Positions 1 through 64,000 of a DNA stretch of 64,000 nt are shown piece by piece; the stretch's first letter is position 1, and each line of letters opens with the position of its first letter. This DNA comes from Methanobacteriota archaeon. GTDB lineage: Archaea; Thermoplasmatota; Thermoplasmata; SG8-5; DAIRED01. The notes under the pieces were generated by a model. The model had not been told where the DNA came from and did not search any database. It saw nothing but the letters and a program-made list of their open reading frames with translations. The stretch spans positions 128,001-192,000 of the forward strand of contig JAZDNO010000006.1 of assembly GCA_043799545.1 (NCBI GenBank). The letters run 5' to 3'. Both the position numbers and the translations under genes were made by a program.

Positions 1-714
1 AAAACGGGCACTTCGAGACTGGACGACCTTCTGCTCGGAGGCATACCTTTCGGGACGAACGTCCTGGTCTACGGTCCGCCTTTCGCCGGAAAGGAGATTG
101 CCATCAACGCCTTCATCGCAGACGGCCTGAAGAAGGGCGTTCCGGCAATCTGGGTCATCACCGACAAGCTCCCCTCCGAGATACGCGAGGAGATGATGTT
201 CATAGTGTCAGGGTACGAGGAATACGAAAAGCTCGGCCTGGTCAAATACGTAGATGCGTATTCCAAGAGCATCGGCGAGGTCACGCCTGACCCCAATGTC
301 ACTTACATCGAAGAGGCCACGGACCACGTGGGCATCTTGAAGGCAGTGGACGCGGTGGCGAAGGAGCTGCTGCAGAAGCACAAGTACTACCGGGTGGGGT
401 TCAGGTCGATTTCCACCCTGATAGCGTACCTGGATTCGAACGCCGCATTCAAATTCCTACAGCCGTTCGTCGGCAGGCGCAAGCGCGAGCGCGCCGTATC
501 CCTCTTCTCCATCGAGAAGGGAATGCACAGCGACCAGGACATCCAGATGATCGGAAGCCAGATGGACGGGGCCATAGAATTCAAGATCGAGCAGCTGAAG
601 ACCTTCCTTTGCATCAAGGGAATCGGCGACGTGCAGTCGAAGGCGTGGATAGAATACACATACAGCAAGCAGGGCATGGCAGTTGGCTCATTCAGCTTGG
701 ACCATATACGTTAA
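1..714 (+). CDS. KaiC/RAD55 (RecA-superfamily) ATPase domain protein, 5'-truncated by the window
   Basis: Frame 1 is open from base 1: KTGTSRLDDLLLGGIPFGTNVLVYGPPFAGKE (KaiC-like N-terminal motif, variant Walker A). It continues into track ORF 193-714 (GMHS...MDGAIEFK). Confidence 0.85.
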   Translation, partial: KTGTSRLDDLLLGGIPFGTNVLVYGPPFAGKEIAINAFIADGLKKGVPAIWVITDKLPSEIREEMMFIVSGYEEYEKLGLVKYVDAYSKSIGEVTPDPNVTYIEEATDHVGILKAVDAVAKELLQKHKYYRVGFRSISTLIAYLDSNAAFKFLQPFVGRRKRERAVSLFSIEKGMHSDQDIQMIGSQMDGAIEFKIEQLKTFLCIKGIGDVQSKAWIEYTYSKQGMAVGSFSLDHIR

Positions 715-718
715 GCCA

Positions 719-871
719 TCATTTTTTCCGCTTCCAAAGGAATAACGGCAACGGAACGAATAGGAAGAAAAACAGCCAGCCAGTTAATATGAATACAGTT
801 ATCGAGGCTGCCATGGTTAGGATTAGAATCCCCATAAGAAACCAAGGCGAGAAAACCCAGTCCGCCTTCAT
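719..871 (-). CDS. 50-aa hydrophobic membrane microprotein (MKADWVFSPWFLMGILILTMAASITVFILTGWLFFFLFVPLPLFLWKRKK)
   Basis: ATG at 871 overlaps the TGA of the upstream gene (ATGA coupling). Two hydrophobic stretches and a basic KRKK tail. It is the C-terminal part of track ORF 719-1057. Confidence 0.6.
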   Translation of the reverse strand: MKADWVFSPWFLMGILILTMAASITVFILTGWLFFFLFVPLPLFLWKRKK

Positions 872-1290
872 GCGACTTCGATTCCGGATGAGGGCTTGGG
901 TCCCGGGCTCTTCCCGATGTTGACCTGCGGCATCGGAATCGGCGGGGGCATCTTCAGGTCCCTGGAGACCATGACCGCCTCTGGCACGCAGTTCATCATT
1001 ATCGCCTGGTGAACCTGCGTCGCCACGTCGTCCGGCATCTTGTGCTCGGTCTGCCACTGCTTGGCGACCGCGCTGGCATTGCCTTCGAAGACCATCTTGC
1101 CCTCGATTTTAATGAAGCCGATGCTCGAGTAGTTGGCTGTGAATCTGAACTCCACGTTGGCCTCCTTGTTATTGATTTCGGAGATGAGCGTTATACTGCT
1201 GTTGTGGTCTATCCTGATGTTGCCCATGGCCTCACCCAGCTTCGTGAAGCGCCGCGCGTCAATCGAGGTGAACTCGAAATTCGTTATCAT
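868..1290 (-). CDS. conserved hypothetical protein, possibly SecB-like fold
   Basis: 140-aa ORF with coding-like codon usage and a TATA-like TTATTAA about 30 nt upstream. The beta-rich N-half and helix/proline C-half (A..VHQAIMMNCVPEAVMVSRDLKMPPPIPMP) resemble SecB-like proteins (inference). Confidence 0.7.
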   Translation of the reverse strand: MITNFEFTSIDARRFTKLGEAMGNIRIDHNSSITLISEINNKEANVEFRFTANYSSIGFIKIEGKMVFEGNASAVAKQWQTEHKMPDDVATQVHQAIMMNCVPEAVMVSRDLKMPPPIPMPQVNIGKSPGPKPSSGIEVA

Positions 1291-1383
1291 GCACTATGCC
1301 AATGACCCGAGGTGGATTAATAACTTTCGCTTCTAATCGCTGCCGCCACAGCGCCATTATGTATGGTGCATCTCAAGGCCGTA

Positions 1384-1606
1384 CTTGAACTGCCGACCTT
1401 CGACGGAAGGTGTGATTGGCGGTCAGCTGTGTTCAAGCCCTATGTTCGAGCATCGAATACGCTCCGATGGTGGCAAATAAATCCGGACTTGAACCGCAGA
1501 ATCGCTTCGTTTAGCAATCAAGTTCGATGATTCTGCAAGTTCAAGTCCCCTGCGGCATGAATAGCTGAAAAAATAAAACCTAATGCCGCAGGCCGGACTT
1601 GAACCA
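1384..1606. repeat. fold-back array downstream of tRNA-Phe: five alternately oriented GTTCAAG/CTTGAAC motifs forming stacked inverted repeats
   Basis: CTTGAAC at 1384, GTTCAAG at 1431, CTTGAAC at 1488, GTTCAAG at 1539, CTTGAAC at 1598 (the tRNA T-loop). Hairpin GGACTTGAACCGCAGAATC (1485-1503) / GATTCTGCAAGTTCAAGTCC (1529-1548). IR CCTGCGGCAT (1549-1558) / ATGCCGCAGG (1583-1592). Confidence 0.85.
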
Positions 1607-3633
1607 GCGACAACTTGATCTTCAGTCAAGCACTCTCCCAGCTGAGTTACTGCGGCACCGTCTCCGGGAAGCCCGCCAGCGTTGCGCTCCTCTGTGGCGG
1701 AGGGGGTTGATTGGACTGCCCCTACATTAAGCTTGCCTTCCCCACCTCTGGTGACCTCGGTGATATTCTCAACAAAGCTCCAGTTCACGGCGTAGATTTC
1801 CGCCCACGTCCCGCGGGTTTCGTTCTCGAACGAGGCGGCCAATACGAACGGCTCCTCCCTCAGCATCGCGAGCGTCTCGTCCGAGACCGGGGGAAGGCTC
1901 ATGCCGGCCAGGGAGACCCCGCTGACGCGCATCACGTCGTCCACGAGCACGCAGCCCACGCGGGTCCCGTTCGTTCCGTTTAGTACGTCCATGCAGTCGC
2001 GCCATTGTGTGGCGTTCCAGATGGCGGCGCCTCCCTCGAACGTCGCCCGGAGTCCCATGGCCTCCAGCTGCGTTCCGAGCCTGTGGTCGGTTGCGACAGA
2101 ATATCCAGGGGTGGCGTTCTGGCCAAGCCAATCTAGCGCCGCCAGGTCTTCGTCGCTTATCCGTTCGTCGAAGCCAATCTCAGGCGCCAAACGGTAGCTT
2201 GCCAGAGCGCTCCCGACAAGCAATGCGACGACCAGGACGGGGACGACGGCGCGCGAACCGACCCTCCAACCCTTTTCATCGATCCAGACGCCCCTGCCCT
2301 CCCACTGTTGCCGTGTGTCCAAGGATGCTGGCCGCAGGTCCGAAATGAATGCCGCATCGCTTCCCCCGACCGTTCCTCCACTCTTGGGCAGGAAGGGGAT
2401 GAACCTTCTGGTGGTCTCCATGGAAAAGGCCCTCTCAATGCTTGGCGCAAGCAGGAAAGCCATCCCCATGGCCGCGAAGAGCGACAGTGGCTCCATCAGG
2501 TACTCGAGGTGCCTCTCCGGCAAAAGAATGTCGCTGCCGACTGCGAGCGCAACCGCCATAGAGAGTCCAACCGCCGCGAACCATCCTACGATTTCAGAAC
2601 CCCTTTCAAGCATGGCGGTCCTGCTCAACCCAACAGCGCCGAAGGCCAGGATGGCGAAGACAGGCACAGAATAGACCGCGAGCATGGGAGTGGCCCTCGA
2701 TGCTATGGCCGGGCTGTCGGCGATTACCAGCAATGCAATCGTGAAGGTAAGGGCTGAGAACGCGAGTATGAATTTCATTTTTTCATAGCCTCGCGACACG
2801 GGGTCGGAAAGCCAATCCAAGACCGACCTGAACCGTCTCCTGAGAACCAGCAAAGCCGCGGCGAACACCGCATATGCCAGAACGATTGCCGGCCAGGGGA
2901 GCCTGGTTCCTGTTTTCACGAAGGAGAGCACCTCGGTCGCGACGAGCCCCCAGTAAGCGAACGCGAGACATGCGGCGAACGCGATGTATGCTAGCTGGGC
3001 CTTCGAGGGGGCTCGGCGCTGAAGCGCAACCATAGCCGGAAGGGACGCCAGATACAGGTAGGTTGTGAAGTGGTGGGAGCCCACCAGCAGAGCCGTCGAA
3101 GCGATGAGGAGCGCCCAGTCCGCCCTGCCCATCGAGGGCTTGGTCAGCAGGAACATGCATGCCAGGAAGAAGAAATGGCCCATCGTCAAAGGAGCCGCGT
3201 GGCTCGTCTGGTAGACGTGGACGGAATTGACAGCCAAGAGAGCCATGGCGAGAAGCGCGGTTCGGCGCCCCATTCCCGCATTCCTGGCTATGAAGTACAC
3301 GAAGGCCACGGATAGCCCGCCGAACACAGGCGCGACCTTCGTCATCAGCCAGAACGCGTCCGAACCCGTGAGCAGGTGCGGTAATGCCGTAACCAAATAG
3401 AGCACCGGAAAATGCTCGTACGATTGCCCCCATCCGATATATGGCGGGAACAGCGCCCCGTTGTTTATGACCGAAGATGTGAGACCGTAATAAATTCCCA
3501 TATCGCTTCCCCATCCAGAATATATCCAGGCTGGAACTGAGCGAAGGGCGATTGCGAGGGCGCAGAGCCCGATGAAAGCGAGGGCGTGCGGATTTCGCAG
3601 ATGCCGCCCGAGAAGCGCCCCCGTTCGAGACAT
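1423..3633 (-). CDS. polytopic membrane protein, probable GT-C-fold glycosyltransferase (PMT/ArnT-like)
   Basis: Likely ATG at 3633 (MSRTGALL). More than 10 TM segments, an acidic first loop (GSDMGIYY...YEHFP) and a soluble C-terminal domain. The frame stays open through tRNA-Phe to 1423, so the true C-terminus is uncertain. Confidence 0.6.
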   Translation of the reverse strand: MSRTGALLGRHLRNPHALAFIGLCALAIALRSVPAWIYSGWGSDMGIYYGLTSSVINNGALFPPYIGWGQSYEHFPVLYLVTALPHLLTGSDAFWLMTKVAPVFGGLSVAFVYFIARNAGMGRRTALLAMALLAVNSVHVYQTSHAAPLTMGHFFFLACMFLLTKPSMGRADWALLIASTALLVGSHHFTTYLYLASLPAMVALQRRAPSKAQLAYIAFAACLAFAYWGLVATEVLSFVKTGTRLPWPAIVLAYAVFAAALLVLRRRFRSVLDWLSDPVSRGYEKMKFILAFSALTFTIALLVIADSPAIASRATPMLAVYSVPVFAILAFGAVGLSRTAMLERGSEIVGWFAAVGLSMAVALAVGSDILLPERHLEYLMEPLSLFAAMGMAFLLAPSIERAFSMETTRRFIPFLPKSGGTVGGSDAAFISDLRPASLDTRQQWEGRGVWIDEKGWRVGSRAVVPVLVVALLVGSALASYRLAPEIGFDERISDEDLAALDWLGQNATPGYSVATDHRLGTQLEAMGLRATFEGGAAIWNATQWRDCMDVLNGTNGTRVGCVLVDDVMRVSGVSLAGMSLPPVSDETLAMLREEPFVLAASFENETRGTWAEIYAVNWSFVENITEVTRGGEGKLNVGAVQSTPSATEERNAGGLPGDGAAVTQLGECLTEDQVVAGSSPACGIRFYFFSYSCRRGLELAESSNLIAKRSDSAVQVRIYLPPSERIRCSNIGLEHS
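1584..1656 (-). tRNA. tRNA-Phe (GAA), intronless, CCA not encoded
   Basis: Reverse complement GCCGCAGTAACTCAGCTGGGAGAGTGCTTGACTGAAGATCAAGTTGTCGCTGGTTCAAGTCCGGCCTGCGGCA folds as a cloverleaf with anticodon loop CTGAAGA. Confidence 0.97.
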
Positions 3634-3758
3634 CACGTTCCCCAAGTGCGAAGCCTCCTTCAAATTCGCAACAGGATTTAGTGGTTTTGTGAGGATATAA
3701 GCATATTTGTAAAGCGGTGCCGGGAAGCGCTGAAATGCATATCGTAACCAGCGACATC

Positions 3759-3770
3759 TATATATATATA
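3759..3770. promoter_or_regulatory. (TA)6 bidirectional TATA-box candidate between the divergent GT-C gene and the pilus operon
   Basis: TATATATATATA in an AT-rich intergenic region between divergent starts at 3633 and 3832. Confidence 0.55.
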
Positions 3771-3831
3771 ATAGGCTATAATTGGTAAAGCGCGAGCCTA
3801 GCCAAGGAAATAAGTTTTGGGGCTTGAGAAG

Positions 3832-4764
3832 ATGTATAGAGGAAGGCGAGGAGAGGGTGGGCGCATAAACCCCTCCCCGAGATGGGGGAGCGAGGGTGTA
3901 GCTTCCACCGTGGGAACGATAATGGCCCTGATGGTTTTCATGGCGATGCTCTCCGTCTTCACTAACCAGTACGTCCCGGTCTGGATGGAGGACAACGAAG
4001 CGAAGCATATGAACGTCGTCGAATCCCAGATGGGAATGCTCAAGCACGGGATTGACACGCAGATACTGGTGGGCCAGCTCGGTGGCGCCACGGACATCTC
4101 GGTGTACAGTCCCATTACACTGGGTTCGGAGGGCGTTCCGATGTTCGCAGCCCCGACTCAGGGTTATCTGGACGTGCTCCCGGACAGGGGGCGAAGCACG
4201 GTTAATTTCCAGTTCGACCCCAACCCCACGGACCCGACCAGCACACCGGTATCGATTACCTCCTCAAGCACCGGCAGCATAGCCATGGAAGCCCCGAACC
4301 GGTACTACGTTCCGCAGATACTCACATACGAGAACGATGCAATCATCCTCAAGCAGGGCGATGGGGTCATCATGAAGAGCGTTCCCCAGTTCAGTGTGAG
4401 GCAGGAGGGCAACAACTTCCGCGTCTCCTTCACGCAAGTCACTCTCTACGGTGTCAATAAATCGTACGTTGGAAGCGGGACGACCGGGGTGCACACATCC
4501 CTGAGGTACACGAATTCCAGCACGTACAACAACCTCACGACAGATGTCACGATAACGATAACGAGCACGTACGCAAACGCATGGAATGCCTATTTTAGCG
4601 ACTACTTGCCCAGAGCGGGTCTCCTTCCGGCGGAATACACGATAGTGCTCAATCCCCCGTTGGCGCCCACACAGCTTGTTCTCACGCTGCGTATGAACTC
4701 TTTCTCCAGCGTCACGGTGAACCAGGCGTATTTCGAAATCCTCATGGGGGAGGTGGGCGAGTAA
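3832..4764 (+). CDS. archaeal type IV pilin-like protein (minor pilin)
   Basis: Class III signal-like SEG|VASTVGTIMALMVFMAMLSVF followed by YVP.W..DNE..HM..V..Q. First gene of the ATPase/TadC operon; its TAA overlaps the next ATG. Confidence 0.8.
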   Translation: MYRGRRGEGGRINPSPRWGSEGVASTVGTIMALMVFMAMLSVFTNQYVPVWMEDNEAKHMNVVESQMGMLKHGIDTQILVGQLGGATDISVYSPITLGSEGVPMFAAPTQGYLDVLPDRGRSTVNFQFDPNPTDPTSTPVSITSSSTGSIAMEAPNRYYVPQILTYENDAIILKQGDGVIMKSVPQFSVRQEGNNFRVSFTQVTLYGVNKSYVGSGTTGVHTSLRYTNSSTYNNLTTDVTITITSTYANAWNAYFSDYLPRAGLLPAEYTIVLNPPLAPTQLVLTLRMNSFSSVTVNQAYFEILMGEVGE

Positions 4765-6446
4765 TGGGCCTGAAAGAATCGTACATTGGGGCGGTGATGA
4801 AGGCCGGTTCAAAGAAGATAAAGAAGATGGTCCCCAAAGGCGAGCTGGTCCTGGAGCAGGATTGGAAGGAAGGCCGCGGTTCGCCGCTCTCCCCAATACC
4901 AGAGCTGACGAAAACGACGATGGAGGAGCTGGAGCTGGCTCCGATCAACCCTCCGTTCAGCTATTCGAGGATATTTTACGATTCCGAGACCGCAGAATAT
5001 ATATATCAGACCATAGAGCCCCCGATGAGCGACAAGGAGCTGGACCTGCTCCGCCTGATAAAGGACTCGTTGGGCCGGACTCTGGAGTACGAGCTGGACA
5101 AAATGGGCAACAAGGACAAGGAGGAGTACCTGAAGCGCAGCATAGAGAGCTTCCTGAAAACGCGCAGCCTCAGGATAGACCCCCAGTCAAAGGAGAAGAT
5201 TGTGTATTACATAGTCAGAGACTACGTTGGCTACGGCCCGATAGACGTCCTGATGTCGGACCCAAAGATTGAAGATATTTCGTGCGACGGCGTCAACGTC
5301 CCGCTTTTCATATTCCACCAGAAGTACGAATCGATCAAGACGAGCGTCAAGTTCCCGAACGAGGCGGAGCTGAACAGCTTTGTAGTCCAGCTGGGACAGA
5401 GGTGCGGCAAGCAGATTTCCGTCGCCACGCCTATCTTAGACGGTACGACTGGCGAGGGCCACCGCGTCCAGGCGACGTACTCCCGCGAGGTAACGACCCG
5501 CGGCTCGTCGTACACCATCCGCCGTTTCAAGGAGAAGCCTTTCACTCCGGTGGAAATGATAAAGTTCAACACCGCGAACGCGGAGATGATAGCATACATG
5601 TGGCTGGCGGTCGAGCACGGGAAGTCGATGATAATATGCGGCGGCACGGCGAGCGGAAAAACGGCCACTCTCAATGCGTCCGCCATATTCATCGCCCCTG
5701 GCAAGAAGATAGTCACGATGGAGGATACGAGAGAGATTAACCTTCCTCACGAAAACTGGATTCCGGGCACGACGCGCACGGGGGTGGGGGAGCGCGGGCC
5801 GGACGGGAAGGCGCCAGGCGAGATAGACATGTTCGAGCTCGTCAGGGCGGCGCTGAGGCAGAGGCCGAACTACATCATCGTCGGAGAGGTTCGTGGAAAG
5901 GAGACCTCGACGATGTTCCAGGCGATGGCTACGGGTCATACGACATTCTCGACGATGCACGCCGACTCGGTGAAGAGCATGGTGACAAGGCTGGAGAACC
6001 CGCCAATCAGCACGCCCAGGATTCTCTTGACGGCGCTGAACTTCGTCATCATCCAGCTCCACGTCCGAGTCAAGGACAGCGAGGTCAGGCGTATCACCCA
6101 AATAGTCGAATTGGTGGGATTCGAGCCCGAAACCAACGAGCTGATAACCAACACGGTCTACGAGTGGGACCAGCGCACGGACTCTTTCATCTACAAGGGG
6201 CACAGCTTCATCCTGGACGGTCTCATGGAGATGAAGAACATGACCCACGAGGAGATGCAGCGGGAGTTCACCCAGCGCGTGGACGTCATCAAGTATCTGG
6301 TCGAGAAGGACATCACGGATTACAGGGAGATAAACAACCTTATCGTGCTTTACTACAAGGATGCCACGGCGACTGTCACCAAAATAAGGGAGGAAATGGG
6401 CTGGACAGTCCAGGTCCAGATGGAGGGCGGCGAAGTTGGCGCATGA
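4764..6446 (+). CDS. type II/IV secretion/pilus assembly ATPase (FlaI/TadA/VirB11 family), copy 1
   Basis: DPKIEDISCDG, YTIRRF, Walker A GGTASGKT, Asp box TMEDTREI, ALRQRPNYIIVGEVRG, His box TGH..FSTMHA. Confidence 0.95.
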   Translation: MGLKESYIGAVMKAGSKKIKKMVPKGELVLEQDWKEGRGSPLSPIPELTKTTMEELELAPINPPFSYSRIFYDSETAEYIYQTIEPPMSDKELDLLRLIKDSLGRTLEYELDKMGNKDKEEYLKRSIESFLKTRSLRIDPQSKEKIVYYIVRDYVGYGPIDVLMSDPKIEDISCDGVNVPLFIFHQKYESIKTSVKFPNEAELNSFVVQLGQRCGKQISVATPILDGTTGEGHRVQATYSREVTTRGSSYTIRRFKEKPFTPVEMIKFNTANAEMIAYMWLAVEHGKSMIICGGTASGKTATLNASAIFIAPGKKIVTMEDTREINLPHENWIPGTTRTGVGERGPDGKAPGEIDMFELVRAALRQRPNYIIVGEVRGKETSTMFQAMATGHTTFSTMHADSVKSMVTRLENPPISTPRILLTALNFVIIQLHVRVKDSEVRRITQIVELVGFEPETNELITNTVYEWDQRTDSFIYKGHSFILDGLMEMKNMTHEEMQREFTQRVDVIKYLVEKDITDYREINNLIVLYYKDATATVTKIREEMGWTVQVQMEGGEVGA

Positions 6447-7461
6447 GACCGTCGATGCCTTCAGAAGCCTGGAGGCGAAGGACCAGCACCTCAAGACGAA
6501 GCGCCTTCGCTCGGACGAGGAAAGGGAGGCCGGGCCGCACGTGGTCCTGCTTCCGAAGGGCGCGGTGCCGGAGTACATCAAGCTCACTCCGTACCAGGAG
6601 TTCTGCTGGCGCACCATGGGCAACTACGTCAAGCGTCGTGGCATGAGGGACGAGTTGATGGAGGAGAACCTCGTGAAGGCGCATATGAAGATACGCCCCG
6701 AGGAGTACTTCGCGCTCATCTACATGACGACCATTATAGCGGCCATAGGAGGCGTCGTGGCTGGCACTGTCATGGCAATATTATTCTTCGTGGTTTTCAC
6801 CACCACCGCCATGGTGCTGGGTATTATGTTGACCGTGCTGCCCCCAATCTTGATTCCCATTCTGGTATTCAACGTCCTCAAGGGCTCGCCGAAGAGCAAG
6901 GCGAAGGGCCGCGCGCGGAATATTGATAAAAGGATGGCCAGCGCGATGAGCTTCATTTCCGCGATGGCATCGGCGAACGTTCCCATCGACGTGATATTCA
7001 AGGAGCTTGGAAGGCAGCCAGTCTACGGCGAAATCAAGTCCGAGGCCGAGTGGATTACCCGTGACACGGAGCTGCTGGGTGTTGACATCATCACCGCCGT
7101 CAAGAGCGGCTCCCTGCGGTCGCCCTCGACGAAGTTCCAGGACTTCCTCCAGGGCGTCGTCACAACCACGACATCCGGGGGCCAGCTGAAACCGTACTTC
7201 ATGACGAAGGTGGACCAGTTCGAGAAGGAAGACAAGCTTTTGATGAAGCAGACTATGGAAACGCTCTCGATGCTCGCAGAAAGCTACGTGACGGTCGTGG
7301 TCGCGTTCCCGCTTTTCCTTGTCGTCATCCTCGCGATTATGGCAATCATAGGCGGCACGGCGGCGTCGACTGTAATGATACTATGGCTGGTAGTGGGACT
7401 GATGATTCCGATGGCTATGTTCGGCTTCATATTCGTGATTTGGAACATCAGCCAGGACTGA
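6436..7461 (+). CDS. type II secretion system F / TadC-like pilus platform membrane protein, copy 1
   Basis: TM pair, then I(D)..M..AMSFISAMASA...E..WI.RD.ELLG.D, SPS.KFQDFLQG and two C-terminal TMs. Lies between the ATPases. Confidence 0.92.
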   Translation: MAHETVDAFRSLEAKDQHLKTKRLRSDEEREAGPHVVLLPKGAVPEYIKLTPYQEFCWRTMGNYVKRRGMRDELMEENLVKAHMKIRPEEYFALIYMTTIIAAIGGVVAGTVMAILFFVVFTTTAMVLGIMLTVLPPILIPILVFNVLKGSPKSKAKGRARNIDKRMASAMSFISAMASANVPIDVIFKELGRQPVYGEIKSEAEWITRDTELLGVDIITAVKSGSLRSPSTKFQDFLQGVVTTTTSGGQLKPYFMTKVDQFEKEDKLLMKQTMETLSMLAESYVTVVVAFPLFLVVILAIMAIIGGTAASTVMILWLVVGLMIPMAMFGFIFVIWNISQD

Positions 7462-7465
7462 TAGC

Positions 7466-8506
7466 ATGGCCAAACAACAGCAGCAGATGACCAATGAGGA
7501 GATGAAGAGGGTCGTGATGTCGACCAAGCGCGACCTCACCAGGGTAATCCTTGGCGTCAGCATAGCCGTGGCTATGATATTCGTCATCCTCGGCGTCCTT
7601 AACCTGACCAACCCCCAAGAGTTCGATCACTCGATGAAGGCTTTGAAGCTCAAGGACACCAACCTGGACGGCAGGATAGACTATCTGGACATCAACGCGG
7701 GTTACGACAGCAACGGGGACGACGTTCCAGACCAGGGTGAGTACCCCATCAAGCGCTTGGCCAACTTCGTGGTTTTCGCGATGATGGTCATGATAGGGCC
7801 TTATGCATTCTACAAGTCGAAACAGGATGCCAACATAGTCGCCATCGAGCGCAGGCTTCCAGAGTTCCTCAGGGACGTGGCGGAGGCCGGGCGCTTCGGC
7901 ATGACCCTCGCCGACGCCATCGTGGTCGCCGCCAACGGCCGCTACGGCAAGCTTACCATCGAAATCAAGAAGATGGCCGCGCAGATAGAGTGGGGCGTGC
8001 CCGCCTCCGAAGCTCTGAGGCTCTTCGCGGTGCGCATCAACACGCCGGGCGTAAACAGGCTCGTGGCTGTCATCATCAAGGCGAGCGATGCGGGCGGAAA
8101 CGTCGCCGACGTTCTGACGATGGTGTCGCACGACGCTCGCGAGACGCAGCTGTCGAAGGACGAGCGGGCGATATCGATGAGCACGTACCTGGCGGTTGTT
8201 TACATCTCTTTCTTCGTTTTCCTCGTGACCATCATCATCTTGAACGCGACGTTCCTACCGAAGATACGCGAGGCGGGAACGATGGTCACCAGGGCATCGG
8301 CCGAGGCGGGGGTTTCCGGCGGAATGGCAACGCTGGACGTCACGGTCATACCCCAGATTGAGCTGGCGTTCTTCGTCTCATCGATGATTCACGCGGTCGG
8401 CGACGGCATTATGGCCGGCGTGCTGACGAACGGAAAGGTGGCTGCCGGACTGAAGCACTCGTTCATCCTTCTGCTCCTGGGATTCGTCGTCCTGCAGGTG
8501 ACCTGA
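7466..8506 (+). CDS. type II secretion system F / TadC-like membrane protein, copy 2
   Basis: IERRLPEFLRDVAEAGRFGMTL, QIEWG, GGNVADVL and C-terminal TMs. Carries an extra Asp-rich loop DTNLDGRIDYLD..DSNGDD. Confidence 0.92.
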   Translation: MAKQQQQMTNEEMKRVVMSTKRDLTRVILGVSIAVAMIFVILGVLNLTNPQEFDHSMKALKLKDTNLDGRIDYLDINAGYDSNGDDVPDQGEYPIKRLANFVVFAMMVMIGPYAFYKSKQDANIVAIERRLPEFLRDVAEAGRFGMTLADAIVVAANGRYGKLTIEIKKMAAQIEWGVPASEALRLFAVRINTPGVNRLVAVIIKASDAGGNVADVLTMVSHDARETQLSKDERAISMSTYLAVVYISFFVFLVTIIILNATFLPKIREAGTMVTRASAEAGVSGGMATLDVTVIPQIELAFFVSSMIHAVGDGIMAGVLTNGKVAAGLKHSFILLLLGFVVLQVT

Positions 8507-8516
8507 GGTGAGATGA

Positions 8517-10268
8517 ATGGCGTCCGAGTCCGCGTTGGAGGAAAAGGGGAAGCCCGAAGCCCAGGCCGTGGTGGAAGACGACCAGGCCGTCGACGAGAGC
8601 GGTTTCATGCAGGCGGTGCATTCCGCTCGCGCCAAGCTCGCCAAAAGGATGATGGGCGAGGGCAAGGGCTACAAGATAATGAATGCGAAGGTGGACGACT
8701 CCTTCAAAGGCGAGGTCACAACCATACCCAAGCTAACTGACAAGCACATGAGCGAGATAGAGATTGTGCCGGCTATCAAGGGATTTTCGTACATCCGGAT
8801 TAAGTACGACAACGTTTCCAACGAGTACATCTACGAGGCAATCGAACCGCAGCTCAGCAGCGAGGAGGAGAACCTGCTCTCCATTTTCAAGGAGATACTC
8901 GTGGAGGCGCTGGAGTTTCTGGCGGACACCAGGGTGGAGGCTAAGGAGAAGTACCTCAAGGGGGCCGTCTCCAGCATCCTGGCCGACCTCGGCATCACGC
9001 TCAACCCAGCCTCGAAGGAGCGCATCACCTACTACATCATGAGGGATTTCATCCGCTACGCGGCGCTCGACGTGGCAATGATAGACCCCGAGGTGGAGGA
9101 CGTATCCTGCGACGGAGTGAACGTTCCGATATATATCTATCACAGGAAATACGGCTCTATCCAGTCGAACATCCGGTTCAAGACGGCCCCGGAGCTGGAC
9201 AGCTTCGTCGTCTGGCTGGCCCAAAAGTGTGGCAAGCACATCTCCGTCGCCGAGCCTATGCTCGACGCGACTATTCCAGACGGCTCGAGGCTGCAGGCCA
9301 CGCTGGGGATGCACGTCACCAAGCGCGGCTCCTCATTCACAATCCGCAGGTTCAAGGAGAACCCTTTCACCCCGCTGGACCTCATCCGGTTCAAGACCAT
9401 GTCGCTAGACATGATGGCTTACCTCTGGCTCTGCATCGAGAACGGGAAATCGATGCTCGTATGCGGAGGCACTGCGAGCGGTAAAACGACCACGCTCAAC
9501 GCGATTCTTCTGTTCATCCCGCCTCAGATGAAGATTGTCAGCATCGAGGACACGCGCGAGCTGAACCTCCCGCACGAGAACTGGGTCCCGACCCTGACCA
9601 GGGCAGGTTTCGGCGGGAAGAACCCGGTGACGGGAAAGGCTGCTGGCGAGATAGACATGTTCGACCTGCTCACGGCCGCGCTGAGGCAGCGCCCCCAGTA
9701 CCTGATGGTCGGCGAGGTCCGTGGTTCGGAGGCGTACGTCGTGTTCCAGGCCATGGCTACGGGCAAGACCGCATACACCACGTTCCACGCCGAAGACGTC
9801 CAGTCGATGGTCCACAGGATGGAGAACCCGCCGATATCGCTGCCGAGGGCGCTAATCGGGGCTCTGAACCTGGTGATGATGCAGGCACAGGTGAAGGTTG
9901 GCACGAAGATGACGAGGCGCGTCAAGTCCCTCACGGAGGTCGTGGGCATGGACCCCGAGACGAACGAGCTCATTACGAACTCGGTCTACACGTGGAACCC
10001 GGCGGACGACACGTTCAACTACTCCGGTCACAGCTACATTTACGAGGACATCACGATGAGGAAGAACTGGTCCCCGAGGGAGATGCAGCGCGAGGTCAAG
10101 CGCCGGATAGACGTTCTATCGTGGATGAGCAAAGCCAATATGAACAACTACCGCCAGGTCGCGAGGATTGTCTCCGGGTACTACAAGGACAAGGACCGGG
10201 TCATCGAGGAGCTCAACAAGTACGCCGCAGACGAAGAGGCTAAGAAGGCTGCGGCCCCGAAAGCGTAG
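8517..10268 (+). CDS. type II/IV secretion/pilus assembly ATPase (FlaI/TadA family), copy 2
   Basis: DPEVEDVSCDG, FTIRRF, Walker A GGTASGKTT, SIEDTREL, ALRQRPQYLMVGEVRG, TTFHA. SD GAGGTGA upstream. Confidence 0.95.
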   Translation: MASESALEEKGKPEAQAVVEDDQAVDESGFMQAVHSARAKLAKRMMGEGKGYKIMNAKVDDSFKGEVTTIPKLTDKHMSEIEIVPAIKGFSYIRIKYDNVSNEYIYEAIEPQLSSEEENLLSIFKEILVEALEFLADTRVEAKEKYLKGAVSSILADLGITLNPASKERITYYIMRDFIRYAALDVAMIDPEVEDVSCDGVNVPIYIYHRKYGSIQSNIRFKTAPELDSFVVWLAQKCGKHISVAEPMLDATIPDGSRLQATLGMHVTKRGSSFTIRRFKENPFTPLDLIRFKTMSLDMMAYLWLCIENGKSMLVCGGTASGKTTTLNAILLFIPPQMKIVSIEDTRELNLPHENWVPTLTRAGFGGKNPVTGKAAGEIDMFDLLTAALRQRPQYLMVGEVRGSEAYVVFQAMATGKTAYTTFHAEDVQSMVHRMENPPISLPRALIGALNLVMMQAQVKVGTKMTRRVKSLTEVVGMDPETNELITNSVYTWNPADDTFNYSGHSYIYEDITMRKNWSPREMQREVKRRIDVLSWMSKANMNNYRQVARIVSGYYKDKDRVIEELNKYAADEEAKKAAAPKA

Positions 10269-10318
10269 CGCTAGCCATTGTAACAAATTGAAAATAAAAA
10301 GGTTTTGCAGGTTATTAT

Positions 10319-13300
10319 TCAGCTCTGCTGCTGGCCGCCTTCCTTCTTCTCTTCCTCGCCCGGCTTCTTCACGACCACGCGCTGCATCGGCATCGGCGTC
10401 CTGACTATCTTCTTGACGACCGGCCTAGGCTCGCCTGGCTGACCTCCGGCCTGCTGCTGCGCGGGTGGCTGCTGAACGGGCGGCTGCGGGGCTGCGACGG
10501 GTTGCGGCGAAGGGGCTCTCTGCTGGGGCTGCGGCGGCGTTCCGGACTTCCTCTCGAAGTCGTTTCCGCAGACCGGGCATATGGGCTCCTTCACGTCCAC
10601 CTGCATGTTGCAGTTCGGGCACTTCTTCGTCTCCTTCGGAGCCGTTGCAGGAGCGGGCACGGCCGTCGGTTTGGCCGCGGCTACCGGGGTTGGCGTAGGC
10701 ATCTTGCCCTTGGGGGCCTCGGCCTTCAGCCCGGTCCCGCACTTGTGGCAGACCCTGCCAGAGATGTTGTTGGGGGTTCCGCACTGCGGGCACGGCTTGG
10801 AGCCCATCTTGCGCATCTCCTCCTCCTCCCTGAGCCACTCGTCGAAGGTTATGAAGGTCGGCTGCGCCTTCCACCAGTTCTGGAACTGCTCGTCGGTCAT
10901 CTTGGGGCCCAGCGTCTTCTTGGCCTGGACCTTTATCTGGCCGAGCATCTCGTCGTACTGGGCACGCATCTTCACCTCGTAGCCCTCGCCCTCCTCGTCT
11001 CCGGTGGTGAACTCGGCGCCGCACTCCGGGCACTTCTTCGCATCGATTGGTATCCAGGCGGAGCAGACGCTGCATTTGGCGGTCTCGCTTTCGAACTCGA
11101 TTCCGCACTTGGGGCACTTGTGCGCCCCGTCGGGTATGAACGCTCCGCAGCTGCCGCACTCGACGAGCTTGCCTATGCCGACGAAGTATGTGTATGCCGT
11201 GAATCCGCCCACGACCGCCACCACGATGATGATTATGATGACGATGTAAATCCAGAGCGGAGTCGGAGTCGGCGCTGTCTCGAACTGCAATGCAACGATG
11301 ACGTCTTCCGTGTTGGTGGAGTTGAGGGTGATGGTGTACTGCCCCTCGGCATCCGCGGGAACGGCGAGTCCTCCGTTGAACACACCGTCCGACCCGGAAG
11401 TCAGCGTCGTCTGCCTGATGATTGCCGTGCTTCCCTCGGCTCTCAGGATGACCGTTATCACGACCCCGCTTGCTGGTGTGCTCAGTGCGAGGTTGATTAC
11501 CTCTCCAGCCACGTTGAGGTTGATTCCGGGTTCCAGAATGACCCCCTGGGAAGGAGACGTAACATGGATTTGGAAGTCCGGCATCCTCACCGTGAAGTTC
11601 TTTGAGGCGTTGTTGTCCGTCTCATTGAATTCGTTGACCAGGCCGTATGCCGTGTTCACGTCCCACCCCCCGTCGAGGATTGCTATGAGGTTGTGGTCTC
11701 CGGCTGTGTTGACGCCGCTGCATTGTATGGTGACGGTCGAGCTGGCATTCGCGGGCAAAAGATTGATTTTCGCAGAGCCGAGCCTCGAGGCGTTGACAAT
11801 CGACATTATGTTGCGCGTGACGATTGTGAAGTTGTAGACAGTAACATTTGCAAGGTACTCCTCGATATCGGCCATGAACGAGTCCCCGTCGAACAGGTCG
11901 ACGGTGACGTTGTCGGCATCCCACAGCCCATTGCTATAGTTCACTATGGGTTTGGCCGTGTTGTGGACGGTGACGTTGACCTGGAACCCTTTCATGGTTA
12001 TGATTTCTTCCGTGAGCACGACGATGTCCGTTTCGTTCAATGTGAGGTCTGGCCTCGTGTCAACGACAGTGAAGTTCTCCGTGAGCTGGTTGCTCAGACC
12101 TGGAACCCCCTCGTAGATGTCCGTCGATGCGACCGCCGTTATCTGGTGGACCCTCTCCCGGTCGTTCGTCCTCGCCATCCAAAGCACGTCGGCGTCCCCC
12201 GCGATTCCGCTGGGCAGATACGCGATGGTGTCGGCCGGCCCGATGAGGTTGGCAACAAGTATGGGGCCGTCGTAGAACCTGACGATCACGGAGCTGGCTG
12301 GCGCCCCGCCGAGGTTGTGGACCCTGGCGGTGACCTTGACAGCCGTGTTGTTTTCCACGGGCGAGGTCTTGTCAAAGATGAGGTCGCTGATGTATATATC
12401 CGAGTACTCGAGCACGTCCAGGACGCCGGTCACGTTGTTGTTCAGGGTCGAGGTTTCATTGACCTTTCCCCACTGGTCGATGACGACCGAGATGTTGAAC
12501 CTGCCAGCGCGGCGCGGGGTCCAGTCGACGCTAACAGTCTCCATGTTGCCGTTGCCCAGGATGGTGACGTTCACGACTCCCAGCCTTGTCTGCTGGGATG
12601 GCGTGCCGTTGTAGAACGTGACGTTGAACCCAATGGCAGGTATGTCGCCGATGTTGTGCACGTTGGCGTTGATTGTGAGCTCGTGCCCTATGACGTACGG
12701 GGCGGGGGAGTAGTAGAGGTCGTATGTGTACGGGAATGCAAGGTCAGCGAGGCCGATGACCGTCATGTTCAGCCAGCCCCAGTTGTCATTCTCGTTGAAT
12801 TCGGTGATGTAATCGAACGGGTCGACCATGACGCTGATGGTGTGGTTGCCAAGCTTGTCGAAGGACCAGGGCATCGCTATATTCTGGACGCTTCCAGCCG
12901 CGATATCAACCGGGCTGGAATAACCGATGGTTTGTCCAGTCGTCTCGTCCCTGAACCGCACGATGACGTCGTAGGCCGTCGTTATGCCGTTTGCGTTCGA
13001 CACGCTGGTCCAGATGGTGACCTGCTCTCCGCGTCCAGGCAATGTGGGAATCATCCACACAGGCGGGTCCAGGTCGGGCAAGATTCCCGTCATCCGTATC
13101 TGAAACTCCGGGTAGTTGGATGCAGTGACGAGCGACGGGTAGGGGGTCAGGGCCAGGGTGCCGTTCTCCCATGCCGGGTAGGTCAAGTACGTCGCCCTTA
13201 TGATGTAGTTGCCTACGAAGAAGCTCGTTGGATACACGGTAGGAGTTAGGATGTCGCTAAGAGCCGCGAACGACACCTTTCCGTTCGTGCCAGTCGTTCC

Positions 13301-16300
13301 AGCCCTGTGGATAATCGGGGCCCAGACCGGGTCGTTGAATGCGTAGCTCAGATCTATCGCGACGTTGGGCACGGAGTGCGGGTATAAATCTTGCCCGTCC
13401 AGGGCGTCGATTGTGAGCCAGCGGTAGATGTATGCGGTCGCCGTGTCGTATGTCCGTATTGTCGATGCCGAGACCGCGGTGAGGTCGTAGCGCGAGCTGC
13501 CCCTGATGTTGAGCGTGCCTGTGAACGTCGTGTTCCCGGCAATCATCCTCACGTTGGAGCCGGTGCTGCTGTCGAAGAGGCCCATCACGCTTGTCCCATT
13601 CAAGTTGACTATGACGTTGGCGCCTGAGGCGTAGATGTTGATGTTGGGGCCGAAATAGCTTCCTGAGGATGCGCTTAGCCGGGCGTTGTCCTCGAGATAG
13701 AACGGGGTCGATGGGTTGGCCGAGACGATGGAGCCGCCGTTAAGAGTAATGCTTCCCGACTCCCTCACCTTGATGCTGAATGGCGTTCCAGTAGTCTGGA
13801 GGATTGCCAGACTGCCGTTGATGATGAGATTTCCATTCTGCTCCACGAGGACGAAGCCTCTCCTTCCCACTGCCCCGTTGATATAGTACGGGCTGTTCGC
13901 ATTGTTGACTATCAGGTCCTGCGAAACGTTGTAGATGGCTATGTCGATGTAAGCCTGGTTATCCGTTTGCAAACCAATTGGCGCGTTGACTGTGACGTAT
14001 ATCCTGTGGAAACCGAGGACGTTCGGGACCCAGGGGTTTATCGAGACGACCTGGTTGCCGTTCGCCGGCACGTCAGTGACGGTTCTGGTTCCAATGACGT
14101 TCGACGTGCTGTCGAGCGCGAAGACGACGTCGCACGTTCCGGTGGCTACGACGCCTCCGAGGTTCCTGACCGTGGCCGTTATGCTTGTGGACACGCCCTG
14201 GACCGGCGTGGGGTCGCCGACTACGATGTCCGCAGCGGCTATCGCCAGGTTCGGCTTGGGCTGCACGATGTATTGCTGGCTGGCCAGGTTGCCTACGTAT
14301 TCGTCCACCAGCTCGGGTACGTCGTAGTTGGGGTCCACCCAGACGTAAAGTCTGTACGTGCCGTCCAGCGGCGGGGCGTATTGTATCTCGGAGTTTGTCC
14401 AATCGGGAAGCCAGATGCCGTCGCCGACATCGATGTTGTCTGTGCCGATGAGATGCGTGGACGCGTTCACGTCCAGTATTTCGTCGCCGTTCCAGTCCGG
14501 GCCGCCCCAGCTGAGATTGCCCCAGTAGAAGTGGACCGGGACGCCGGTGGCGTTCGCCGTTCCCACGTTGTGGATTATGGCGGTGACGGTGAGCGTCGTT
14601 CCGAAGGAGACTGTGTTACTTGGCGGCGTGATTGATATGTCGCTGGTGTCGACAAGCAGGTCGGGCATGAACGGCCTGACGTAGATGGACTGGCCCGGAG
14701 AGTTGGTGTTGTTCAATTCCTCCGTGCTGTTTACAGGTCCCTCGTAGACGTTTTTACCATTGTCCACCGTGACTTTGATGTAGTGGGTTCCGCTCGGTTT
14801 GGCGGTCCACGGGATGCTCTGGTTTATGAAGCTACCGGCTCCAAGCGAGGCATAATTTTGTGTGAAAATCGTAGTCGTTGTAGGGCCGCTGATGTCCTCC
14901 ACGAGCACATCGAAGTTCAGAGCGGTGCTGCTTCCGACGTTCTCGATGATGGCAAATATCGTGATGCCTTCATCCTGGTCCGGAGCCGGGTTCGAGAACC
15001 ACACCGGTCCGGGAATGAGGTCCGGCAACGGGACCGCCAGGCCATCGATGACTAGGAGCGGTACCGACGAATCGTCAACGAGAGCATCGGAGTTCTTCTC
15101 CGCGCGGATGTCCGGGAATGGCGCGAAGCTCCTTTTTATACTCTTAGAGAAGCCACCGGAAGTCGCGGTAAACTTGTAATTGCCAATGAACTGGCTATTC
15201 GGCATGGTGGTTGTATTAATAATGTCGGTTATTACGGGCAGGCTCAATTGTCCGCTGCGGTCCGTCTGGGTGTAATTCAGTCCCGTCACCTCGAGAGCGG
15301 AAATTCTGTCCATATAGGCGATGATGCGCTTGTCCGAACTCGACCCATCGGTGAAGTTGTTGGCGGCTTTGATGTAGTTGATGGCCGTTAGATTCAGGTA
15401 ATCTCCCTTGGCCGTCACGGTGGCATCGTTGACCGGGTTGCCGTTCATGTCCAGAACCGGGGTGCTGATCCAGCGGTAGTAGAATACCTGGCTCGTCGCA
15501 TCGAAGAGGTTGAATGGGCTCTGAGGCGGGAGCGGCAGATTGGTAATCGGGTCAATCGGCAGCTCGAGACGGTCGTCAACGCCAAGGCCATCATCGTTTT
15601 GCGAAACGGTAACATTGTACATGTAAACGTTGCTGGTCCCGTTCAGGCGCAATTTATTGTCTTTGCCGACGATGTAGTCCGGGTTCAGATAATCGACATC
15701 TATGAACGAGTTCATAATCGATAGTTCCGAGTTATCGACTGAGATGTAGCCTGAAGGGGCGGGGTCGATTTGAGTAATATTTAGTATCAATTTATCAAAA
15801 GAAATAGCTGCGGGTACACCGTCATCGTCACAATTTTTATAGTAAACATCCAAGCTTGAGGCAATATTAATTGTGTTTACTCCTAATGAAAACACATCAA
15901 TAATTTCTGGTGTGAGTGAACCATCGTCTTCCGAGGGCTGAAACAAGCTAATATTATTCATACCTTCGTCGATGCTAATGTTAACCCACTCATCCCAAAC
16001 ACTTGGCATATTGGTGTAATTATAATTAGTTGAATCATATACAATTTCTATATCAATTCCAATAATCGGCCAGCCAGGTAGCGTTGAGGTATCAAATCCA
16101 TCAATTCCTAATTTTGCAGGGGGATTTGTTAAAGTATAGTATGCTCCATCGGTTATATTTAAATCATATGTATTTGGTTCACCAGAAGTGTCAACAGCAT
16201 CTTTTGAGTTGGGAAACACTTGCGTCGTAATAGTTTTCGGAGGGCATATACCCTTCGTCTGCTCATACAAATTGTCTATTCTGCTGTCCGCTATTGTCAC

Positions 16301-17080
16301 GTCGGCGCAATCGAAGAACCTGATGACAGGGCAGTCGTCTTCCATGTCCTTCAAGCCGTCAAGTATGCCGTCGGCCAGGTCTTCTGCATTGAGATTGGTG
16401 TAGTATTTTGCCAGTGCGTCCTTGTAGTCCTCATCGCCTACGATGGGGCTCCACTTGAAATCGTCCAACCATCCCGGAGCCTCGTAGTCGGCATCGTTTT
16501 CCGACGGATCTTGGTTTGTTATCCACGAGTCGTTGATGTACGTTATCGTATTTCTTATCTGGAGGTCGCCCGGGAAGGCGATTACGGAGTTGTCCGTGAG
16601 CGTCATCGTTGAGTCGTTGACATACATGCCGAATTTAACGTATGGGTGAAGCATTCTGGCATCGGTCACGATTGTTGCGTTGCTCATCAGAAGGGTGCTG
16701 CTGGTGTCTACCGTGAGTTTGAAATGGTGATCATCCGATGTGCCTTCGATGCCGTCCAATCCGTTGTCCTGAGTGAAGTCAAGGGTGGCGTTGGTAATTC
16801 TCAATTGGCCACCGTTCCTGACGATGATGCTGCGATCTGCATAGTAGATGCCATAGTTTTCAGTAATCGGGGACCACATGTATTCGGTGATGTTGAAATA
16901 ATCGTTGTTAGGGTCCGCATCCCCCGCATCGATTATCATCTCGTCCCAAATTCCCTGAATTTCAGGTTGTTCTTCCTTGGACCCCACCGCCATCCCCAGC
17001 AGTCCGGGGACTACCAGACAGAGCACGATCCCAAGGCATATCACACGCTTCTGGGCCACGTGGCCCGAGAGAGTCGTCAT
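10319..17080 (-). CDS. 2253-aa cell-surface protein: signal peptide, beta-helix-like regions, about 7 CARDB-like Ig domains, C-terminal TM, cytoplasmic four-Zn-ribbon/coiled-coil/Pro-Gln tail
   Basis: N-terminal hydrophobic signal. Repeated PDL...N.G...A..V.V.F...VD..N...E..E.NN motifs. TM LWIYIVIIIIIVVAVVGG. Tail CGSC/CPKC, CSVC/CPEC, CPQC/CHKC, CPNC/CPVC. SD GGGTGA. Confidence 0.88.
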   Translation of the reverse strand: MTTLSGHVAQKRVICLGIVLCLVVPGLLGMAVGSKEEQPEIQGIWDEMIIDAGDADPNNDYFNITEYMWSPITENYGIYYADRSIIVRNGGQLRITNATLDFTQDNGLDGIEGTSDDHHFKLTVDTSSTLLMSNATIVTDARMLHPYVKFGMYVNDSTMTLTDNSVIAFPGDLQIRNTITYINDSWITNQDPSENDADYEAPGWLDDFKWSPIVGDEDYKDALAKYYTNLNAEDLADGILDGLKDMEDDCPVIRFFDCADVTIADSRIDNLYEQTKGICPPKTITTQVFPNSKDAVDTSGEPNTYDLNITDGAYYTLTNPPAKLGIDGFDTSTLPGWPIIGIDIEIVYDSTNYNYTNMPSVWDEWVNISIDEGMNNISLFQPSEDDGSLTPEIIDVFSLGVNTINIASSLDVYYKNCDDDGVPAAISFDKLILNITQIDPAPSGYISVDNSELSIMNSFIDVDYLNPDYIVGKDNKLRLNGTSNVYMYNVTVSQNDDGLGVDDRLELPIDPITNLPLPPQSPFNLFDATSQVFYYRWISTPVLDMNGNPVNDATVTAKGDYLNLTAINYIKAANNFTDGSSSDKRIIAYMDRISALEVTGLNYTQTDRSGQLSLPVITDIINTTTMPNSQFIGNYKFTATSGGFSKSIKRSFAPFPDIRAEKNSDALVDDSSVPLLVIDGLAVPLPDLIPGPVWFSNPAPDQDEGITIFAIIENVGSSTALNFDVLVEDISGPTTTTIFTQNYASLGAGSFINQSIPWTAKPSGTHYIKVTVDNGKNVYEGPVNSTEELNNTNSPGQSIYVRPFMPDLLVDTSDISITPPSNTVSFGTTLTVTAIIHNVGTANATGVPVHFYWGNLSWGGPDWNGDEILDVNASTHLIGTDNIDVGDGIWLPDWTNSEIQYAPPLDGTYRLYVWVDPNYDVPELVDEYVGNLASQQYIVQPKPNLAIAAADIVVGDPTPVQGVSTSITATVRNLGGVVATGTCDVVFALDSTSNVIGTRTVTDVPANGNQVVSINPWVPNVLGFHRIYVTVNAPIGLQTDNQAYIDIAIYNVSQDLIVNNANSPYYINGAVGRRGFVLVEQNGNLIINGSLAILQTTGTPFSIKVRESGSITLNGGSIVSANPSTPFYLEDNARLSASSGSYFGPNINIYASGANVIVNLNGTSVMGLFDSSTGSNVRMIAGNTTFTGTLNIRGSSRYDLTAVSASTIRTYDTATAYIYRWLTIDALDGQDLYPHSVPNVAIDLSYAFNDPVWAPIIHRAGTTGTNGKVSFAALSDILTPTVYPTSFFVGNYIIRATYLTYPAWENGTLALTPYPSLVTASNYPEFQIRMTGILPDLDPPVWMIPTLPGRGEQVTIWTSVSNANGITTAYDVIVRFRDETTGQTIGYSSPVDIAAGSVQNIAMPWSFDKLGNHTISVMVDPFDYITEFNENDNWGWLNMTVIGLADLAFPYTYDLYYSPAPYVIGHELTINANVHNIGDIPAIGFNVTFYNGTPSQQTRLGVVNVTILGNGNMETVSVDWTPRRAGRFNISVVIDQWGKVNETSTLNNNVTGVLDVLEYSDIYISDLIFDKTSPVENNTAVKVTARVHNLGGAPASSVIVRFYDGPILVANLIGPADTIAYLPSGIAGDADVLWMARTNDRERVHQITAVASTDIYEGVPGLSNQLTENFTVVDTRPDLTLNETDIVVLTEEIITMKGFQVNVTVHNTAKPIVNYSNGLWDADNVTVDLFDGDSFMADIEEYLANVTVYNFTIVTRNIMSIVNASRLGSAKINLLPANASSTVTIQCSGVNTAGDHNLIAILDGGWDVNTAYGLVNEFNETDNNASKNFTVRMPDFQIHVTSPSQGVILEPGINLNVAGEVINLALSTPASGVVITVILRAEGSTAIIRQTTLTSGSDGVFNGGLAVPADAEGQYTITLNSTNTEDVIVALQFETAPTPTPLWIYIVIIIIIVVAVVGGFTAYTYFVGIGKLVECGSCGAFIPDGAHKCPKCGIEFESETAKCSVCSAWIPIDAKKCPECGAEFTTGDEEGEGYEVKMRAQYDEMLGQIKVQAKKTLGPKMTDEQFQNWWKAQPTFITFDEWLREEEEMRKMGSKPCPQCGTPNNISGRVCHKCGTGLKAEAPKGKMPTPTPVAAAKPTAVPAPATAPKETKKCPNCNMQVDVKEPICPVCGNDFERKSGTPPQPQQRAPSPQPVAAPQPPVQQPPAQQQAGGQPGEPRPVVKKIVRTPMPMQRVVVKKPGEEEKKEGGQQQS

Positions 17081-17168
17081 TTCTTCACCCCTCTGTATAT
17101 CCTTTCAAAGTTCCCGCGCAACATCATACCATACAATTTAGTCGCTTGTATAGTAGTAAAAGTATCCG

Positions 17169-17178
17169 TATATATATA
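17169..17178 (-). promoter_or_regulatory. (TA)5 TATA-box candidate for the 2253-aa gene
   Basis: TATATATATA about 90 nt upstream of the ATG at 17080, directly after the peptidase stop. Confidence 0.45.
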
Positions 17179-17179
17179 G

Positions 17180-20158
17180 CTATCCATGAAGCTCGCCTCC
17201 GCCATCCGAAACTGCCTTGAGAGCCAGTGACTCCGCCCTCTCCGCGGCTCTTTCCGCCCATTCGACCCTCCCCGAGCCAAGGTACTCCCTGGCCGATTCA
17301 AGCTCCCTGCGCGCCCCGGAAACGTCGTAGCCCCCGATTTCCAAATCCGCCACGAGGCTCTCCGCGTGATTAAGCCTGCCCGCCGCGCGCCCCCGTTTCC
17401 TGCGGGCGGCCGACACTGCATAAAACGCCGCGGCGATGGCAACGGTGGCGAGGGCAACCCCTAAAAGGGCAGCGACCGGCAGCTCGAAACGCTTTGCGAC
17501 CTCCGGCTCCACTGAGATTTGCAGCCTCGCCGAATTGTTCGACACAGAGAAATCGACGACGGTGCAGTTGACCGGGACTATCGTGGCCAGGATGGTCGCG
17601 TTGCCGGCCGAGATGGGTGTCCAATTCAGCGCGAAGGCGGCGTTCCTGCCGTTTGAGAGAAACACGGTCCGGTTGGTGAGCAAGCCATCGGGGGAATAGA
17701 GCTTCACCTCTGCCAGGCAGGGCTCCATCCCGGCGTTACCAGCAGTCAATTCCAATCCAACAGGTTCGCCGACCCGGTTCTCACCGCTCGTGTTGAAGAC
17801 CCCGACGTACAGGTCGAGGAAAGCGCTCACGACCACGCTCAGATACGAGCCCGCGCTCGGCGCCCTGGACTGAAAACCGGAGGGGTCGACGGATTCGAAG
17901 TAGTAGCTTATAGTCGTTCCGTCCGGCTGTCCCGGAATCTCGGCGGAGTACCCGCCGTTCCCCGACGGCGCCATGGCGGAAACGTTCCACCTTCCAGCCT
18001 GGGTATAGTGCAGGGTCACGTTGGCGCCCGCCGGGCCCGAGAACCACGCCTCGAACGGGTATGGACCAGTCGTGTTCTGGGCGGCGGGCGCGGCTCCGGC
18101 GGTCACCAGCGCGCGCGGCGTCGGGTTATCGAGTTCCGAGAGGTACTGGCGCCAGGACGCCGCCGAATCGAATTCCAAATAACCTAGGTCGAAGCCACCT
18201 AAAAGCGGATGGTAGACGTACAGGCCTTTGACGCCGCTCGCCGAGAAACCCGAGAAGATGGCGACGGTCGAAAGCTCGAGGGACTGGAGCAAATTCTCCG
18301 ACCTTTCCCTTATCAACGGTACTAGCGTGCCCTCCAAAATCAGCCTTTCGCACAGCGATGCCACGTCTACAAGGTTCGGCTTGGAAGACCAAAGCCCTCC
18401 CGTCGCGTTTCTCGCGGCGAGGATGGCAGAGAGGTTGTAATACGCATAACCGGACAGCGCATCCGACAGGGAGCGCCAGGAGTCGAGAGCGTCGCCGAGC
18501 AAAGGCAGGGAGAACGCCCCCATCGAGCCGTACCCGACCCAGGAATATTTGCCGGCGTAGGCTTCCACCAGCGATTTGCCGAGGGCGTCCGGCCCGGCGT
18601 TGGTGTTCGCGCCCAAACGTCCGAGTACGGCCGTGTAGTCCCAGCCCGTGTCCGGCTCCTCCAGCTCCGAAGCGACGAACGCCCTCGCGCTGCCCGACAG
18701 CTCCGCGGCCATCTCCAGGCTCGCCCCCCAGCACAGGTCCAGGCCGACGAGGTCGATGGGAGCGGCGCCCCGCAGGACCTCGCAGGCGTCCGCCGTTCCG
18801 AGCCACATCCCGGCATCGAGGCAGAGCCCGCCCAGCACGTCGTTCCCGTGGTCCCAAAGAACGACGGCGAAGCGCTGCGACGGGTAAGCGGCCCGCGTCC
18901 AGTCCATGAACCGCTCCAGCGTGGACGGTTCGCTCATCGCTACCTCGCGGGAAGGGGCGCCGATGACCTCCCCTCCGTCGTCGAGGGCCGGGGACATGAC
19001 GTTTGCGCTGTCCATGTCATGGGCGATGCGGTACAGCTTCGAGTCACCGTTTCCAGGGCCGTCGTAAAGCACGACGACGTTGGCATCGACGACCGCCGGC
19101 GCCGCCTCCATCTCGTTCAGGTCCAGGAGAGCCTGGTCCGCCAGGTTGTTGTCGGCGGCCATGTAAACCGCCACAGTCCAGTCGGGCAGCGAAGAATCAT
19201 CCGCGCGCCCGGCCATCTCGCAGGCGTAGAGCGCCGCCTCGACGTTCCCAGGTGTCATGCCATCAATCTCCGGTTGGTCTGGGAAGAATCCCGTCCCGAT
19301 TTCCACGGTGACGGGGGCGGCGGACATGTTGGCATAGAGCCAGTCGTCGCTGTCGCCGAAGGTCTGGTAGGTTGTGTGCCCTTCCACGGCCGTGTAGCCG
19401 TTCCGCTCCGCGACTTCGGACGCAAGGGCTTCCAGGGTGGCGTTGGAGCCCGTGTCCTGGCCGTTGTTCCACGGATAGTAGACAAGCTCGCCGTACGAGT
19501 GGAACGATACCGACGTTGAGAACTTCTCCCTCTCCGCCAGCATCCTGATGGCATTTGTCTCGACCTCGGAGAATGGCCCCGGCCCGCAGTACTCCTGCGA
19601 CGCCGGGTCGTGGACTGAATTACCCTCGCCCCAGAGATGGCCGTAGTTCCTGTTGAGGTCCACGCCCACGCCGTCCGTGATGCCGTCTCCGTTGGAGTCC
19701 ACGGGCCTGCGGTTCTTGCGCCATTCCGTGTCCCCGGTGCCGAGCACGTGCTCGATGCCGTCCGGGTTGACCATCGGCACGAGCCAGATTTCGCGGTTGT
19801 CCAGCAGCCAGCGTATTGTGCCGTTCGATCCGTATCCGTCGGCGAGGGTGCGGGCAACGGCGAGGGCGACCGCGACGGACGCTGGCTCACGCGCATGATG
19901 CCCGCCCATGACGAGCGCCGCCGGACCGGCTCCAGCGCAGAGCCGAAGCCCCAGCACGCCGCGCCCCTCGAACGTTGTGCCGAGGGTTTCCAAGGTGGCG
20001 AAACCGGGATGCTGCGCGGCGATGCCCTGCAGGGCAGATTTCACGTCGTCGTAGCCTGCATATCCGTCCAGCGCGCGGTTCTCCGGCGTTGTGGCAGCCA
20101 GAGGCGCCGCTGCGACGAACAGCATCGCGATGGCCACGCCCAGCGCCGCAGTCCTCAT
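17180..20158 (-). CDS. membrane-anchored M14 zinc carboxypeptidase + C11 (clostripain-like) cysteine peptidase + CARDB fusion
   Basis: M14 motifs GGHHAREP, NPDG, WRKNR, GVDLNRNY, SFHSYG. C11 motifs WTVAVYMAADNNL, DLNEM, WDHG, LDLC, SELEEP..GWDY. Signal peptide and C-terminal TM. Confidence 0.88.
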   Translation of the reverse strand: MRTAALGVAIAMLFVAAAPLAATTPENRALDGYAGYDDVKSALQGIAAQHPGFATLETLGTTFEGRGVLGLRLCAGAGPAALVMGGHHAREPASVAVALAVARTLADGYGSNGTIRWLLDNREIWLVPMVNPDGIEHVLGTGDTEWRKNRRPVDSNGDGITDGVGVDLNRNYGHLWGEGNSVHDPASQEYCGPGPFSEVETNAIRMLAEREKFSTSVSFHSYGELVYYPWNNGQDTGSNATLEALASEVAERNGYTAVEGHTTYQTFGDSDDWLYANMSAAPVTVEIGTGFFPDQPEIDGMTPGNVEAALYACEMAGRADDSSLPDWTVAVYMAADNNLADQALLDLNEMEAAPAVVDANVVVLYDGPGNGDSKLYRIAHDMDSANVMSPALDDGGEVIGAPSREVAMSEPSTLERFMDWTRAAYPSQRFAVVLWDHGNDVLGGLCLDAGMWLGTADACEVLRGAAPIDLVGLDLCWGASLEMAAELSGSARAFVASELEEPDTGWDYTAVLGRLGANTNAGPDALGKSLVEAYAGKYSWVGYGSMGAFSLPLLGDALDSWRSLSDALSGYAYYNLSAILAARNATGGLWSSKPNLVDVASLCERLILEGTLVPLIRERSENLLQSLELSTVAIFSGFSASGVKGLYVYHPLLGGFDLGYLEFDSAASWRQYLSELDNPTPRALVTAGAAPAAQNTTGPYPFEAWFSGPAGANVTLHYTQAGRWNVSAMAPSGNGGYSAEIPGQPDGTTISYYFESVDPSGFQSRAPSAGSYLSVVVSAFLDLYVGVFNTSGENRVGEPVGLELTAGNAGMEPCLAEVKLYSPDGLLTNRTVFLSNGRNAAFALNWTPISAGNATILATIVPVNCTVVDFSVSNNSARLQISVEPEVAKRFELPVAALLGVALATVAIAAAFYAVSAARRKRGRAAGRLNHAESLVADLEIGGYDVSGARRELESAREYLGSGRVEWAERAAERAESLALKAVSDGGGELHG

Positions 20159-20164
20159 CGGCCC

Positions 20165-23100
20165 TCAGTTGAACTTGGTCAGCCCGGTCAGGGTCACGTC
20201 GTCTATGTAGACCCCCCACGGGGCGCCGTTCGATGCGTAGTGCGCGTATGAGGCGTCGTTATTTGTGACGATTCTGAAACGGAGCTGTATCTGCTTCCCG
20301 CGCCAGGAGTTCAGGTCGACGTTGAGCCTCGTCAGCGTGTCCGCAGAGACCCAACCGTTGGCCCCGTTCAGTCCCGTGTAAGTCTTCCCGTCCAGCTTTC
20401 CGTCGTCGATGTCGGCGCCCGTATTGGACAGGCTCCACGCGCACCTCACGCCGAGGTTGAGGGTATGCCAGCTCGCCCCCTTGTCGGGCGTGACCTCGAC
20501 GCGGAGGCAGTCCGGCGGCACGCCCTCGGCGGTGTTGATGTTGAACTTGAAGTAAGCGCTGAGGGTGACCTGGACCGCGCTCGTGAGGTCGATGGGGGTG
20601 GTGATTAGGGCGTTGTCGATGCCCGGCTTGAGGCCGTTCGCGGCTACGTCATGGCTCCACCATGCGTGGGTCGGCGCGCCGTAGCGGTCAGTAGTGTAAT
20701 TCATGTCCCAGACGTCTTTGTGCGCCGCCAGCAGGGTCGCGTTGCCCCTGCCCACCCTGAGCTGCACGTCGTCGAGGTACCAGCCCACGCCCGTTCCCCC
20801 TCCGAACTGGATGTACTTGAAAGCGACCCTGACGCTGGAACGGTATTGGACCGGGATGTATGGCATTATATCTAGCTCCACACGGTCCCAGGCGTAGGTC
20901 CCGGCGCCGCTGACGCCGTTGAAGCACCACTTGATTTGGTTGCCGAACCCGTCGTATTCGTTCTCGAGGAAATACAACCCGCCGGTGTAGATGCCGTTCG
21001 GGATGATGTACAGGAACTTCCAGGGCCCCACGATGGGCGGGTCCCGGACCTCGACGCCTATGACCCCGCCGTTGCCGCCGGGGAGCATGTTGTACTTGTG
21101 CGAGAACGACAGCTTCGCAGTCTGGTACCCGCTCAGGTCGACGGCGGGCGAGACGGCCTGCTTGTCAACGTTGGCCGCGTTGGGCGATGGCTGCGCCGGG
21201 GCAGAGCGGGTCTGGTTGAAGCCGCCCGAGTTGATGATGCCGCTGATGTTGATGAAGATGTCCTCGAGGTTGGTGCCGTCCTCTGAATAGTAATAATCGC
21301 CGTCTGATGTGTCGGCAATCCTCCACAGGTTGTATTCGACAGTCCCGGATTCAGTCCCAATTATATGCGTGTATGGGTTCGTGGCGTATTCCGCCGGCGT
21401 GCTCGCGACGCCGTTGCTGGCCGGTCCAGCCGGATAGTGCTCGATACCGACGCCGATTGTGAACATGGGCACATCAGAGTACAGCAGCCCCTTCCTGTCG
21501 TTGAACCAGGCGCCTCCGTGAGTTCCTGCCCGAATCCACTCACCCCACTCGCCTATGACCTGGTCCTGGTAGTACCAGTATTTCCCCCAGTGGTTCGGAT
21601 AGTCGCCCTCGACGCCGATGGAGGTTCCCCACGGAGCCCACTCATCACTCCCGCATTCCAGCTTGTTGTACCCATACGAAGACGAATCAGCAGACTGCAG
21701 GTCGAAACCGTCCGTGAGGGCAACGACGGCCGCGAAATGCTCCGGGTATGTAGGGATGGCCGCCTGCACGGCCTCCCAGCCCAGCCCTATCGCGTCCCAG
21801 ATGGCGGTGTTCGTGTTACCCTGGTCTAGGTCGCTGTAAATCATATTGGTTACATTCTCCCGGCCAGTACCCGCGAGGAGCGTCATGCCGATGAGCGGCC
21901 TCTCGTTCGCACCCTGGAAATGGTAGACTCCAACGACCGAATTGTCGCTGAACGCATTGACCATCGAGGCGGCCGCATCTTGGGTCACCTCGAGTAGGGT
22001 CCTTCCTGAACCGTCCGTGCATATCCTGTCGGTCATCGAAGGGGAGTTGTCCAACACTATCGCCACGAGGACGTCGGCTGTCCCGAACACACCCTGCGGC
22101 TCCTCCATGTAGTACGATTCGTTGTAGCTGTGGTACTGCGCCGAGGTGTTCGTCACTCCGCTGGTGAACCGAACCGTGCTGCTCGGGTAGGTGCCGTAGT
22201 CCCAGTCCTTTTTGACGTCCGTTTTGACGTTCGTGTACGATGCGCCCAGGAAGTTCAGCGGCCCCTCGCTGTTGATGTTGAGGAGCGTCGCCTCGTGCTC
22301 CCACTTGCCCGTCCCGCTCTCCATGTCGTCGAAGAAGAAGTAAACCTTGGTCTCGTAGGAGGCGTTGTTGTTGAACCACTCGAAGACCTCCCCCGTCTCG
22401 TTTAGAGGGTCCACCAGCACGCGTATCGTGCGGCTCCCGGTGGCCAGGGGGCGCCAGATTATCTCCGCCGTCGTCTCGTTGTCCGGGCTGATGCCTATCG
22501 AGTCCGAGCCTATGGTGGTGTTCTCGTCCATGAATCTTACCAGAGCGCTCGCCTCCGCGTATCCCGCGAGGTTGCGCACGGTCGCCTGGAGCACGTACGA
22601 GTTGCCTATCTGCGGGTGGAGGTCCGAGACCTTCACGTCGATGCAGGAGACCTTCAGCTCGCTCCGCGTCTCAGGGCGACCGAACCAGTCGAGGACGAGG
22701 AAGGCAATCTCCTTCCGGGCCTCGCCGGCCGTCGGCAGCTGCCATCCGCCGTCCGCCAGGTCCAGGAGCGAGAACGAGTTCAAAACGGTGGAAAAGTCCG
22801 ATGTCCTGACCCGGACGCCGAGGAACCTGCCGGGCGTCGCGCTGAGGATGTAGCCGGTCGCGCCCGCCGCCGGCGTGATTGCGTCGCAAGTCCCCGCGCC
22901 GGCCCCGTAGTGGATGCCGTGGCCGAGTTCGTCGTCGGTGATTCCCGAGATGTCGTCCGGCAGTGCCTGGGGCACCGCCGCGCCGACTCCGAAGTGGGAG
23001 CTCATGAAAACCGAATCGGACTGCTGCGTGGAGTTCTTGCCCTGGAGCCAGACCCTTCCGCTTTTGTTGAAGTAGTCTGCCAGCTTGACCTGGTCCTGAG

Positions 23101-25516
23101 GCGCTATGCTGTTGGCCGCGTCGCCGGAGACCCAGATGACTACGTTATAGTCTCCCAGGTTCCTCGTGTCCGGCAGATAGCTGCCCACGCTCACGTTTTC
23201 CTGCTCGTACTTGCAGGCGAAGCCGTCGAGCGCTTTGGTCAGGTTTCCGGTCTCGTCTCGGAGAACCCCGCCGTTGTTGGGGCTCTCGTCGTCGTCGACG
23301 ACCAGCAGCCGGAACAGCACGTTTATCGTCGTCGCAGTCACCAGCCCGCCGGCCTGATTGTTGTTCTCGTTGGATTCAGTCTTCGCCCCGTCGGGGTCGA
23401 CCCTGACGACGAGCGTGTGCACGCCGGGGCTGGAGGCGTTCCAGGTCCAGCTTTTCACGACCTTTCCGCCGTGGCCGGGAACGAATATCGAGGCGTTGTA
23501 GCTCCCGGCGAGCGGGGCGCCGTCGAGCGCGACGTCGGCAGAGACGTTGTCGTCTTTCGCGCCGTTGTTCCTTATCCAGGCGGTCACGGTCACCTGCTCC
23601 TTGTAATAGACCACTTCGGGCTCGATGGTCTGGCCCGTGACGGCGAAGTCTATGATGTTCTTCTCCGTGAGGTTGCCGAGCCACAGGATGACGGCGTACG
23701 CGGCGTCAGTTTGGACCGAGAGGTCAGCTATCCTGCTGAAGTCCCAGCCGAAAGTTATGATGCGGGAGTCGAGCGCGTCATTCTCGTACGAAACGGCGTC
23801 CGAGCCGCCCGTCCGGTTGAACATGCTGACCGCCCCGGCGCCAGGCCCCAGGATGGTGCTGGTTTTCTGGCTGTCGAGCCTGTACGTCGTGTTGATGGAC
23901 GTGACTGGCGTGGACCAGTTCCTGGCGACCGGGTGCCCCGGGTTGCCGGCGAGGGGCGTGGTGAGGCTGGCGGACGTGCCAGCGTTCGAAAGGTGCAGGT
24001 ACGTAGATGCGAAGGTGGATGCGGAGACGCTCGGGTCGTCCAGGAAACTCTGCCCTATCATCCAGAGGCTCCCGGTCGATGTGCGCCCCGTCGTATCGGC
24101 GAGGTATTTCCCCAGATTTGTCCTGTCCTCGGCCGTCAGGGTTCCCGCGTTTTCGTAGCCGCAGTTCCAGACAACGACGTCGTAGCTTATCAGCTGCGTC
24201 ATCCCCGAGTTGAAGGCGGGGCCGTTCCCGCCCGGGACGACGAACATGTCGTATTCGAATCCGCCGCTGTCCAGCGCCTCGCGCAGGTACCTTGTGGAGT
24301 CACGGTCCCCGCCGTCGTTCTGGTCGTCGTCGACGAGCAGCACCGTAGGCAGGATTGTCAGCGTGTAGTTGAGGTAGTTGTCAGTCGTGCCGCCCTCCGG
24401 CTCGGCAACCGGCGATGTTACGACCGCCGAGATGAAGATGATATGGTTTCCGCCAGGGCCAGCATTCCTCCATGTGAACTTCTCGGTTATCTGGTCGGAG
24501 ATGCCGAGGAACGGGGTGTCGCGCGCCCACCAGCTGCCGGACCTGTCCGCTACCGTGAGGTTAATTCTGGCGGCCCCTCCGCCGTAGTTGCTCACAGTCA
24601 CCTCCAGCGTGAGGTCGTCGCCGTTCTGCGGGTCCTGGGGATTGACGAAGACCTTGTCCATGCTGAGGTGTATCTCAGGGCGGGCGCCTATCTCCCTGCC
24701 CAGAGTCAGCAGCACGACTCTCGTCGCGACGTGGCCTGCCATGTCGGTGGCCCTGACCGTCGCAGGATAGTAGCCGTCGTGGGTGACGTACGTCCCCATC
24801 ATCCTCGAAACCTGGAAGACGCCCGCGGCGCCCTCGGTCAGGGGTATTGCGGTCTCCAGCGGCCCGAGGAGGTGGCTCAGGTCCACGGTCGGCGTTGCGG
24901 TGTTGAGGTCGCCGTTCGGGTCCGAGAGCCGGACGTAGAACGTGAACGGTTCGTCGTTCTGGATGGGGTCCCTGGCCAGCGTCGTCAGGTCCGAGTCCGC
25001 CCAGGCGTCCATGATGAGGGGCGCGTAGGACTCGTTCCCGCCCTGGAGCTTGCTGCCCCAGACGTAGGTGTTGCGCTCCATGTCTACAACGGAGGCGTCC
25101 ATGGTGGAGGTCGGCCAGACCGACAGCGGGGGAAGGTGTATCTTCCAGACGTCCGACGGGTCCCAGGTGTCGTCCGCGGCGTTGTTGATGAACGTCACGC
25201 CGCTGTACGTGGCCACGTCGTACGAAGTTGAGGTCCCGTTGATTGTGATGATGACCTTGGCCTCCAGCGCGACCAGGCTCCGCCCGCCGATGTGCGTTAT
25301 GAAGACCTCCGCCCCGTTTGACCACTCTGGCACGCCAGATGGCTGGACGCGCCCTATGAACGACACCTGCGTGTTTCTGGTGGGCGCGGGCATCCGTCCC
25401 ACGAAAGCGATGATGCTGGAGAACAGCAGCACCGTGAGTCCGAGGATCAGGATGGTGCTGACAACCTCGGAGACGCCCCCCGAATCCCAGCCCCGTTTCC
25501 TCGTCAGCCTTTTCAT
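20165..25516 (-). CDS. giant type IV pilin-like adhesin B (about 1783 aa) with CARDB repeats and a vWA domain
   Basis: Start MKRLTRKRGWDSGG|VSEVVSTILILGLTVLLFS at 25516 (SD GGTGAG). CARDB motifs, two LLVDDD alpha/beta domains, MIDAS-like DNSPS near 22040, C-terminal jelly-roll-type domains. Confidence 0.88.
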   Translation of the reverse strand: MKRLTRKRGWDSGGVSEVVSTILILGLTVLLFSSIIAFVGRMPAPTRNTQVSFIGRVQPSGVPEWSNGAEVFITHIGGRSLVALEAKVIITINGTSTSYDVATYSGVTFINNAADDTWDPSDVWKIHLPPLSVWPTSTMDASVVDMERNTYVWGSKLQGGNESYAPLIMDAWADSDLTTLARDPIQNDEPFTFYVRLSDPNGDLNTATPTVDLSHLLGPLETAIPLTEGAAGVFQVSRMMGTYVTHDGYYPATVRATDMAGHVATRVVLLTLGREIGARPEIHLSMDKVFVNPQDPQNGDDLTLEVTVSNYGGGAARINLTVADRSGSWWARDTPFLGISDQITEKFTWRNAGPGGNHIIFISAVVTSPVAEPEGGTTDNYLNYTLTILPTVLLVDDDQNDGGDRDSTRYLREALDSGGFEYDMFVVPGGNGPAFNSGMTQLISYDVVVWNCGYENAGTLTAEDRTNLGKYLADTTGRTSTGSLWMIGQSFLDDPSVSASTFASTYLHLSNAGTSASLTTPLAGNPGHPVARNWSTPVTSINTTYRLDSQKTSTILGPGAGAVSMFNRTGGSDAVSYENDALDSRIITFGWDFSRIADLSVQTDAAYAVILWLGNLTEKNIIDFAVTGQTIEPEVVYYKEQVTVTAWIRNNGAKDDNVSADVALDGAPLAGSYNASIFVPGHGGKVVKSWTWNASSPGVHTLVVRVDPDGAKTESNENNNQAGGLVTATTINVLFRLLVVDDDESPNNGGVLRDETGNLTKALDGFACKYEQENVSVGSYLPDTRNLGDYNVVIWVSGDAANSIAPQDQVKLADYFNKSGRVWLQGKNSTQQSDSVFMSSHFGVGAAVPQALPDDISGITDDELGHGIHYGAGAGTCDAITPAAGATGYILSATPGRFLGVRVRTSDFSTVLNSFSLLDLADGGWQLPTAGEARKEIAFLVLDWFGRPETRSELKVSCIDVKVSDLHPQIGNSYVLQATVRNLAGYAEASALVRFMDENTTIGSDSIGISPDNETTAEIIWRPLATGSRTIRVLVDPLNETGEVFEWFNNNASYETKVYFFFDDMESGTGKWEHEATLLNINSEGPLNFLGASYTNVKTDVKKDWDYGTYPSSTVRFTSGVTNTSAQYHSYNESYYMEEPQGVFGTADVLVAIVLDNSPSMTDRICTDGSGRTLLEVTQDAAASMVNAFSDNSVVGVYHFQGANERPLIGMTLLAGTGRENVTNMIYSDLDQGNTNTAIWDAIGLGWEAVQAAIPTYPEHFAAVVALTDGFDLQSADSSSYGYNKLECGSDEWAPWGTSIGVEGDYPNHWGKYWYYQDQVIGEWGEWIRAGTHGGAWFNDRKGLLYSDVPMFTIGVGIEHYPAGPASNGVASTPAEYATNPYTHIIGTESGTVEYNLWRIADTSDGDYYYSEDGTNLEDIFINISGIINSGGFNQTRSAPAQPSPNAANVDKQAVSPAVDLSGYQTAKLSFSHKYNMLPGGNGGVIGVEVRDPPIVGPWKFLYIIPNGIYTGGLYFLENEYDGFGNQIKWCFNGVSGAGTYAWDRVELDIMPYIPVQYRSSVRVAFKYIQFGGGTGVGWYLDDVQLRVGRGNATLLAAHKDVWDMNYTTDRYGAPTHAWWSHDVAANGLKPGIDNALITTPIDLTSAVQVTLSAYFKFNINTAEGVPPDCLRVEVTPDKGASWHTLNLGVRCAWSLSNTGADIDDGKLDGKTYTGLNGANGWVSADTLTRLNVDLNSWRGKQIQLRFRIVTNNDASYAHYASNGAPWGVYIDDVTLTGLTKFN

Positions 25517-25520
25517 TTGC

Positions 25521-28500
25521 TCACCCCAGTATCGTGTTGCCCCTAACTTGCACGTCGTCAACGTAGAAGCCGCCGAAGCCCACGGTGTTGCTCTTGTATG
25601 CGTAATAGCCCGCGACGCTGTTGGTGACCATCCTGAACCTCAGCATTATCGCGTTGCCGCCGAACGACGAGAGGTCGACGTTCAGGCGCGTTAGGGAGCT
25701 GGCGGAGACCCAATAGTTGCCGGAATCGATTCCGCTGTAGGACCTGTCCGGCGTGTCGTCCTTTCCGTCCGAGAGGTCGCCTTCGACCCCCGAGACGTTC
25801 CAGGCGGCGCGGACGCCCAGGTTGATGGCGGACCAGCTCAGGCCGTTGTCCTTGCTTATCTCGACCCTGAAGCCGTCCGGCGGCGCGCCGTCCGCGGTGT
25901 TGATGTTGAACTTGAAGTAGGCGCTGAGCGTCGCGCTCCTGGCATTGGTCAGGTCGATGGGCCCGCACATCAGCGAGTTGTCTATGCCCTTCTTCATGTA
26001 GCCAGTGGCGCTGTCGCCGTTCCACCAGGCGTAGGTGCCGCTGTGGGCGGTGTGGAGCATCGTGCCTCCGGGGCCGTACGCCCATCCGGACGTTACGAGC
26101 CTCCAGGCGTCGGCCGTGACGTTCTCCGCATTGCCGCGGGCGACCGCGACCTTGACGTCGTCTATGTACCATCCGTAGCCCGTCCCGCCGCCGTACTGGT
26201 AGTACTGGAACCTGACGCGGACGTTGCTTAGCGGGTTGTAACCGGCGATGCCCGTCTGGTTGACCCACGGCAGGAGGTCGACGCTGACCTTCTCCCAGGC
26301 AAACGTTCCGCGCCCGCTGACGCCGTTCCAGCCCCACTGCATGAACGTTCCCATGCTGTCGGACCTCAGAGCTCTGGCGGTCACGTTGGCCGCGTCCGCG
26401 CCGTTGAACAGCCTCAGGTTGCCGGTGTATGCGCTGCTCGGGACGACGTAGCGCCACTTCCAGGCGCCCACGGCGCTCTCCTTGTACCCGACCATCAGGA
26501 CCCCGCCGTTCACGCCCGGCACCATGTTGTACTTGTGCCAGAAGCTGAGCGTTGCCGTTTCCAGGTTGGTCAGGTTCATTCCCTTCGTCACCGCGGACTT
26601 GTTGGAGTTCGGACCGGCGGGGGAGAGGCCTGGAATGGAGGAGCCGGTGCCCCCTCCTCCGGAGGATGCCGCCCCGGTGGTGAATGTCCACGAGTACGGT
26701 GTGCCGGTCAGGGGGAGCCCGTCAGCCGAGTCGGAGCCGGCCGTGACGGTGACAGTGTATGTGGTCGAGTAGGCGAAGGCCGTGTGGGCTATCGTCAGGG
26801 CGGTGTTTCCGCTCGTCCAGGCGTTGGCAAGCCCGCCGGGGTTCGGGTTGACGGTGTAGGCCACCGTCCCGGTGCTCATCGCCTTGCTGAAGACTATGCC
26901 GATCGAGGTGGTGATTCCGACACCCGTCGCGCCGTTGGACGGCGAGACGTAGACTATCGACGGGGCCGTCGGGCCCGAGGCGGTTGTGAAATGGAATGGG
27001 TTCGGGGCCGCGCTATAGCCGCCGATGGAGATGTCGTCTATCGCCCAGCCGTCGTCGTTGCCGCTTCCGTCGCTGGACATCCAGAACCTGATGATGATGG
27101 ACTGGCCGTCGTAGGCCGAGAGGTCCACCGTGTCCTGCTGCCACACCCCCCAGTCCCCGGTCCAGCCCTGGCTCTGGCCGTGCTTGGTGTTGTAGTCTCC
27201 GTTGCCGTCGATGCTCGCGTCCCAGCCCTGGCTCGGCAGGTTCGGGGCGGCCAGGTTCCAGGTAGTTCCGCCGTCGTTTGAGACCATGACGCACCCGCCG
27301 TCGTAGTTGTTCTCGAACTCGAAGTAGTTCCAGAACGTCATCACGGTGCTGGAGGAGCCGGCAAGGTTGAAGGACTGCTCCAGCCAGTTGTTCGCGTCGT
27401 CGTCATAGTTGTTGTTCAGGTCCAATTCGAGGCAGTTGGAGCCGGAATGTGGAGCTATGCCTGGGTCGCTCGGGTCCCCCCGCTCCCACTCGTCCTGAGT
27501 CCCGCCATGGCTCCAGCCGTCCCATCCTGCCTCGAAATCGGTCGCGTGCAGGGTGATGCTGGTGCCGCCGGACAGTGGCACGCCCGCCTTGGAGCTGCCT
27601 CCGGTAATAGTGAACGTGTAGAGCATGGCGTAATCGAAGTTCGCGTGCGTGTAGGTTGCGACCGTGTCGCCGCTGCTCCACGATACCGCCCAGCCGCCCG
27701 GGCTGGGGGCGCAGGTGTAAGTTACGGTTGCGATGTTCATGGGGACGCTGAATGCGACGGATACTGCGGCGTTGATTGCTATTCCGGTGGCCCCGTTGGA
27801 CGGGTACGTGTAGGTTATGTAGGTGCCGACCGAGGGTACGGCGGTGGCGAAGGCCCAGACCGGGCCGTTTGTCGTCGCCGAACCGTCGTTGGCAATCACG
27901 TACCAGTAGTAGAGGGTGGATGCCGCAAGGGCGGGAGATGTGGTCGTCGCCGCGATGTCGTTCGCGACTAGAACGGTCGGCGGGTTTGTCGTTCCCAGGT
28001 ACACGTCGTAGGTCAGCGGGTCGCCGTCCGGGTCGCTGCAGGTCCAGGATAGGGCCGAGGTCGTCGCCACGTTCACGGTTCCGTCGGCCGGGCTCGGGTT
28101 GGACGGCGCGTTCGGCGGCAGGTTGGGGCGGGTCCAGCGGAAGCCCTCGATTCTGGTGTCGTACGGGGTTATCCCCCAGTATATCCTGTCGTTTCCAGCC
28201 CCGGCCGAATTGGCTATTAGATAGTACCTGACTGTCCACATATTGTTGTCTAGCTGGCTAGCCCCGAGTTGCTCGGTCGTGAACGTCGCCCTCAGGGTCG
28301 CTGGCGGGTTTGTGTTTCTGTCGGCGTATACCCTGACAACGATGGAATCTGTGGACGCAAGGCCAGTTGACGGAGGGGTCCATGTAGCCGAGTATATTCC
28401 TGCGCCATTGGCGGTCACGGAAGCTATCGCGGATACGGCGCCGGTTATCTGCGTTTCCGCCCCTCCCGACGAACGTTGGTACACGCGGATTCCAGCGTAC

Positions 28501-31500
28501 ACCGTACCGCCGTCGCCCATCGAACCAGGGCCCGCCTGAGTGCCAGACTGCGTAGTACCAAGCGAGTAGGCGGTCAAACCGTTCACATTCGCCTCCAAAT
28601 TCACGCCTCTCATGTACCTAGTCTCTGTGACCGTCGCCAATGGAGCCGGCCCCGGGAAGGCCCGCGTCCCAGGCTGCGGACCGGAAACGCCCTGCGTCCC
28701 CGGCGGAGGGTTGCCCGAGCGGGTGATGTTCTGGCCGGAGAGCTGGGTGGATATCTGGGAGAATATAAACTGGAAGATGGTGCTCAAGTTGCTGCTCGCA
28801 GCTTCATAGAAGTACTGGCCGTGAATGCCTTTCTGGACGGATGTATTGGCTATCTTCCAGAGGTCGTATTCGGTTGTGAACGGCGCCCATGCCTCTGTCA
28901 TTGTTGGCGAGTGCGGGTTGACTCCTAGCCCCACGGTGTAGACGATTGCGGGGGCGTAGATGAGGCCGGTTCTCGACTGTCCTGCCACGTTTGTGGTGAC
29001 GTCGTACACGTCAGGGTTGTCGGGTTCTCCGTTGCCGCTGTCGGCGGTGTTTATATCCGACCAAGCGTACGCCCCTGCCCTGTACCGGTAAACATCGTGT
29101 CCGTTCGTTCCATCTACGTTGTCATAGCGAACCGTCGTGTCCCCCCATTTAAGACCGGCTGCGCGTCCCCACGAGGATGTCGACCACAAACTCCCGACCT
29201 CGGAGCCTGGGCAGTAGTACTCGCTCCCCTCTTCGTTATTGTCACCGCCCCACCCATCATCTGGACCGTAGTCGTCCCCGTCCGTCAGTGCAACGAGCAC
29301 CTGTACATAATCTGAGCCAGCAGTTCCTGTGGCTCTTGGATTGTTCTTAACGTAGTTTAAGGAAAAACCTATAGTGTCCCAGATGGGGGTATAGGTGTTT
29401 GTGAAAAAAGCAGCGTTGTCGATTGTGGTGTTGAACGATGTTCTGTTGGCCTGCACCATCCAGGCGAAGGTTCTGGCTTGATTGTATGTGGGGTCGCCAT
29501 CCGTAGTCTGGAAGTTATACAGGGTGCACCGATCCGTCGAGCCCAGCTTCGCTATAAAATCCTTAGCAGCGTTCCTTGCATTGGTGAAATCAGTACCACT
29601 CATACTTCCACTCGAGTCTATAACTATCGCAACATCCATCGGTACTCTTGTCGTAGTCGTTGTTGTCGTACTCCCCGCCGGCTCCTGCAGCCAGTACGAC
29701 TTGTCGAAAGTGTGGTAGAAGCCCGCGTCCGTGCTGTTCGTCACGTTAGTGTAGGGCAGCCCAGTGAGCGGGTTGACGAGGGCGCGGTCCCAGTCCTTCT
29801 CGATGTTCATCGAGACCACGGTCCCGGAGATGTAGTCCAGCGGCTGCTCGCCGTTGATGAGCGTGACGGTGCTGTCGTGGTTCCATTTCGACTCGCCGTT
29901 CTCCATGTCGTCGTAGAAGAAGTAGACGTAGGTCGGGTAGGAGATGAGATTGTTGAACCACTCGATTATCTCCCCGGTCTCGTTTATCGGGTCCACCAAC
30001 ACATACAGGGTGCGCTGCCCCGCGAAGAGCGGCGTCCAGATGACCTCCGCGGTCGTGAAGCCGGCGGGCGACACGGTTATCGAGTCCGAGCCTATCTGGG
30101 TCGTCCCGTCCATGAAGCGCACCAGCGCGTTCCCGCTCGTTCCGCCGGTGTTCTGCACCTTCGCCTGGAGCACGTACGAGTCGCCGAGCTGCGGGTTGAC
30201 CGCGGCTCCGGACGCGACCTTGACGCCGTCTATGAAGAAGTCCGTGAGGGCCGTGCGAAGCTCCACCCGGAGCTCCGGCAGGCCGAACCAGCGCAGCACC
30301 ATCTGCGCGAGCTCGGCGCTCGCGTTCGCGTTGCCCGGGAACTCCGAGGAGCCGTTGAGGTCCTGGAACGAGAACGATGTAGTCACTGACTTGAAGCCGC
30401 CCGTCGAGATGTTTACGGCGTTGAACCAGGACCCGTTGTAGGGGAACATCCCCCTCGCCAAAAACGTCGGGAAGATGGCCTGGCTGGTTCCGGCCTTCAG
30501 CCTGTACGACGTGCCGTGGGTGATGTTGTGGCCGTCCACCCCCGCTAGGGACGCGGGCGCGACCACCGCCGCGGCCGATGCAACCCCCAGGTAGTTCTGC
30601 TGGAAGACGCTGGCCCCGGTGTTCAGGCAGTTCCTTCCGACCAGCCAGAGGCATCCACTGTTGTTCAGGTAGGCGCCGAGGTTCGTCGTGTCAGCAGGCA
30701 GCAGCGGGTTCGCCGCGTTTCCCGTGGACCATATCACCACGTTGAAGTCCTTCATGTAATCAAAGATTGGTCCGGGCTGGCCCGGGAGGACGGACCACGA
30801 CTCGTTGAAGTGGCCGAGGCGCGTGAGCGCGTTCCTGATGGCGGTCGTCTCGTTCCCTGGCGCAATGTCCGTCTCGTCGTCGTCTACGACAAGTATGCGG
30901 AACTGGACGTTGATTGTTCCCGAGGCGAGATAGTTAGACACTACGTTGTTGTTCTCGTTGGTCTCCGTAATCAGCTTGTCGGGGTCGACTTCGAGGACTA
31001 TGGTGTGGTACCCGACCAGTACGGGCGTCCAGACGAACGGCCCGACAGAAATCCAGTTCGAGCCGATCGTGTTGCTCACGGTAATCTGGATGTCCGGGAT
31101 GATGCCCTGGTCGTTCAGGGGCATGCCGTTGTAGTAGATTGTGAGCCTCACGGACGAAGTTTCGAGCTGCATTCCGTTGTTGCGGACTATGCCGGAGATT
31201 TGGACGGGCTGGCGGTAGTAGACGACGTCTTTATCTATGGTCTGTTCGGATATGGCGAGGTCCCGCCCGAAGGAGGTGTTGATGTTGCCGAGCCAGCGTA
31301 TCACCTGGTAGGCGAGCTGAGCCTGGTCTGACGTGTCTTTAATCCTGGAGAACGCCCAGGGAGTGAAGTACGTTCTGGTGTTGTTGTTGATGTCGAATCC
31401 GACTCCGTAGCAGTCGCCGGTCGAGGTGTTGACCAGGGAGTTGAACGACCTGGGGTCTGCCCCCTTGTTGATCGCCCAGCCGTTCGTGAAACCCGTCTTG

Positions 31501-33188
31501 CGCGTGACGATGTCTATGCCGCCCCCGTTGAGGTATCCTGTCACGTTGTCCGACGGGCTCCCGCACGTGAGGTAGGTAGCCATCGAAGTCCTGTTTATCG
31601 CCCCGCCGCCTATGCTGAGGTTGGACTGCAAGAACGCGTTGATGCCCGGGTTGGCGGTGTCTGCGAGGATTCCCTGGCCTATCAGCCAGAGGCTGCCGGG
31701 GTTTAGACCGACTCCGAGGAACCTCTTGAGGTTGGTAACATCGTTGCTCGTGAGGGTGTTCCTCGTCGAGTAGCCAGTCATCCACACGACGACGTCGTAG
31801 TTGACCATCTTGAAGTCCCCTGTGCTATACCCCGGCCCGTCGCCCACGGCGACGCTGGTGAAGTCGTAGTCGAAGTTGCCCGCGGACAGCGCCGCCCTCA
31901 TGAAGCTCGACGTGTCCTGGTCGGTTTTGTCGTTCGGGTAGCCGTCGTCGTCGACCACCAGTATCGTCGGCTGCACTGTGACCGTGATGTTTGCCTCGTG
32001 GTTGGTGAGGTCCTCATCCGGCACGCCCGGGTCTGGGATGAGTTCGACGACCAGCCTGTGCTCCCCGCCGTACGCTGGAATCCAATCGTGCGCGGTCACA
32101 TCCGTGCTGCCGCCGTTCGGCGGAACCTGGACGAAGCTGATGTTGTCTATGATGTTCTTCGGGTTTGACCTGAAATTCGCCTCCGTCGTGTTGTCCCAGA
32201 ATACGACGGATATCATCGCCCCCTCTGCTCCCCAGTTGTATATCGTTGCAGTGATCTCGGCCTTCTTGTTGTGGACTAGCGAGCCGTACCCGAATGTGAT
32301 GTTGGTGTCGTTGTACCAGCCAGGCGGTCCGGTCGGCCTCTGCACTATCGCCAGCTCGGACTGCCCGGTGAAGTCCCCGCCCAGGGGGAGGTAGACGACC
32401 TTGCTGGAATGGGCTCCGTCGATATCTGTGGCATTGAATGTGGCCGGGTGCATCCCGCGCTGGTAAAGGGCGCTGTCATACGGACCGGTCGCGGTGCCGG
32501 TGAATGTTCCGTCCTGGTCCGGGTCGCTGAGATGGACCTCGCCAGCTCCAAAATAAGTCATGTCAGCCCAAACGGTCGAGGGGTTCAGGTTGCCGTCGAA
32601 GTCGACGACCCTGACCGAGATTGTGAATTCCGCACCGTACTGGATGAAATTGTGGTCGAGGTCGTCGAACCTGGATGTGACGCTCGCCGACATTATCACC
32701 GGCGGGTAGTTGCGCGCGCCGGTCGGCTTCAGATCGGCCTGCCAGACGATTGCGCTCCTGTCCTCGGCGACTATCAGGACCGAAACTCGGGAGGAGGCGT
32801 CGATTACCCCGGCCCCGATTGTGTAATGCCAGGTCTCGCCAGTTTCCCAGTCCTCGTCCCCGTCGCCGTCGATGCCGGGCGTGGTCCTGTGCGAGCTGGA
32901 TGTGTCGCCGATGATGAGCACGATGTCCGTCCACGTACCCATGAGGACTATTCCTCCCTTGTTGGTGACGTTGACGTAGGCCCCCTGGGTCCAGTCCCCG
33001 GGGGAGACCTCCTCAAGGGTCCCCTCCAGGGACGTGTTCACGCTCGCCGTGGGCGTCGGGATGTTCCCGACCATGAATATGACCCCCGAGAACAGGACCA
33101 CGGTTATCGCCAATATCAGCAAGGTCCCTACGACTTCCGAGACACCCTTCTTGTTCCACATGCGCTTGTTGTCAAAATGCCCGCTCAT
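25521..33188 (-). CDS. giant type IV pilin-like adhesin A (about 2555 aa): CARDB, vWA, Ig-like and jelly-roll (MAM-like) domains
   Basis: KKG|VSEVVGTLLILAITVVLFSGV class III signal. MIDAS DSSGS near 29610. PPNAPSNPSPADG and two PSNGATG Ig-like starts. Paralogous to adhesin B. Start could be 33197, 33194 or 33188 (SD GGGGTGA favours 33188). Confidence 0.9.
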   Translation of the reverse strand: MSGHFDNKRMWNKKGVSEVVGTLLILAITVVLFSGVIFMVGNIPTPTASVNTSLEGTLEEVSPGDWTQGAYVNVTNKGGIVLMGTWTDIVLIIGDTSSSHRTTPGIDGDGDEDWETGETWHYTIGAGVIDASSRVSVLIVAEDRSAIVWQADLKPTGARNYPPVIMSASVTSRFDDLDHNFIQYGAEFTISVRVVDFDGNLNPSTVWADMTYFGAGEVHLSDPDQDGTFTGTATGPYDSALYQRGMHPATFNATDIDGAHSSKVVYLPLGGDFTGQSELAIVQRPTGPPGWYNDTNITFGYGSLVHNKKAEITATIYNWGAEGAMISVVFWDNTTEANFRSNPKNIIDNISFVQVPPNGGSTDVTAHDWIPAYGGEHRLVVELIPDPGVPDEDLTNHEANITVTVQPTILVVDDDGYPNDKTDQDTSSFMRAALSAGNFDYDFTSVAVGDGPGYSTGDFKMVNYDVVVWMTGYSTRNTLTSNDVTNLKRFLGVGLNPGSLWLIGQGILADTANPGINAFLQSNLSIGGGAINRTSMATYLTCGSPSDNVTGYLNGGGIDIVTRKTGFTNGWAINKGADPRSFNSLVNTSTGDCYGVGFDINNNTRTYFTPWAFSRIKDTSDQAQLAYQVIRWLGNINTSFGRDLAISEQTIDKDVVYYRQPVQISGIVRNNGMQLETSSVRLTIYYNGMPLNDQGIIPDIQITVSNTIGSNWISVGPFVWTPVLVGYHTIVLEVDPDKLITETNENNNVVSNYLASGTINVQFRILVVDDDETDIAPGNETTAIRNALTRLGHFNESWSVLPGQPGPIFDYMKDFNVVIWSTGNAANPLLPADTTNLGAYLNNSGCLWLVGRNCLNTGASVFQQNYLGVASAAAVVAPASLAGVDGHNITHGTSYRLKAGTSQAIFPTFLARGMFPYNGSWFNAVNISTGGFKSVTTSFSFQDLNGSSEFPGNANASAELAQMVLRWFGLPELRVELRTALTDFFIDGVKVASGAAVNPQLGDSYVLQAKVQNTGGTSGNALVRFMDGTTQIGSDSITVSPAGFTTAEVIWTPLFAGQRTLYVLVDPINETGEIIEWFNNLISYPTYVYFFYDDMENGESKWNHDSTVTLINGEQPLDYISGTVVSMNIEKDWDRALVNPLTGLPYTNVTNSTDAGFYHTFDKSYWLQEPAGSTTTTTTTRVPMDVAIVIDSSGSMSGTDFTNARNAAKDFIAKLGSTDRCTLYNFQTTDGDPTYNQARTFAWMVQANRTSFNTTIDNAAFFTNTYTPIWDTIGFSLNYVKNNPRATGTAGSDYVQVLVALTDGDDYGPDDGWGGDNNEEGSEYYCPGSEVGSLWSTSSWGRAAGLKWGDTTVRYDNVDGTNGHDVYRYRAGAYAWSDINTADSGNGEPDNPDVYDVTTNVAGQSRTGLIYAPAIVYTVGLGVNPHSPTMTEAWAPFTTEYDLWKIANTSVQKGIHGQYFYEAASSNLSTIFQFIFSQISTQLSGQNITRSGNPPPGTQGVSGPQPGTRAFPGPAPLATVTETRYMRGVNLEANVNGLTAYSLGTTQSGTQAGPGSMGDGGTVYAGIRVYQRSSGGAETQITGAVSAIASVTANGAGIYSATWTPPSTGLASTDSIVVRVYADRNTNPPATLRATFTTEQLGASQLDNNMWTVRYYLIANSAGAGNDRIYWGITPYDTRIEGFRWTRPNLPPNAPSNPSPADGTVNVATTSALSWTCSDPDGDPLTYDVYLGTTNPPTVLVANDIAATTTSPALAASTLYYWYVIANDGSATTNGPVWAFATAVPSVGTYITYTYPSNGATGIAINAAVSVAFSVPMNIATVTYTCAPSPGGWAVSWSSGDTVATYTHANFDYAMLYTFTITGGSSKAGVPLSGGTSITLHATDFEAGWDGWSHGGTQDEWERGDPSDPGIAPHSGSNCLELDLNNNYDDDANNWLEQSFNLAGSSSTVMTFWNYFEFENNYDGGCVMVSNDGGTTWNLAAPNLPSQGWDASIDGNGDYNTKHGQSQGWTGDWGVWQQDTVDLSAYDGQSIIIRFWMSSDGSGNDDGWAIDDISIGGYSAAPNPFHFTTASGPTAPSIVYVSPSNGATGVGITTSIGIVFSKAMSTGTVAYTVNPNPGGLANAWTSGNTALTIAHTAFAYSTTYTVTVTAGSDSADGLPLTGTPYSWTFTTGAASSGGGGTGSSIPGLSPAGPNSNKSAVTKGMNLTNLETATLSFWHKYNMVPGVNGGVLMVGYKESAVGAWKWRYVVPSSAYTGNLRLFNGADAANVTARALRSDSMGTFMQWGWNGVSGRGTFAWEKVSVDLLPWVNQTGIAGYNPLSNVRVRFQYYQYGGGTGYGWYIDDVKVAVARGNAENVTADAWRLVTSGWAYGPGGTMLHTAHSGTYAWWNGDSATGYMKKGIDNSLMCGPIDLTNARSATLSAYFKFNINTADGAPPDGFRVEISKDNGLSWSAINLGVRAAWNVSGVEGDLSDGKDDTPDRSYSGIDSGNYWVSASSLTRLNVDLSSFGGNAIMLRFRMVTNSVAGYYAYKSNTVGFGGFYVDDVQVRGNTILG

Positions 33189-33225
33189 CGGCATCACCCC
33201 TAGCTATGGTACTCAAATCGGGCTC

Positions 33226-33237
33226 TATATATAAATA
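33226..33237 (-). promoter_or_regulatory. TATA box of the giant-pilin operon
   Basis: Minus strand reads ATATTTATATA about 30-45 nt upstream of the start. Confidence 0.6.
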
Positions 33238-33288
33238 TGTAAGGTGGTTATAATCAAGCAATAATCAGGAAAAGGGGTTTATTAGGTC

Positions 33289-34488
33289 TTATATCACGCG
33301 CTTTTTCGACACCTTTTTCACGGACACTGGAGGGGAGGATTCTATCTTCTCTCCGCAGGCGTAGCACATCACAGCGTCCTTGGCAATCATGGTCCCGCAG
33401 GACGGGCACGGTATCTCGTCGCCCTCGGGCGCCGCCTCCTCCTTCGGGGCCTCCTCGCCGCCCATCTTGGACCCGCAGGCGTAGCACATGACCGCATCCT
33501 TGGCGACCATCGTTCCGCAGGACGGGCAGGCTACCTCGTCGCCTGAAGCGGCAGCCTCCTCCTTGGCCGGCGCAGCGCCCATCTTCGCGCCGCAGGCGAA
33601 GCACATGACGGCGTCCTTGGCGACCATCGTTCCGCAGGACGGGCAGGCTATCTCGTCGGCGGACGGCTCCGGGGCCGGCGCGCTCTCCTCAAGCTTCACT
33701 TCGGGCTCTCTCTGACTTTCCGGCTCAGGCGCCCTCTTCGGAGCCGCTGCCGCCCCGCCGGCCTTAAGCTGCTCCTCGCGCTCGAGAAGCTGGCGCTCCT
33801 TTTCCATGAGGCGCTTGCCGTCGGCGATGATCTTCTGCTTCGAATCGTTGAGGGCGGCCTCTTCCTTGGCCAGCATCTTCTCGCGCTCGACAAGCTCCTT
33901 GGCCTTGGCCACGTACTTGTCTATCGTCTCCTTGACCTCGCTCTCCCTTGCGAGGAGGCCTTCCTCCCTCGAGACGATGGCGTTGCGCTTCTTCTGGAAG
34001 TCGGCGTGGTCTGCGCGCGCCCCTTCCTGTAGGGTGAGGACTTCCTTCTCGCGGTTGGCGACGTCCTTCTCCTTTGCGACGACCTTTCCCCTCTCGACCT
34101 CAACAGACGCGAGCTTCTGGGCCGCGTCCTCTTCGCGGGCCTTCAGGCCCTTCTCTGTCTGGGAGACCTTGAACTCGCGGTTTTTAATCTCGGTTTCCTT
34201 GGTCTGGATTGTGGACTTTTCTTTGGCCAGGGCTTCGGTGTCCTGGGCGAGCTTGCCCTGCTTGGACGAGAGATCCTTTTCCTTTTCCTGAATCTTGCCT
34301 TCCTGGTCCTTCAGGCCGGCCTCCTTCGAGGCCAGCTGGCTCTTCTCGTTCTCGAGCGCCGCCCGCTCGGATTCCAATCGCGCTTCAGTGTCAGCGATAA
34401 ACTGCTCTTTCTGGCGGAGCTCCTGGTCCTTCGCCTGAGCTGCTTCCGCCTGCTTCTTCATTATCTCCCAAATCGGTTCATCGGCCAA
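33289..34488 (-). CDS. long coiled-coil protein with three C-terminal Zn ribbons
   Basis: About 250 aa of E/K/A-rich heptads, then three copies of CPSCGTM(V/I)AKDAVMC(F/Y)ACG. TTG start with an SD-like GGGGT upstream. Confidence 0.85.
   Translation of the reverse strand: MADEPIWEIMKKQAEAAQAKDQELRQKEQFIADTEARLESERAALENEKSQLASKEAGLKDQEGKIQEKEKDLSSKQGKLAQDTEALAKEKSTIQTKETEIKNREFKVSQTEKGLKAREEDAAQKLASVEVERGKVVAKEKDVANREKEVLTLQEGARADHADFQKKRNAIVSREEGLLARESEVKETIDKYVAKAKELVEREKMLAKEEAALNDSKQKIIADGKRLMEKERQLLEREEQLKAGGAAAAPKRAPEPESQREPEVKLEESAPAPEPSADEIACPSCGTMVAKDAVMCFACGAKMGAAPAKEEAAASGDEVACPSCGTMVAKDAVMCYACGSKMGGEEAPKEEAAPEGDEIPCPSCGTMIAKDAVMCYACGEKIESSPPVSVKKVSKKRVI
33355..33657. repeat. three ~60-bp intragenic repeats (period about 117-120 bp) encoding the Zn ribbons
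   Basis: GCAGGCG(T/A)AGCACAT...GCAGGACGGGCA starts at 33355, 33475 and 33592. Confidence 0.9.
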
Positions 34489-34555
34489 GGAAATACCCCC
34501 GCGTTAACTAACTATACGCTGTCGCGAGGTATGAAACAGGCATTTAAGTATCTTA

Positions 34556-34669
34556 TGGTTCAAGCCCGGTCTGCGGCATGAAATAATTTGTCACAGCTAT
34601 CTATGGTGCAGGAGACTTGAACTTGCAGAACTTGTGATGGACGAAGGGCGAATCTTTCTGCGGTTCAAG
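34556..34669 (+). repeat. orphan diverged inverted copy of the tRNA-Phe 3' end plus fold-back array
   Basis: TGGTTCAAGCCCGGTCTGCGGCAT..CAGCTAT..GCAGGAGACTTGAACTTGCAGAA..TTCTGCGGTTCAAG aligns to the reverse complement of 1488-1606. Confidence 0.85.
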
Positions 34670-35378
34670 CGTTGGAATCGAAGATTGGTCCGAGGACCAC
34701 CATGCCTCCTTTCCCTATCTCCACCGCGTGGCGCTCCATGCTGTGCTGGCAGGCGCGCATCTTCTCGACCTGGAGGTACCTGGTGAGCTTCCCGCGCGTC
34801 CTGTCCAGGCCCAGGAGCATGATGCCGTCGACGAGGAAACCCTCGTTGCCAAGCAGCTGCGACTCGCCGCCGGGCGAGCGCTCCATGACGATGAAGCAGA
34901 CGAGGTTGTGGTCCCGCAGCATCTTGAAGAAGTAGAACATCCTCTTGCGCATGTTCGTGGCGTCCTCCATCAGGGAGTAGAGCGCGCCGAGCGAATCCAG
35001 CGTGAAAATGGTGAATCGGTCGCCGTGCTTCTTCTTGAAATGGACTATCATCTTCTCCAGGAAGGCCAGGTAATCGGTCTGCTCAACGGCGTCGGCCATC
35101 CGGTCAATCTCGCGCAGGTCCGTGAGATCGGAAATCTGCATGTTCTTCGTCAGGTGGATGCCGAGGCTCTCCATGTTGCGGACGTGGGAGTCGACCGTTT
35201 CCTCCATCGTGCAATAGAGGCCGAATTCGTTCGTCTTCTCCAGGTATTTGGACATCAGGGTGTAGCAGAAGCTGGTCTTCATCGAGCCCGGCGGACCGGT
35301 CACTAGAACGATTGACGGCGCCTTTATGTCGGTCCTGAAGACTTTGTCCAGTCCTTCGAGAGAGTCGCGGAACACCAT
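34665..35378 (-). CDS. KaiC/RAD55-family ATPase (single domain)
   Basis: Start MVFRDSLEGLDKVF at 35378 (the longer track ORF runs antisense through tRNA-Cys). Walker A variant GPPGSMKT, Walker B FTLDS, FLVDG, VEKMR. Confidence 0.88.
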   Translation of the reverse strand: MVFRDSLEGLDKVFRTDIKAPSIVLVTGPPGSMKTSFCYTLMSKYLEKTNEFGLYCTMEETVDSHVRNMESLGIHLTKNMQISDLTDLREIDRMADAVEQTDYLAFLEKMIVHFKKKHGDRFTIFTLDSLGALYSLMEDATNMRKRMFYFFKMLRDHNLVCFIVMERSPGGESQLLGNEGFLVDGIMLLGLDRTRGKLTRYLQVEKMRACQHSMERHAVEIGKGGMVVLGPIFDSNA

Positions 35379-35585
35379 AGGCTCCACCCCAAATCTTGGA
35401 AATGGGATATTGTTTGTCCCTCTTAATCTTATCGCCCCCGGCCCCAATACGGAAAATTTATGAAGGGGCGCACCATGGCAGTGATGCCACAGACTATACA
35501 GCACCGAGGTGACAGGAGCAACGAGGCAATCGTCAGGAAGCATTTTCTCGTTGCGACTGAACCTCGGCAGGGCAAATTGTATGGT

Positions 35586-35656
35586 GCCGAGGTGACAGAG
35601 TGGCCATGTGGCAGACTGCAGATCTGTACACGGGCGTTCAAATCGCCCCCTCGGCC
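35586..35656 (+). tRNA. tRNA-Cys (GCA)
   Basis: GCCGAGG-TG-ACAGAGTGGCCATGT-G-GCAGACTGCAGATCTGT-ACAC-GGGCGTTCAAATCGCCC-CCTCGGC-C folds as a cloverleaf with anticodon loop CTGCAGA. Confidence 0.93.
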
Positions 35657-36010
35657 TTATCATTTTATTGCATCCATGCGGCCGAGGGGAAATTAAAACT
35701 TAGCTGACATGAAGATGCAATTCGTTTTAGTTTTTCCCTCAGAAAGATGCAGTTCGGCACATGATATTTCTTCGGTCGCCCCCTCGGCCTTATCATTTTA
35801 TTGCATCCATGCGGCCGAGGGGAGACTAAATCTAAGATAACACTCTGATTTCATTCGATTTAGTCTTTCCCTCGGCAAGAAATCCTAAATGGCTTCCTTG
35901 CCTCGGTCGCCCCCTCCTATGCCAGAGCATCCATCAGCAGGTTATCTCGGAATTGTGTTGGGAAATGGTTTCCTTGCCTCGGTCGCCCCCCTCCTATGCC
36001 AGAGCATCCA
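35643..36010 (+). repeat. tRNA-Cys 3'-end-derived tandem/fold-back array
   Basis: Identical 48-mers at 35643-35690 and 35776-35823. Near-identical 47/48-mers at 35887-35933 and 35963-36010. TCGCCCCC(C)TC occurs four times. Internal inverted repeats have 23-24 nt loops. Confidence 0.9.
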
Positions 36011-36034
36011 AACACAAGGAGTAGTCGAGGGCTC

Positions 36035-37432
36035 TCATTTGCCCGGCGGCTCGACGTGGATGATGACGTGGTCGATTCCCCGGATTTCGTCGCGGATGAC
36101 CCTCTCCAGCATGGTGGAAATCTCGTGCGCCATGTCCAAGGTTTCGTCCGCCAGCAGCTCGCAGTGCATGTTCACGGAAAGCTTTCCCTCGGCCTTCCGG
36201 ACTAGGATGTCGTGGCATCCCTTTATGCGCGGGTATCTCCCGACTATGTCTACCACTTCCTTGACGACGTGCGCGTAATCCTCCGTCAAGTCCTGGCCTA
36301 CTGAAATATCGCAAACGTGCGTCTCGATGTGGGTGTTTATCTCACCGATTCCTAGGGTCGCCCTGGCATTCGTTTCGAACTCGTCGACGATGTCGTGCGC
36401 CTCCTTGACAGTATGCTTGGGGTCGAGCTCCAGGTGCAGGTCCACGGATATTAGCGAATCGATCTCGTGCATCTCGATGTTGTGGACCCCCTTGATGCCC
36501 TTCACCTTCAGGGCGATGAGGCTTACCTGGCTCGGCAAATCTTCGTCAGGGCTCTCGCGCGGCTCGACCTGCACGACCACGTCCGCGCCCTCAAGCACCT
36601 CCCTCGCAGCATCCTCCACCATTTTGATTATTTCGCTGGAGGAATCGAGGGGCATGTTCCTGTCCAGGGATATCTTCACGTCCACGAATGCGTAGGGGCC
36701 GGAGGTCCTGGCCCTCACCCTCTCGCACCTGACGTTCTCTATGGCCTCGACATTGGACCGTATCGCGTCTATCTTGCCCTCCGGAGCCTTGTCCATCAGG
36801 TGGTCCATCGTTCGCTTGCCGAGCCTTATCGAGACGACAGTCACCAGCATCGCGACGCCCAGCGCCGCTATCGGGTCGCCGATGGGGAATCCCATCTTGA
36901 CGAAAACCAGGCCGGCGATGACGACGGACGAGCTCAGTATGTCGCTGGAGAAATGAAGCGCGTCGGCTTCCAGCGCCTGAGAGTTGTACTTCTTTGCGGC
37001 GGCGTAGAGCGCGCGGGACCGGGAAACGTCGACGATGATGGATATCGACATCACGAGGAACGACGCCCAGCTTGCCTCGACGGCCGCTTCGTGGAAGAAT
37101 ATCCTGTTCATCGCCTCGTAGACAATCCAGAAACAGGTGAGGAGCAGGAGAATCGTCTCTATCAGGGCCGAAAAGTTCTCCACCTTGCCGTGGCCGAAAG
37201 GATGGTCGTCGTCCGCTGGCTTGACCGCAGAAATCACTGCCACCATCGTTATGGCCGCCGCGACGAAATCCAGCCCCGAGTGCAGGGCCTCCGAGAGAAT
37301 TCCAAGGCTGTTGGTGATTATCCCGACGTACAATTTGAAGAGGAGGAGAAATATCGCCGCCACTACGGAACTCAATGCGACTCGTTGCTTCGGGTCGTCC
37401 CAGATTTCTCGCATCTTTTGCGACATTCCCAT
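36035..37432 (-). CDS. cation diffusion facilitator (FieF/CzcD family) with three C-terminal metal-binding/dimerisation domains
   Basis: EALHSGLD, HPFGHGKVE, ADALHFSSD and six TMs. Three tandem C-terminal domains ending VQVEP, THIET and IHVEP. Confidence 0.92.
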   Translation of the reverse strand: MGMSQKMREIWDDPKQRVALSSVVAAIFLLLFKLYVGIITNSLGILSEALHSGLDFVAAAITMVAVISAVKPADDDHPFGHGKVENFSALIETILLLLTCFWIVYEAMNRIFFHEAAVEASWASFLVMSISIIVDVSRSRALYAAAKKYNSQALEADALHFSSDILSSSVVIAGLVFVKMGFPIGDPIAALGVAMLVTVVSIRLGKRTMDHLMDKAPEGKIDAIRSNVEAIENVRCERVRARTSGPYAFVDVKISLDRNMPLDSSSEIIKMVEDAAREVLEGADVVVQVEPRESPDEDLPSQVSLIALKVKGIKGVHNIEMHEIDSLISVDLHLELDPKHTVKEAHDIVDEFETNARATLGIGEINTHIETHVCDISVGQDLTEDYAHVVKEVVDIVGRYPRIKGCHDILVRKAEGKLSVNMHCELLADETLDMAHEISTMLERVIRDEIRGIDHVIIHVEPPGK

Positions 37433-37546
37433 TTGAGGGTCCTCAGGCTACGAGCGCCGAACCCCCAACAAAGTCCAGAGATATAGGGATTACCGTTGGA
37501 ATTCCGCAGAAACGCATATTAGGCACAATGTTTCTCAGGAGGTTGC

Positions 37547-38506
37547 ATGCCCGAACCCGTTATCAAAGTCAGGAACCTGGTCAAGAAGTACGGAGATCTG
37601 GTCGCAGTCGACGGCATATCGTTCGACGTCCATCAGGGGGAGGTCTTCGCATTCCTCGGCCCTAACGGCGCCGGCAAGACGACGACCGTGGAGATTATCG
37701 AAACGATACGGGCTCACACCTCGGGCGAAGTCCTGCTTCTGGGGATGGACGTCTCGAAGAACAAGAAGAACATCGTGCCCAGGATCGGAGTGCTTCCCCA
37801 GCAATTCTCATCGTTCGACAGGATAACCGTCGAGGAAACCGTCCATTATTACGGAAGGCTCTTCGGCATGAAGAACGTGGACGTGGGCGGCCTCATCCAT
37901 CTTGTCAATCTCGATGACAAAAAGAAGGAGATGTACAAGAACCTCTCCGGCGGACTGAAGCAGCGTCTCGGCATAGCCATCGCCCTGGTCAACGACCCGG
38001 AGATCGTGTTCCTGGACGAGCCGACCACGGGCTTGGACCCGCGCGCCAGGCACGAGGTGTGGGAAGTTCTGGAAGGACTGAAGAAGCAGGGCAAGACAAT
38101 CTTCCTCACGACGCACTACATGGAGGAGGCCGAGCTTCTGGCGGACAACCTCGCGATAATATCCAAGGGCAAGATAATCGAGACTGGCTCGCCCGAGAAA
38201 GTGGTGCAGAAGAACGCCAAGTACCAGCTCCTGACCCTCAGGGGAGTCGATGACGCGGCATTCAATCTGATTGCCGGGATGGGCTTCGAGCCGAACAGGA
38301 ACAACCACAAGAACATCTGCGTCAAGGTGGCGAAGACGGACGACGTCCTGGCGATTCTGGAGAAGCTCAAGGATTCGAAGGCCGGATACGTCAGCTTCGA
38401 CGTGCGGATGCCGAATCTGGAGGAGGTCTTCCTAATGCTGACCGGGGAGGCGCTGGCGACCGAGGCGGACATCGTCGCGAAGGCGGGAAAGAAAGGGGGG
38501 AAATAG
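37547..38506 (+). CDS. ABC-2 type transporter ATP-binding protein
   Basis: GPNGAGKTT, LSGGLKQR, FLDEPTTGLD, TTHYMEEA. Confidence 0.95.
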   Translation: MPEPVIKVRNLVKKYGDLVAVDGISFDVHQGEVFAFLGPNGAGKTTTVEIIETIRAHTSGEVLLLGMDVSKNKKNIVPRIGVLPQQFSSFDRITVEETVHYYGRLFGMKNVDVGGLIHLVNLDDKKKEMYKNLSGGLKQRLGIAIALVNDPEIVFLDEPTTGLDPRARHEVWEVLEGLKKQGKTIFLTTHYMEEAELLADNLAIISKGKIIETGSPEKVVQKNAKYQLLTLRGVDDAAFNLIAGMGFEPNRNNHKNICVKVAKTDDVLAILEKLKDSKAGYVSFDVRMPNLEEVFLMLTGEALATEADIVAKAGKKGGK

Positions 38507-39619
38507 GTGCGGTTGCAAGTCATATGGGCCAACCTGATAGTCAACGTCAAGAGCTTCTACCGCGAGAAGGCCGCCGTCTTCTTCACCATCGCGTTCCCCA
38601 TCATGCTCATCCTCCTCTTCGGGGCGATTTTCTCAAACACCAGCGAGATTGTCTTCGACCTTCACGTCCAGGACATGGACGGTACGAATTCGTCCGCTGA
38701 GCTTGTTAAATCCCTGGAGCTCGACGGGACGTTCATCATCACCTCCGTCGACCCGGGCGAGAACGCCACGACATATGCAAACGACAACGGCGTGAATCTC
38801 GTTTTGATTATTCCGGATGGCTACGAGGACGCCCTGGTCCAGCGCACTGTCTACCACAACATGAGCTCATCCGTGCAGTTCACGTACATCCAGGACCCGA
38901 GCGCCAGCGCGGTCCAGACGAAGCTGCAGATTATCGATTCGGTCATCAACGGCATGAACCAGGGCTTGTCAGGGAGCGCGCCCTTCATCGTTGTCACAAG
39001 CGAATCGATATACACCAAGGAGTACAGCTACATCGACTTCTTCGCGCCCGGCATCATCGCCATGTCCGTCATGACGTCGAGCCTATTCGGGGCCGTGAAC
39101 ATAAACGCGGAGCTGCGGCAGAAGGGGGTGCTGAGAAAGCTCTCCACCACGCCGATAACGCAGACGGAGTGGATACTTTCCAACATCATGTACCAGATAA
39201 TACTCGCCTTCATCTCGACGTCTGCGATTCTGCTTGTGGCGTACGGGGCATTCGGGGTGCACTTCAACCTCAACGGCTGGCTGCTGGTTTTCGTCATCCT
39301 CGACGTCTTCGCCTTCGCCGGGATAGGGATGCTGCTGACAAGGCTCGCCAAGGAGGCCGAGAGCGCCGCCGCGGCCGCAAACGCCGTGATGTTTCCGATG
39401 ATGTTCCTCAGTGGCTCGTTCTTCCAGCTCGAGATGATGCCCTCGTTCCTGCAAACACTGGCGAGATTCCTCCCGCTGTATTACGTGAACGAGGGGCTGA
39501 GGGCGTCGATGGTGTCTTTGAAATGGGACTACGTGTACTCGCACGCGGCCGTCATCGCCGTATTCGCGGGAGTGATGTTCGTCCTCGGGATAATCTTCAC
39601 GAGCTGGAAAGAGGACTGA
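38507..39619 (+). CDS. ABC-2 type transporter permease
   Basis: FFTIAFPIML, extracellular domain, YIDFFAPGI, FLSGSFF, LPLYY. GTG start directly after the ATPase stop. Confidence 0.93.
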   Translation: MRLQVIWANLIVNVKSFYREKAAVFFTIAFPIMLILLFGAIFSNTSEIVFDLHVQDMDGTNSSAELVKSLELDGTFIITSVDPGENATTYANDNGVNLVLIIPDGYEDALVQRTVYHNMSSSVQFTYIQDPSASAVQTKLQIIDSVINGMNQGLSGSAPFIVVTSESIYTKEYSYIDFFAPGIIAMSVMTSSLFGAVNINAELRQKGVLRKLSTTPITQTEWILSNIMYQIILAFISTSAILLVAYGAFGVHFNLNGWLLVFVILDVFAFAGIGMLLTRLAKEAESAAAAANAVMFPMMFLSGSFFQLEMMPSFLQTLARFLPLYYVNEGLRASMVSLKWDYVYSHAAVIAVFAGVMFVLGIIFTSWKED

Positions 39620-39644
39620 ATTCGCGCGGAGTGCTTTACCAATA

Positions 39645-40070
39645 TCAGACTATCTTCGCCTTGCGCCTGCTCTCCCTGGCCGCGCAATCGACCTTCTCCC
39701 CAAGCTCCAGCACCTGGAGCTTCGCGCCCTTCTCGACTCCCGGCGGCAAGCAGAGGCGGTAGTGCGCGCACGCGACCCGCTTGCAGTCGCTCATCGACAG
39801 AGTGATGGCCGAGCCCTCCACAAGGCCCTTGTCCGGTACGCAGGCCTCGAAGGGAATCTCCTCGACCTCCACGACCTGGACGCCTCCCTCGTGGACCTTG
39901 CAGGCGTGCCTGACCTTGCGCCCGCTCACCACTCGGTACCTCTTCCCCTTCACGAGGCCGAAGCACACGTTCTTCACCTTGCATTCCTTGCACTCGGCCA
40001 GAGGACCCAGGTAGACGAACTCGTACCCCGGCTCCACGAGCCTCTCCCCCACGACTGTCAGAAGCACCAT
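39645..40070 (-). CDS. UPF0179 family protein
   Basis: MVLLTVVG..L...G.EF...G...EC..C....VC, H.C.VH, C....C..Y..C. ATG overlaps the egsA stop (TGATG). Confidence 0.85.
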   Translation of the reverse strand: MVLLTVVGERLVEPGYEFVYLGPLAECKECKVKNVCFGLVKGKRYRVVSGRKVRHACKVHEGGVQVVEVEEIPFEACVPDKGLVEGSAITLSMSDCKRVACAHYRLCLPPGVEKGAKLQVLELGEKVDCAARESRRKAKIV

Positions 40071-41143
40071 CAAATCACCTTCGTCGATTTCGCCAGATTT
40101 TCTGCAGCGTCCAGAGTCAGGCCGTTGTCTCCGAGTATCGTGTACCTTTCGGGCCGCACTTCGTGCGCGTGGCAAAGCGCCTGCACGACTTCGTCGGGGG
40201 CGATGCCGATCTCCTTGGCCATCGTCGGGGCGCCGACGGCCTTGAGCGCGTTTCGGATTCCCTGCCAGTCACCGCCGTGGAGGTACATCATCATTATCGA
40301 GCCGACGCCGCACTGCTCGCCGTGGAGCGCTGGCGTCGCGGCAATCTCGTCCAATTTGTGGGAGAACGCGTGCTCCGCCCCACTTGCGGGGCGCGAGGAG
40401 CCGGCGATGCTCATCGCAACGCCCGAGGAGACCAGGGCCTTGACGACGAACCACGCCGATTCCTCCAGCCCGGGCTTGATGCTCTCCGCCTGCTCGATGA
40501 GGAGCCTGGCGGTCATCTCCGAGAGCGAGGCGGCGTAGGACGAGAAGTACTCGTGCTTTATCCTGTGGGCCAGCTTCCAATCGAGGACCGCGGTGTAGTT
40601 GGAGATGATGTCCCCGCAGCCGGCGGCCAGCAGCCTCGCCGGCGCCCTGCATATTATGCCCGTGTCGGCGACGAGGGCGAGGGGCGGGTGCGCGCTGAGC
40701 GACTCCTTGCGCCCTTTGGCGTTTATCACGGACGCCCGCGACGAGACTATTCCGTCGTGCGAGGCCGCGGTCGGGACGCTGAGAAACGGCATCTTGAGGT
40801 TGAAGGAGGCGCACTTCGCGACGTCTATCGGGCGGCCTCCGCCGACCCCGAGCATGAACCTGGCGCCCGAGCTTTTGGCGGCTTCCATCGCGCCGTTGAT
40901 GGACGGCTCGTCCGCCTCTGTAATCTGGAGGTGCTCGACGCAGTATCCAGCCTCGCGGAGCAGTTCCGAAACGCGGTCGCCAGCAATTTTTACTGTGACG
41001 CTGTCGCATATGACCAGCGCGGTGCCGTTGAGGCCGAGCGCCTTGCAGGTCCGGCCCACCTCGCCCAGGGCGTCGTGGCCCACGACCACGCTGCGCGGCA
41101 GCTCCATTACCTTGAACTTTTCGAATCCGTCCATCTGAGCCAT
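40070..41143 (-). CDS. egsA: sn-glycerol-1-phosphate dehydrogenase
   Basis: GVGGGRPIDVAK, PTAASHDGI.S, GCGDIISN, PASGAEH.FSH, LHGEQCG. Confidence 0.95.
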   Translation of the reverse strand: MAQMDGFEKFKVMELPRSVVVGHDALGEVGRTCKALGLNGTALVICDSVTVKIAGDRVSELLREAGYCVEHLQITEADEPSINGAMEAAKSSGARFMLGVGGGRPIDVAKCASFNLKMPFLSVPTAASHDGIVSSRASVINAKGRKESLSAHPPLALVADTGIICRAPARLLAAGCGDIISNYTAVLDWKLAHRIKHEYFSSYAASLSEMTARLLIEQAESIKPGLEESAWFVVKALVSSGVAMSIAGSSRPASGAEHAFSHKLDEIAATPALHGEQCGVGSIMMMYLHGGDWQGIRNALKAVGAPTMAKEIGIAPDEVVQALCHAHEVRPERYTILGDNGLTLDAAENLAKSTKVI

Positions 41144-41173
41144 TAACCTTCTCCCATCATTTCAAGCTATCGC

Positions 41174-41941
41174 CTACCGCTTTCCTATCACCATGCCGAC
41201 CGGGTCGATGTCGCGAAGCTTCTTGAGCTCGTCGGCTTTCGGCTCCGGCGTCGTTTCCACGTTGGGGGCGACCCTCAGGGGGAAGCCGCTGTTCTGCCTC
41301 GCCTGCTCGACCGTCACTCCAGGATGGAGCGAAAGCAGGGTCATCTCCTTAGTCTCTGCGTCGAAGCCGTATATGCCCAGCTGGGTTATCACGCGGTAAG
41401 GCCCGCTGTCCTCCGGCAGCCCCGCGCGCTCCCTCGCCCCCGGCCCCGACAGGTAGCCTGGCGTAGTCAGGAAATCGACCTTCTCGACGAATTTGCGGGT
41501 GTCCTGGCGCATGACGACGATTGTCTTGTGGCACAGCGAGCCTACGTCGTTCGCGCCTCCGCTCCCAGGAAGCCTGGCCTTCGGCGCCGAGTGGGGGCCG
41601 ATGACCGTGGTGTTGATGTTCCCGAAGCGGTCTATCTGAGCCGCCCCGAGGAAGCCGTAGTCTATGTGCCCAGCCTGGCCAGCGGACATGACGTCGTGCA
41701 TGCTCGACGCCGCAACGGCGCGGTAGAAAGTCTTCGAGTCGCCCACCGATATCGGCAGCACTGGCACAATCGGCCCCATACCGCCCGCCTCGAACACGAT
41801 GAGGAGGTTCGGTGCGTGCGAGCGCTGCGCCAGCATCGCAGCAATCATCGGCAGGCCCGTTCCGACGAAGACGGACTTGCGGTCTTCCAGAACCCTCGAC
41901 GCCGCGCAGGCCAGCAGCTCGGTCGAGTTATAGTTTGCCAT
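41174..41941 (-). CDS. family I CoA-transferase beta subunit (glutaconate/3-oxoacid type)
   Basis: FVGTGLP, FLGAAQIDRFGNINTT, RLPGSGGAND, SLHPGVT. Confidence 0.9.
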   Translation of the reverse strand: MANYNSTELLACAASRVLEDRKSVFVGTGLPMIAAMLAQRSHAPNLLIVFEAGGMGPIVPVLPISVGDSKTFYRAVAASSMHDVMSAGQAGHIDYGFLGAAQIDRFGNINTTVIGPHSAPKARLPGSGGANDVGSLCHKTIVVMRQDTRKFVEKVDFLTTPGYLSGPGARERAGLPEDSGPYRVITQLGIYGFDAETKEMTLLSLHPGVTVEQARQNSGFPLRVAPNVETTPEPKADELKKLRDIDPVGMVIGKR

Positions 41942-41942
41942 G

Positions 41943-42968
41943 TCATCCCTCCTTCAGCCAGGGGGCTTTCATCGGCTGCTTCATCAGCTCAACGTCGCGC
42001 AGGTAGCTCATCTGCTCGGCTCCACCGATCAGCTTCAGGTACTGGGCGAAGTCGTCAGAGCCGTGGACGTATTTGTCAAAGTATTTTTGTGCGCCCTCGT
42101 CCGTTTTCGAGACCGAGAGCCACTCCCCTATGTGCTCCTCGTCGAAGAAATATTGCAGCGGCATCTGGCACGGGTGCGAGCCGAACTTCGATTCGACCAC
42201 CGCGTCGACCAGGAAGTGGGGTATCGCCGTCTGCCAGGGCTTGGCGCGGATTTCCTCGGTGTCTATGATTTTTTCGGTCGTTATTACGAGCCTCCGGGCC
42301 GCTCTGGCCAGCTCGAAGTCCTCTATCATGATTCCGTCGATTTGCGCGTTGCCGAAGATGTCGCATCGGGGGACGTGGATGAACGCGACGTCCGGGTAGC
42401 AGGCCGGGAGAAGGCAAATCGGCTTTCCGCTCCAAGGGTCCGTGACGACCTTCGCCGAGCTCTTGCGCAGAGTGTCCGTGCCGAGCATCGTCCTGGCCGG
42501 TACGAACGGCACGCCCATCGAGGCGGCGAGGAAGCGCCACTGGTATCCGGCGTTGCTGATTTCTCCGAGGACCTTGCATTTTCCGGTCTCCACTGCGCGG
42601 CGCGAAGCGGGAGACAGCCCCCTCAGCTCGTGCCCGAAGGAGTAGGCGACCTCGATTTGGTCGACGACGCCCGCGCCGATGAGTATGTCGCAGTCGTGCA
42701 CGGCCGTCTTGCCGGCGATGGTCAGGCCCTTTTTGTGCTGGCGTATCATCTCGTAAACGGCTTCCATAGAGACCCTGATGTGGCCGAAGCCGCCCATCGC
42801 CAGGAACGAGCCGTCGGCGGCGAATTTCCTTACGGCCTCGGATATTGGCATGCGCTTGTCAACGAGGTCGCGGCGCTTGTTCTCCTGGACCCAGCGCCTC
42901 GCCTCGTCCGGGTCGTGCCAGCCGACGAGGGCGCCCTCGCCCTGCTCCAGGATTTCCATGGTAATCAC
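41943..42968 (-). CDS. family I CoA-transferase alpha subunit
   Basis: DG...MGGF, AASMGVPF.P, PDVAFIH....D.FGN, GSHP. Adjacent to the beta subunit. Confidence 0.9.
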   Translation of the reverse strand: MITMEILEQGEGALVGWHDPDEARRWVQENKRRDLVDKRMPISEAVRKFAADGSFLAMGGFGHIRVSMEAVYEMIRQHKKGLTIAGKTAVHDCDILIGAGVVDQIEVAYSFGHELRGLSPASRRAVETGKCKVLGEISNAGYQWRFLAASMGVPFVPARTMLGTDTLRKSSAKVVTDPWSGKPICLLPACYPDVAFIHVPRCDIFGNAQIDGIMIEDFELARAARRLVITTEKIIDTEEIRAKPWQTAIPHFLVDAVVESKFGSHPCQMPLQYFFDEEHIGEWLSVSKTDEGAQKYFDKYVHGSDDFAQYLKLIGGAEQMSYLRDVELMKQPMKAPWLKEG

Positions 42969-43059
42969 ACCATGAATGGGGGGGGGATATAATAAAATTA
43001 GGAGAGGTAGAAAGGGATTTTATCTTCGGCCTAGAAGCTCTATTACCTCTGCCCGTCGC

Positions 43060-43557
43060 TCACGAGCGTACCGGCAACGATCGGGTCCACGGTTCCCGTA
43101 CCGCCGCAACATCCTTTGCTGTGGCCATCCTTCGCAACTGGATGCGAAGAAGGAGCTTATGCGTTTTTTCGAACTGAACGAGTTCCTGCAAGAGATTTTT
43201 TACTTTTTCATCCACGGCTAAGAGAAGCGCGTTGCCATAGGTGGCGAGAATTCTATCCTCCAGGCGTATCGAGAACTCGATGATGTCTCTGGAATTGCCT
43301 TTGATGAGATCTTCGGCGTCGTCGAACAGGGGGTCTGTATCATCGGCACCATTTGAACCCCGAGGGGTGTACATCCCGAGGTAGCTGCCAAGGATGTTCA
43401 CGTGGGACATCTCGTCCTTTGCAAGTTGCTCAAACAACGCCTTCCTCTCGGTATCGTCGGCCGTGCGCGAGAGCGCTCCATAGAAATCTGCGCCTCTGCG
43501 TTCGATGATATATGCAGTCCTAAGTATGGTCTTGATTTGCTGTTCTGGGTCTACCAT
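43060..43557 (-). CDS. ferritin-like (rubrerythrin-type) protein
   Basis: A..IE..G..FY, LA.DE..H, I..E, L...E..H di-iron ligand pattern. Confidence 0.85.
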   Translation of the reverse strand: MVDPEQQIKTILRTAYIIERRGADFYGALSRTADDTERKALFEQLAKDEMSHVNILGSYLGMYTPRGSNGADDTDPLFDDAEDLIKGNSRDIIEFSIRLEDRILATYGNALLLAVDEKVKNLLQELVQFEKTHKLLLRIQLRRMATAKDVAAVREPWTRSLPVRS

Positions 43558-43579
43558 AGGGAATCTCCGGATGATTATT

Positions 43580-43711
43580 ATGGAAGGCAGATATAAGGGA
43601 CGCTCCGTGGTTATCTTCGGCGATAACAGGAGTCACCTGTTCGTGGTGGCGGGACCGGAGTTTGCATTCAAATATGATGGCATGGGGTACATGTACTGGC
43701 AAACCTTTTGA
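43580..43711 (+). CDS. possible 43-aa small protein
   Basis: ATG at 43580 fills the gap between neighbouring genes. No recognisable motif. Confidence 0.25.
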   Translation: MEGRYKGRSVVIFGDNRSHLFVVAGPEFAFKYDGMGYMYWQTF

Positions 43712-43773
43712 ACCATGCGCCGCCTGATTCCACCACCTACAAGGCAAAAGCGGTAGGCCGCGAAGTGAAAGCA

Positions 43774-43977
43774 ATGGCGAGAAACAACGAGAAAAACCCC
43801 TTAACAAATCCGTTACACAAGAAACCGTTGGAGCGAGACGAAATCGACGAAGTGATTGAGGTCGTGGCGAGGTTCGTGTCGCCAGGCGCGGACATCGAAA
43901 TTCTAAGGGCCTCTCCGTTCTATCAACCAGTGAGAGAGCGTGTGGCAATTCTTATAGGGGGACGCAAGAAAAAATAG
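43774..43977 (+). CDS. small hypothetical protein (about 67 aa)
   Basis: ATG at 43774 within track ORF 43708-43977; protein-like amphipathic composition. Confidence 0.4.
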   Translation: MARNNEKNPLTNPLHKKPLERDEIDEVIEVVARFVSPGADIEILRASPFYQPVRERVAILIGGRKKK

Positions 43978-43989
43978 CCGTCCAGCCCC

Positions 43990-44496
43990 TCAGATTGGAA
44001 CGGGAACCAGTGCCTGCTTTAAAGTGGCGGCCTTGCTGGAATCGAGCCCGGTTCCATGCAACGAGACTATGACGATTGCGTCGAAGTCCATTGCCTTGTC
44101 ACCCAGACTATAGAGGAACCGCACCAGGTCTTTGAACTCTTTCTCGACTAGGATGTAATCCAGTCCTTCCAGGAAAATACCGGCTTTAGGATGTTCGTCG
44201 ATGAAGTCGAAGATGACCTTCTGCAGCAGCCCGAGCTGGTCTGGCCTAAGGTTGCCTTTTCCCACGAGGGAACTCAATCTGAACGTTAGTTGGGGGGGCG
44301 CGTTGTCGACGAGAACCGGGGAGCGGCTCCGGGTTACGCATAATCCAGACCTGCCGCTATCTATGCATTGTTTGTACAGACACAACCCCGCCTCGCGCTC
44401 CCCGTCTAGGAAGATATGGCACCGCCCGCCGTTTTTCGCATCCGTCAGTGAATCCTCTCCTATCAAATTATACCGTTCGCTACAATATGATAGCAA
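43990..44496 (-). CDS. DUF835-like (inactive KaiC/RecA-fold) protein
   Basis: GLCVTRS, FI.EH....IFLEGLDYIL....F..LVRFL..L.D pattern typical of DUF835. Confidence 0.75.
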   Translation of the reverse strand: MLSYCSERYNLIGEDSLTDAKNGGRCHIFLDGEREAGLCLYKQCIDSGRSGLCVTRSRSPVLVDNAPPQLTFRLSSLVGKGNLRPDQLGLLQKVIFDFIDEHPKAGIFLEGLDYILVEKEFKDLVRFLYSLGDKAMDFDAIVIVSLHGTGLDSSKAATLKQALVPVPI

Positions 44497-44538
44497 AGAT
44501 AGATAAAAAAGTTTGCCATCATACGGCTATCTGAATCT

Positions 44539-44847
44539 ATGGCTCCCGATTCAAGTAATAGGACAAGGCCGAAGCGGAAGAGCGACGAGGTGAAGATCGA
44601 GATACTGAAGGCCTTGGATGACGGAAAGGTATACACGTTCTCCAGTTTATCAAAGAAACTGGGCACGGGATACGTCACAATAACCAGCAATTGCGAATTT
44701 CTTGATATGCTGGGTTTCGTCTCGTTGGCGGTCGTACCCGAAGGGGAGACTGCCAGCGGACGGAACCGCGCGTCGGTGCGGATAACAAAGAAGGGGCGCG
44801 CGTGGCTGGAAGGCGTCAACCGGCGGCGCATATCTCTCTCGCGGTAA
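44539..44847 (+). CDS. winged helix-turn-helix protein
   Basis: KIEILKAL....TFSSLSKKLGT....I...CEFL..LGFV, wing, and ITKKGR. Confidence 0.75.
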   Translation: MAPDSSNRTRPKRKSDEVKIEILKALDDGKVYTFSSLSKKLGTGYVTITSNCEFLDMLGFVSLAVVPEGETASGRNRASVRITKKGRAWLEGVNRRRISLSR

Positions 44848-45011
44848 CTTCACGATGGCCCCCTCCGATATTCATGCTGTCCACACCGTCAGGGGATAAT
44901 AAAATTAGGAAAGGGAATAAAGGATTTTTGAGTTCCGGGGTCGAATCCTACTTCAAACCCGGACCTCTTGAAGTTCGTTCGCGAACTTTGAGTCTTGTGC
45001 GCAAGCCTCTT

Positions 45012-46997
45012 TTACTTCTGCCGTCCCGTCACGAGCGAGTCGACGACGCCCGGGTCCGCCAGCGTCGTGGTGTCTCCCAGGTCGACCTTGTCCGTCTGGC
45101 CGACTGCAATCTTCTTCAGAATGCGGCGCATGATTTTGCCGCTGCGGGTCTTGGGCAGGCCGTCCGCGAACTGGAGCTTCTCCGGCACCGCTATCGGTCC
45201 CATAGTCTTGCGCACGTGCAGGTTGAGCTCCTTCTTCAGCTCGTCGTTCTTCTCGACGCCGACCTTCAGGGTGACGTAGGCGTAGATGGCCTCGCCCTTG
45301 ATGTCGTGCGGCATCGGGACGACCGCGGCCTCGGCGACCTTCGGGTGGGAGACCAGCGCGCTCTCGACCTCGGCCGTTCCAATCCTGTGGCCCGAGACCT
45401 TGATGACGTCGTCGATGCGGCCCATTATCCAGAAGTAGCCGTCCTCGTCGCGCCTCGCGGAGTCGCCCGCGAGGTAGATGTGCTTGAACTTCGACCAGTA
45501 CGTTTCGCGGAACCTGTCCGGCTGTCCGTAGACGCCCCTCATCAGGCCGGGCCATGGCTTCATTATGCAGAGGTAGCCGCCCTCGTTCGGGTTCGCCTCG
45601 GTCCCGTCCTCGCGGATGATTTTAGCCTCGATTCCGGGGAAAGGCAGGGTGCAGGAGCCTGGCTTCGTGGCGATTGCGCCCGGAAGCGGCGTGATGCATA
45701 TTCCGCCTGTCTCGGTCTGCCACCACGTGTCCACAATCGGGCACTTCTCGTGGCCGATGTTCTTGTGGTACCACATCCACGCCTCGGGGTTGATGGGCTC
45801 TCCGACGGTTCCCAGAAGCCTGAGCGAGCTGAGGTCGTGCTTGGCGGGCCACTGCTCCCCCTCGCGCATGAGGGCGCGGATGGCCGTCGGCGCGGTGTAG
45901 ATGATGTTGCACTTGAACTTCTCGACGATGTGCCAGAAGCGGTCCGCGGCCGGGTAGGTCGGGACTCCCTCGAACATCACGGTGGTCGCTCCGGCGCTGA
46001 GCGGCCCGTACACGATGTACGAGTGGCCGGTGACCCAGCCAATGTCCGCCGTGCACCAGTAGGTGTCCTCTTCCTTGTTGTCGAAGATCCACTTGAACGT
46101 CGTGGTCACATAGAGCATGTAGCCTGCGGTGGTGTGCATGACGCCCTTCGGCTTTCCGGTGGAGCCGGATGTGTAGAGGAGGTAGAGCGGGTCCTCCGCG
46201 TCCATCTGCTCGCACTCGCACACAGTCGAGGCCTTGTCCATCTCCTCGTGGTACCACACGTCGCGTCCGGCCTTCATCTCGACCGGTATGGTCCCGAGGC
46301 GCTTGACTACGACGACCTTCTTTATCGACGGGCACTGGTCGGCCGCGGCGTCGGCGTTCTGCTTTCCGTTGATGGTCTTGCCGGAGCGGTAGTAACCGTC
46401 GGCGGTGATGAGGATGTTGCACTCGCTGTCCTGGATGCGGTCCCTGAGCGAGTCCGCGCTGAACCCGCCGAACACGATGGAGTGCATGGCGCCGATGTGG
46501 GCGCAGGCCAGCATTGCGATTGGCAGCTCCGGAATCATGGGCATGTAAATCGAGATGCGGTCGCCCTTCTTCGCGCCGAGGTTCTTCAGCACGTTGGCGA
46601 ACTTGCTGACCTCGTAGTGGAGCTGCTGGTACGTCAGGGTGCGGACCTCGTTCTCGGGCTCGCCCTGCCATATGATTGCCGCCTTGTTCTTCCTGTGTGT
46701 CTTGAGGTGCCTGTCGACGCAGTTGTAGGAGGCGTTGAGCTTGCCGCCCTTGAACCACGTGAACTTGGCGTTGTCCTTGTCGTGCCAGTCGAAGACCTTG
46801 TCCCACTTCTTCGAGAACCATTCCAACTCGTCCGAATGTTTCTCCCAGAATTTCACCGGGTCCTTTATGGACTCGGCGTAGATCTTCTTGTATTCCTTCA
46901 TGTCCTTAATGTGGGCCGCCTTGGAAAACTCCTTGGTCGGCTCGAACTTGCGCTTCTCGTCCATCATCGATGTGATGCCCTTTTCGTCTGTTGCCAT
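45012..46997 (-). CDS. acs: AMP-forming acetyl-CoA synthetase
   Basis: [56 protein letters not shown]. Confidence 0.97.
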
Positions 46998-47246
46998 GGT
47001 ATGTCCCCCCTTGTCCAGAAAAGAACAAGGTCGTTGGGCGACAAAATAGTAAGATGCTACTTAACCGTTTCTGTGCAATCATCACGGCCAAATGGCTAAA
47101 AGACACGATGAGCGCATCCAGTTTTATGAGATGTAAGCTTGGTTTCCGAAAAACTGAACCAAAGAGCGCCACGTTTCAATTACAGGCGCCCTCTCTCAGG
47201 AAGCCGCACGCTGCATCATGCTCGTGGGCTGCTCCAGCTGACCCAT

Positions 47247-49019
47247 CTACCAAAGGACGTGCCAGTATATTTGCGCGTAGACGAAGAAAGCCAACTCCCC
47301 CAGCACCACGAGCGCGAACGCGGCGTGCCTCGCGGCGTACCTCGACGTCAGCTGCGTCGGCGTCTCGCCGGCGTCAAGCACGTACGCCTTGGGGTTGCCC
47401 AGAGCCCAAACGTGGAACGTCTTGTCCCCGCCTTTCGAGGGATAGGCAATGTCCAGGTCGGTGATCGGGGAGAGGAGTAGCTCGTGTTTGTCTAAAACGA
47501 CCCTGCCCTTCGCCCTGCCCTTCCATTTATTGTACGAATTTCTCGTGCTATCGACAATGACCTTGATGAACGGCGTGGCAGCGGCGTCCTCGGACGGATA
47601 GGCAGGCGCGGGTTCGGAGCTGTCCAAGGAAGGCCCGGGTTGGAGCGTCCCGTCAATTTCGTCGAACCTGTCCGGATTAATATTTTGCTCCTCGGGTCCG
47701 TGGAGCTGGCGGAGCTTCTCGTGTTTGTATCGCCAGACCTTGCAAGTCAAATGACGTGTCTGCTTGTCGCCTAGGCAAAGCGTGCAGGTCATCTTGCCTG
47801 TGCCGTCGCATTTTTCGCATGGGAAATAGCCGCGGCCATCGCAAGGCTGGCAACGCGCCTTCCCTTTCCCGTCGCACTTTTCGCATTTAATAGCGTGCGG
47901 CGTTCCGAACGATGCGCCCGTTGTCAGCCATTTCCCGCCAGGCTGGCTCGAAGGTGTGGTAGTGTAATAACCGAATCCCCAGCACTTTTCGCATCGAGAG
48001 CGCCCCGTGCCTTGGCACACAGGGCACTGCTTTTTGGAGTCGCCCTTGCATTTGTCGCATGTAATATGCCCCGTCGCCTTGCATCTGCCGCAACCGTCTA
48101 TCTTCTCGCTAATCGGGAATGTCTGGACGTCGTCCTCCGAAGTGAACTTCGTTGGGACCACGGGCTTAGGATCCTCGTGAAGTTTGTATTTATCGCTGAT
48201 GCGCTGTTCATTGACCTCGGTGGAGAAATATTCGACTTCCTCGTCCCCCCTTAAATAGCCGCCGTAATGTTTGTTCACCTTCTCGACTTCGAACGATTTC
48301 AACAGCCTGTTCGTGATGAAGAGCTTCGACTCCTTATTTTCCCTGAGTCCTTCCTTGAAGCTCTTGAATATCTCGTCGCCTTCCGGGTGTTTCATGGGGT
48401 CGGCGCCGCAATCCGGGTCCTCGACCTTTTTATTGAATCCCTTGAGCTTGGCATTCTCAAACCTCTTTTTGGTGGCCGAGGTGGAGCTGTACCAGCCTCC
48501 CAGCGTCACGGGTACGACAATCAGGCAGGCCATGAGGAAGCCGTACTTTTTCAGCGCATCGATGGGGTCGAATCCGCTTCCGGGTTCGTCGCCGAGCGCG
48601 ATGTCCACGTATCCTGCCTCGGTCGGCCCCGTCTCTGCCTCGATAATCAGGTGCATCGGAGTGCCGTATGTGGGTGTGTAGGTCGTTCTGACCGTGCCCG
48701 TGGCATCCGTCGTGCCGAGGCTGGAGCCGAATTGGGCTAACGTCCACGAATCGGCGACTGGGCCGTAGGCACTGACATCATATATGCCGAAATAAACCGA
48801 GGCTCCCGCAACCGGATTGCCCGAAAGGTCTCTGACGACTACCGTCACATCCGTCGGCGTATCTTGGTAGAACTTGTTCGGCGTCACTTCTAGCACCAGC
48901 TCGGCCCCATACGCCTTCGCGTTGTCCGACCAGACGCACACGGCGATTCCACCGAGAAGCGCAGCCGCAAGCCACAAGCAAACTACGCCCCTGAGCAATC
49001 CACTTGGCCTGTTAAACAT
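47247..49019 (-). CDS. membrane protein with exported Ig-like domain and cytoplasmic DnaJ-type Zn-finger repeats
   Basis: Signal peptide, TM at about aa 160-178, eight CxxCxGxG-like motifs (CGRC, CDKC, CPVC, CEKC, CEKC, CQPC, CEKC, CTLC) and a C-terminal TM. Confidence 0.8.
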   Translation of the reverse strand: MFNRPSGLLRGVVCLWLAAALLGGIAVCVWSDNAKAYGAELVLEVTPNKFYQDTPTDVTVVVRDLSGNPVAGASVYFGIYDVSAYGPVADSWTLAQFGSSLGTTDATGTVRTTYTPTYGTPMHLIIEAETGPTEAGYVDIALGDEPGSGFDPIDALKKYGFLMACLIVVPVTLGGWYSSTSATKKRFENAKLKGFNKKVEDPDCGADPMKHPEGDEIFKSFKEGLRENKESKLFITNRLLKSFEVEKVNKHYGGYLRGDEEVEYFSTEVNEQRISDKYKLHEDPKPVVPTKFTSEDDVQTFPISEKIDGCGRCKATGHITCDKCKGDSKKQCPVCQGTGRSRCEKCWGFGYYTTTPSSQPGGKWLTTGASFGTPHAIKCEKCDGKGKARCQPCDGRGYFPCEKCDGTGKMTCTLCLGDKQTRHLTCKVWRYKHEKLRQLHGPEEQNINPDRFDEIDGTLQPGPSLDSSEPAPAYPSEDAAATPFIKVIVDSTRNSYNKWKGRAKGRVVLDKHELLLSPITDLDIAYPSKGGDKTFHVWALGNPKAYVLDAGETPTQLTSRYAARHAAFALVVLGELAFFVYAQIYWHVLW

Positions 49020-49158
49020 GGCAATCTTTCCTCCGCCTTTGACCCGGATGGTGAATATTCGTCGAACGTAATAATATTTGCTTTTCGGTCAAGCGCTCTT
49101 TCATTTTCGGCAACCCCGGGCAAACCTTATTACCGCAAGCGCCGTACGCAAGTGGCTT

Positions 49159-52100
49159 ATGTCCAAGCACGCAGGCTCTGCAAAGATACTCTCGGGGATG
49201 GAACCCGAGGTCGGCGAGTGGTTCACTTCCAAGTTCGGCAAGATGACAGAGCCCCAGGAGCGCGCCATCCCGCTCATCCGCGACGGGAAGAACGTCCTCA
49301 TCTCGTCGCCGACCGGTTCCGGGAAAACTCTAACTGCTTTCCTGGCGATACTGAATGAGCTTCTCGCGCTGGAGAAGCGCGGCGAGCTTGAGAAGCGCAT
49401 CTACTGCGTCTACGTCTCGCCTCTGAAGGCGCTGGCGAACGACATAGAGAAGAATTTGCTGTCTCCCCTTTCCGAGATTTCTGTCATCGCGGAAAACGAG
49501 CCTGGCATCAGGGTCGCCGTGCGCTCCGGAGACACGAGCAATTCGGACCGCCAGAAGATGCTCAGGAAACCCCCGCACATCCTCATCACAACGCCCGAGA
49601 GCCTTGGGATAATCCTCTCCGCGCCCAAGTTCAGGGAGCTTCTGGTAGGGGTGCGGTGGGCGATAGTGGACGAGATACACGAGATATGCTCGTCGAAGCG
49701 AGGAGTACAACTCGCACTCAACCTGGAGCGCCTCAGGGAACTTGCCGGCGTCAACTTCGTCCGAGTCGGGCTCTCGGCGACACAAGCCCCCATAGAGGAA
49801 ATCGGGCTCTTCCTCGGCGGTCACGAAGGCGGCCATCCGCGCCCGATGCAAATCATCGAGGCCAAGATGGGGAAGGACCTGGACGTCAGGGTCATGGCCC
49901 CGACGGACAGGATGAACGAGCTGCCTGTGGACGTTGTTAATGCAGCACTCTACGAGCGCCTGGAGGGGATGATTCGCTCCCACACGACGACGATAGTCTT
50001 CACCAACACACGCAGCGGGACGGAGCGCGTGGCCCTCAAGTTGAAGGAGATGGGAATCGAGAGCATGGCGGCGCACCACGGCTCGCTGAGCAAGGAGACG
50101 CGGCTTGAGGTCGAGGGGCAGTTGAGGGGCGGCCAGCTCCAGGCCGTCGTCACTTCGACCTCGCTGGAGTTGGGGATTGACATCGGAAGCGTGGACTTGG
50201 TGGCGCAGATTGGCTCTCCTAAATCCATCTCGAAAGGGTTGCAGCGCGTTGGGCGCTCGGGCCACGGCGTCGGCCGCACGAGCAAGGGCCGTCTAATCGC
50301 CTTCGACAACGACGACCTCATCGAATGCGCCGTGCTAGTGAAGAACGCCAAGCTCGGTCACATCGACCGCGTTTCCATTCCGCGCAACTGCCTCGACGTG
50401 CTCTCCCAGGCGCTCGTAGGGATGAGCCTGGAGCGGGTCTGGAAGACGGACGACGCATACGAGATCGTTCGAAGGGCGCACCCGTATCGCGAGCTGACCC
50501 GCGACGACTTCGACTCGGTGATGCGCTACCTCGGAGGCCAGGAGATGGAGGACATCTATTCCAAGCTCTGGCACGACCCGGACAAGGGGGAGTTCGGCCG
50601 CAAGAAGGGCGGTCGTATGATTTACTACCTCAACTCCGGGACGATTCCGGACGAGGCTGACTACCAGGTCTTCAGCGACAAGGGGCGCCACCTTGGCAAG
50701 CTCTCCGAGAAGTTCGTGGAGCGCCTGAACAGTAGAGACGTGTTCGTGCTTGGCGGGCGCACGTACGAATACATGCGCGCCAGAGGGACGAAGGTCTTCG
50801 TCAAGGACGCGACTGGCCGAAGGCCAACGGTGCCTTCGTGGACCGGAGAGATGCTGCCGCGGAGCTTCGACCTCTCGATGCAGGTCGGCGCGTTCAGGGG
50901 CGAGCTGGACAGGGCGCTGCGCGATGGCTCGCGCGAAGAGGTCATCGAGTGGCTGGAAAAGGACTACTTCCTGGACGCTGACGCCGCCGGGGACATCGCG
51001 GCCTACGCCTCCGAGCAGATGGCGATGGCAGGATTCCTGCCGTCTGACAGGACGCTCTGCGTCGAGGCATACTCTGATGACAAGGGCCAGCACCACGCTA
51101 TTTTCCACTTCCCCTTCGGCAGGAGAGTGAATGATGCTTTGGCCAGGGGATACGCCTCGGCGCTTTCGAAGAAGCTCAAGGCGAACGTCAAGGTCTCCGT
51201 CATAGACGACGCGTTCATTGTGACCGCCGCGAAGCAGTTCGACATCCGCGCCCTGCCTGGGATTGTGAAAACCAAGGACTTCGAGTCCGACCTTCGCTCG
51301 GCCATCATGGGCACGGAGCTATACAAGCAGCGCTTCCGCCACGTCGCCGGGCGCAGCTTCCTGGTGCTGAGGAACTACATGGGCCGCGAAATCTCGGTGT
51401 CCAGGCAGCAGATGCGCTCCCAGAGGATACTGGAGGCGCTCGCGGACCATCCCGAGTTTCCGGTGGTCAAGGAGACGCTGTCGGAGATTTTCAACGAGGT
51501 GCTCGACGTTCCCCATGCCCTGAAGGTGATGGGCTGGATTGAGTCGGGAGATGTCGAGATACGGCACATCAAATCCGAGGAGGCTCCGACCCCCTTCGCG
51601 TACAACGTACTGGTCTCGGACATGGCCGACATCGTGCTCCTGGAGGACAAGGCCGCGCTGCTCCGGGAGATGCACAGCAAGGTCCTGAAGCGCATCCTGG
51701 GCGACGGGATGGAGCCGCTCTTCACGCCAGAGGCTGCGGAGAAGCATTTCCGCGAAAAGTTCCCCGCGGTGGCGAGCAAGGCGGACGTGCCCGCACTGAT
51801 GAAGGCATCTGGACCCCTGAGGCTTTTCACAACGCGTGGCCGCAACATCTACGAGTGGAGCGGCGTTCCGCCCGAGGAGCTGAACGCCTGGTGCGAGGAG
51901 CTGATAGCCGAAGGCGACCTCGTCTCCGCAAGGGCCAGAGAAGTGGTCTGGGCCGTGCCCGAGGACGTGCCGAAGCTGGCGGCCCTTTTCGCAGACGCTG
52001 CGAAGACAAAGGCGAAGGAGAAAGAGCTCCTCTCTCTGCTGGCCGACGGCAAGGTGCACGTCAGCGCAGAGCTGGAGAAGGCTCTCAAGCTGGACAGAAA

Positions 52101-54555
52101 GAAACTCAAGGACGTCGCGACCGAGCTGGAACGGAAGTACCTGATTTCGCGCGCCGACGGGAGCGGAAAATCGTATCGCCGCCTCGAAGTGAAAACGGTG
52201 GACCGCGCCGCATCGATGCGCGACCTCGCCATCCGCATCCTCGGCTCTTCGGGGCCGATGCTGGCGGAGGAGCTGGCTCTCGAACTGGGGGCGGGCGTCT
52301 CCGAGACGAAGAACCTTCTGGGCTTGCTGGACGAGGAGGGGCTGCTGTTCTCCGGCGGAATCACATACCTGGAGACGCAGTTCGCGCTCAAGGCGGACGT
52401 CGAGGCGCTGCGCGGCGCTGACGGAGACAGGGGCATAGGCGTCGAGGACGTGTACGGCCTTCTGCTGGACAAGCAGTTTAAGAAATATCCGTCCGTGGCC
52501 AGCTATTTCGAGGCGAATCCGGATGTCGGGCTGTCGATGGACCTCGCCTGGCGCGTGGACAATTACAACCCCGCCCATCTTGACGCGATGTGGGCGTCCG
52601 GAGATGTCGTGGTCGGCCGCTTCGTTGGGGGGCGGGTCCGCTACGTGGCAAAGCGCGATGCCGAGCTTCTGCATTCCTTCAGGGGCCCGGGCAGGCTTTC
52701 TGAAAGGGAGAAAACCATCCTGGAGCTTATAGAGAAGCACCCTGGCATCGGAATCGAGGACGTGGTGAAGAAGACGGGGCTCGACAAGGAGGTCGCGAGG
52801 GAAGCCGTCTACATGCTCGACAGGGGGCTTTTCGTCTCCCGCGCGGTCGGCTCCAGCGCTGGCCGGAACCACTATGTGAGATACGCGCCCGAGACAATCG
52901 ATGAGAACCCCCTGCCGTCTTTGATCGAGCGCTACGTGCGCTCCTTCGGGCCCGCGACCGTCAGGCAGCTGGAGCGGCTGCTCCGGGCGGAGAGGATTTC
53001 CTTGGATGCGACGCTGAGCGCGCTCGTCGCGAGCGGCAAGGTCCGCTCCTTCGCGGTATCGGGTGAGAAGGAGTTGTATTACGTCGCGGAAGAGGACTTC
53101 GAGAGCCTTGGCAAGCTCAAGCCAGACGACGAGGTCCGGGTTCTCTCGATACTCGATCCATTCACGCTGCACTTTTCAAGGGAGATAGAGGCCAGGTGGG
53201 GCGAGGGCTGGTATTATCCCATATTCAAGGGAACGCGGCCGTGCGGAATCGTGGAGCTTTGGGAGATGAGCGGGCGGGTGGAGGTGCGCAACGTCGAGCT
53301 CGAGCCTCCTGTCACGATGGCCGAGGTGCTGGCGGCCTTGGAAAAAATCTCAACGTACTTCGACGCCATGCACATGGACACGATGACTGTCGCAGGCGCG
53401 CAAGGGAAGCTCGTCGTTGACATGACGGAAAAGGAAACGCAACCGTTTCTGGATGCAGGTTTCGCCAAAGCGCAGAGCTGGCTGGCAAAAGGCATCGACA
53501 CAGAGCGCGTGCTGACGCTGGACGAGTTCGTCTCGTTCCTGCTATGGCGCCAGGGGCTCGCCCCCCAGACCAGGTTCTCCAGCATCGGAGAGCTGGACGA
53601 AACTTTGGTCGGGCTGCGCTCGGAGGACGAGGCCATGGCGAGGCTCTCTTCTCCGCCGCGCGGGCTCTCTTTCAAGACGGTGAACGGTCTCAACCTCGGT
53701 TTTGGAATACCTAACGTCATGATGTGGCTAACGGAGGAATCGGCGCGCAGGTACAGGGACGCGCTGCAGGAGCCAGAGACGCCGGCCGAGCGAACGGTCA
53801 TTCGGGCGCTGCGTCGGTCCGGCGGGATGGGCCGGAAGGCGCTGGTGGAAGGATTGATGGGCGGCGCCAGCGGGCGGGAAGCCTTGAACAGGATGTTCCG
53901 CAAGTGCATGGTGATGCGCAACAGCTTCGGCCGCTACGTCGCAGTCCCGGGGCTGCCCGGTGACCGCGCCGAGGCGAGGAAGTGGCTCGTCGAGCGCATG
54001 GTCCGTAACTTCGTGGTTGCCTGCCCCGAGTCGATTTCAGTGTACACAGGCAGCGAAATCGGGGCTCCGGAGGCGCGGGGTCACCTTCACACGCTGCGCA
54101 GCGAGGGGAAGCTCGCTAAGGGATTCCTCCTCGGGGAGGACAGCGCGTCTCCATGGATGCCCAACTCCATTCCGTACTGGATGCCCGCCGAGTTCGCCTC
54201 GAAGCCGGTGCCGGGGGTTGAAGGGGATATGCTCATCGGGCCGGGCTGGAAGGACCGCGTCTCGCATTACCTCCGGCCGTGGGTGCAGCAGAAGCTCGGA
54301 CTCGGAAGTGCATACCTGGTGTTCACCGGCGGTCGGCTCGTGGGGGGTTTCGTCGGGCGCAAAGTGGGCGGCGGTGTGCGCGTGAAGAAGTTTTCCGGCA
54401 ATGAGGAAGCCTGGCAGGTCGCGCGCAGGCAGGCGGCGATGCAGGGGCAGCGTCTCACCATGGCTGTAGAAGATGAGGCGGAGGAAGAGCGAGACGACGA
54501 CAGCATAGACGAGTGGGCCAAGAAATTAATGCTGACGACGGTGAGAAAGAAATGA
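49159..54555 (+). CDS. lhr: Lhr-family SF2 helicase with very long C-terminal winged-helix extension (about 1798 aa)
   Basis: SPTGSGKT, SPLKALAND, ITTPESL, DEIH, GLSAT, HHGSLS, QRVGRSGH, YYLNSGTIPD, FHFPFGRRVN. Likely ATG at 49159. Confidence 0.92.
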   Translation: MSKHAGSAKILSGMEPEVGEWFTSKFGKMTEPQERAIPLIRDGKNVLISSPTGSGKTLTAFLAILNELLALEKRGELEKRIYCVYVSPLKALANDIEKNLLSPLSEISVIAENEPGIRVAVRSGDTSNSDRQKMLRKPPHILITTPESLGIILSAPKFRELLVGVRWAIVDEIHEICSSKRGVQLALNLERLRELAGVNFVRVGLSATQAPIEEIGLFLGGHEGGHPRPMQIIEAKMGKDLDVRVMAPTDRMNELPVDVVNAALYERLEGMIRSHTTTIVFTNTRSGTERVALKLKEMGIESMAAHHGSLSKETRLEVEGQLRGGQLQAVVTSTSLELGIDIGSVDLVAQIGSPKSISKGLQRVGRSGHGVGRTSKGRLIAFDNDDLIECAVLVKNAKLGHIDRVSIPRNCLDVLSQALVGMSLERVWKTDDAYEIVRRAHPYRELTRDDFDSVMRYLGGQEMEDIYSKLWHDPDKGEFGRKKGGRMIYYLNSGTIPDEADYQVFSDKGRHLGKLSEKFVERLNSRDVFVLGGRTYEYMRARGTKVFVKDATGRRPTVPSWTGEMLPRSFDLSMQVGAFRGELDRALRDGSREEVIEWLEKDYFLDADAAGDIAAYASEQMAMAGFLPSDRTLCVEAYSDDKGQHHAIFHFPFGRRVNDALARGYASALSKKLKANVKVSVIDDAFIVTAAKQFDIRALPGIVKTKDFESDLRSAIMGTELYKQRFRHVAGRSFLVLRNYMGREISVSRQQMRSQRILEALADHPEFPVVKETLSEIFNEVLDVPHALKVMGWIESGDVEIRHIKSEEAPTPFAYNVLVSDMADIVLLEDKAALLREMHSKVLKRILGDGMEPLFTPEAAEKHFREKFPAVASKADVPALMKASGPLRLFTTRGRNIYEWSGVPPEELNAWCEELIAEGDLVSARAREVVWAVPEDVPKLAALFADAAKTKAKEKELLSLLADGKVHVSAELEKALKLDRKKLKDVATELERKYLISRADGSGKSYRRLEVKTVDRAASMRDLAIRILGSSGPMLAEELALELGAGVSETKNLLGLLDEEGLLFSGGITYLETQFALKADVEALRGADGDRGIGVEDVYGLLLDKQFKKYPSVASYFEANPDVGLSMDLAWRVDNYNPAHLDAMWASGDVVVGRFVGGRVRYVAKRDAELLHSFRGPGRLSEREKTILELIEKHPGIGIEDVVKKTGLDKEVAREAVYMLDRGLFVSRAVGSSAGRNHYVRYAPETIDENPLPSLIERYVRSFGPATVRQLERLLRAERISLDATLSALVASGKVRSFAVSGEKELYYVAEEDFESLGKLKPDDEVRVLSILDPFTLHFSREIEARWGEGWYYPIFKGTRPCGIVELWEMSGRVEVRNVELEPPVTMAEVLAALEKISTYFDAMHMDTMTVAGAQGKLVVDMTEKETQPFLDAGFAKAQSWLAKGIDTERVLTLDEFVSFLLWRQGLAPQTRFSSIGELDETLVGLRSEDEAMARLSSPPRGLSFKTVNGLNLGFGIPNVMMWLTEESARRYRDALQEPETPAERTVIRALRRSGGMGRKALVEGLMGGASGREALNRMFRKCMVMRNSFGRYVAVPGLPGDRAEARKWLVERMVRNFVVACPESISVYTGSEIGAPEARGHLHTLRSEGKLAKGFLLGEDSASPWMPNSIPYWMPAEFASKPVPGVEGDMLIGPGWKDRVSHYLRPWVQQKLGLGSAYLVFTGGRLVGGFVGRKVGGGVRVKKFSGNEEAWQVARRQAAMQGQRLTMAVEDEAEEERDDDSIDEWAKKLMLTTVRKK

Positions 54556-54710
54556 ATATGTATGCGCGCGCGCATAATTAGATAATACATAGACCGGAGG
54601 TTGATTAACAATCGTGTTTTAGACATTACATGTAGTCTGAGCCCGAAATATCCCTCCCCCGCAATCCGTGCTCCGTAACCGGCATAAGGCCGGGACAGAA
54701 GGCATGAAAA

Positions 54711-55709
54711 ATGCAGAACGAAAACAAGGACGGGGGCGCGGCGACCGTCGAGATGAACGCTGCGAAAGCGAACGCAAACGGGGCAACAGCTCCGACCGGA
54801 ATATCCGTTCCGGCAGGGAACTCGACCCAAAACGGTGCGAGTCAGACCCAATCCACTAGCCTCCAGACCGTAGTGGTCTCGGGGGAGTGCACCGGGTACT
54901 TCCGCTACGGCGATGTCGAGCGCGAGTTCAGCGGCAACCACGTCGTTTTGGTCAGGACCAACGGCGGGATAATCATCCACAGCGCGCAGAAGGGCATCAA
55001 GCCGGTCTGCTACATAGAGGAAGGGGCGGACATCGCCCTCGCCCGCAATATGGCGGACGCCGAGGTGGAAATTTCCGCAATCGCCGAGGATGGACGCGAG
55101 ATTCTCGTGACCTTCAGCAAGGTGCGCTCCATAAGCGGCCTCGCAGCGACGGGCGGACCCGAGAGCGTGGACCGCGCCATCCTGATGTGCGTGCAGAACG
55201 CCAACGGGATGTACGGACGCCACACGGTGTCCAGGATACTCACGGGCTCGGCCTCGAAGAAGGTTTTGACGCTCAAGCTGAGCACGCTGGCGCTCTACGG
55301 CGCACTGGCGGACGTCCCGTTCAAGGACGTGCTGGACTCCGTGGACTCGCTCATCGAGCAGGGCCTCATCGAAATCCGCGAGAGGGAGGAATTCAAAGTC
55401 CTCTGGCTCACGGAGAGCGGCGAGAAAGCCCTCGCTGATGCAGAGACTCCGGCGGAGCCTGAGCAGTCGGCGAACGCGGAGCTGCTCCAAGCGTTGAAGG
55501 ACTGGCGCCGCGACGTCGCAAAAGCTCGGCACGTTCCGAGCTTCATGGTCTTGCAGAACAGGACTCTAGCTGACATCGCTGCAAGGAAGCCGACGACCGC
55601 CGAAGACCTTTCGAAGGTCTACGGCATCGGGCGCACGCGCCTGGCAAACTACGGCCCGGAACTGCTGGACATGGTCAGGCAGCACGCAGGGGCAAATCCG
55701 GCCGCGTGA
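54711..55709 (+). CDS. NucS/EndoMS-N-terminal-like PH domain + RQC winged helix + HRDC protein
   Basis: N-part VSGECTGYF...G.HVVLVRTNGGIIIH (NucS N-domain-like). RQC AILMCV...GMYGR..V.RILTGS...YGAL. HRDC LKDWRR.VA....VP.FMV...TL.DIA...P.T..DL..V.GIG......YG. Confidence 0.78.
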   Translation: MQNENKDGGAATVEMNAAKANANGATAPTGISVPAGNSTQNGASQTQSTSLQTVVVSGECTGYFRYGDVEREFSGNHVVLVRTNGGIIIHSAQKGIKPVCYIEEGADIALARNMADAEVEISAIAEDGREILVTFSKVRSISGLAATGGPESVDRAILMCVQNANGMYGRHTVSRILTGSASKKVLTLKLSTLALYGALADVPFKDVLDSVDSLIEQGLIEIREREEFKVLWLTESGEKALADAETPAEPEQSANAELLQALKDWRRDVAKARHVPSFMVLQNRTLADIAARKPTTAEDLSKVYGIGRTRLANYGPELLDMVRQHAGANPAA

Positions 55710-55789
55710 AAACGCTCGGAATTCGCAAATCCTACCGCGCCTTTCCGGCGCGGGAACAAAACCTTTAATCCACCTTTTCCATCCCTCCA

Positions 55790-56602
55790 TTGCGCAAAGG
55801 GGGTCAGGACACGGCAGATTCAGAAAAATGGGGCTCGTCGATAACTAAAACGGGGGAGAACGTCATAGTCACCAAGGGCTACCGCCAGGGCGACCTCATC
55901 GGCGACGTCTCGTTCGCTGGCGTTGTCTACCTCATTCTCAAAGGCGAACTGCCCACAAAAGAGCAGGAGCGCATGATGGACGCCATAATCGTCGCTTCCA
56001 TAGACCACGGTGTAAACGCGCCCACCGCCCTCGCCTCTAGGATTGTTGCATCCGGGGGTGTTCCCCTTCCTACGGCGGTATCCGCCGGCCTGCTGGCAAT
56101 CGGCGATTCCCACGGCGGTGCGATTGAGAAGTGCGCCAAGCTTCTTCTTGAAAATGTCACGAAGGCGCACGGGTCCAAAGCGCCGATTGCAGAAACCGCA
56201 AAGGCCATAGTCCGCGACGCCAAGGAGCGCAAACAGCGTCTCCCTGGCTTCGGCCACAGGGTTCACACGGACGACCCGCGCACGACGAAGCTTCTCAAGC
56301 TCGCGAAGGAGCTAAAAATCGCGGGCGAGCACGTCGAGCTGGCCGAGGCAATCCAGAAGGAACTGTCAGTGGGCGGCAAGGCGCTGCCGATAAACGTGGA
56401 CGGAGCCATCGCGGCGATAACCGCCGACATGGGGTTCGACTGGCGCATGGGGAAGGGGTTCTTCCTGATGGGGCGCGCGGCCGGGCTCGTCGCCCAGGTT
56501 TACGAGGAGCAGTCTAGGTACAAGCCGATGCGGCATATCGCGAAGGCGGATTACGATTACGACGGTCCCGCGGAGCGGGACTTGCCGGAGGGGAGAAAAT
56601 GA
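55790..56602 (+). CDS. citryl-CoA lyase (citrate synthase-like family)
   Basis: SIDHG, GDSHGGA, PGFGHRVH..DPR, INVDGAIA. Short protein typical of stand-alone citryl-CoA lyase. Confidence 0.85.
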   Translation: MRKGGQDTADSEKWGSSITKTGENVIVTKGYRQGDLIGDVSFAGVVYLILKGELPTKEQERMMDAIIVASIDHGVNAPTALASRIVASGGVPLPTAVSAGLLAIGDSHGGAIEKCAKLLLENVTKAHGSKAPIAETAKAIVRDAKERKQRLPGFGHRVHTDDPRTTKLLKLAKELKIAGEHVELAEAIQKELSVGGKALPINVDGAIAAITADMGFDWRMGKGFFLMGRAAGLVAQVYEEQSRYKPMRHIAKADYDYDGPAERDLPEGRK

Positions 56603-57126
56603 CGACAATTGAATACGTGGAGGAGCAGTTCCCAGAGATTGCCAGGATAAAGGACGCAAAGCTGAGGAAGCAGACGGCCGAAGTATGGGTCGAGGCCATG
56701 AAGCGCGGCGGGTGGAAGGATTTGGACGGCATCCCGTTCACCATGCTGGCCGGCGAGGTCGAGGCGACCCTGGTGCAGCACACCCGCACCGTGACGAATC
56801 AGGCCATGGCCGTCGCGGAGCACCGCAAGGACCTGCGCTGGGATTTGGTCGTGTCGGGCGCCATATTGCACGACGTCGGCAAGCTGCTGGAATACGTCCG
56901 CAAGGACGGCAAGGTCGTCGTCAGCCCCGCGGGAAAGATGATTCGCCACCCCGTAAGCGGAGCGGGTCTGGCCATGGTCTGCGGCCTGCCGGACGAGATA
57001 GTCCACATCATCGCGGCGCACTCCAAAGAGGGAGATGCCGTGAAGCGAATCCCAGAAGCCGTGCTCATCAACCACTGCGACTTCATAGACTTCGAAATCG
57101 TGAAGGCCAAGAAAGAATACAAGTGA
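56599..57126 (+). CDS. HD (HDIG) domain phosphohydrolase
   Basis: QHT..V, ILHDVGK, RHP..G, HII.AH, ..D. ATGA overlap with the upstream gene. Confidence 0.9.
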   Translation: MTTIEYVEEQFPEIARIKDAKLRKQTAEVWVEAMKRGGWKDLDGIPFTMLAGEVEATLVQHTRTVTNQAMAVAEHRKDLRWDLVVSGAILHDVGKLLEYVRKDGKVVVSPAGKMIRHPVSGAGLAMVCGLPDEIVHIIAAHSKEGDAVKRIPEAVLINHCDFIDFEIVKAKKEYK

Positions 57127-57135
57127 GGCGCAGAC

Positions 57136-58686
57136 ATGCCCAAGAACGCGGTCGGACGAGAGATACCGAATGAGGTCGATGGCAGGAAGCTGAAGCCTTT
57201 CAACGGCGCGTACGCGCATCTGGAGCGGGGCTTCTTCACGCCCCAGCCCAAGAAGCCGTGCGTCTGGGACGAGAGCAAGCTCCTTCCGACGCTGGACGAG
57301 GCCTTCGAGCGCGCCAAGATAGGCGACGGCGCATGCCTCTCGTTCCACCACCACCTCCGCAACGGCGACCGCGTGCTCAACATGGTCATGTCAGTCGCTG
57401 AGAAGCGCGGCCTGAAGAACCTCAAGCTCGCCCAGAGCGCCATCTTCCCGGTCCACGAGCCAGTGTGCAAGATGATTGAGAACGGCACGATAACTAGCAT
57501 CGAGGGCTCCACGAACGGCCCCGTCGGGCGCCTGATTTCCGAGGGGAAGATGAAAGGAGTCGCGATAATGCGCTCCCACGGCGGGCGCGTCAGGGCAATC
57601 ATGGCCGGGCACATCAAAATCGACGCCGCTTTCATCGCGGCGCCGTGCGCGGACGAGTACGGCAACGCGAACGGCCGTAGCGGTCCGGCGGCGTGCGGCC
57701 CCATGGGCTACGCGATGGCAGACTCGAAGTACGCCAGCAACGTCGTTCTGGTCACGGACAACTTACAACCCTACCCCGTCCTCCCGCCGGTCATCAACCA
57801 GGCGGACACCGATTTCGTCGTAAAGGTCGACTCCATCGGCAACCCCCAGGAAATCGCATCCGGGACGACCGAGGTCGCCACGGACGAGCAGTCGCTGAAG
57901 ATTGCCAGGGGCGCGGCAGACCTCGTGGACGGGCTCGGCCTGGTCAAGGACGGCATGGGCTTTCAGGCTGGAGCGGGCGGGGCGTCTCTCGCGGCGAACA
58001 ACATGATTGGCGAGATGCTCAGGAAGCGGAAGATTCGCGCCAGGTTCGCCAACGGCGGAGTCACGATTCACCTCGTGAACATGATGAAGGAAGGCCTCAT
58101 AGACTACCTCATGGACGGCCAGAGCTTCGACGCAGACAGCGCCAAGTCTCTCCTGGTCAATCCGAAGCACGTCGAGATAACCCCCGATATGTACGCCAAC
58201 CCGTTCAACAAAGGCCAGGTCGTGAACATGCTCGACTTCGCCTACCTGGGCGCGACCGAGGTCGACGTAGACTTCAACGTGAATGTGAACACCCACTCGG
58301 ACGGCACGCTCCTCCACGGAATTGGAGGACACCAGGACGTCGCCGCGGGGGCGAAGCACTGCATCGTAGTCTGCCCGACCAGGCGCAAGACGTTCCCAAT
58401 CGTGATGGACCGCGTGACGAACGTCACAACGCCCGGCGAGACTGTGGACGCCATCGTGACAGAAGAGGGCATAGCCATCAACCCGCTGCGCAAGGACATG
58501 CTCGACGCGGTGCACGGCAAGGGCTTGCCAATAGTCGACATCCAGGACCTCGCCAAGACGGCGCTGAAGAAGGCCGGGGGGGTCCCGCCGCCGAAGCCCG
58601 AGTACCTCGACAGGGTCGTGGGGATAATAGAGTGGCGCGACGGGACGGTCATCGACGTCGTGAGGCAGCTCAAGCCGAAGGCGTGA
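57136..58686 (+). CDS. citF: citrate lyase alpha subunit / citrate CoA-transferase
   Basis: SFHHHLRNGD, RSHGGR, DIAF-like DAAFIAAP.AD..GN, CGPMGYA, FQAGAGG, GIGGHQD, VTTPGE.VD.IVTE.GIA.NP. Confidence 0.92.
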   Translation: MPKNAVGREIPNEVDGRKLKPFNGAYAHLERGFFTPQPKKPCVWDESKLLPTLDEAFERAKIGDGACLSFHHHLRNGDRVLNMVMSVAEKRGLKNLKLAQSAIFPVHEPVCKMIENGTITSIEGSTNGPVGRLISEGKMKGVAIMRSHGGRVRAIMAGHIKIDAAFIAAPCADEYGNANGRSGPAACGPMGYAMADSKYASNVVLVTDNLQPYPVLPPVINQADTDFVVKVDSIGNPQEIASGTTEVATDEQSLKIARGAADLVDGLGLVKDGMGFQAGAGGASLAANNMIGEMLRKRKIRARFANGGVTIHLVNMMKEGLIDYLMDGQSFDADSAKSLLVNPKHVEITPDMYANPFNKGQVVNMLDFAYLGATEVDVDFNVNVNTHSDGTLLHGIGGHQDVAAGAKHCIVVCPTRRKTFPIVMDRVTNVTTPGETVDAIVTEEGIAINPLRKDMLDAVHGKGLPIVDIQDLAKTALKKAGGVPPPKPEYLDRVVGIIEWRDGTVIDVVRQLKPKA

Positions 58687-58691
58687 TTTCG

Positions 58692-59312
58692 ATGGCAAAG
58701 AAGAAGGCGACGAGGGAACGCATGGGCAAGGACGACTCGCTGCTCATCGATGTGCGCTCCCGCGAGGAGTACGTCAAGGAGCACGCCGACGGGTCGCTGA
58801 ACATACCGCTGTACGACCTAGTCCATTACGTCCACGTGCTCGAAGGACGTACGCTCAAGCTCTACTGCAACACGGAGCGGCGCGCCGGGCTGGCGAAGGA
58901 TATTCTCAACGGGCTGGGATTGGACGGCGAAATCGTTCCTTACGGGCGTACTGGGAAGAAGGTACGCGCCCCGATGATATGCGCCATGAACTTCCTGGAG
59001 ATTAGGCCGGAGCACGAGGCGAAGGTTCACGACATCCTTTTCCGCCTATGCAAGGCTGTAGATGCGTACCCTGGATTCCTGGGTTCTAAGGTGATGAAGG
59101 TCACCGGCGCCTCGCCGATGGGAAGCATGCTCCCCGGAAAGGAAATGGACGAGGATTTCTCGCCGCTGCGCTACGTCCTCATCACATACTGGGCGAGCAA
59201 GGAAATCCACGAAGCCTCGCACCGCCACCCCGAGTTCCAGCGCGCCTTCACGGAGCTGCCAGCCTACCTATCTAAGATGCCGTACGAGGAGTTCTGCGAA
59301 ATACTGCGGTGA
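58692..59312 (+). CDS. rhodanese-like + antibiotic biosynthesis monooxygenase (ABM)-like fusion
   Basis: LIDVRSREEY..EH.DGSLNIP and LYCNTERRA (rhodanese). PGFLG...Y..ITYW.S.E.HE.SH.HP.F (ABM). ATG at 58692. Confidence 0.78.
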   Translation: MAKKKATRERMGKDDSLLIDVRSREEYVKEHADGSLNIPLYDLVHYVHVLEGRTLKLYCNTERRAGLAKDILNGLGLDGEIVPYGRTGKKVRAPMICAMNFLEIRPEHEAKVHDILFRLCKAVDAYPGFLGSKVMKVTGASPMGSMLPGKEMDEDFSPLRYVLITYWASKEIHEASHRHPEFQRAFTELPAYLSKMPYEEFCEILR

Positions 59313-59397
59313 TTGGGCCATGCGACGGGCAATCAAAATCCAGAGGCACTCATCTGTCTGGATGTCGGGTGGGTCCGTGGCTCTTTCCCATCGTTAT

Positions 59398-59433
59398 TTC
59401 TGATTTATCAGAATAATCAGAAAATTATAAATA
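59398..59433 (+). promoter_or_regulatory. palindromic operator overlapping BRE/TATA of the AbrB-arsM operon
   Basis: TTCTGAT-TT-ATCAGAA (59398-59413), an extra ATCAGAA half-site (59416-59422), then TTATAAATA (59425-59433). Confidence 0.7.
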
Positions 59434-59467
59434 CTCCGGGCGCTATGCCATTTCTGAGGCGACAAAG

Positions 59468-59737
59468 ATGCCAAAGAAGGTGAAAGGCAAGGAAACCTGC
59501 GGAGAGCAGTGCTGCTACCTGGTCTCAGCGGTCACAACTGTGGATGCAAGAGGCCAGACGGTCCTCCCCAAAGACGTTCGGGAGCGCCTCGGCTTAGCCG
59601 CCGGGGACAAGCTGGCCGTGATTATCCACGAGACCACGGGGAAGCCGTGCTGCTTTTCGATGATCAAGGTCGGCGACCTGTCGATGATGGTCAGCGGGCC
59701 TCTCGGCAGGGCGATAAGCGAGAAGGGCAAGAGGTGA
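59468..59737 (+). CDS. Cys-rich AbrB/MazE/SpoVT-family DNA-binding protein (HgcC-like)
   Basis: QCC..V.AVTTVDARGQTVLPKDVRERLGLAAGDKLAV...KPCC.SMIK. Confidence 0.8.
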   Translation: MPKKVKGKETCGEQCCYLVSAVTTVDARGQTVLPKDVRERLGLAAGDKLAVIIHETTGKPCCFSMIKVGDLSMMVSGPLGRAISEKGKR

Positions 59738-59741
59738 CGAA

Positions 59742-60575
59742 ATGGCAAAGAAAGTGAGCAAGCTTGACGAGGCAGGCATAAAGAAAGCCGTTCGCAAGGG
59801 GTACGCCAATGTGGCGAAGTCCGGCGGCTGCGGTTGCGGCTGCGGGCCATCGGATTGCGCGGGCGAGATGAGCAAGAGCGTCGGTTATTCCGAGAAGGAG
59901 ATGGCGGAGGTGCCCGACGGCGCGAACCTCGGCCTCGGCTGCGGCAACCCAGTTGCGCTGGCCTCTTTGAAGAAAGGCGAGACAGTCATGGACCTCGGCT
60001 CAGGAGCGGGCTTCGACGCGTTCCTTGCTGCAAACCGCGTCGGAAATACCGGACGGGTCATCGGCGTGGACATGACCCCGGAGATGCTTGACAAGGCACG
60101 GGCGAACGCCAAGAAGGGGAAGTACGCGAACGTCGAGTTCCGGTTGGGCGAAATTGAGAACTTGCCGGCGGCCGACAACTCCGTGGACGTGATTATCTCG
60201 AACTGCGTTATCAACCTGGCCCCTGACAAGGACAGGGTGTTCTGCGAGGCCGCGAGGGTCTTGAAAAAGGGCGGCCGCCTGATGGTCTCGGACATCGTGC
60301 TCCTGAAGCCGCTTCCGAAGCCTGTGATGGATTCCATGCGAGCGTACGTCGGATGCCTCTCGGGCGCGATCATGAAGGACGGCTACATCAAATCAATCGG
60401 GAAGGCCGGGTTCAAGAACGTAAAAGTGCTGGAAGAGAACCATTATCCAGTGGAATACGTCATGGACGACGCCACGGCGAAGGAGCTCGGCGAGGCCGTG
60501 AAGCTGACGAAAAAGGACGCCGATGCCTTGGCCAAGGCCATCGTCAGCGTGAAGGTCAGCGCGGTGAAGAAATAA
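59742..60575 (+). CDS. arsM: arsenite S-adenosylmethionine methyltransferase
   Basis: CGCGC, LGLGCGNP, DLGSGAGFD, VDMTPEML, VIISNCVINL, YVGCLSGA. Confidence 0.92.
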   Translation: MAKKVSKLDEAGIKKAVRKGYANVAKSGGCGCGCGPSDCAGEMSKSVGYSEKEMAEVPDGANLGLGCGNPVALASLKKGETVMDLGSGAGFDAFLAANRVGNTGRVIGVDMTPEMLDKARANAKKGKYANVEFRLGEIENLPAADNSVDVIISNCVINLAPDKDRVFCEAARVLKKGGRLMVSDIVLLKPLPKPVMDSMRAYVGCLSGAIMKDGYIKSIGKAGFKNVKVLEENHYPVEYVMDDATAKELGEAVKLTKKDADALAKAIVSVKVSAVKK

Positions 60576-60609
60576 CGCTGGCGCACTCAAAATCCTTCGC
60601 ACAATCTTA

Positions 60610-61950
60610 CTATTTCCCCTTGACCTTCAGCGCCCGCTCCACTATCTCAACGGAGCTCCCGATGTAGCTCGTGGGGTCCAGGACCTTGTCCAGCTCCTTC
60701 GCCGGGAGGAGCCTCTTGATTTTCGGGTTGCGCAGCAGCGCCTCCCGATACAGGATACCCTTGTCAACAGCCAGCATCGCCGCCTGGCGCGTGGCCTCGT
60801 GCGCGTCCTGCCGGCCCATGCCTTTGGAAGTCAATGCAATCATCACGCTCTCGGCCATCATCAGCCCGCCAGCCGACTCGATGTTCGCGCGCATCCTCTC
60901 CGGGAAGACCTCAAGGCCGCGGAAGACCTTGTCCGTCTTCACGACTATGTCGTCCGTCAAAATCGCCACGTGCGGGAGGATGAACCTCTCCGCGGACGAG
61001 TTGGTCAGGTCGCGCTCGTGCCACGAAACGATGTTCTCCAGCGCTGGAGACACGAATCCCCGGACAACTCTGGCGAGCCCGCACACGTTCTCCGACGTGA
61101 TAGGATTTCGCTTGTGCGCCATCGTCGACGAGCCCACCTGCTTCTTGGCGTTGAATGCCTCGGCCACTTCGCCGATTTCGCTCCTCTGGAGGTTGCGGAC
61201 TTCCGTGCCGAAGCGCTCGATTGATGCGGCGATGTTCGCGCAGAGCATCACGAACTCGGCGTATCGGTCCCGGCCGACGAGCTGGGTAGCGGCCTCTTCA
61301 GCCTCCAGACCGAGCTCCCTCATGAGCAAATCCTGGACTTTGAGTGCGTCCTTGCCCAGGGCTGCGCCCGTTCCGACCGCTCCGGCCAGCTTCCCGACGC
61401 AGACGCGTGGCTCCGCCTCGCTCAGCCGCTTGGCGTGCCGGTCCATCTCCATCGCGAAGACGGCCATCTTGAGACCGAACGTCACCGGGACTGCGAACTG
61501 GCCGTGCGTGCGCCCGACCATGGGCGTGCGCTTGTGCCTCGCGGCCAGCGCGAGCAGAGTGTCTCGCAGGTCCATGCAATCCTTCTCAAGAATCTTCATC
61601 GCGGCTTTTAGCTGGAGCGCCGTTGCCGTGTCGATTATGTCGTTGCTCGTGGCGCCGAGGTGCACGTATCCGCCCGCGCCGCCGCACTGCTCCGAGAGCC
61701 CGCGCACGACCGCCATGATATCATGGCTTATTTCGCGCTCGATTGCGCTGACGCGCTCGACCTTCACTATGCTGGTCTTCGCCTTGGCGGAAATCGTCTT
61801 CGCGGCGAAGGCGGGGACGCGCCCGGCTTTGGCGAGAGCCCGAACCAGCGCGGCCTCCACATCCAGCATCGCCTGGAGCTTCGCCTCCTCTGAGAAAATC
61901 CTCTTCATCTCTTCTCGACCGTATCTGTACTCGAGCGGGCAGACGGGCAT
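60610..61950 (-). CDS. purB: adenylosuccinate lyase
   Basis: CPLEYRYG, HDIMA, HLGATSNDI.DT, GRTHGQ.A.P, GSSTMAHKRNP, WHERDLTNSSAER. Confidence 0.96.
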   Translation of the reverse strand: MPVCPLEYRYGREEMKRIFSEEAKLQAMLDVEAALVRALAKAGRVPAFAAKTISAKAKTSIVKVERVSAIEREISHDIMAVVRGLSEQCGGAGGYVHLGATSNDIIDTATALQLKAAMKILEKDCMDLRDTLLALAARHKRTPMVGRTHGQFAVPVTFGLKMAVFAMEMDRHAKRLSEAEPRVCVGKLAGAVGTGAALGKDALKVQDLLMRELGLEAEEAATQLVGRDRYAEFVMLCANIAASIERFGTEVRNLQRSEIGEVAEAFNAKKQVGSSTMAHKRNPITSENVCGLARVVRGFVSPALENIVSWHERDLTNSSAERFILPHVAILTDDIVVKTDKVFRGLEVFPERMRANIESAGGLMMAESVMIALTSKGMGRQDAHEATRQAAMLAVDKGILYREALLRNPKIKRLLPAKELDKVLDPTSYIGSSVEIVERALKVKGK

Positions 61951-62012
61951 TTTGACACCCCGACCAGGGATAGCCCTCTGGGGTTATGGGCTTTTCCGTC
62001 CTGATGGGCGCT

Positions 62013-62819
62013 TCACATGAATTCCTGGTGGATTCTCATCTGGTACAGCGCCCCCAGCCCGAACAAGAGGTAGCTGGCAATCCACGCGAGCTCGATGAAG
62101 TTGCCGTCGAAGTAGATGCCCTGCCAGTCCAGCGCGGCGTACCCTATGTCCGCGACGGTCATCAGCAGTATCGCGGCCGAAATGATGTGCCAGCCTTTCG
62201 AGACCTGCGCCCCCCAGTACAGCGTGATGATGGCCCCTAGCCCCAGGAGGACTATGTCCAGGGCCACGTAGGCGAGGTTCACGAACTTTTGGAAGCCGGA
62301 AAGGTCCTCCGAATCCATGGTCGGCCCGGCGACCCAGATGCCCGCCGGAATCGCGAAGGCCAGGACGACGACGGCGGCGATGGCGATCTTTCGCGTGTCG
62401 AAGGCCAGCTTTGCGTACATCGCCTTGTAGGCGAACGCGAGTACGACGAAGACGTACCCTACCAGGAACAGGTAGTCCGTGACCTTGAACGCCTCGTCAG
62501 AAAGCCCATCGGAACCCAGGGCCATCGCCAGCTGGTCGAACCCCGACACCAGCTCAGCCGAGAGCCAAAGGGCCATGCCGATGCCGAGAAGGAGCCACAC
62601 TCTTCCCTCGAACCCCTTGACGCCGTAGAATTTGACCACCATGAGGACGATTACCGTGGCGATGACTATCGAGCCGTCGTACGGTATGTATGTGGCGTTG
62701 ACGGCCCAGTCCTCTCCGTTCCAGAGCGCCCACATGATGAGATAGAAGCCGACCGCGAACACAATCCACGCGAGCATGAGTGCCGTCCTGGGGTCGCGGG
62801 CGAATTCCCTCGCGTTCAT
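62013..62819 (-). CDS. polytopic (about 7 TM) membrane protein resembling a stand-alone sensor domain
   Basis: About seven hydrophobic segments with W.LL..G..LW..A, D.LF..GY, Y..LD and ADI.Y patterns. Confidence 0.75.
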   Translation of the reverse strand: MNAREFARDPRTALMLAWIVFAVGFYLIMWALWNGEDWAVNATYIPYDGSIVIATVIVLMVVKFYGVKGFEGRVWLLLGIGMALWLSAELVSGFDQLAMALGSDGLSDEAFKVTDYLFLVGYVFVVLAFAYKAMYAKLAFDTRKIAIAAVVVLAFAIPAGIWVAGPTMDSEDLSGFQKFVNLAYVALDIVLLGLGAIITLYWGAQVSKGWHIISAAILLMTVADIGYAALDWQGIYFDGNFIELAWIASYLLFGLGALYQMRIHQEFM

Positions 62820-63073
62820 GACGCGCCGTCACCTCCCTGCTTGGACATCATCGACTTTATCTTGATGACCCTCTGCCTGGCCTCAGACGGGCCGACGAAG
62901 CTGACGAGCGCCGCCTCTATGTGGATGTCGAGCGCTTTCGTCAGATCCGCGGGCGTTGCGATGTCGGGTATCGACCCGACCTTCTCCAGACCTTTCTTGA
63001 CGATGCCGTAGCAAAGGATGTCCCCGAGGAACATCAGCTCTTCCTGGACTATCTTGCACGCTTCCGTGGGCAT
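62816..63073 (-). CDS. small helical hypothetical protein
   Basis: 85 aa; its stop overlaps the next start (ATGA coupling). Confidence 0.7.
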   Translation of the reverse strand: MPTEACKIVQEELMFLGDILCYGIVKKGLEKVGSIPDIATPADLTKALDIHIEAALVSFVGPSEARQRVIKIKSMMSKQGGDGAS

Positions 63074-63137
63074 TGGATTGTCTGGCTCCTGTGCAGGGAT
63101 ATCTGCTTAATGATATATAATCATTTTGAAATGCAAT

Positions 63138-64000
63138 CTAGAACTTGGCCTTGCACCCTTTGCAGGCCAGCCCGCCGCCCGACCGTTGCAGCGCGCCCCC
63201 GCACCGCGGGCACCGGGTCAAATCCAGGGCCCTCTCCAGCCACGCCCCGCGGACGTCGTCGATTTCCTCCCGCGCAGCGGCATCGACCGCATCCCTGGCC
63301 TCCGAGGTCGGAGCAAGCCTGCGAAGGGTATCCAGGACTTTTTTATCGGCCTCAAGCCCTTTCTTGCCGGACGGCTTCGCGCCGACCCTCACGAACAGCG
63401 GGGCGAGGCAGATGCCTGCCACCAGCCCTACCACGTGGGCGGAATGGGCGACGTTGTCGCTCTGACCGTTGGCGACCATCATCATGGTCAGCAAAACCTC
63501 CATGCCGAAGAAGACCCCGACGGCGATCCAGACTGGCACGCGCCTGAGGAATATCGGCCCGACGATCATGGGGATTTCGTCCCTGGGATATAGGACAAGT
63601 ATGGCGCCCATCAGGCCCGAGACGGCCCCCGAGGCCCCGACGAGCCTGAAATCCTGTCCCCAGCGCAGCAGGGCGTAGCCTACCGTGGCGAGCAGTCCGG
63701 TGAGGACGTATATTGCCATCGTCCTGCGGGTGCCGATGCGCTCCTCCAGGGAGACGCCTATGAAATAGAGCACCAGCATGTTCCCGAGAAGGTGGAGGAT
63801 GTCCGCGTGGACGAACATCGAGGCCAGCAGCCCAACGTCCAGCGGCCTGGAGGAGTTGAAGACGACCTGATTGTCCAGCGCCAGCCATGCCGCGGGCGAT
63901 GCGAATTCCAGAACCCACATGTACCCGAAAATCAGCATGTTGGCGACTATGAGCCATTGGGAAATCCAGCCCCTCTTGGCCAGCGCTACGGCGAATGGCA
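63138..64000 (-). CDS. rhomboid intramembrane serine protease with C-terminal Zn ribbon, 5'-truncated by the window
   Basis: SMFVHA..LHLLGNM, GASGA, AH.AH..G, C-terminal CPRC..CKGC. Frame open to the window end. Confidence 0.93.
   Translation of the reverse strand, partial: PFAVALAKRGWISQWLIVANMLIFGYMWVLEFASPAAWLALDNQVVFNSSRPLDVGLLASMFVHADILHLLGNMLVLYFIGVSLEERIGTRRTMAIYVLTGLLATVGYALLRWGQDFRLVGASGAVSGLMGAILVLYPRDEIPMIVGPIFLRRVPVWIAVGVFFGMEVLLTMMMVANGQSDNVAHSAHVVGLVAGICLAPLFVRVGAKPSGKKGLEADKKVLDTLRRLAPTSEARDAVDAAAREEIDDVRGAWLERALDLTRCPRCGGALQRSGGGLACKGCKAKF

Follow-up and report, generated by a model that had tools for sequence, protein, structure and literature searches.

How did the 3' end of a tRNA come to be copied several times, in strictly alternating orientation, into the DNA behind its own gene? 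The question is raised by a tRNA-Phe locus in the window, the 64,000-nt stretch C10:128001-192000 of the genome of an uncultured member of the Thermoplasmatota (G000; 2.06 Mb, 31 contigs, 94% complete), with Pfam families that are archaeal. The original prediction had described five copies of the T-arm motif GTTCAAG on alternating strands, 47-59 nt apart, and this is confirmed: they lie at 1384(-), 1431(+), 1488(-), 1539(+) and 1598(-), which gives intervals of 47, 57, 51 and 59 nt. In the window as a whole, GTTCAAG occurs 22 times, versus 6.4 +/- 2.8 in shuffled sequences, and 8 of these 22 belong to the tRNA-Phe array and its copy at 34.5 kb. The answer developed here, to which we assign a rough probability of 0.55, is that two small hairpin cassettes, duplicative and without genes, are stacked here at the 3' end of tRNA-Phe, as one case of an order-wide system at most stable-RNA gene ends. 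An origin by duplication or recombination linked to the tRNA 3' end, as had been suggested at the outset, is supported by the comparisons described below.

Structure of the tRNA-Phe array

The gene for tRNA-Phe(GAA), which encodes no CCA, lies at 1584..1656 on the minus strand (Rfam RF00005, 65.4 bits; ARAGORN), and the features of the array lie on the same strand. It was the sole match in an Rfam search of positions 1-4000, the remaining hits having E > 0.7, and a tRNA pseudogene or an Rfam family was rejected on this basis. The 3' segment of the gene (T1, 1583..1606(-); repeat families D1 and I4/I5), hereafter the tail, comprises the T-stem, the T-loop, the 3' strand of the acceptor and one trailing T, and is the template sequence of the copies found in the Phe cassettes. 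It is followed by a 24-nt spacer (s1, 1559..1582(-)), whose sequence holds a T-run and the family motif CAGCTAT and which forms the loop of hairpin 1; the T-run is probably the terminator of tRNA-Phe, and CAGCTAT recurs in the copy at 34.5 kb and in beta units at tRNA-Thr. Then comes X1 (1539..1558(-); inverted repeats I4 and I5), which repeats the tRNA 3' end in inverted orientation, reads ATGCCGCAGG-GGACTTGAAC on the tRNA strand and misses 2 nt. Behind X1, folding delimits beta core 1 (1496..1538(-)), an 8-bp inner stem (GCAGAATC / GATTCTGC) with a 25-nt loop, whose homologues in the genomes G001 and G002, in the metagenomic relative L185, on contig C2 and at tRNA-Thr loci include compensatory changes. 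The first cassette closes with T3 (1483..1495(-); family D1), a 13-nt direct match to the T-arm part of the tail (GGTTCAAGTCCGG) that lacks the acceptor part. The second consists of a spacer with a T-run at its start (s2, 1441..1482(-), family D5; ATTTATTT), a second inverted copy of the T-loop part only (X2, 1431..1440(-), I6/I7; GGGCTTGAAC on the tRNA strand), a beta core 2 that is degenerate in G000 (1398..1430(-), z = -2.1), and T5 (1367..1397(-)), a third direct tail copy, almost full-length and decayed, which is the D1 reference copy and shares 82% identity with the tRNA segment.

The order on the tRNA strand is thus T1, s1, X1, beta core 1, T3, s2, X2, degenerate core 2 and T5, that is, two stacked cassettes of the beta family at 1367-1582. 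Each follows one plan, in which a spacer of about 24 nt with a T-run leads to an inverted copy (X), an inner hairpin with a loop of 24-25 nt, and a direct copy of the tail (T'). The strict alternation of strands arises because every cassette adds one inverted and one direct copy; it is not zig-zag copying of a single motif, as the alternation had first been read, since the inverted and the direct copy flank an unrelated inner hairpin. No ORFs were found within the cassette units.

Folded as DNA, hairpin 1 has arms at 1539-1558 and 1583-1604, a 24-nt loop and a 2-nt bulge (-22.4 kcal/mol, z = -8.9), and hairpin 2 has arms at 1485-1503 and 1529-1548, a 25-nt loop and one unpaired C (-18.4 kcal/mol, z = -6.2). 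Both agree with the loop lengths and the single unpaired base of the original description, as does the third stem (1376-1445), described there as degenerate, which reaches only z = -2.1 and is equalled in 5 of 200 shuffles. The entire array folded as RNA gives z = -5.9. An intrinsic terminator was rejected, because the T-run is part of the hairpin 1 loop and does not directly follow the hairpin.

Directly downstream of the Phe array, a conserved ORF of 140 aa (window 868-1290(-)) is found in G000, G001 and L185; it belongs to no Pfam family, and its closest Atlas clusters are hypothetical proteins of Thermoplasmatota. In L185, its homologue is followed downstream by a tandem repeat of about 110 nt (L185:4060-4460; motif CCTGATGTGGTCGAGCGAGA...).

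Distribution among tRNA genes

The flanks of all 40 tRNAs called by ARAGORN were scanned, and 36 of them entered a controlled count, four dubious calls being set aside. The controlled test considered the 16-nt acceptor-specific tail only, with 1260 mismatched tRNA/flank pairs as the control. An inverted copy of at least 10 nt of a tRNA's own tail was present within 70 nt at 11 of the 36 tRNAs, versus 0.24% of the mismatched pairs, and a direct copy of at least 10 nt at 15 of the 36, versus 0.4%. Counting inverted and/or direct copies, 25 of the 36 tRNA genes carry a copy of their own tail downstream, compared with less than 0.5% of the mismatched pairs. The scan of other tRNA flanks was thus positive at most tRNAs, and in relatives as well, and the anchoring to tRNA-Phe alone that had been assumed does not hold.

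At most tRNAs, a T-run of 16-36 nt is followed by X, often with a direct copy 66-135 nt downstream, and other tRNAs have exact direct copies, 13-22 nt long, which extend to the 3' end. About one third of the tRNAs have no modules. Some ten tRNAs bear mirrored modules at their 5' ends too, with the same grammar on the other strand; tRNA-Phe has no 5' module. The beta core is common to the cassettes at three tRNA-Thr genes, to a copy on contig C2 and to tRNA-Phe of G001 and G002, and other tRNAs bear different core families ("alpha" types). One and the same core family can stand at several tRNAs, where X and T' are particular to each tRNA.

In a class-wide scan, the alpha loop motif was confined to this genus, the remaining hits being background; sequence motifs therefore cannot map the range of the phenomenon, which was seen at tRNA-Phe in three families of the order (G012, G008 and G014). 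In the two class-level outgroups examined, tRNA-Phe has no module. Two broader searches gave little: a regex scan for GGAC...GTCC hairpins was discarded because its 821 hits were mainly noise in a GC-rich genome, and a scan of genome contigs for the tail/mirror pattern yielded chance hairpins in high-GC bacteria only and was uninformative.

Two further loci deserve mention. In the tRNA-Thr(cgt) array (L162, G000:C6:45560-45980), a Phe-like spacer and X fragment (TTTTTAGCT...CATGCCGCAGG) is fused to a Thr acceptor fragment at about 45770-45800; by its sequence it may be a fossil of exchange between Phe and Thr arrays, with chance also possible, as the 11-mer occurs five times in the genome. At G000:C20:16560-17010, a GC-rich region resembling a structured RNA, which may be a putative RNase P or SRP RNA gene, is followed by a spacer, CCGCTGAA and an alpha core, where CCGCTGAA mirrors TTCAGCGG 26 nt upstream.

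Gain, loss and rearrangement of cassettes

One such comparison is offered by an orphan cassette at 34557..34661(+), a 105-nt insertion in opposite orientation to the tRNA that consists of a 23-nt Phe tail copy, spacer, X and beta core and shares 79% identity over 76 nt with 1531-1606. It is flanked by the 9-nt repeat GGTTCAAGC, the second copy of which lies at 34662-34670. The orphan is present in the metagenome contig L187 and absent at the orthologous site of G001, a genome of the same genus, where a single GGTTCAAGC is found. While the empty site has this one copy, the filled site reads GGTTCAAGC, the remainder of the Phe tail, spacer, X, beta core and GGTTCAAGC again, so that the two differ by exactly one unit. 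This comparison indicates that a whole unit, its own tail copy included, was joined to a site outside tRNA genes with which it has no more than a 9-nt T-loop box in common. As in an att duplication, the orphan carries the 23-nt Phe tail, and a direct repeat of the tail flanks the inserted DNA; the integrase gene that would go with integrase-mediated att duplication is missing in and beside the units.

The orphan lies 33 kb from tRNA-Phe, and together with the Phe array it brackets a pilus/adhesin locus. We considered whether the two Phe-tail copies allow this 33-kb pilus segment to invert and rejected the idea, given that an inversion would merely swap which copy holds the tRNA body, and insertion is simpler.

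The Phe array itself differs between relatives, which have one to five Phe cassettes in differing orders. Between tRNA-Phe and the beta unit, G001 has an extra 82-nt alpha-type unit with a 14-nt tail repeat at its borders, and the same layout is found in two metagenome contigs. In L185 the order is tRNA, beta1, a well-paired beta2, alpha, beta1', beta2' and then the same downstream gene as in G000, and about 88 nt (spacer, X and core) are re-duplicated nearly identically. Strictly polar growth away from the tRNA, as originally proposed, fails on these layouts, since the extra unit is tRNA-proximal in G001 and distal in L185, where the re-duplicated 88 nt are those of the proximal unit. The decay with distance that had suggested such growth stands for G000, where the third hairpin is weak, and not as a rule: both copies of core 2 in L185 (3069-3109 and 3345-3397) are better paired than beta core 2 in G000, and with the distal unit intact in this metagenomic relative, the gradient is a feature of the present lineage. 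Growth is not strictly polar, and any tail copy can act as a junction.

Other tRNAs behave similarly. Length differences between G000 and G001 of 81 nt at tRNA-Gly(tcc), 110 nt at tRNA-Thr(cgt) and 133 nt at tRNA-Cys are bounded by tail repeats, and tRNA-Ile shows a tandem duplication of a whole unit. The array at 35657-36010 behind tRNA-Cys (35586-35656) follows the same grammar from its own tail, and in G000 a 48-nt block of tail, spacer and X is exactly duplicated there around the 133-nt unit missing from G001. For tRNA-Thr(ggt), G000 and G001 have orthologous tails, spacers and X copies, and the core after X comes from different families, thus the cores are exchangeable at the foot of hairpin 1. 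Taken together, cassettes are shown to be gained, lost, duplicated and reordered between close relatives, and without an outgroup a gain looks the same as a loss, because deletion between tail repeats would restore the empty site.

Could such changes arise without any dedicated element, by template switching or microhomology copying at heavily transcribed, palindromic tRNA genes, followed by unequal crossing-over? Two switches at the 9-nt GGTTCAAG(C) microhomology would yield the orphan insertion, direct-inverted-direct layouts and re-duplications of whole blocks do occur (48 nt at tRNA-Cys, 88 nt in L185), and the failure to find an enzyme would be expected. We nevertheless hold this origin to be unlikely: many unrelated loci bear inner hairpins of the same conserved families, with conserved motifs in their loops, the lengths of spacer and loop are fixed, and three families of the order show the phenomenon, which is missing at tRNA-Phe in those class-level outgroups that were examined.

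Pairing between X and the tail

The inverted copy follows its tRNA in evolution. Lineages with a different Phe acceptor stem have a matching X, as in G012, where the tail ends in ...GGCCAACCGCAC and X reads GTGCGGTTGGCC at +24, and likewise in G008 and G014. Five tail substitutions between G000 and G001 fall within the part that X covers in both genomes, and each has its compensating change in X (5/5; Ile, Thr-ggt and Leu-taa), and X matches each tRNA substitution examined. The stems of the cores are preserved as well: among 11 members of the beta family, 73.6% of cells are paired versus 65.1% in shuffles, double changes occur at eight pairs, and the covariation score of 0.241, compared with 0.097 in shuffles, was matched by none of 500, so that two stems are preserved despite changes on both sides.

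The same pairing is found once behind a protein-coding gene. In the C2 copy (L171, G000:C2:48200-49600), a beta-core hairpin (C2:48858-48903) follows such a gene, and X pairs with the final codons of that gene, 23 nt upstream; where G001 has two synonymous codon changes, its X has two changes to match, i.e. two compensatory double changes. In the orphan, on the other hand, the tail copy and X drift apart. X-tail pairing therefore seems to be kept up where X has the end of a live gene as its partner, and the kept pairing at C2 together with the decayed pairing in the orphan points to a function at the level of the host or the transcript, which counts against reading the cassettes as mobile.

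The main rival of that reading, although compatible with it, is accordingly a structural module selected by the host, with mobility secondary, which might act in 3'-end formation, processing or protection, in insulation of convergent genes, or in the form of a small RNA that is co-transcribed and then cut by tRNA-processing enzymes; excision by such enzymes has been proposed for the tRNA-linked repeats (TLRs) of E. coli. We regard it as a real though lesser possibility. It is favoured by the compensatory changes at live gene ends, by the loss of pairing in the orphan, whose "tail" belongs to no gene, by the T-run that always stands in the spacer and the constant spacing of about 23-24 nt, and by what may be a resemblance of X plus T' to a stacked acceptor/T-stem helix; its best argument is the pairing kept at the fixed C2 copy, where the changes in the partner are synonymous. 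However, X on a read-through transcript would compete with the tRNA's own fold, the position of the T-run in the hairpin loop does not fit an intrinsic terminator, no Rfam family matches, one third or so of the tRNAs do without modules, and orthologous tRNAs within one genus have different core families. Folding energy is also without strand asymmetry. Sense and antisense MFE and G·U counts across 70 tRNA trailers revealed no bias (Wilcoxon p = 0.70), and for this reason the folding-energy test does not separate an RNA from a DNA role.

Search for an enzyme and a parent element

Four tyrosine recombinases (PF00589) are encoded in the genome (C10:213132, C10:219117, C12 and C25), three of which adjoin tRNAs; no integrase was found in the window or within 80 kb of the Phe array, and the tRNAs with a neighbouring integrase have no cassettes. 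These genes bear on the possibility that the arrays are decayed att scars of ordinary integrase-encoding viruses or plasmids that once resided in tRNA-Phe. Such events classically leave direct repeats of a tRNA 3' end, and recombinases beside tRNAs are at hand. Yet the units keep to one architecture and a length of 80-130 nt at more than 20 tRNAs, inverted copies at fixed spacing are foreign to att scars, the cassettes resemble nothing in phages, plasmids or IMG/VR, and no full-length element with these cores at its ends was found; together with the bare flanks of integrase-adjacent tRNAs, this makes att scars the least probable of the explanations considered, and a very improbable one.

Other enzymes gave similar results. 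No Cas1 (PF01867) was hit in the 94%-complete genome, and a CRISPR or casposon origin was rejected for this reason and because the copies alternate in orientation. A retroelement-derived copy was rejected likewise, with no reverse transcriptase (PF00078) hit in the genome and no CCA in the tail copies. A MITE was rejected as well, since the inverted arms are local copies of the target, different at every tRNA, and the repeats vary from 6 to 48 nt with no fixed target duplication.

The genome contains three Y1_Tnp genes, one of which, of the IS200/IS605 type (G000:C25:29894-30582), ends about 130 nt upstream of an ARAGORN-called tRNA-Leu(gag), and a partial copy of the 5' half of this tRNA lies between the two. 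Near Y1 loci, tRNA-Ile and tRNA-Glu, there is also a repeat family of about 290 nt (C25:31237-32958, C15:1-1584 and C28:6337-10841), which is unrelated to the cassettes. When the Y1 flanks were compared with the tRNA trailers by BLAST, only two short matches were obtained, both to the distal trailer of tRNA-Glu(ctc), and the hairpins beside two of the three Y1 genes are short with small loops and, by eye, unlike the cassette cores.

The left end of IS608 consists of a cleavage site, a linker, a 4-nt guide and a hairpin, and has been retargeted by engineered pairing of 12-17 nt (PMC5934647). IS608 is like the cassettes in that its target is recognised by pairing with a segment at the foot of a hairpin (PMC5934647). 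The IS200/IS605 elements, PATEs and REP/REPIN sequences with their RAYTs also share with the cassettes the form of small, non-coding, intergenic hairpin units, and REPs alternate in orientation (BIMEs); they differ in having element-specific arms, 4-nt guides and no target repeats, whereas the arms of the cassettes are derived from the target. One can thus conceive of single-strand, guide-directed transposition of the IS200/IS605 (PATE/REP-like) kind, in which X would be the guide at the 5' foot of the hairpin, pair with the tail about 20 nt upstream and direct a Y1 HUH transposase to cut after the tail. The order tail, linker, complementary segment, hairpin is that of the IS608 left end, Y1 genes are available, one of them 130 nt from a tRNA, and the 5' modules follow the same grammar on the other strand. 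Against this stand the differing hairpins at the two Y1 genes read, the guide rewriting that one core family with a different X at each tRNA would need, and the orphan, which was joined at a 9-nt identity including the T-loop and not after the tail. Moreover, we know of no natural guides of 8-20 nt in IS200/IS605-type transposition. Guide-directed insertion is a concrete hypothesis, although an improbable one, with nothing that ties the cassettes to a Y1 enzyme.

Neither phage nor plasmid collections gave a match to the cassettes, and ten IMG/VR hits to a 17-mer were rejected as chance, the hairpin being missing. A circular or tandem junction (core plus full tail pattern) was not found in metagenomes, nor was an autonomous parent element, and full-text searches of the literature gave no description of such modules in archaea. 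The cassettes appear to match no described element family.

Comparison with known systems

A close parallel is found in bacteria. The TLRs of E. coli (units of tyrT/tyrV, and rrA/rrB/rrF behind 5S rRNA) each finish with a repeat of the upstream RNA's 3' terminus, and one to five tandem units stand right behind tRNA or rRNA genes, their origin being unexplained (PMC8144298). Compared by layout, the Phe units are similar, lying directly downstream of the tRNA with two in G000 and one to five in relatives. The TLR copies, however, are of 18-19 bp and direct only, while the cassettes add a second copy in inverted orientation, with a constant distance of about 24 nt, and an inner hairpin of a shared family; cassettes also occur at 5' ends and, in one case, downstream of a protein gene, and their host is archaeal.

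The attL/attR sites of tRNA-targeting integrases are likewise similar in several respects, namely a replacement tRNA 3' end that is carried along, flanking direct repeats, tandem accretion and, in the orphan, a junction in the T-loop box. From these sites and from gene-less, cis-mobilisable remnants of such elements, the cassettes differ in their size of about 100 nt, in having no integrase or known parent, in the mirror copy of the att sequence, and in repeats of 6 to 48 nt. Integron attC sites and the att site of CTX phage are imperfect palindromes that fold in single-stranded DNA into a recombination site with bulges, and arrays of short units grow at one site; in contrast to attC, the cassettes have no IntI-like gene linked to them and lack the GTTRRRY box, and their palindrome is made from the end of the neighbouring gene.

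Proposed origin of the cassettes

The best-supported reading is that the cassettes are mobile or duplicative, miniature, non-autonomous units. A cassette would move as a unit of tail copy, spacer, X and core, putatively when its own tail copy recombines with a tail-like target within the T-loop/3'-end box. The incoming unit would supply a replacement tRNA 3' end and a terminator, as tRNA-targeting integrative elements do, and in this proposal the tRNA stays intact because both are brought in. The resulting tandem tail copies would then allow unequal recombination, through which units could be multiplied, deleted and shuffled. More speculatively, X and the tail copy may form a hairpin of about 20 bp, of which X would be one arm, that serves as the folded recognition site of a putative trans-acting recombinase.

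Several observations count against the cassettes being mobile. No enzyme is linked to them, with no integrase within 80 kb; the hairpins beside two of the three Y1 genes look different from the cores; neither an autonomous parent nor a circular junction was found; and repeat lengths of 6 to 48 nt are unusual for one recombinase. The 5' ends of tRNAs are a rare target of tRNA integrases, which makes the 5'-end cassettes at about ten tRNAs a further difficulty.

Taken furthest, the cassette would be a DNA element, mobile or self-maintaining, whose recognition hairpin consists of a gene end and its mirror copy, kept matched as the gene evolves, and whose landing pads are the ends of stable-RNA and occasionally protein genes across this order of Thermoplasmatota, with an insertion chemistry of its own, directed by structure or guide and unlike described transposon and integrase systems. 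We put this forward tentatively, as a reading that is less likely than not.

Implications

If the cassettes are mobile, they would be among the smallest site-specific elements known and the first with arms copied from the target, which bears on site recognition through folded DNA, internal guides and recombination in the T-loop. If they serve the host, they point to an unrecognised layer of archaeal tRNA 3'-end biology. On either reading, they are an archaeal counterpart of the tRNA-linked repeats of E. coli, which have stood unexplained since 1978, and the natural set of filled and empty sites is a test bed for mechanisms. For annotation, the cassettes account for many "att-like" repeats of tRNA fragments in Thermoplasmatota MAGs, which are not the borders of prophages.

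Follow-up and report, generated by a model that had tools for sequence, protein, structure and literature searches.

How could proteins of 1.8-2.6 thousand residues act as type IV pilins, and which machine would load them? This question is raised by a locus in the genome of an uncultured sediment archaeon that degrades protein, a 2.06 Mb MAG from the order SG8-5 (Ca. Proteinoplasmatales). The window, which is the whole stretch of 64,000 nucleotides analysed here, had been read in a first-pass annotation as carrying a candidate undescribed adhesion system. Profile searches recovered each gene of that annotation where it had been placed (Table 1). Because each gene of the locus has orthologues in kept order in other genomes, we consider that these are real genes rather than chance ORFs. 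The locus is probably best described as two joined units, a pilus machine and an accessory operon inserted between the parts of the machine.

Table 1. Features of the locus, in window positions
Feature	Position	Strand	Evidence
Second KaiC-like gene	1-714		KaiC match 1.1e-14
'GT-C-like' ORF	1423-4047		PMT match E 0.0075, below cut-off; 8 hydrophobic segments
DUF7289 pilin-like protein	3832..4764	+	PF23960 31.2 bits vs cut-off 27
Assembly ATPase 1, FlaI/PilB superfamily, PilB3_C end	4764..6446	+	T2SSE E 1.5e-34
Platform protein N-terminal half, one T2SSF domain	6436..7461	+	PF00482 2e-11
Platform protein C-terminal half, one T2SSF domain	7466..8506	+	PF00482 5.2e-19
Assembly ATPase 2, PilB3_C end	8517..10268	+	T2SSE E 1e-33
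2,253-aa type I membrane protein	10319..17080	-	Signal peptide, CARDB, TM, Zn ribbons
Membrane-anchored dual peptidase	17180..20158	-	M14 7.7e-56 + C11 1.3e-34
Giant modular pilin B	20165..25516	-	Pilin_N 39.1 bits vs 25.2
Giant modular pilin A	25521..33188	-	Pilin_N above threshold
Coiled-coil + three zinc-ribbon cytoplasmic protein	33289..34488	-	Motif CPSCGTMVAKDAVMC.ACG, three copies
Single-domain KaiC-like protein	34665..35378	-	PF06745 1.3e-32

The pilus machine and its convergent partner

The first gene of the machine operon encodes the DUF7289 protein, a conserved minor-pilin candidate with the predicted leader MYRGRRGEGGRINPSPRWGSEG|VASTVGTIMALMVF (the bar marks the cleavage site). 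The motif W..[ED]G|VASTVGTIMA was invariant among 20 orthologues. The AF2 model of the protein showed a 65-aa N-helix and a beta domain (pLDDT 84), and the pilin matches in a structure search were sub-threshold (Z 3.6 or less). The gene is single-copy in 20 of 22 genomes of the order, and among 13 other sampled families it adjoins the machine in 11. ATPase 1 has the Walker A sequence GGTASGKT and a canonical His box (ATGH...MHA). ATPase 2 is its ancient paralogue (~48% identical), in which the first His of the box is replaced (ATGK...FHA). Among relatives, 16/16 genomes examined carried this substitution, to Lys in 15 and to Thr in family f11, and the His of ATPase 1 was kept throughout the same genomes. 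The two platform proteins correspond to the N- and C-halves of ArlJ/FlaJ, matching positions 18-243 and 316-546, respectively, of the 555 positions of the ArlJ profile; orthologues of the C-half were found in 59 of 71 genomes of the class.

Each of the 13 sampled families of the class kept the operon order DUF7289, ATPase, platform N-half, platform C-half, ATPase. Thus, this is a Thermoplasmata-wide type IV pilus machine, already known in design. The twin-ATPase, split-platform arrangement was noted in 2016 for Aciduliprofundum (PMC4858521), and a similar layout was demonstrated experimentally in Cuniculiplasma in 2025 (PMC12448462). Accordingly, the system as a whole cannot be called undescribed. 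The genome also contains a second, divergent ATPase with a probable platform pair 73 kb away, and therefore the machine of the locus is not the sole candidate for the giants.

The 2,253-aa protein bears a Sec-type signal. Its ectodomain (~1,900 aa) contains at least six CARDB stretches, and beyond the TM segment (residues 1942-1960) a cytoplasmic tail carries ~5 zinc ribbons. Homologues of its TM and zinc-ribbon part were convergent to ATPase 2 in families f5, f7, f16, f21, f22, f23, and f24, and lay nearby in f11 and f18. It had been grouped with the giants, and these data place it instead as a class-wide convergent partner of the machine operon.

Giant pilins and the dual peptidase

Pilin B comprises 1,783 aa from its ATG (1,798 aa for the full ORF 20165-25561), and pilin A comprises 2,555 aa (2,558 aa for the full ORF 25521-33197). 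Their leaders, ...WDSGG|VSEVV in pilin B and ...WNKKG|VSEVVGTLLILAITVVLF in pilin A, are each followed by an alpha-1 helix. Both giants contain Pilin_N, CARDB, vWA, and InhA-like MAM domains, and the larger one also has Big_5. In pilin B, alpha-1 is followed by two beta-sandwiches, CARDB, vWA, and a C-terminal InhA-like MAM. In pilin A, two beta-sandwiches (52-270), CARDB (646-754 and ~1005-1080), and vWA with MIDAS (1188-1311) precede a C-terminal part consisting of Big_5 (~1794-1872), MAM (1932-2058), Big_5 (2077-2174), and a MAM-like domain (2385-2552). The MIDAS motifs are complete in the vWA domains of both (DNSPS...T...D in pilin B). The AF2 model of pilin A residues 4-334 showed the N-helix and then beta-sandwiches (pLDDT 73.7), and the structure search with the pilin module gave generic Ig matches only.

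The claim that the giants carry class III pilin signals was borne out by the G|VSEV sites and by Pilin_N matches above threshold in the profile search. All orthologues examined of the two paralogues, from the order as well as from family f15, retained these motifs. The leader and alpha-1 of pilin A were 47% identical to those of a small PilA-like pilin on contig C7. Three such small pilin genes, on contigs C7 and C30, share an ILxxAITVVL core, and a motif scan of the genome gave only five class III proteins, namely the two giants and these three pilins, with the DUF7289 protein recognised separately. A single A24 prepilin peptidase gene (A24 plus Arc_PepC_II) is located on contig C2. The expectation that prepilin peptidase and small pilins would be supplied in trans thus agrees with the genome. 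At E≤1e-30, the giant-pilin family comprised at least 209 clusters, in which the majority of members exceed 1,000 aa and the longest reaches 3,280. Among the top 146 representatives, 133 had the class III motif, and the -2 residue of the cleavage site was frequently other than K/R. Apparently, the giant pilins form a large, undescribed family.

The dual peptidase, whose gene starts 6 nt downstream of pilin B, has a signal peptide, a carboxypeptidase T-like M14A domain, a clostripain-like C11 domain, and a C-terminal TM segment (893-911). The catalytic residues are present (HxxE88 and H220; C11 H437 and C476). Its gene comes after those of the giants in 9 SG8-5 relatives, and likewise in families f15 and f5.

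Linkage across relatives and neighbouring genes

The genes for the giants and for the M14/C11 peptidase stay together as a conserved block. In 3 of 4 SG8-5 families, and in one family of the class beyond them, this block adjoins the machine (seen in genomes G000, G002, G016, G021, and G022). In G005, G006, and G007 the block is not beside the machine, and the DUF7289 gene accompanies the giants instead. The machine of family f3 is on another contig. Family f15, outside the order, has the giants and peptidase with neither the machine nor the 2,253-aa protein in the vicinity, and most families of the class show no linkage between large pilins and the machine. In their occurrence the pilin module and the split platform go together, both being missing in f9 and f20; for the latter, which may or may not include Cuniculiplasma divulgatum, the split platform was not found with the queries used. 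Accordingly, the placement of giants beside a type IV pilus machine holds in relatives too, and co-conservation of the two operons stands in part: adjacency recurs in four families and is absent in f3 and f15.

The 'GT-C-like' ORF overlaps tRNA-Phe (1583-1657) and the antisense strand of the DUF7289 gene start, and no synteny was found for it in relatives. Its profile match and hydrophobic segments (Table 1) are the sole support for a glycosyltransferase, and the proposed local glycosylation is unsupported because this gene is not conserved. The coiled-coil/zinc-ribbon gene upstream of the giants and the KaiC-like gene next to it are conserved neighbours, syntenic in G001, G010, G013, and G021. 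The start of this KaiC-like protein, which has the deviant P-loop GPPGSMKT, is probably M96 of its ORF because the longer ORF (34665-35663) overlaps tRNA-Cys. With the match at the left end, KaiC-like ATPases lie near both ends, as had been annotated. The proposed cytoplasmic coupling, which would run through the zinc ribbons and KaiC, stays at the level of inference.

Comparison with known systems

The locus resembles the euryarchaeal PilA-based pili of 'Clade 2' or 'System 2', such as Haloferax volcanii PilB3-PilC3 with PilA1-6 (Makarova, Koonin & Albers 2016, PMC4858521; Sivabalasarma & Albers 2026, PMC13705601). Both have FlaI/PilB-type ATPases with a PilB3_C end, two tadC genes per locus, a minor pilin of 250-550 aa, KaiC-like neighbours, an S-layer-like protein whose TM lies at the C-terminus, and major PilA-like pilins and prepilin peptidase in trans; two ATPases per locus occur in Aciduliprofundum. 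Such loci also contain 'large adhesin-like proteins'. However, the large adhesins here are themselves pilins and have a dual peptidase as partner; the surface protein, moreover, has a zinc-ribbon cytoplasmic tail. The CdiP system of Cuniculiplasma divulgatum (Thermoplasmatales) is similar in layout, with two ATPase genes, a split N-/C-half platform, and pilins encoded far from the machine; its own paper compares it with Aap and reports no giant pilin or peptidase (PMC12448462).

The statement in the first-pass annotation that vWA-bearing tip adhesins of bacterial type IV pili are not pilins was incomplete. The modular type IV pilins of Streptococcus sanguinis include PilC (pilin + lectin) and PilB (pilin + vWA); in the latter, as in the giants, a binding module, vWA with MIDAS, is grafted on a pilin, with a tip location proposed for adhesion (PMC8179133). 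Unlike these, the giants have an archaeal Pilin_N-type N-terminus rather than the bacterial N-methylation motif, ~10 modules rather than one, and a conserved peptidase partner, and they are longer by a factor of 3 to 5, with 860 aa as the maximum in that survey (PMC8179133). The bacterial tip adhesins PilY1/PilC and TadG/CpaL are likewise large vWA adhesins tied to a type IV or Tad pilus, but PilY1 differs in not being a pilin and in its C-terminal beta-propeller, a domain not detected in the giants by domain profile search.

Proposed mechanism and alternatives

We consider it probable that the giants are tip or priming pilins loaded by the machine, with a surface peptidase beside them. The lone A24/PibD-type peptidase would cut the giants after the conserved Gly. 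The machine may then load them as rare tip or priming subunits, probably with the DUF7289 protein, because their alpha-1 is very similar to the alpha-1 in the three small PilA-like pilins. A 2,500-aa subunit cannot fit the filament body, and therefore only a tip or base position is expected. The vWA (MIDAS), MAM, CARDB, and Ig-like modules would thereby project from the cell, where they could bind proteins or particles, and the peptidase could digest captured material or trim or release the adhesins.

Rather unlikely, in our view, is a complex without a pilus, in which processed giants stay at the surface, in a short pseudopilus or anchored by their helix, and capture detrital protein or particles for the peptidase. 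The Sulfolobales bindosome (Bas) offers a model, since its non-pilin class III-signal proteins need a T4F-type ATPase and platform for nutrient capture, and class III proteins have been suggested to scavenge substrates by way of a T4F system (PMC13705601). No block is more conserved than the giants-peptidase triad, which has no machine nearby in f15; vWA and MAM are protein-binding modules known from protease contexts, and SG8-5 archaea take up 13C-labelled protein, with M14A dominant among their extracellular peptidases (PMC9123169). However, the Bas cargo consists of sugar-binding proteins, while the cargo domains here are of adhesin type; the locus has no ABC transporter or substrate-binding protein, and the BasE and BasF models scored far below their cut-offs (211 vs 1000 bits and 41 vs 1300 bits). 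Moreover, true filaments are expected because small PilA-type pilins exist. If instead the N-terminal helix were simply a membrane anchor or export signal, the giants would form a surface coat in a lineage without a classical S-layer, with the machine adjacent through shared envelope function or chance. The disordered glycoprotein layer that replaces the S-layer in Thermoplasmatales (PMC12448462), the 26-36 N-x-S/T sequons on the giants, and the unlinked large pilins of the class would fit such a coat. We regard it as very unlikely, since the leader and cleavage-site motif are kept far more strictly than an anchor requires and match those of the small pilins and DUF7289 protein of the same genome, the block recurs beside the machine in four families, and in f3 the DUF7289 gene travels with the giants.

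It is also unlikely that the peptidase serves solely in maturation or release of the giants, trimming their pro-regions or shedding adhesin to detach the cell, rather than in digestion. Its gene always lies downstream of the giants, directly after pilin B, and its membrane anchor places it beside the presumed substrates; however, the M14 domain lacks a pro-segment and is closest to carboxypeptidase T, a digestive enzyme of broad specificity, and the giants showed no conserved cleavage site. The giants are thus most likely modular tip or minor pilin adhesins, with a possible role in protein foraging. This reading has precedents in the vWA-bearing PilB (PMC8179133), in System 2 loci with their large adhesin-like proteins (PMC13705601), and in the adhesive, non-twitching CdiP filaments, whose distal tips bear hook-like structures of unknown composition (PMC12448462).

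Gene organization of the locus

The source genome (G000; 2.06 Mb in 31 contigs, 94% complete) carries in this window (C10:128001-192000) a compact plus-strand operon of pilus-machine genes and a minus-strand cluster containing two giant pilins, and the two converge with a gap of 50 nt. Giant pilin A, giant pilin B and the peptidase gene are separated by gaps of 4 and 6 nt, indicating that they form one transcription unit.

Features of the locus and pilin-module fusions in other families of the class (positions are those of the window, or of extracted loci where an L number is given)
Feature	Position	Strand	Basis
DUF7289 protein	3832-4764	+	PF23960 profile match
ATPase 1	4764-6446	+	T2SSE with PilB3_C end
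Platform-N	6436-7461	+	One T2SSF domain; ArlJ/FlaJ N-half match
Platform-C	7466-8506	+	One T2SSF domain; ArlJ/FlaJ C-half match
ATPase 2	8517-10268	+	T2SSE
2,253-aa CARDB/TM/Zn-ribbon protein	10319-17080	-	Profile and TM analysis
992-aa M14 + C11 peptidase	17180-20158	-	Profile matches
Giant pilin B, 1,783 aa	20165-25516	-	Pilin_N
Giant pilin A, 2,555 aa	25521-33188	-	Pilin_N
Coiled-coil protein with three zinc ribbons	33289-34488	-	
KaiC-like gene	34665-35378	-	First of minus-strand cluster in transcription order
FG-GAP pilin-module fusion, unlinked to machine	L062:15366-18938		
FG-GAP pilin-module fusion, unlinked to machine	L064:12348-16157		
FG-GAP pilin-module fusion, unlinked to machine	L070:12500-16456		
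FG-GAP pilin-module fusion, unlinked to machine	L072:14560-18807		

Giant pilins and the dual peptidase

Both giants have, at their extreme N-terminus, a charged leader, a Gly and then a hydrophobic helix (KKG↓VSEVVGTLLILAITVVLFSGVIFMV and SGG↓VSEVVSTILILGLTVLLFSSIIAFV, the arrow marking the predicted cleavage site); the Gly is followed in both by VSEVV and about 25 hydrophobic residues. Pilin_N (PF07790) matches them at 39.1 and 30.4 bits against a curated cut-off of 25.2, and the class III consensus [KR]..W[DE]..G↓VSE[VI][IV]GTIL.L.ITVVLFS is kept in 18 of 18 giant orthologues, which come from ten related genomes in the order SG8-5 (Ca. Proteinoplasmatales). Accordingly, the proposal of the first-pass annotation that these proteins begin with class III pilin signals is well founded. 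Beyond the N-terminal helix, the giants contain no other hydrophobic segment of comparable strength. In an AF2 model of pilin A residues 4-334, built from a 20-sequence alignment, helix 16-41 is followed by two beta-sandwiches (pLDDT 73.7), which is, as modelled, a pilin layout; Foldseek with this model returned generic tandem-Ig matches only.

Downstream of the pilin module, the giants carry CARDB, vWA, Big_5 and InhA-like MAM domains. The vWA MIDAS is complete in pilin A (DSSGS at 1194, TPIWDT, LTDGDD) and in pilin B (DNSPS at 1171, TAIWDA, LTDGFD). The giants thus share the defining feature of modular pilins, a pilin module fused to domains that are not specific to type IV pili (T4P); these were described by Raynaud et al. 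2021 (PMC8179133) in bacteria only, include a vWA pilin and reach a maximum of 860 aa. The bacterial N_methyl (IPR012902) is absent from the giants among Pfam hits at E <=0.01 and the archaeal Pilin_N matches instead, indicating that the giants would work like modular pilins yet fall outside the bacterial set.

Nearly all members of the giant family have Glu three residues beyond the predicted cleavage site, at +3 (G↓VSE); in the small pilins of the genome (loci L044 and L045), this residue is Pro (G↓VSP). Judging from the sequences, this difference may mark a different filament position or role for giants and small pilins.

A search of 1.84 billion representatives with a profile of the giants' N-terminal module gave 2,846 protein matches at E <=1e-3 and 209 at E <=1e-30. 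The class III motif lies within the first 80 residues in 133 of the 146 best family matches; of these, 87 have at least 1,000 aa and 12 at least 2,000 aa, with a maximum of 3,280 aa. Some other families of the class have the module at the head of 1,200-1,400-aa proteins that carry FG-GAP (integrin-alpha-like propeller) repeats. The module was present in 217 of 301 sampled class genomes, a tally that includes one unpublished genome (G109) on which no individual statement depends. Our literature search found no papers describing giant archaeal pilins or DUF7289. Type IV pilins are small subunits in textbooks, whereas in the hundreds of clusters of this family an archaeal pilin head is attached to an adhesin of 1,000-3,280 residues; compared with the maximum of the bacterial survey, it would be a size record for pilus subunits.

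The peptidase carries a signal peptide, and near its C-terminus a TM helix precedes a basic tail. Its M14 domain, whose best solved relative is carboxypeptidase T (1.4e-39), lacks a pro-segment and shows the M14A residues, namely the zinc ligands H88xxE91 and H220 and the catalytic Glu in VTVEIG. Its C11 domain (PF03415 at 1.3e-34) has the dyad in WDHGN (H437) and LDLCWG (C476) and matches the clostripain-related solved structure 6n9j at 1.7e-9. With both domains and their catalytic residues present, the dual protease read from the sequence at the outset is retained. It may digest what the giants catch or process the adhesins.

Pilus machine and genes in trans

Both ATPases have intact Walker A, Asp box and Walker B. 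The domain content of the operon agrees with Clade 2 / System 2, with T2SSE and PilB3_C in both ATPases, T2SSF in both platform genes and a DUF7289 protein as the candidate minor pilin (PF23960 at 31.2 bits against 27). On the other hand, the 2026 classification has a single-gene platform, whereas the platform here consists of two genes encoding the N- and C-halves; two tadC genes are found in many Clade 2 loci, and in Aciduliprofundum a pair of ATPases shares a locus (Makarova et al. 2016, PMC4858521). The same work describes for euryarchaeal Clade 2 loci pilins in trans, a shared minor pilin of 250-550 aa, an S-layer-like protein and KaiC-type regulators. Two ATPases and a split platform were also reported in a 2025 study of Cuniculiplasma, with pilins 500 kb away (PMC12448462).

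We considered two other assignments of the machine. An archaellum was rejected, as the FlaI model scored 420 and 431 bits against a cut-off of 550 and the ArlJ models were far below their cut-offs. A bindosome (Bas) was rejected as well, with BasE at 211 and 191 bits against 1000 and BasF at 41 bits against 1300; a class III substrate-binding protein was not found in the motif scan of the genome.

The two ATPases differ in the His box, which we compared between window positions 8517-10268 and 4764-6446 and in the orthologues of loci L040-L042 and L170-L183. Both histidines of ATPase 1 (ATGH...MHA) are kept in every genome examined. In ATPase 2 (ATGK...FHA), the first histidine is replaced in 16 of 16 relatives' genomes, by Lys in 15 and by Thr in family f11. 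Considering that this replacement occurs everywhere examined, the duplication is old and the two copies are specialised, so that their sequences point to motors that diverged in function long ago. This class-wide difference bears on why the machine has two ATPases.

The first-pass annotation expected a prepilin peptidase and small major pilins to act in trans, and this agrees with the genome, in which these genes lie outside the window on contigs C2, C7 and C30. A single prepilin peptidase gene (PF01478 and PF06847 Arc_PepC_II) is found at G000:C2:67819-68718. C7 encodes two small PilA-like pilins and C30 a third, all of 149-170 aa (G↓VSPVIATILMVAITVVLAAVLY), and the leader and alpha-1 of giant pilin A are 47% identical to those of a small pilin. 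A six-frame scan of the genome for the motif gave no further convincing class III proteins. The two C7 pilins directly follow two KaiC-like genes (G000:C7:66813-70364, L044:2813-6364), an association of KaiC and pilin that repeats the one beside the giants.

Across the genome, PF00482 detects no platform genes besides the two split genes of the window, and on these two T2SSF matches we had taken the window machine for the only T4P machine of the genome. We dropped this view given a third, divergent T2SSE ATPase (613 aa, C10:54085-55926), 73 kb upstream; behind it comes a polytopic membrane protein of 714 aa without a Pfam hit (both within C10:52080-55926, L043:6080-9926). In the nearest Atlas clusters of the 714-aa protein, T2SSF occurs in 12-16% of members; it is probably a divergent platform, and the pair may constitute a second, unclassified T4F-like machine. 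Accordingly, the window machine is the best, not the sole, candidate to handle the giants.

DUF7289, zinc-ribbon and KaiC-like proteins

The Atlas clusters of the first operon protein are also DUF7289, and its class III-like leader W..[ED]G↓VASTVGTIMALMVF is invariant in 20 orthologues. Its model has a 65-residue N-helix and a beta domain (pLDDT 84). Foldseek with this model gave no match at E <=0.001, and VIA-align against 48,161 chains gave Z <=4, with many bacterial pilins among the top rows, below any safe threshold. A public gene call starts at residue 32 of the ORF (window 3817-4764), with a GTG read as Met, and cuts off the leader; automated annotation would therefore miss the pilin nature of this gene.

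In the 2,253-aa protein, a Sec-type signal is followed by a CARDB-repeat ectodomain of about 1,900 aa; a single strong TM helix (1942-1960) then leads to a cytoplasmic tail of 290 aa with about five zinc ribbons. Kinship among the zinc ribbons of this tail, the 399-aa protein and the left-hand 804-aa protein was rejected, as only the Cys pattern is common to them.

Conservation in the order and class

A giant was matched at E <=1e-10 in 22 of 22 searched genomes of the order; contig C110 of G012 corresponds to LSSH01000110.1 ('Candidatus Proteinoplasmatales archaeon SG8-5'). Searches of relatives' genomes and tblastn showed that pilin A, pilin B, the peptidase and the 2,253-aa protein are syntenic in G002, G005, G006, G010, G014, G016 and G019; in G013 and G021 this block is interrupted by contig ends. 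The genes for KaiC and the zinc-ribbon protein lie ahead of the giants in G001, G010, G013 and G021.

Thirteen further families of the class share the operon order (DUF7289, ATPase 1, platform-N, platform-C, ATPase 2), except that f12 has no DUF7289 match beside the operon and f5 and f18 have this gene at another place in the locus. The TM and zinc-ribbon part of the 2,253-aa protein has a homologue that follows ATPase 2 in convergent orientation in seven of the 13 families and lies nearby in two more. The supposed co-conservation of the two operons holds in part. On the one hand, the machine is convergent to the block, as in the window, in G002, G016 and G021 (contigs C20 and C5), and family f5 (G022) has the whole window arrangement with the peptidase and one giant, a 2,713-aa Pilin_N/CARDB/vWA protein. 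On the other hand, family f3 (G005 and G006) has the machine on another large contig, with a single DUF7289 gene divergent beside the giants, and family f15 has two giants and the peptidase with no machine nearby. Of 71 sampled class genomes, 59 have a match to the platform C-half, which, like the pilin module, is missing from f9 and f20; since this co-occurrence, though real, is phylogenetically clustered, we treat it as weak evidence.

Possible role of the locus

The locus had been presented as an undescribed 'mega-pilin' adhesion system. This does not apply to the machine and its zinc-ribbon surface partner, which are a known kind of system found class-wide, but it appears to stand for the giants, for which we found no describing paper. 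We read the operon of giants and peptidase as an accessory module plugged into the machine. The window places the two giants between a conserved machine and a partner surface protein, in an operon with a dual peptidase that looks active from its residues. Large adhesin-like proteins in System 2 loci were noted in a 2026 census, according to whose proposal T4F machines are 'functionalised' for scavenging by class III proteins (PMC13705601), and the adhesive filaments of Cuniculiplasma have hook-like structures at their tips (PMC12448462).

We consider it more likely than not that the giants are modular minor pilins displayed at pilus tips; the cleavage at the predicted site, the incorporation into a filament, the ligand and the role of the two ATPases are inferred. 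The main rival is that they belong to a surface-bound capture complex instead of being displayed at pilus tips. SG8-5 archaea assimilate labelled protein, and M14A dominates their extracellular peptidases (PMC9123169). Protein consumption in marine sediment has been demonstrated for few archaea, SG8-5 among them, which makes the locus a testable candidate for attaching to, and perhaps harvesting, particulate protein.

Tip display could be extended to a pilus that forages for protein, which we regard as unlikely. The vWA/MAM giants would sit at the filament tip and capture particles or detrital proteins. Extension and retraction would be driven by the two ATPases, whose specialisation is ancient and one of which has an altered His box, and the catch would be pulled onto the membrane-anchored endo- plus carboxypeptidase. 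If true, a lineage that isotope probing has shown to live on sedimentary protein would possess a feeding organelle based on a pilus.

Other features of the window

Local glycosylation had been suggested on account of a GT-C-like gene on the left. PMT matches this gene at 16.3 bits against a cut-off of 22.7, no solved relative was found, and no homologue adjoins the operon in any relative; its seeming conservation in G021 is an antisense translation of the conserved DUF7289 N-terminus. The suggested glycosylation thus finds no support. A proposed inverted tRNA-Phe-end bracket around the locus was not reproduced in an ungapped search (at least 40 nt, seed 12), and the synteny in relatives argues against a recent island. 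The ORF of the polytopic membrane gene (1423-4047) overruns tRNA-Phe (1583-1657) and that of the KaiC-like gene (34665-35663) overruns tRNA-Cys (35586-35656), indicating that the true ends or starts of these two genes are shorter. The remainder of the window contains housekeeping genes; the 1,825-aa protein at 49078-54555 is an Lhr-type helicase (DEAD, Helicase_C, WH_Lhr, DEAD_assoc) with a fused AlkZ-like DNA glycosylase domain.
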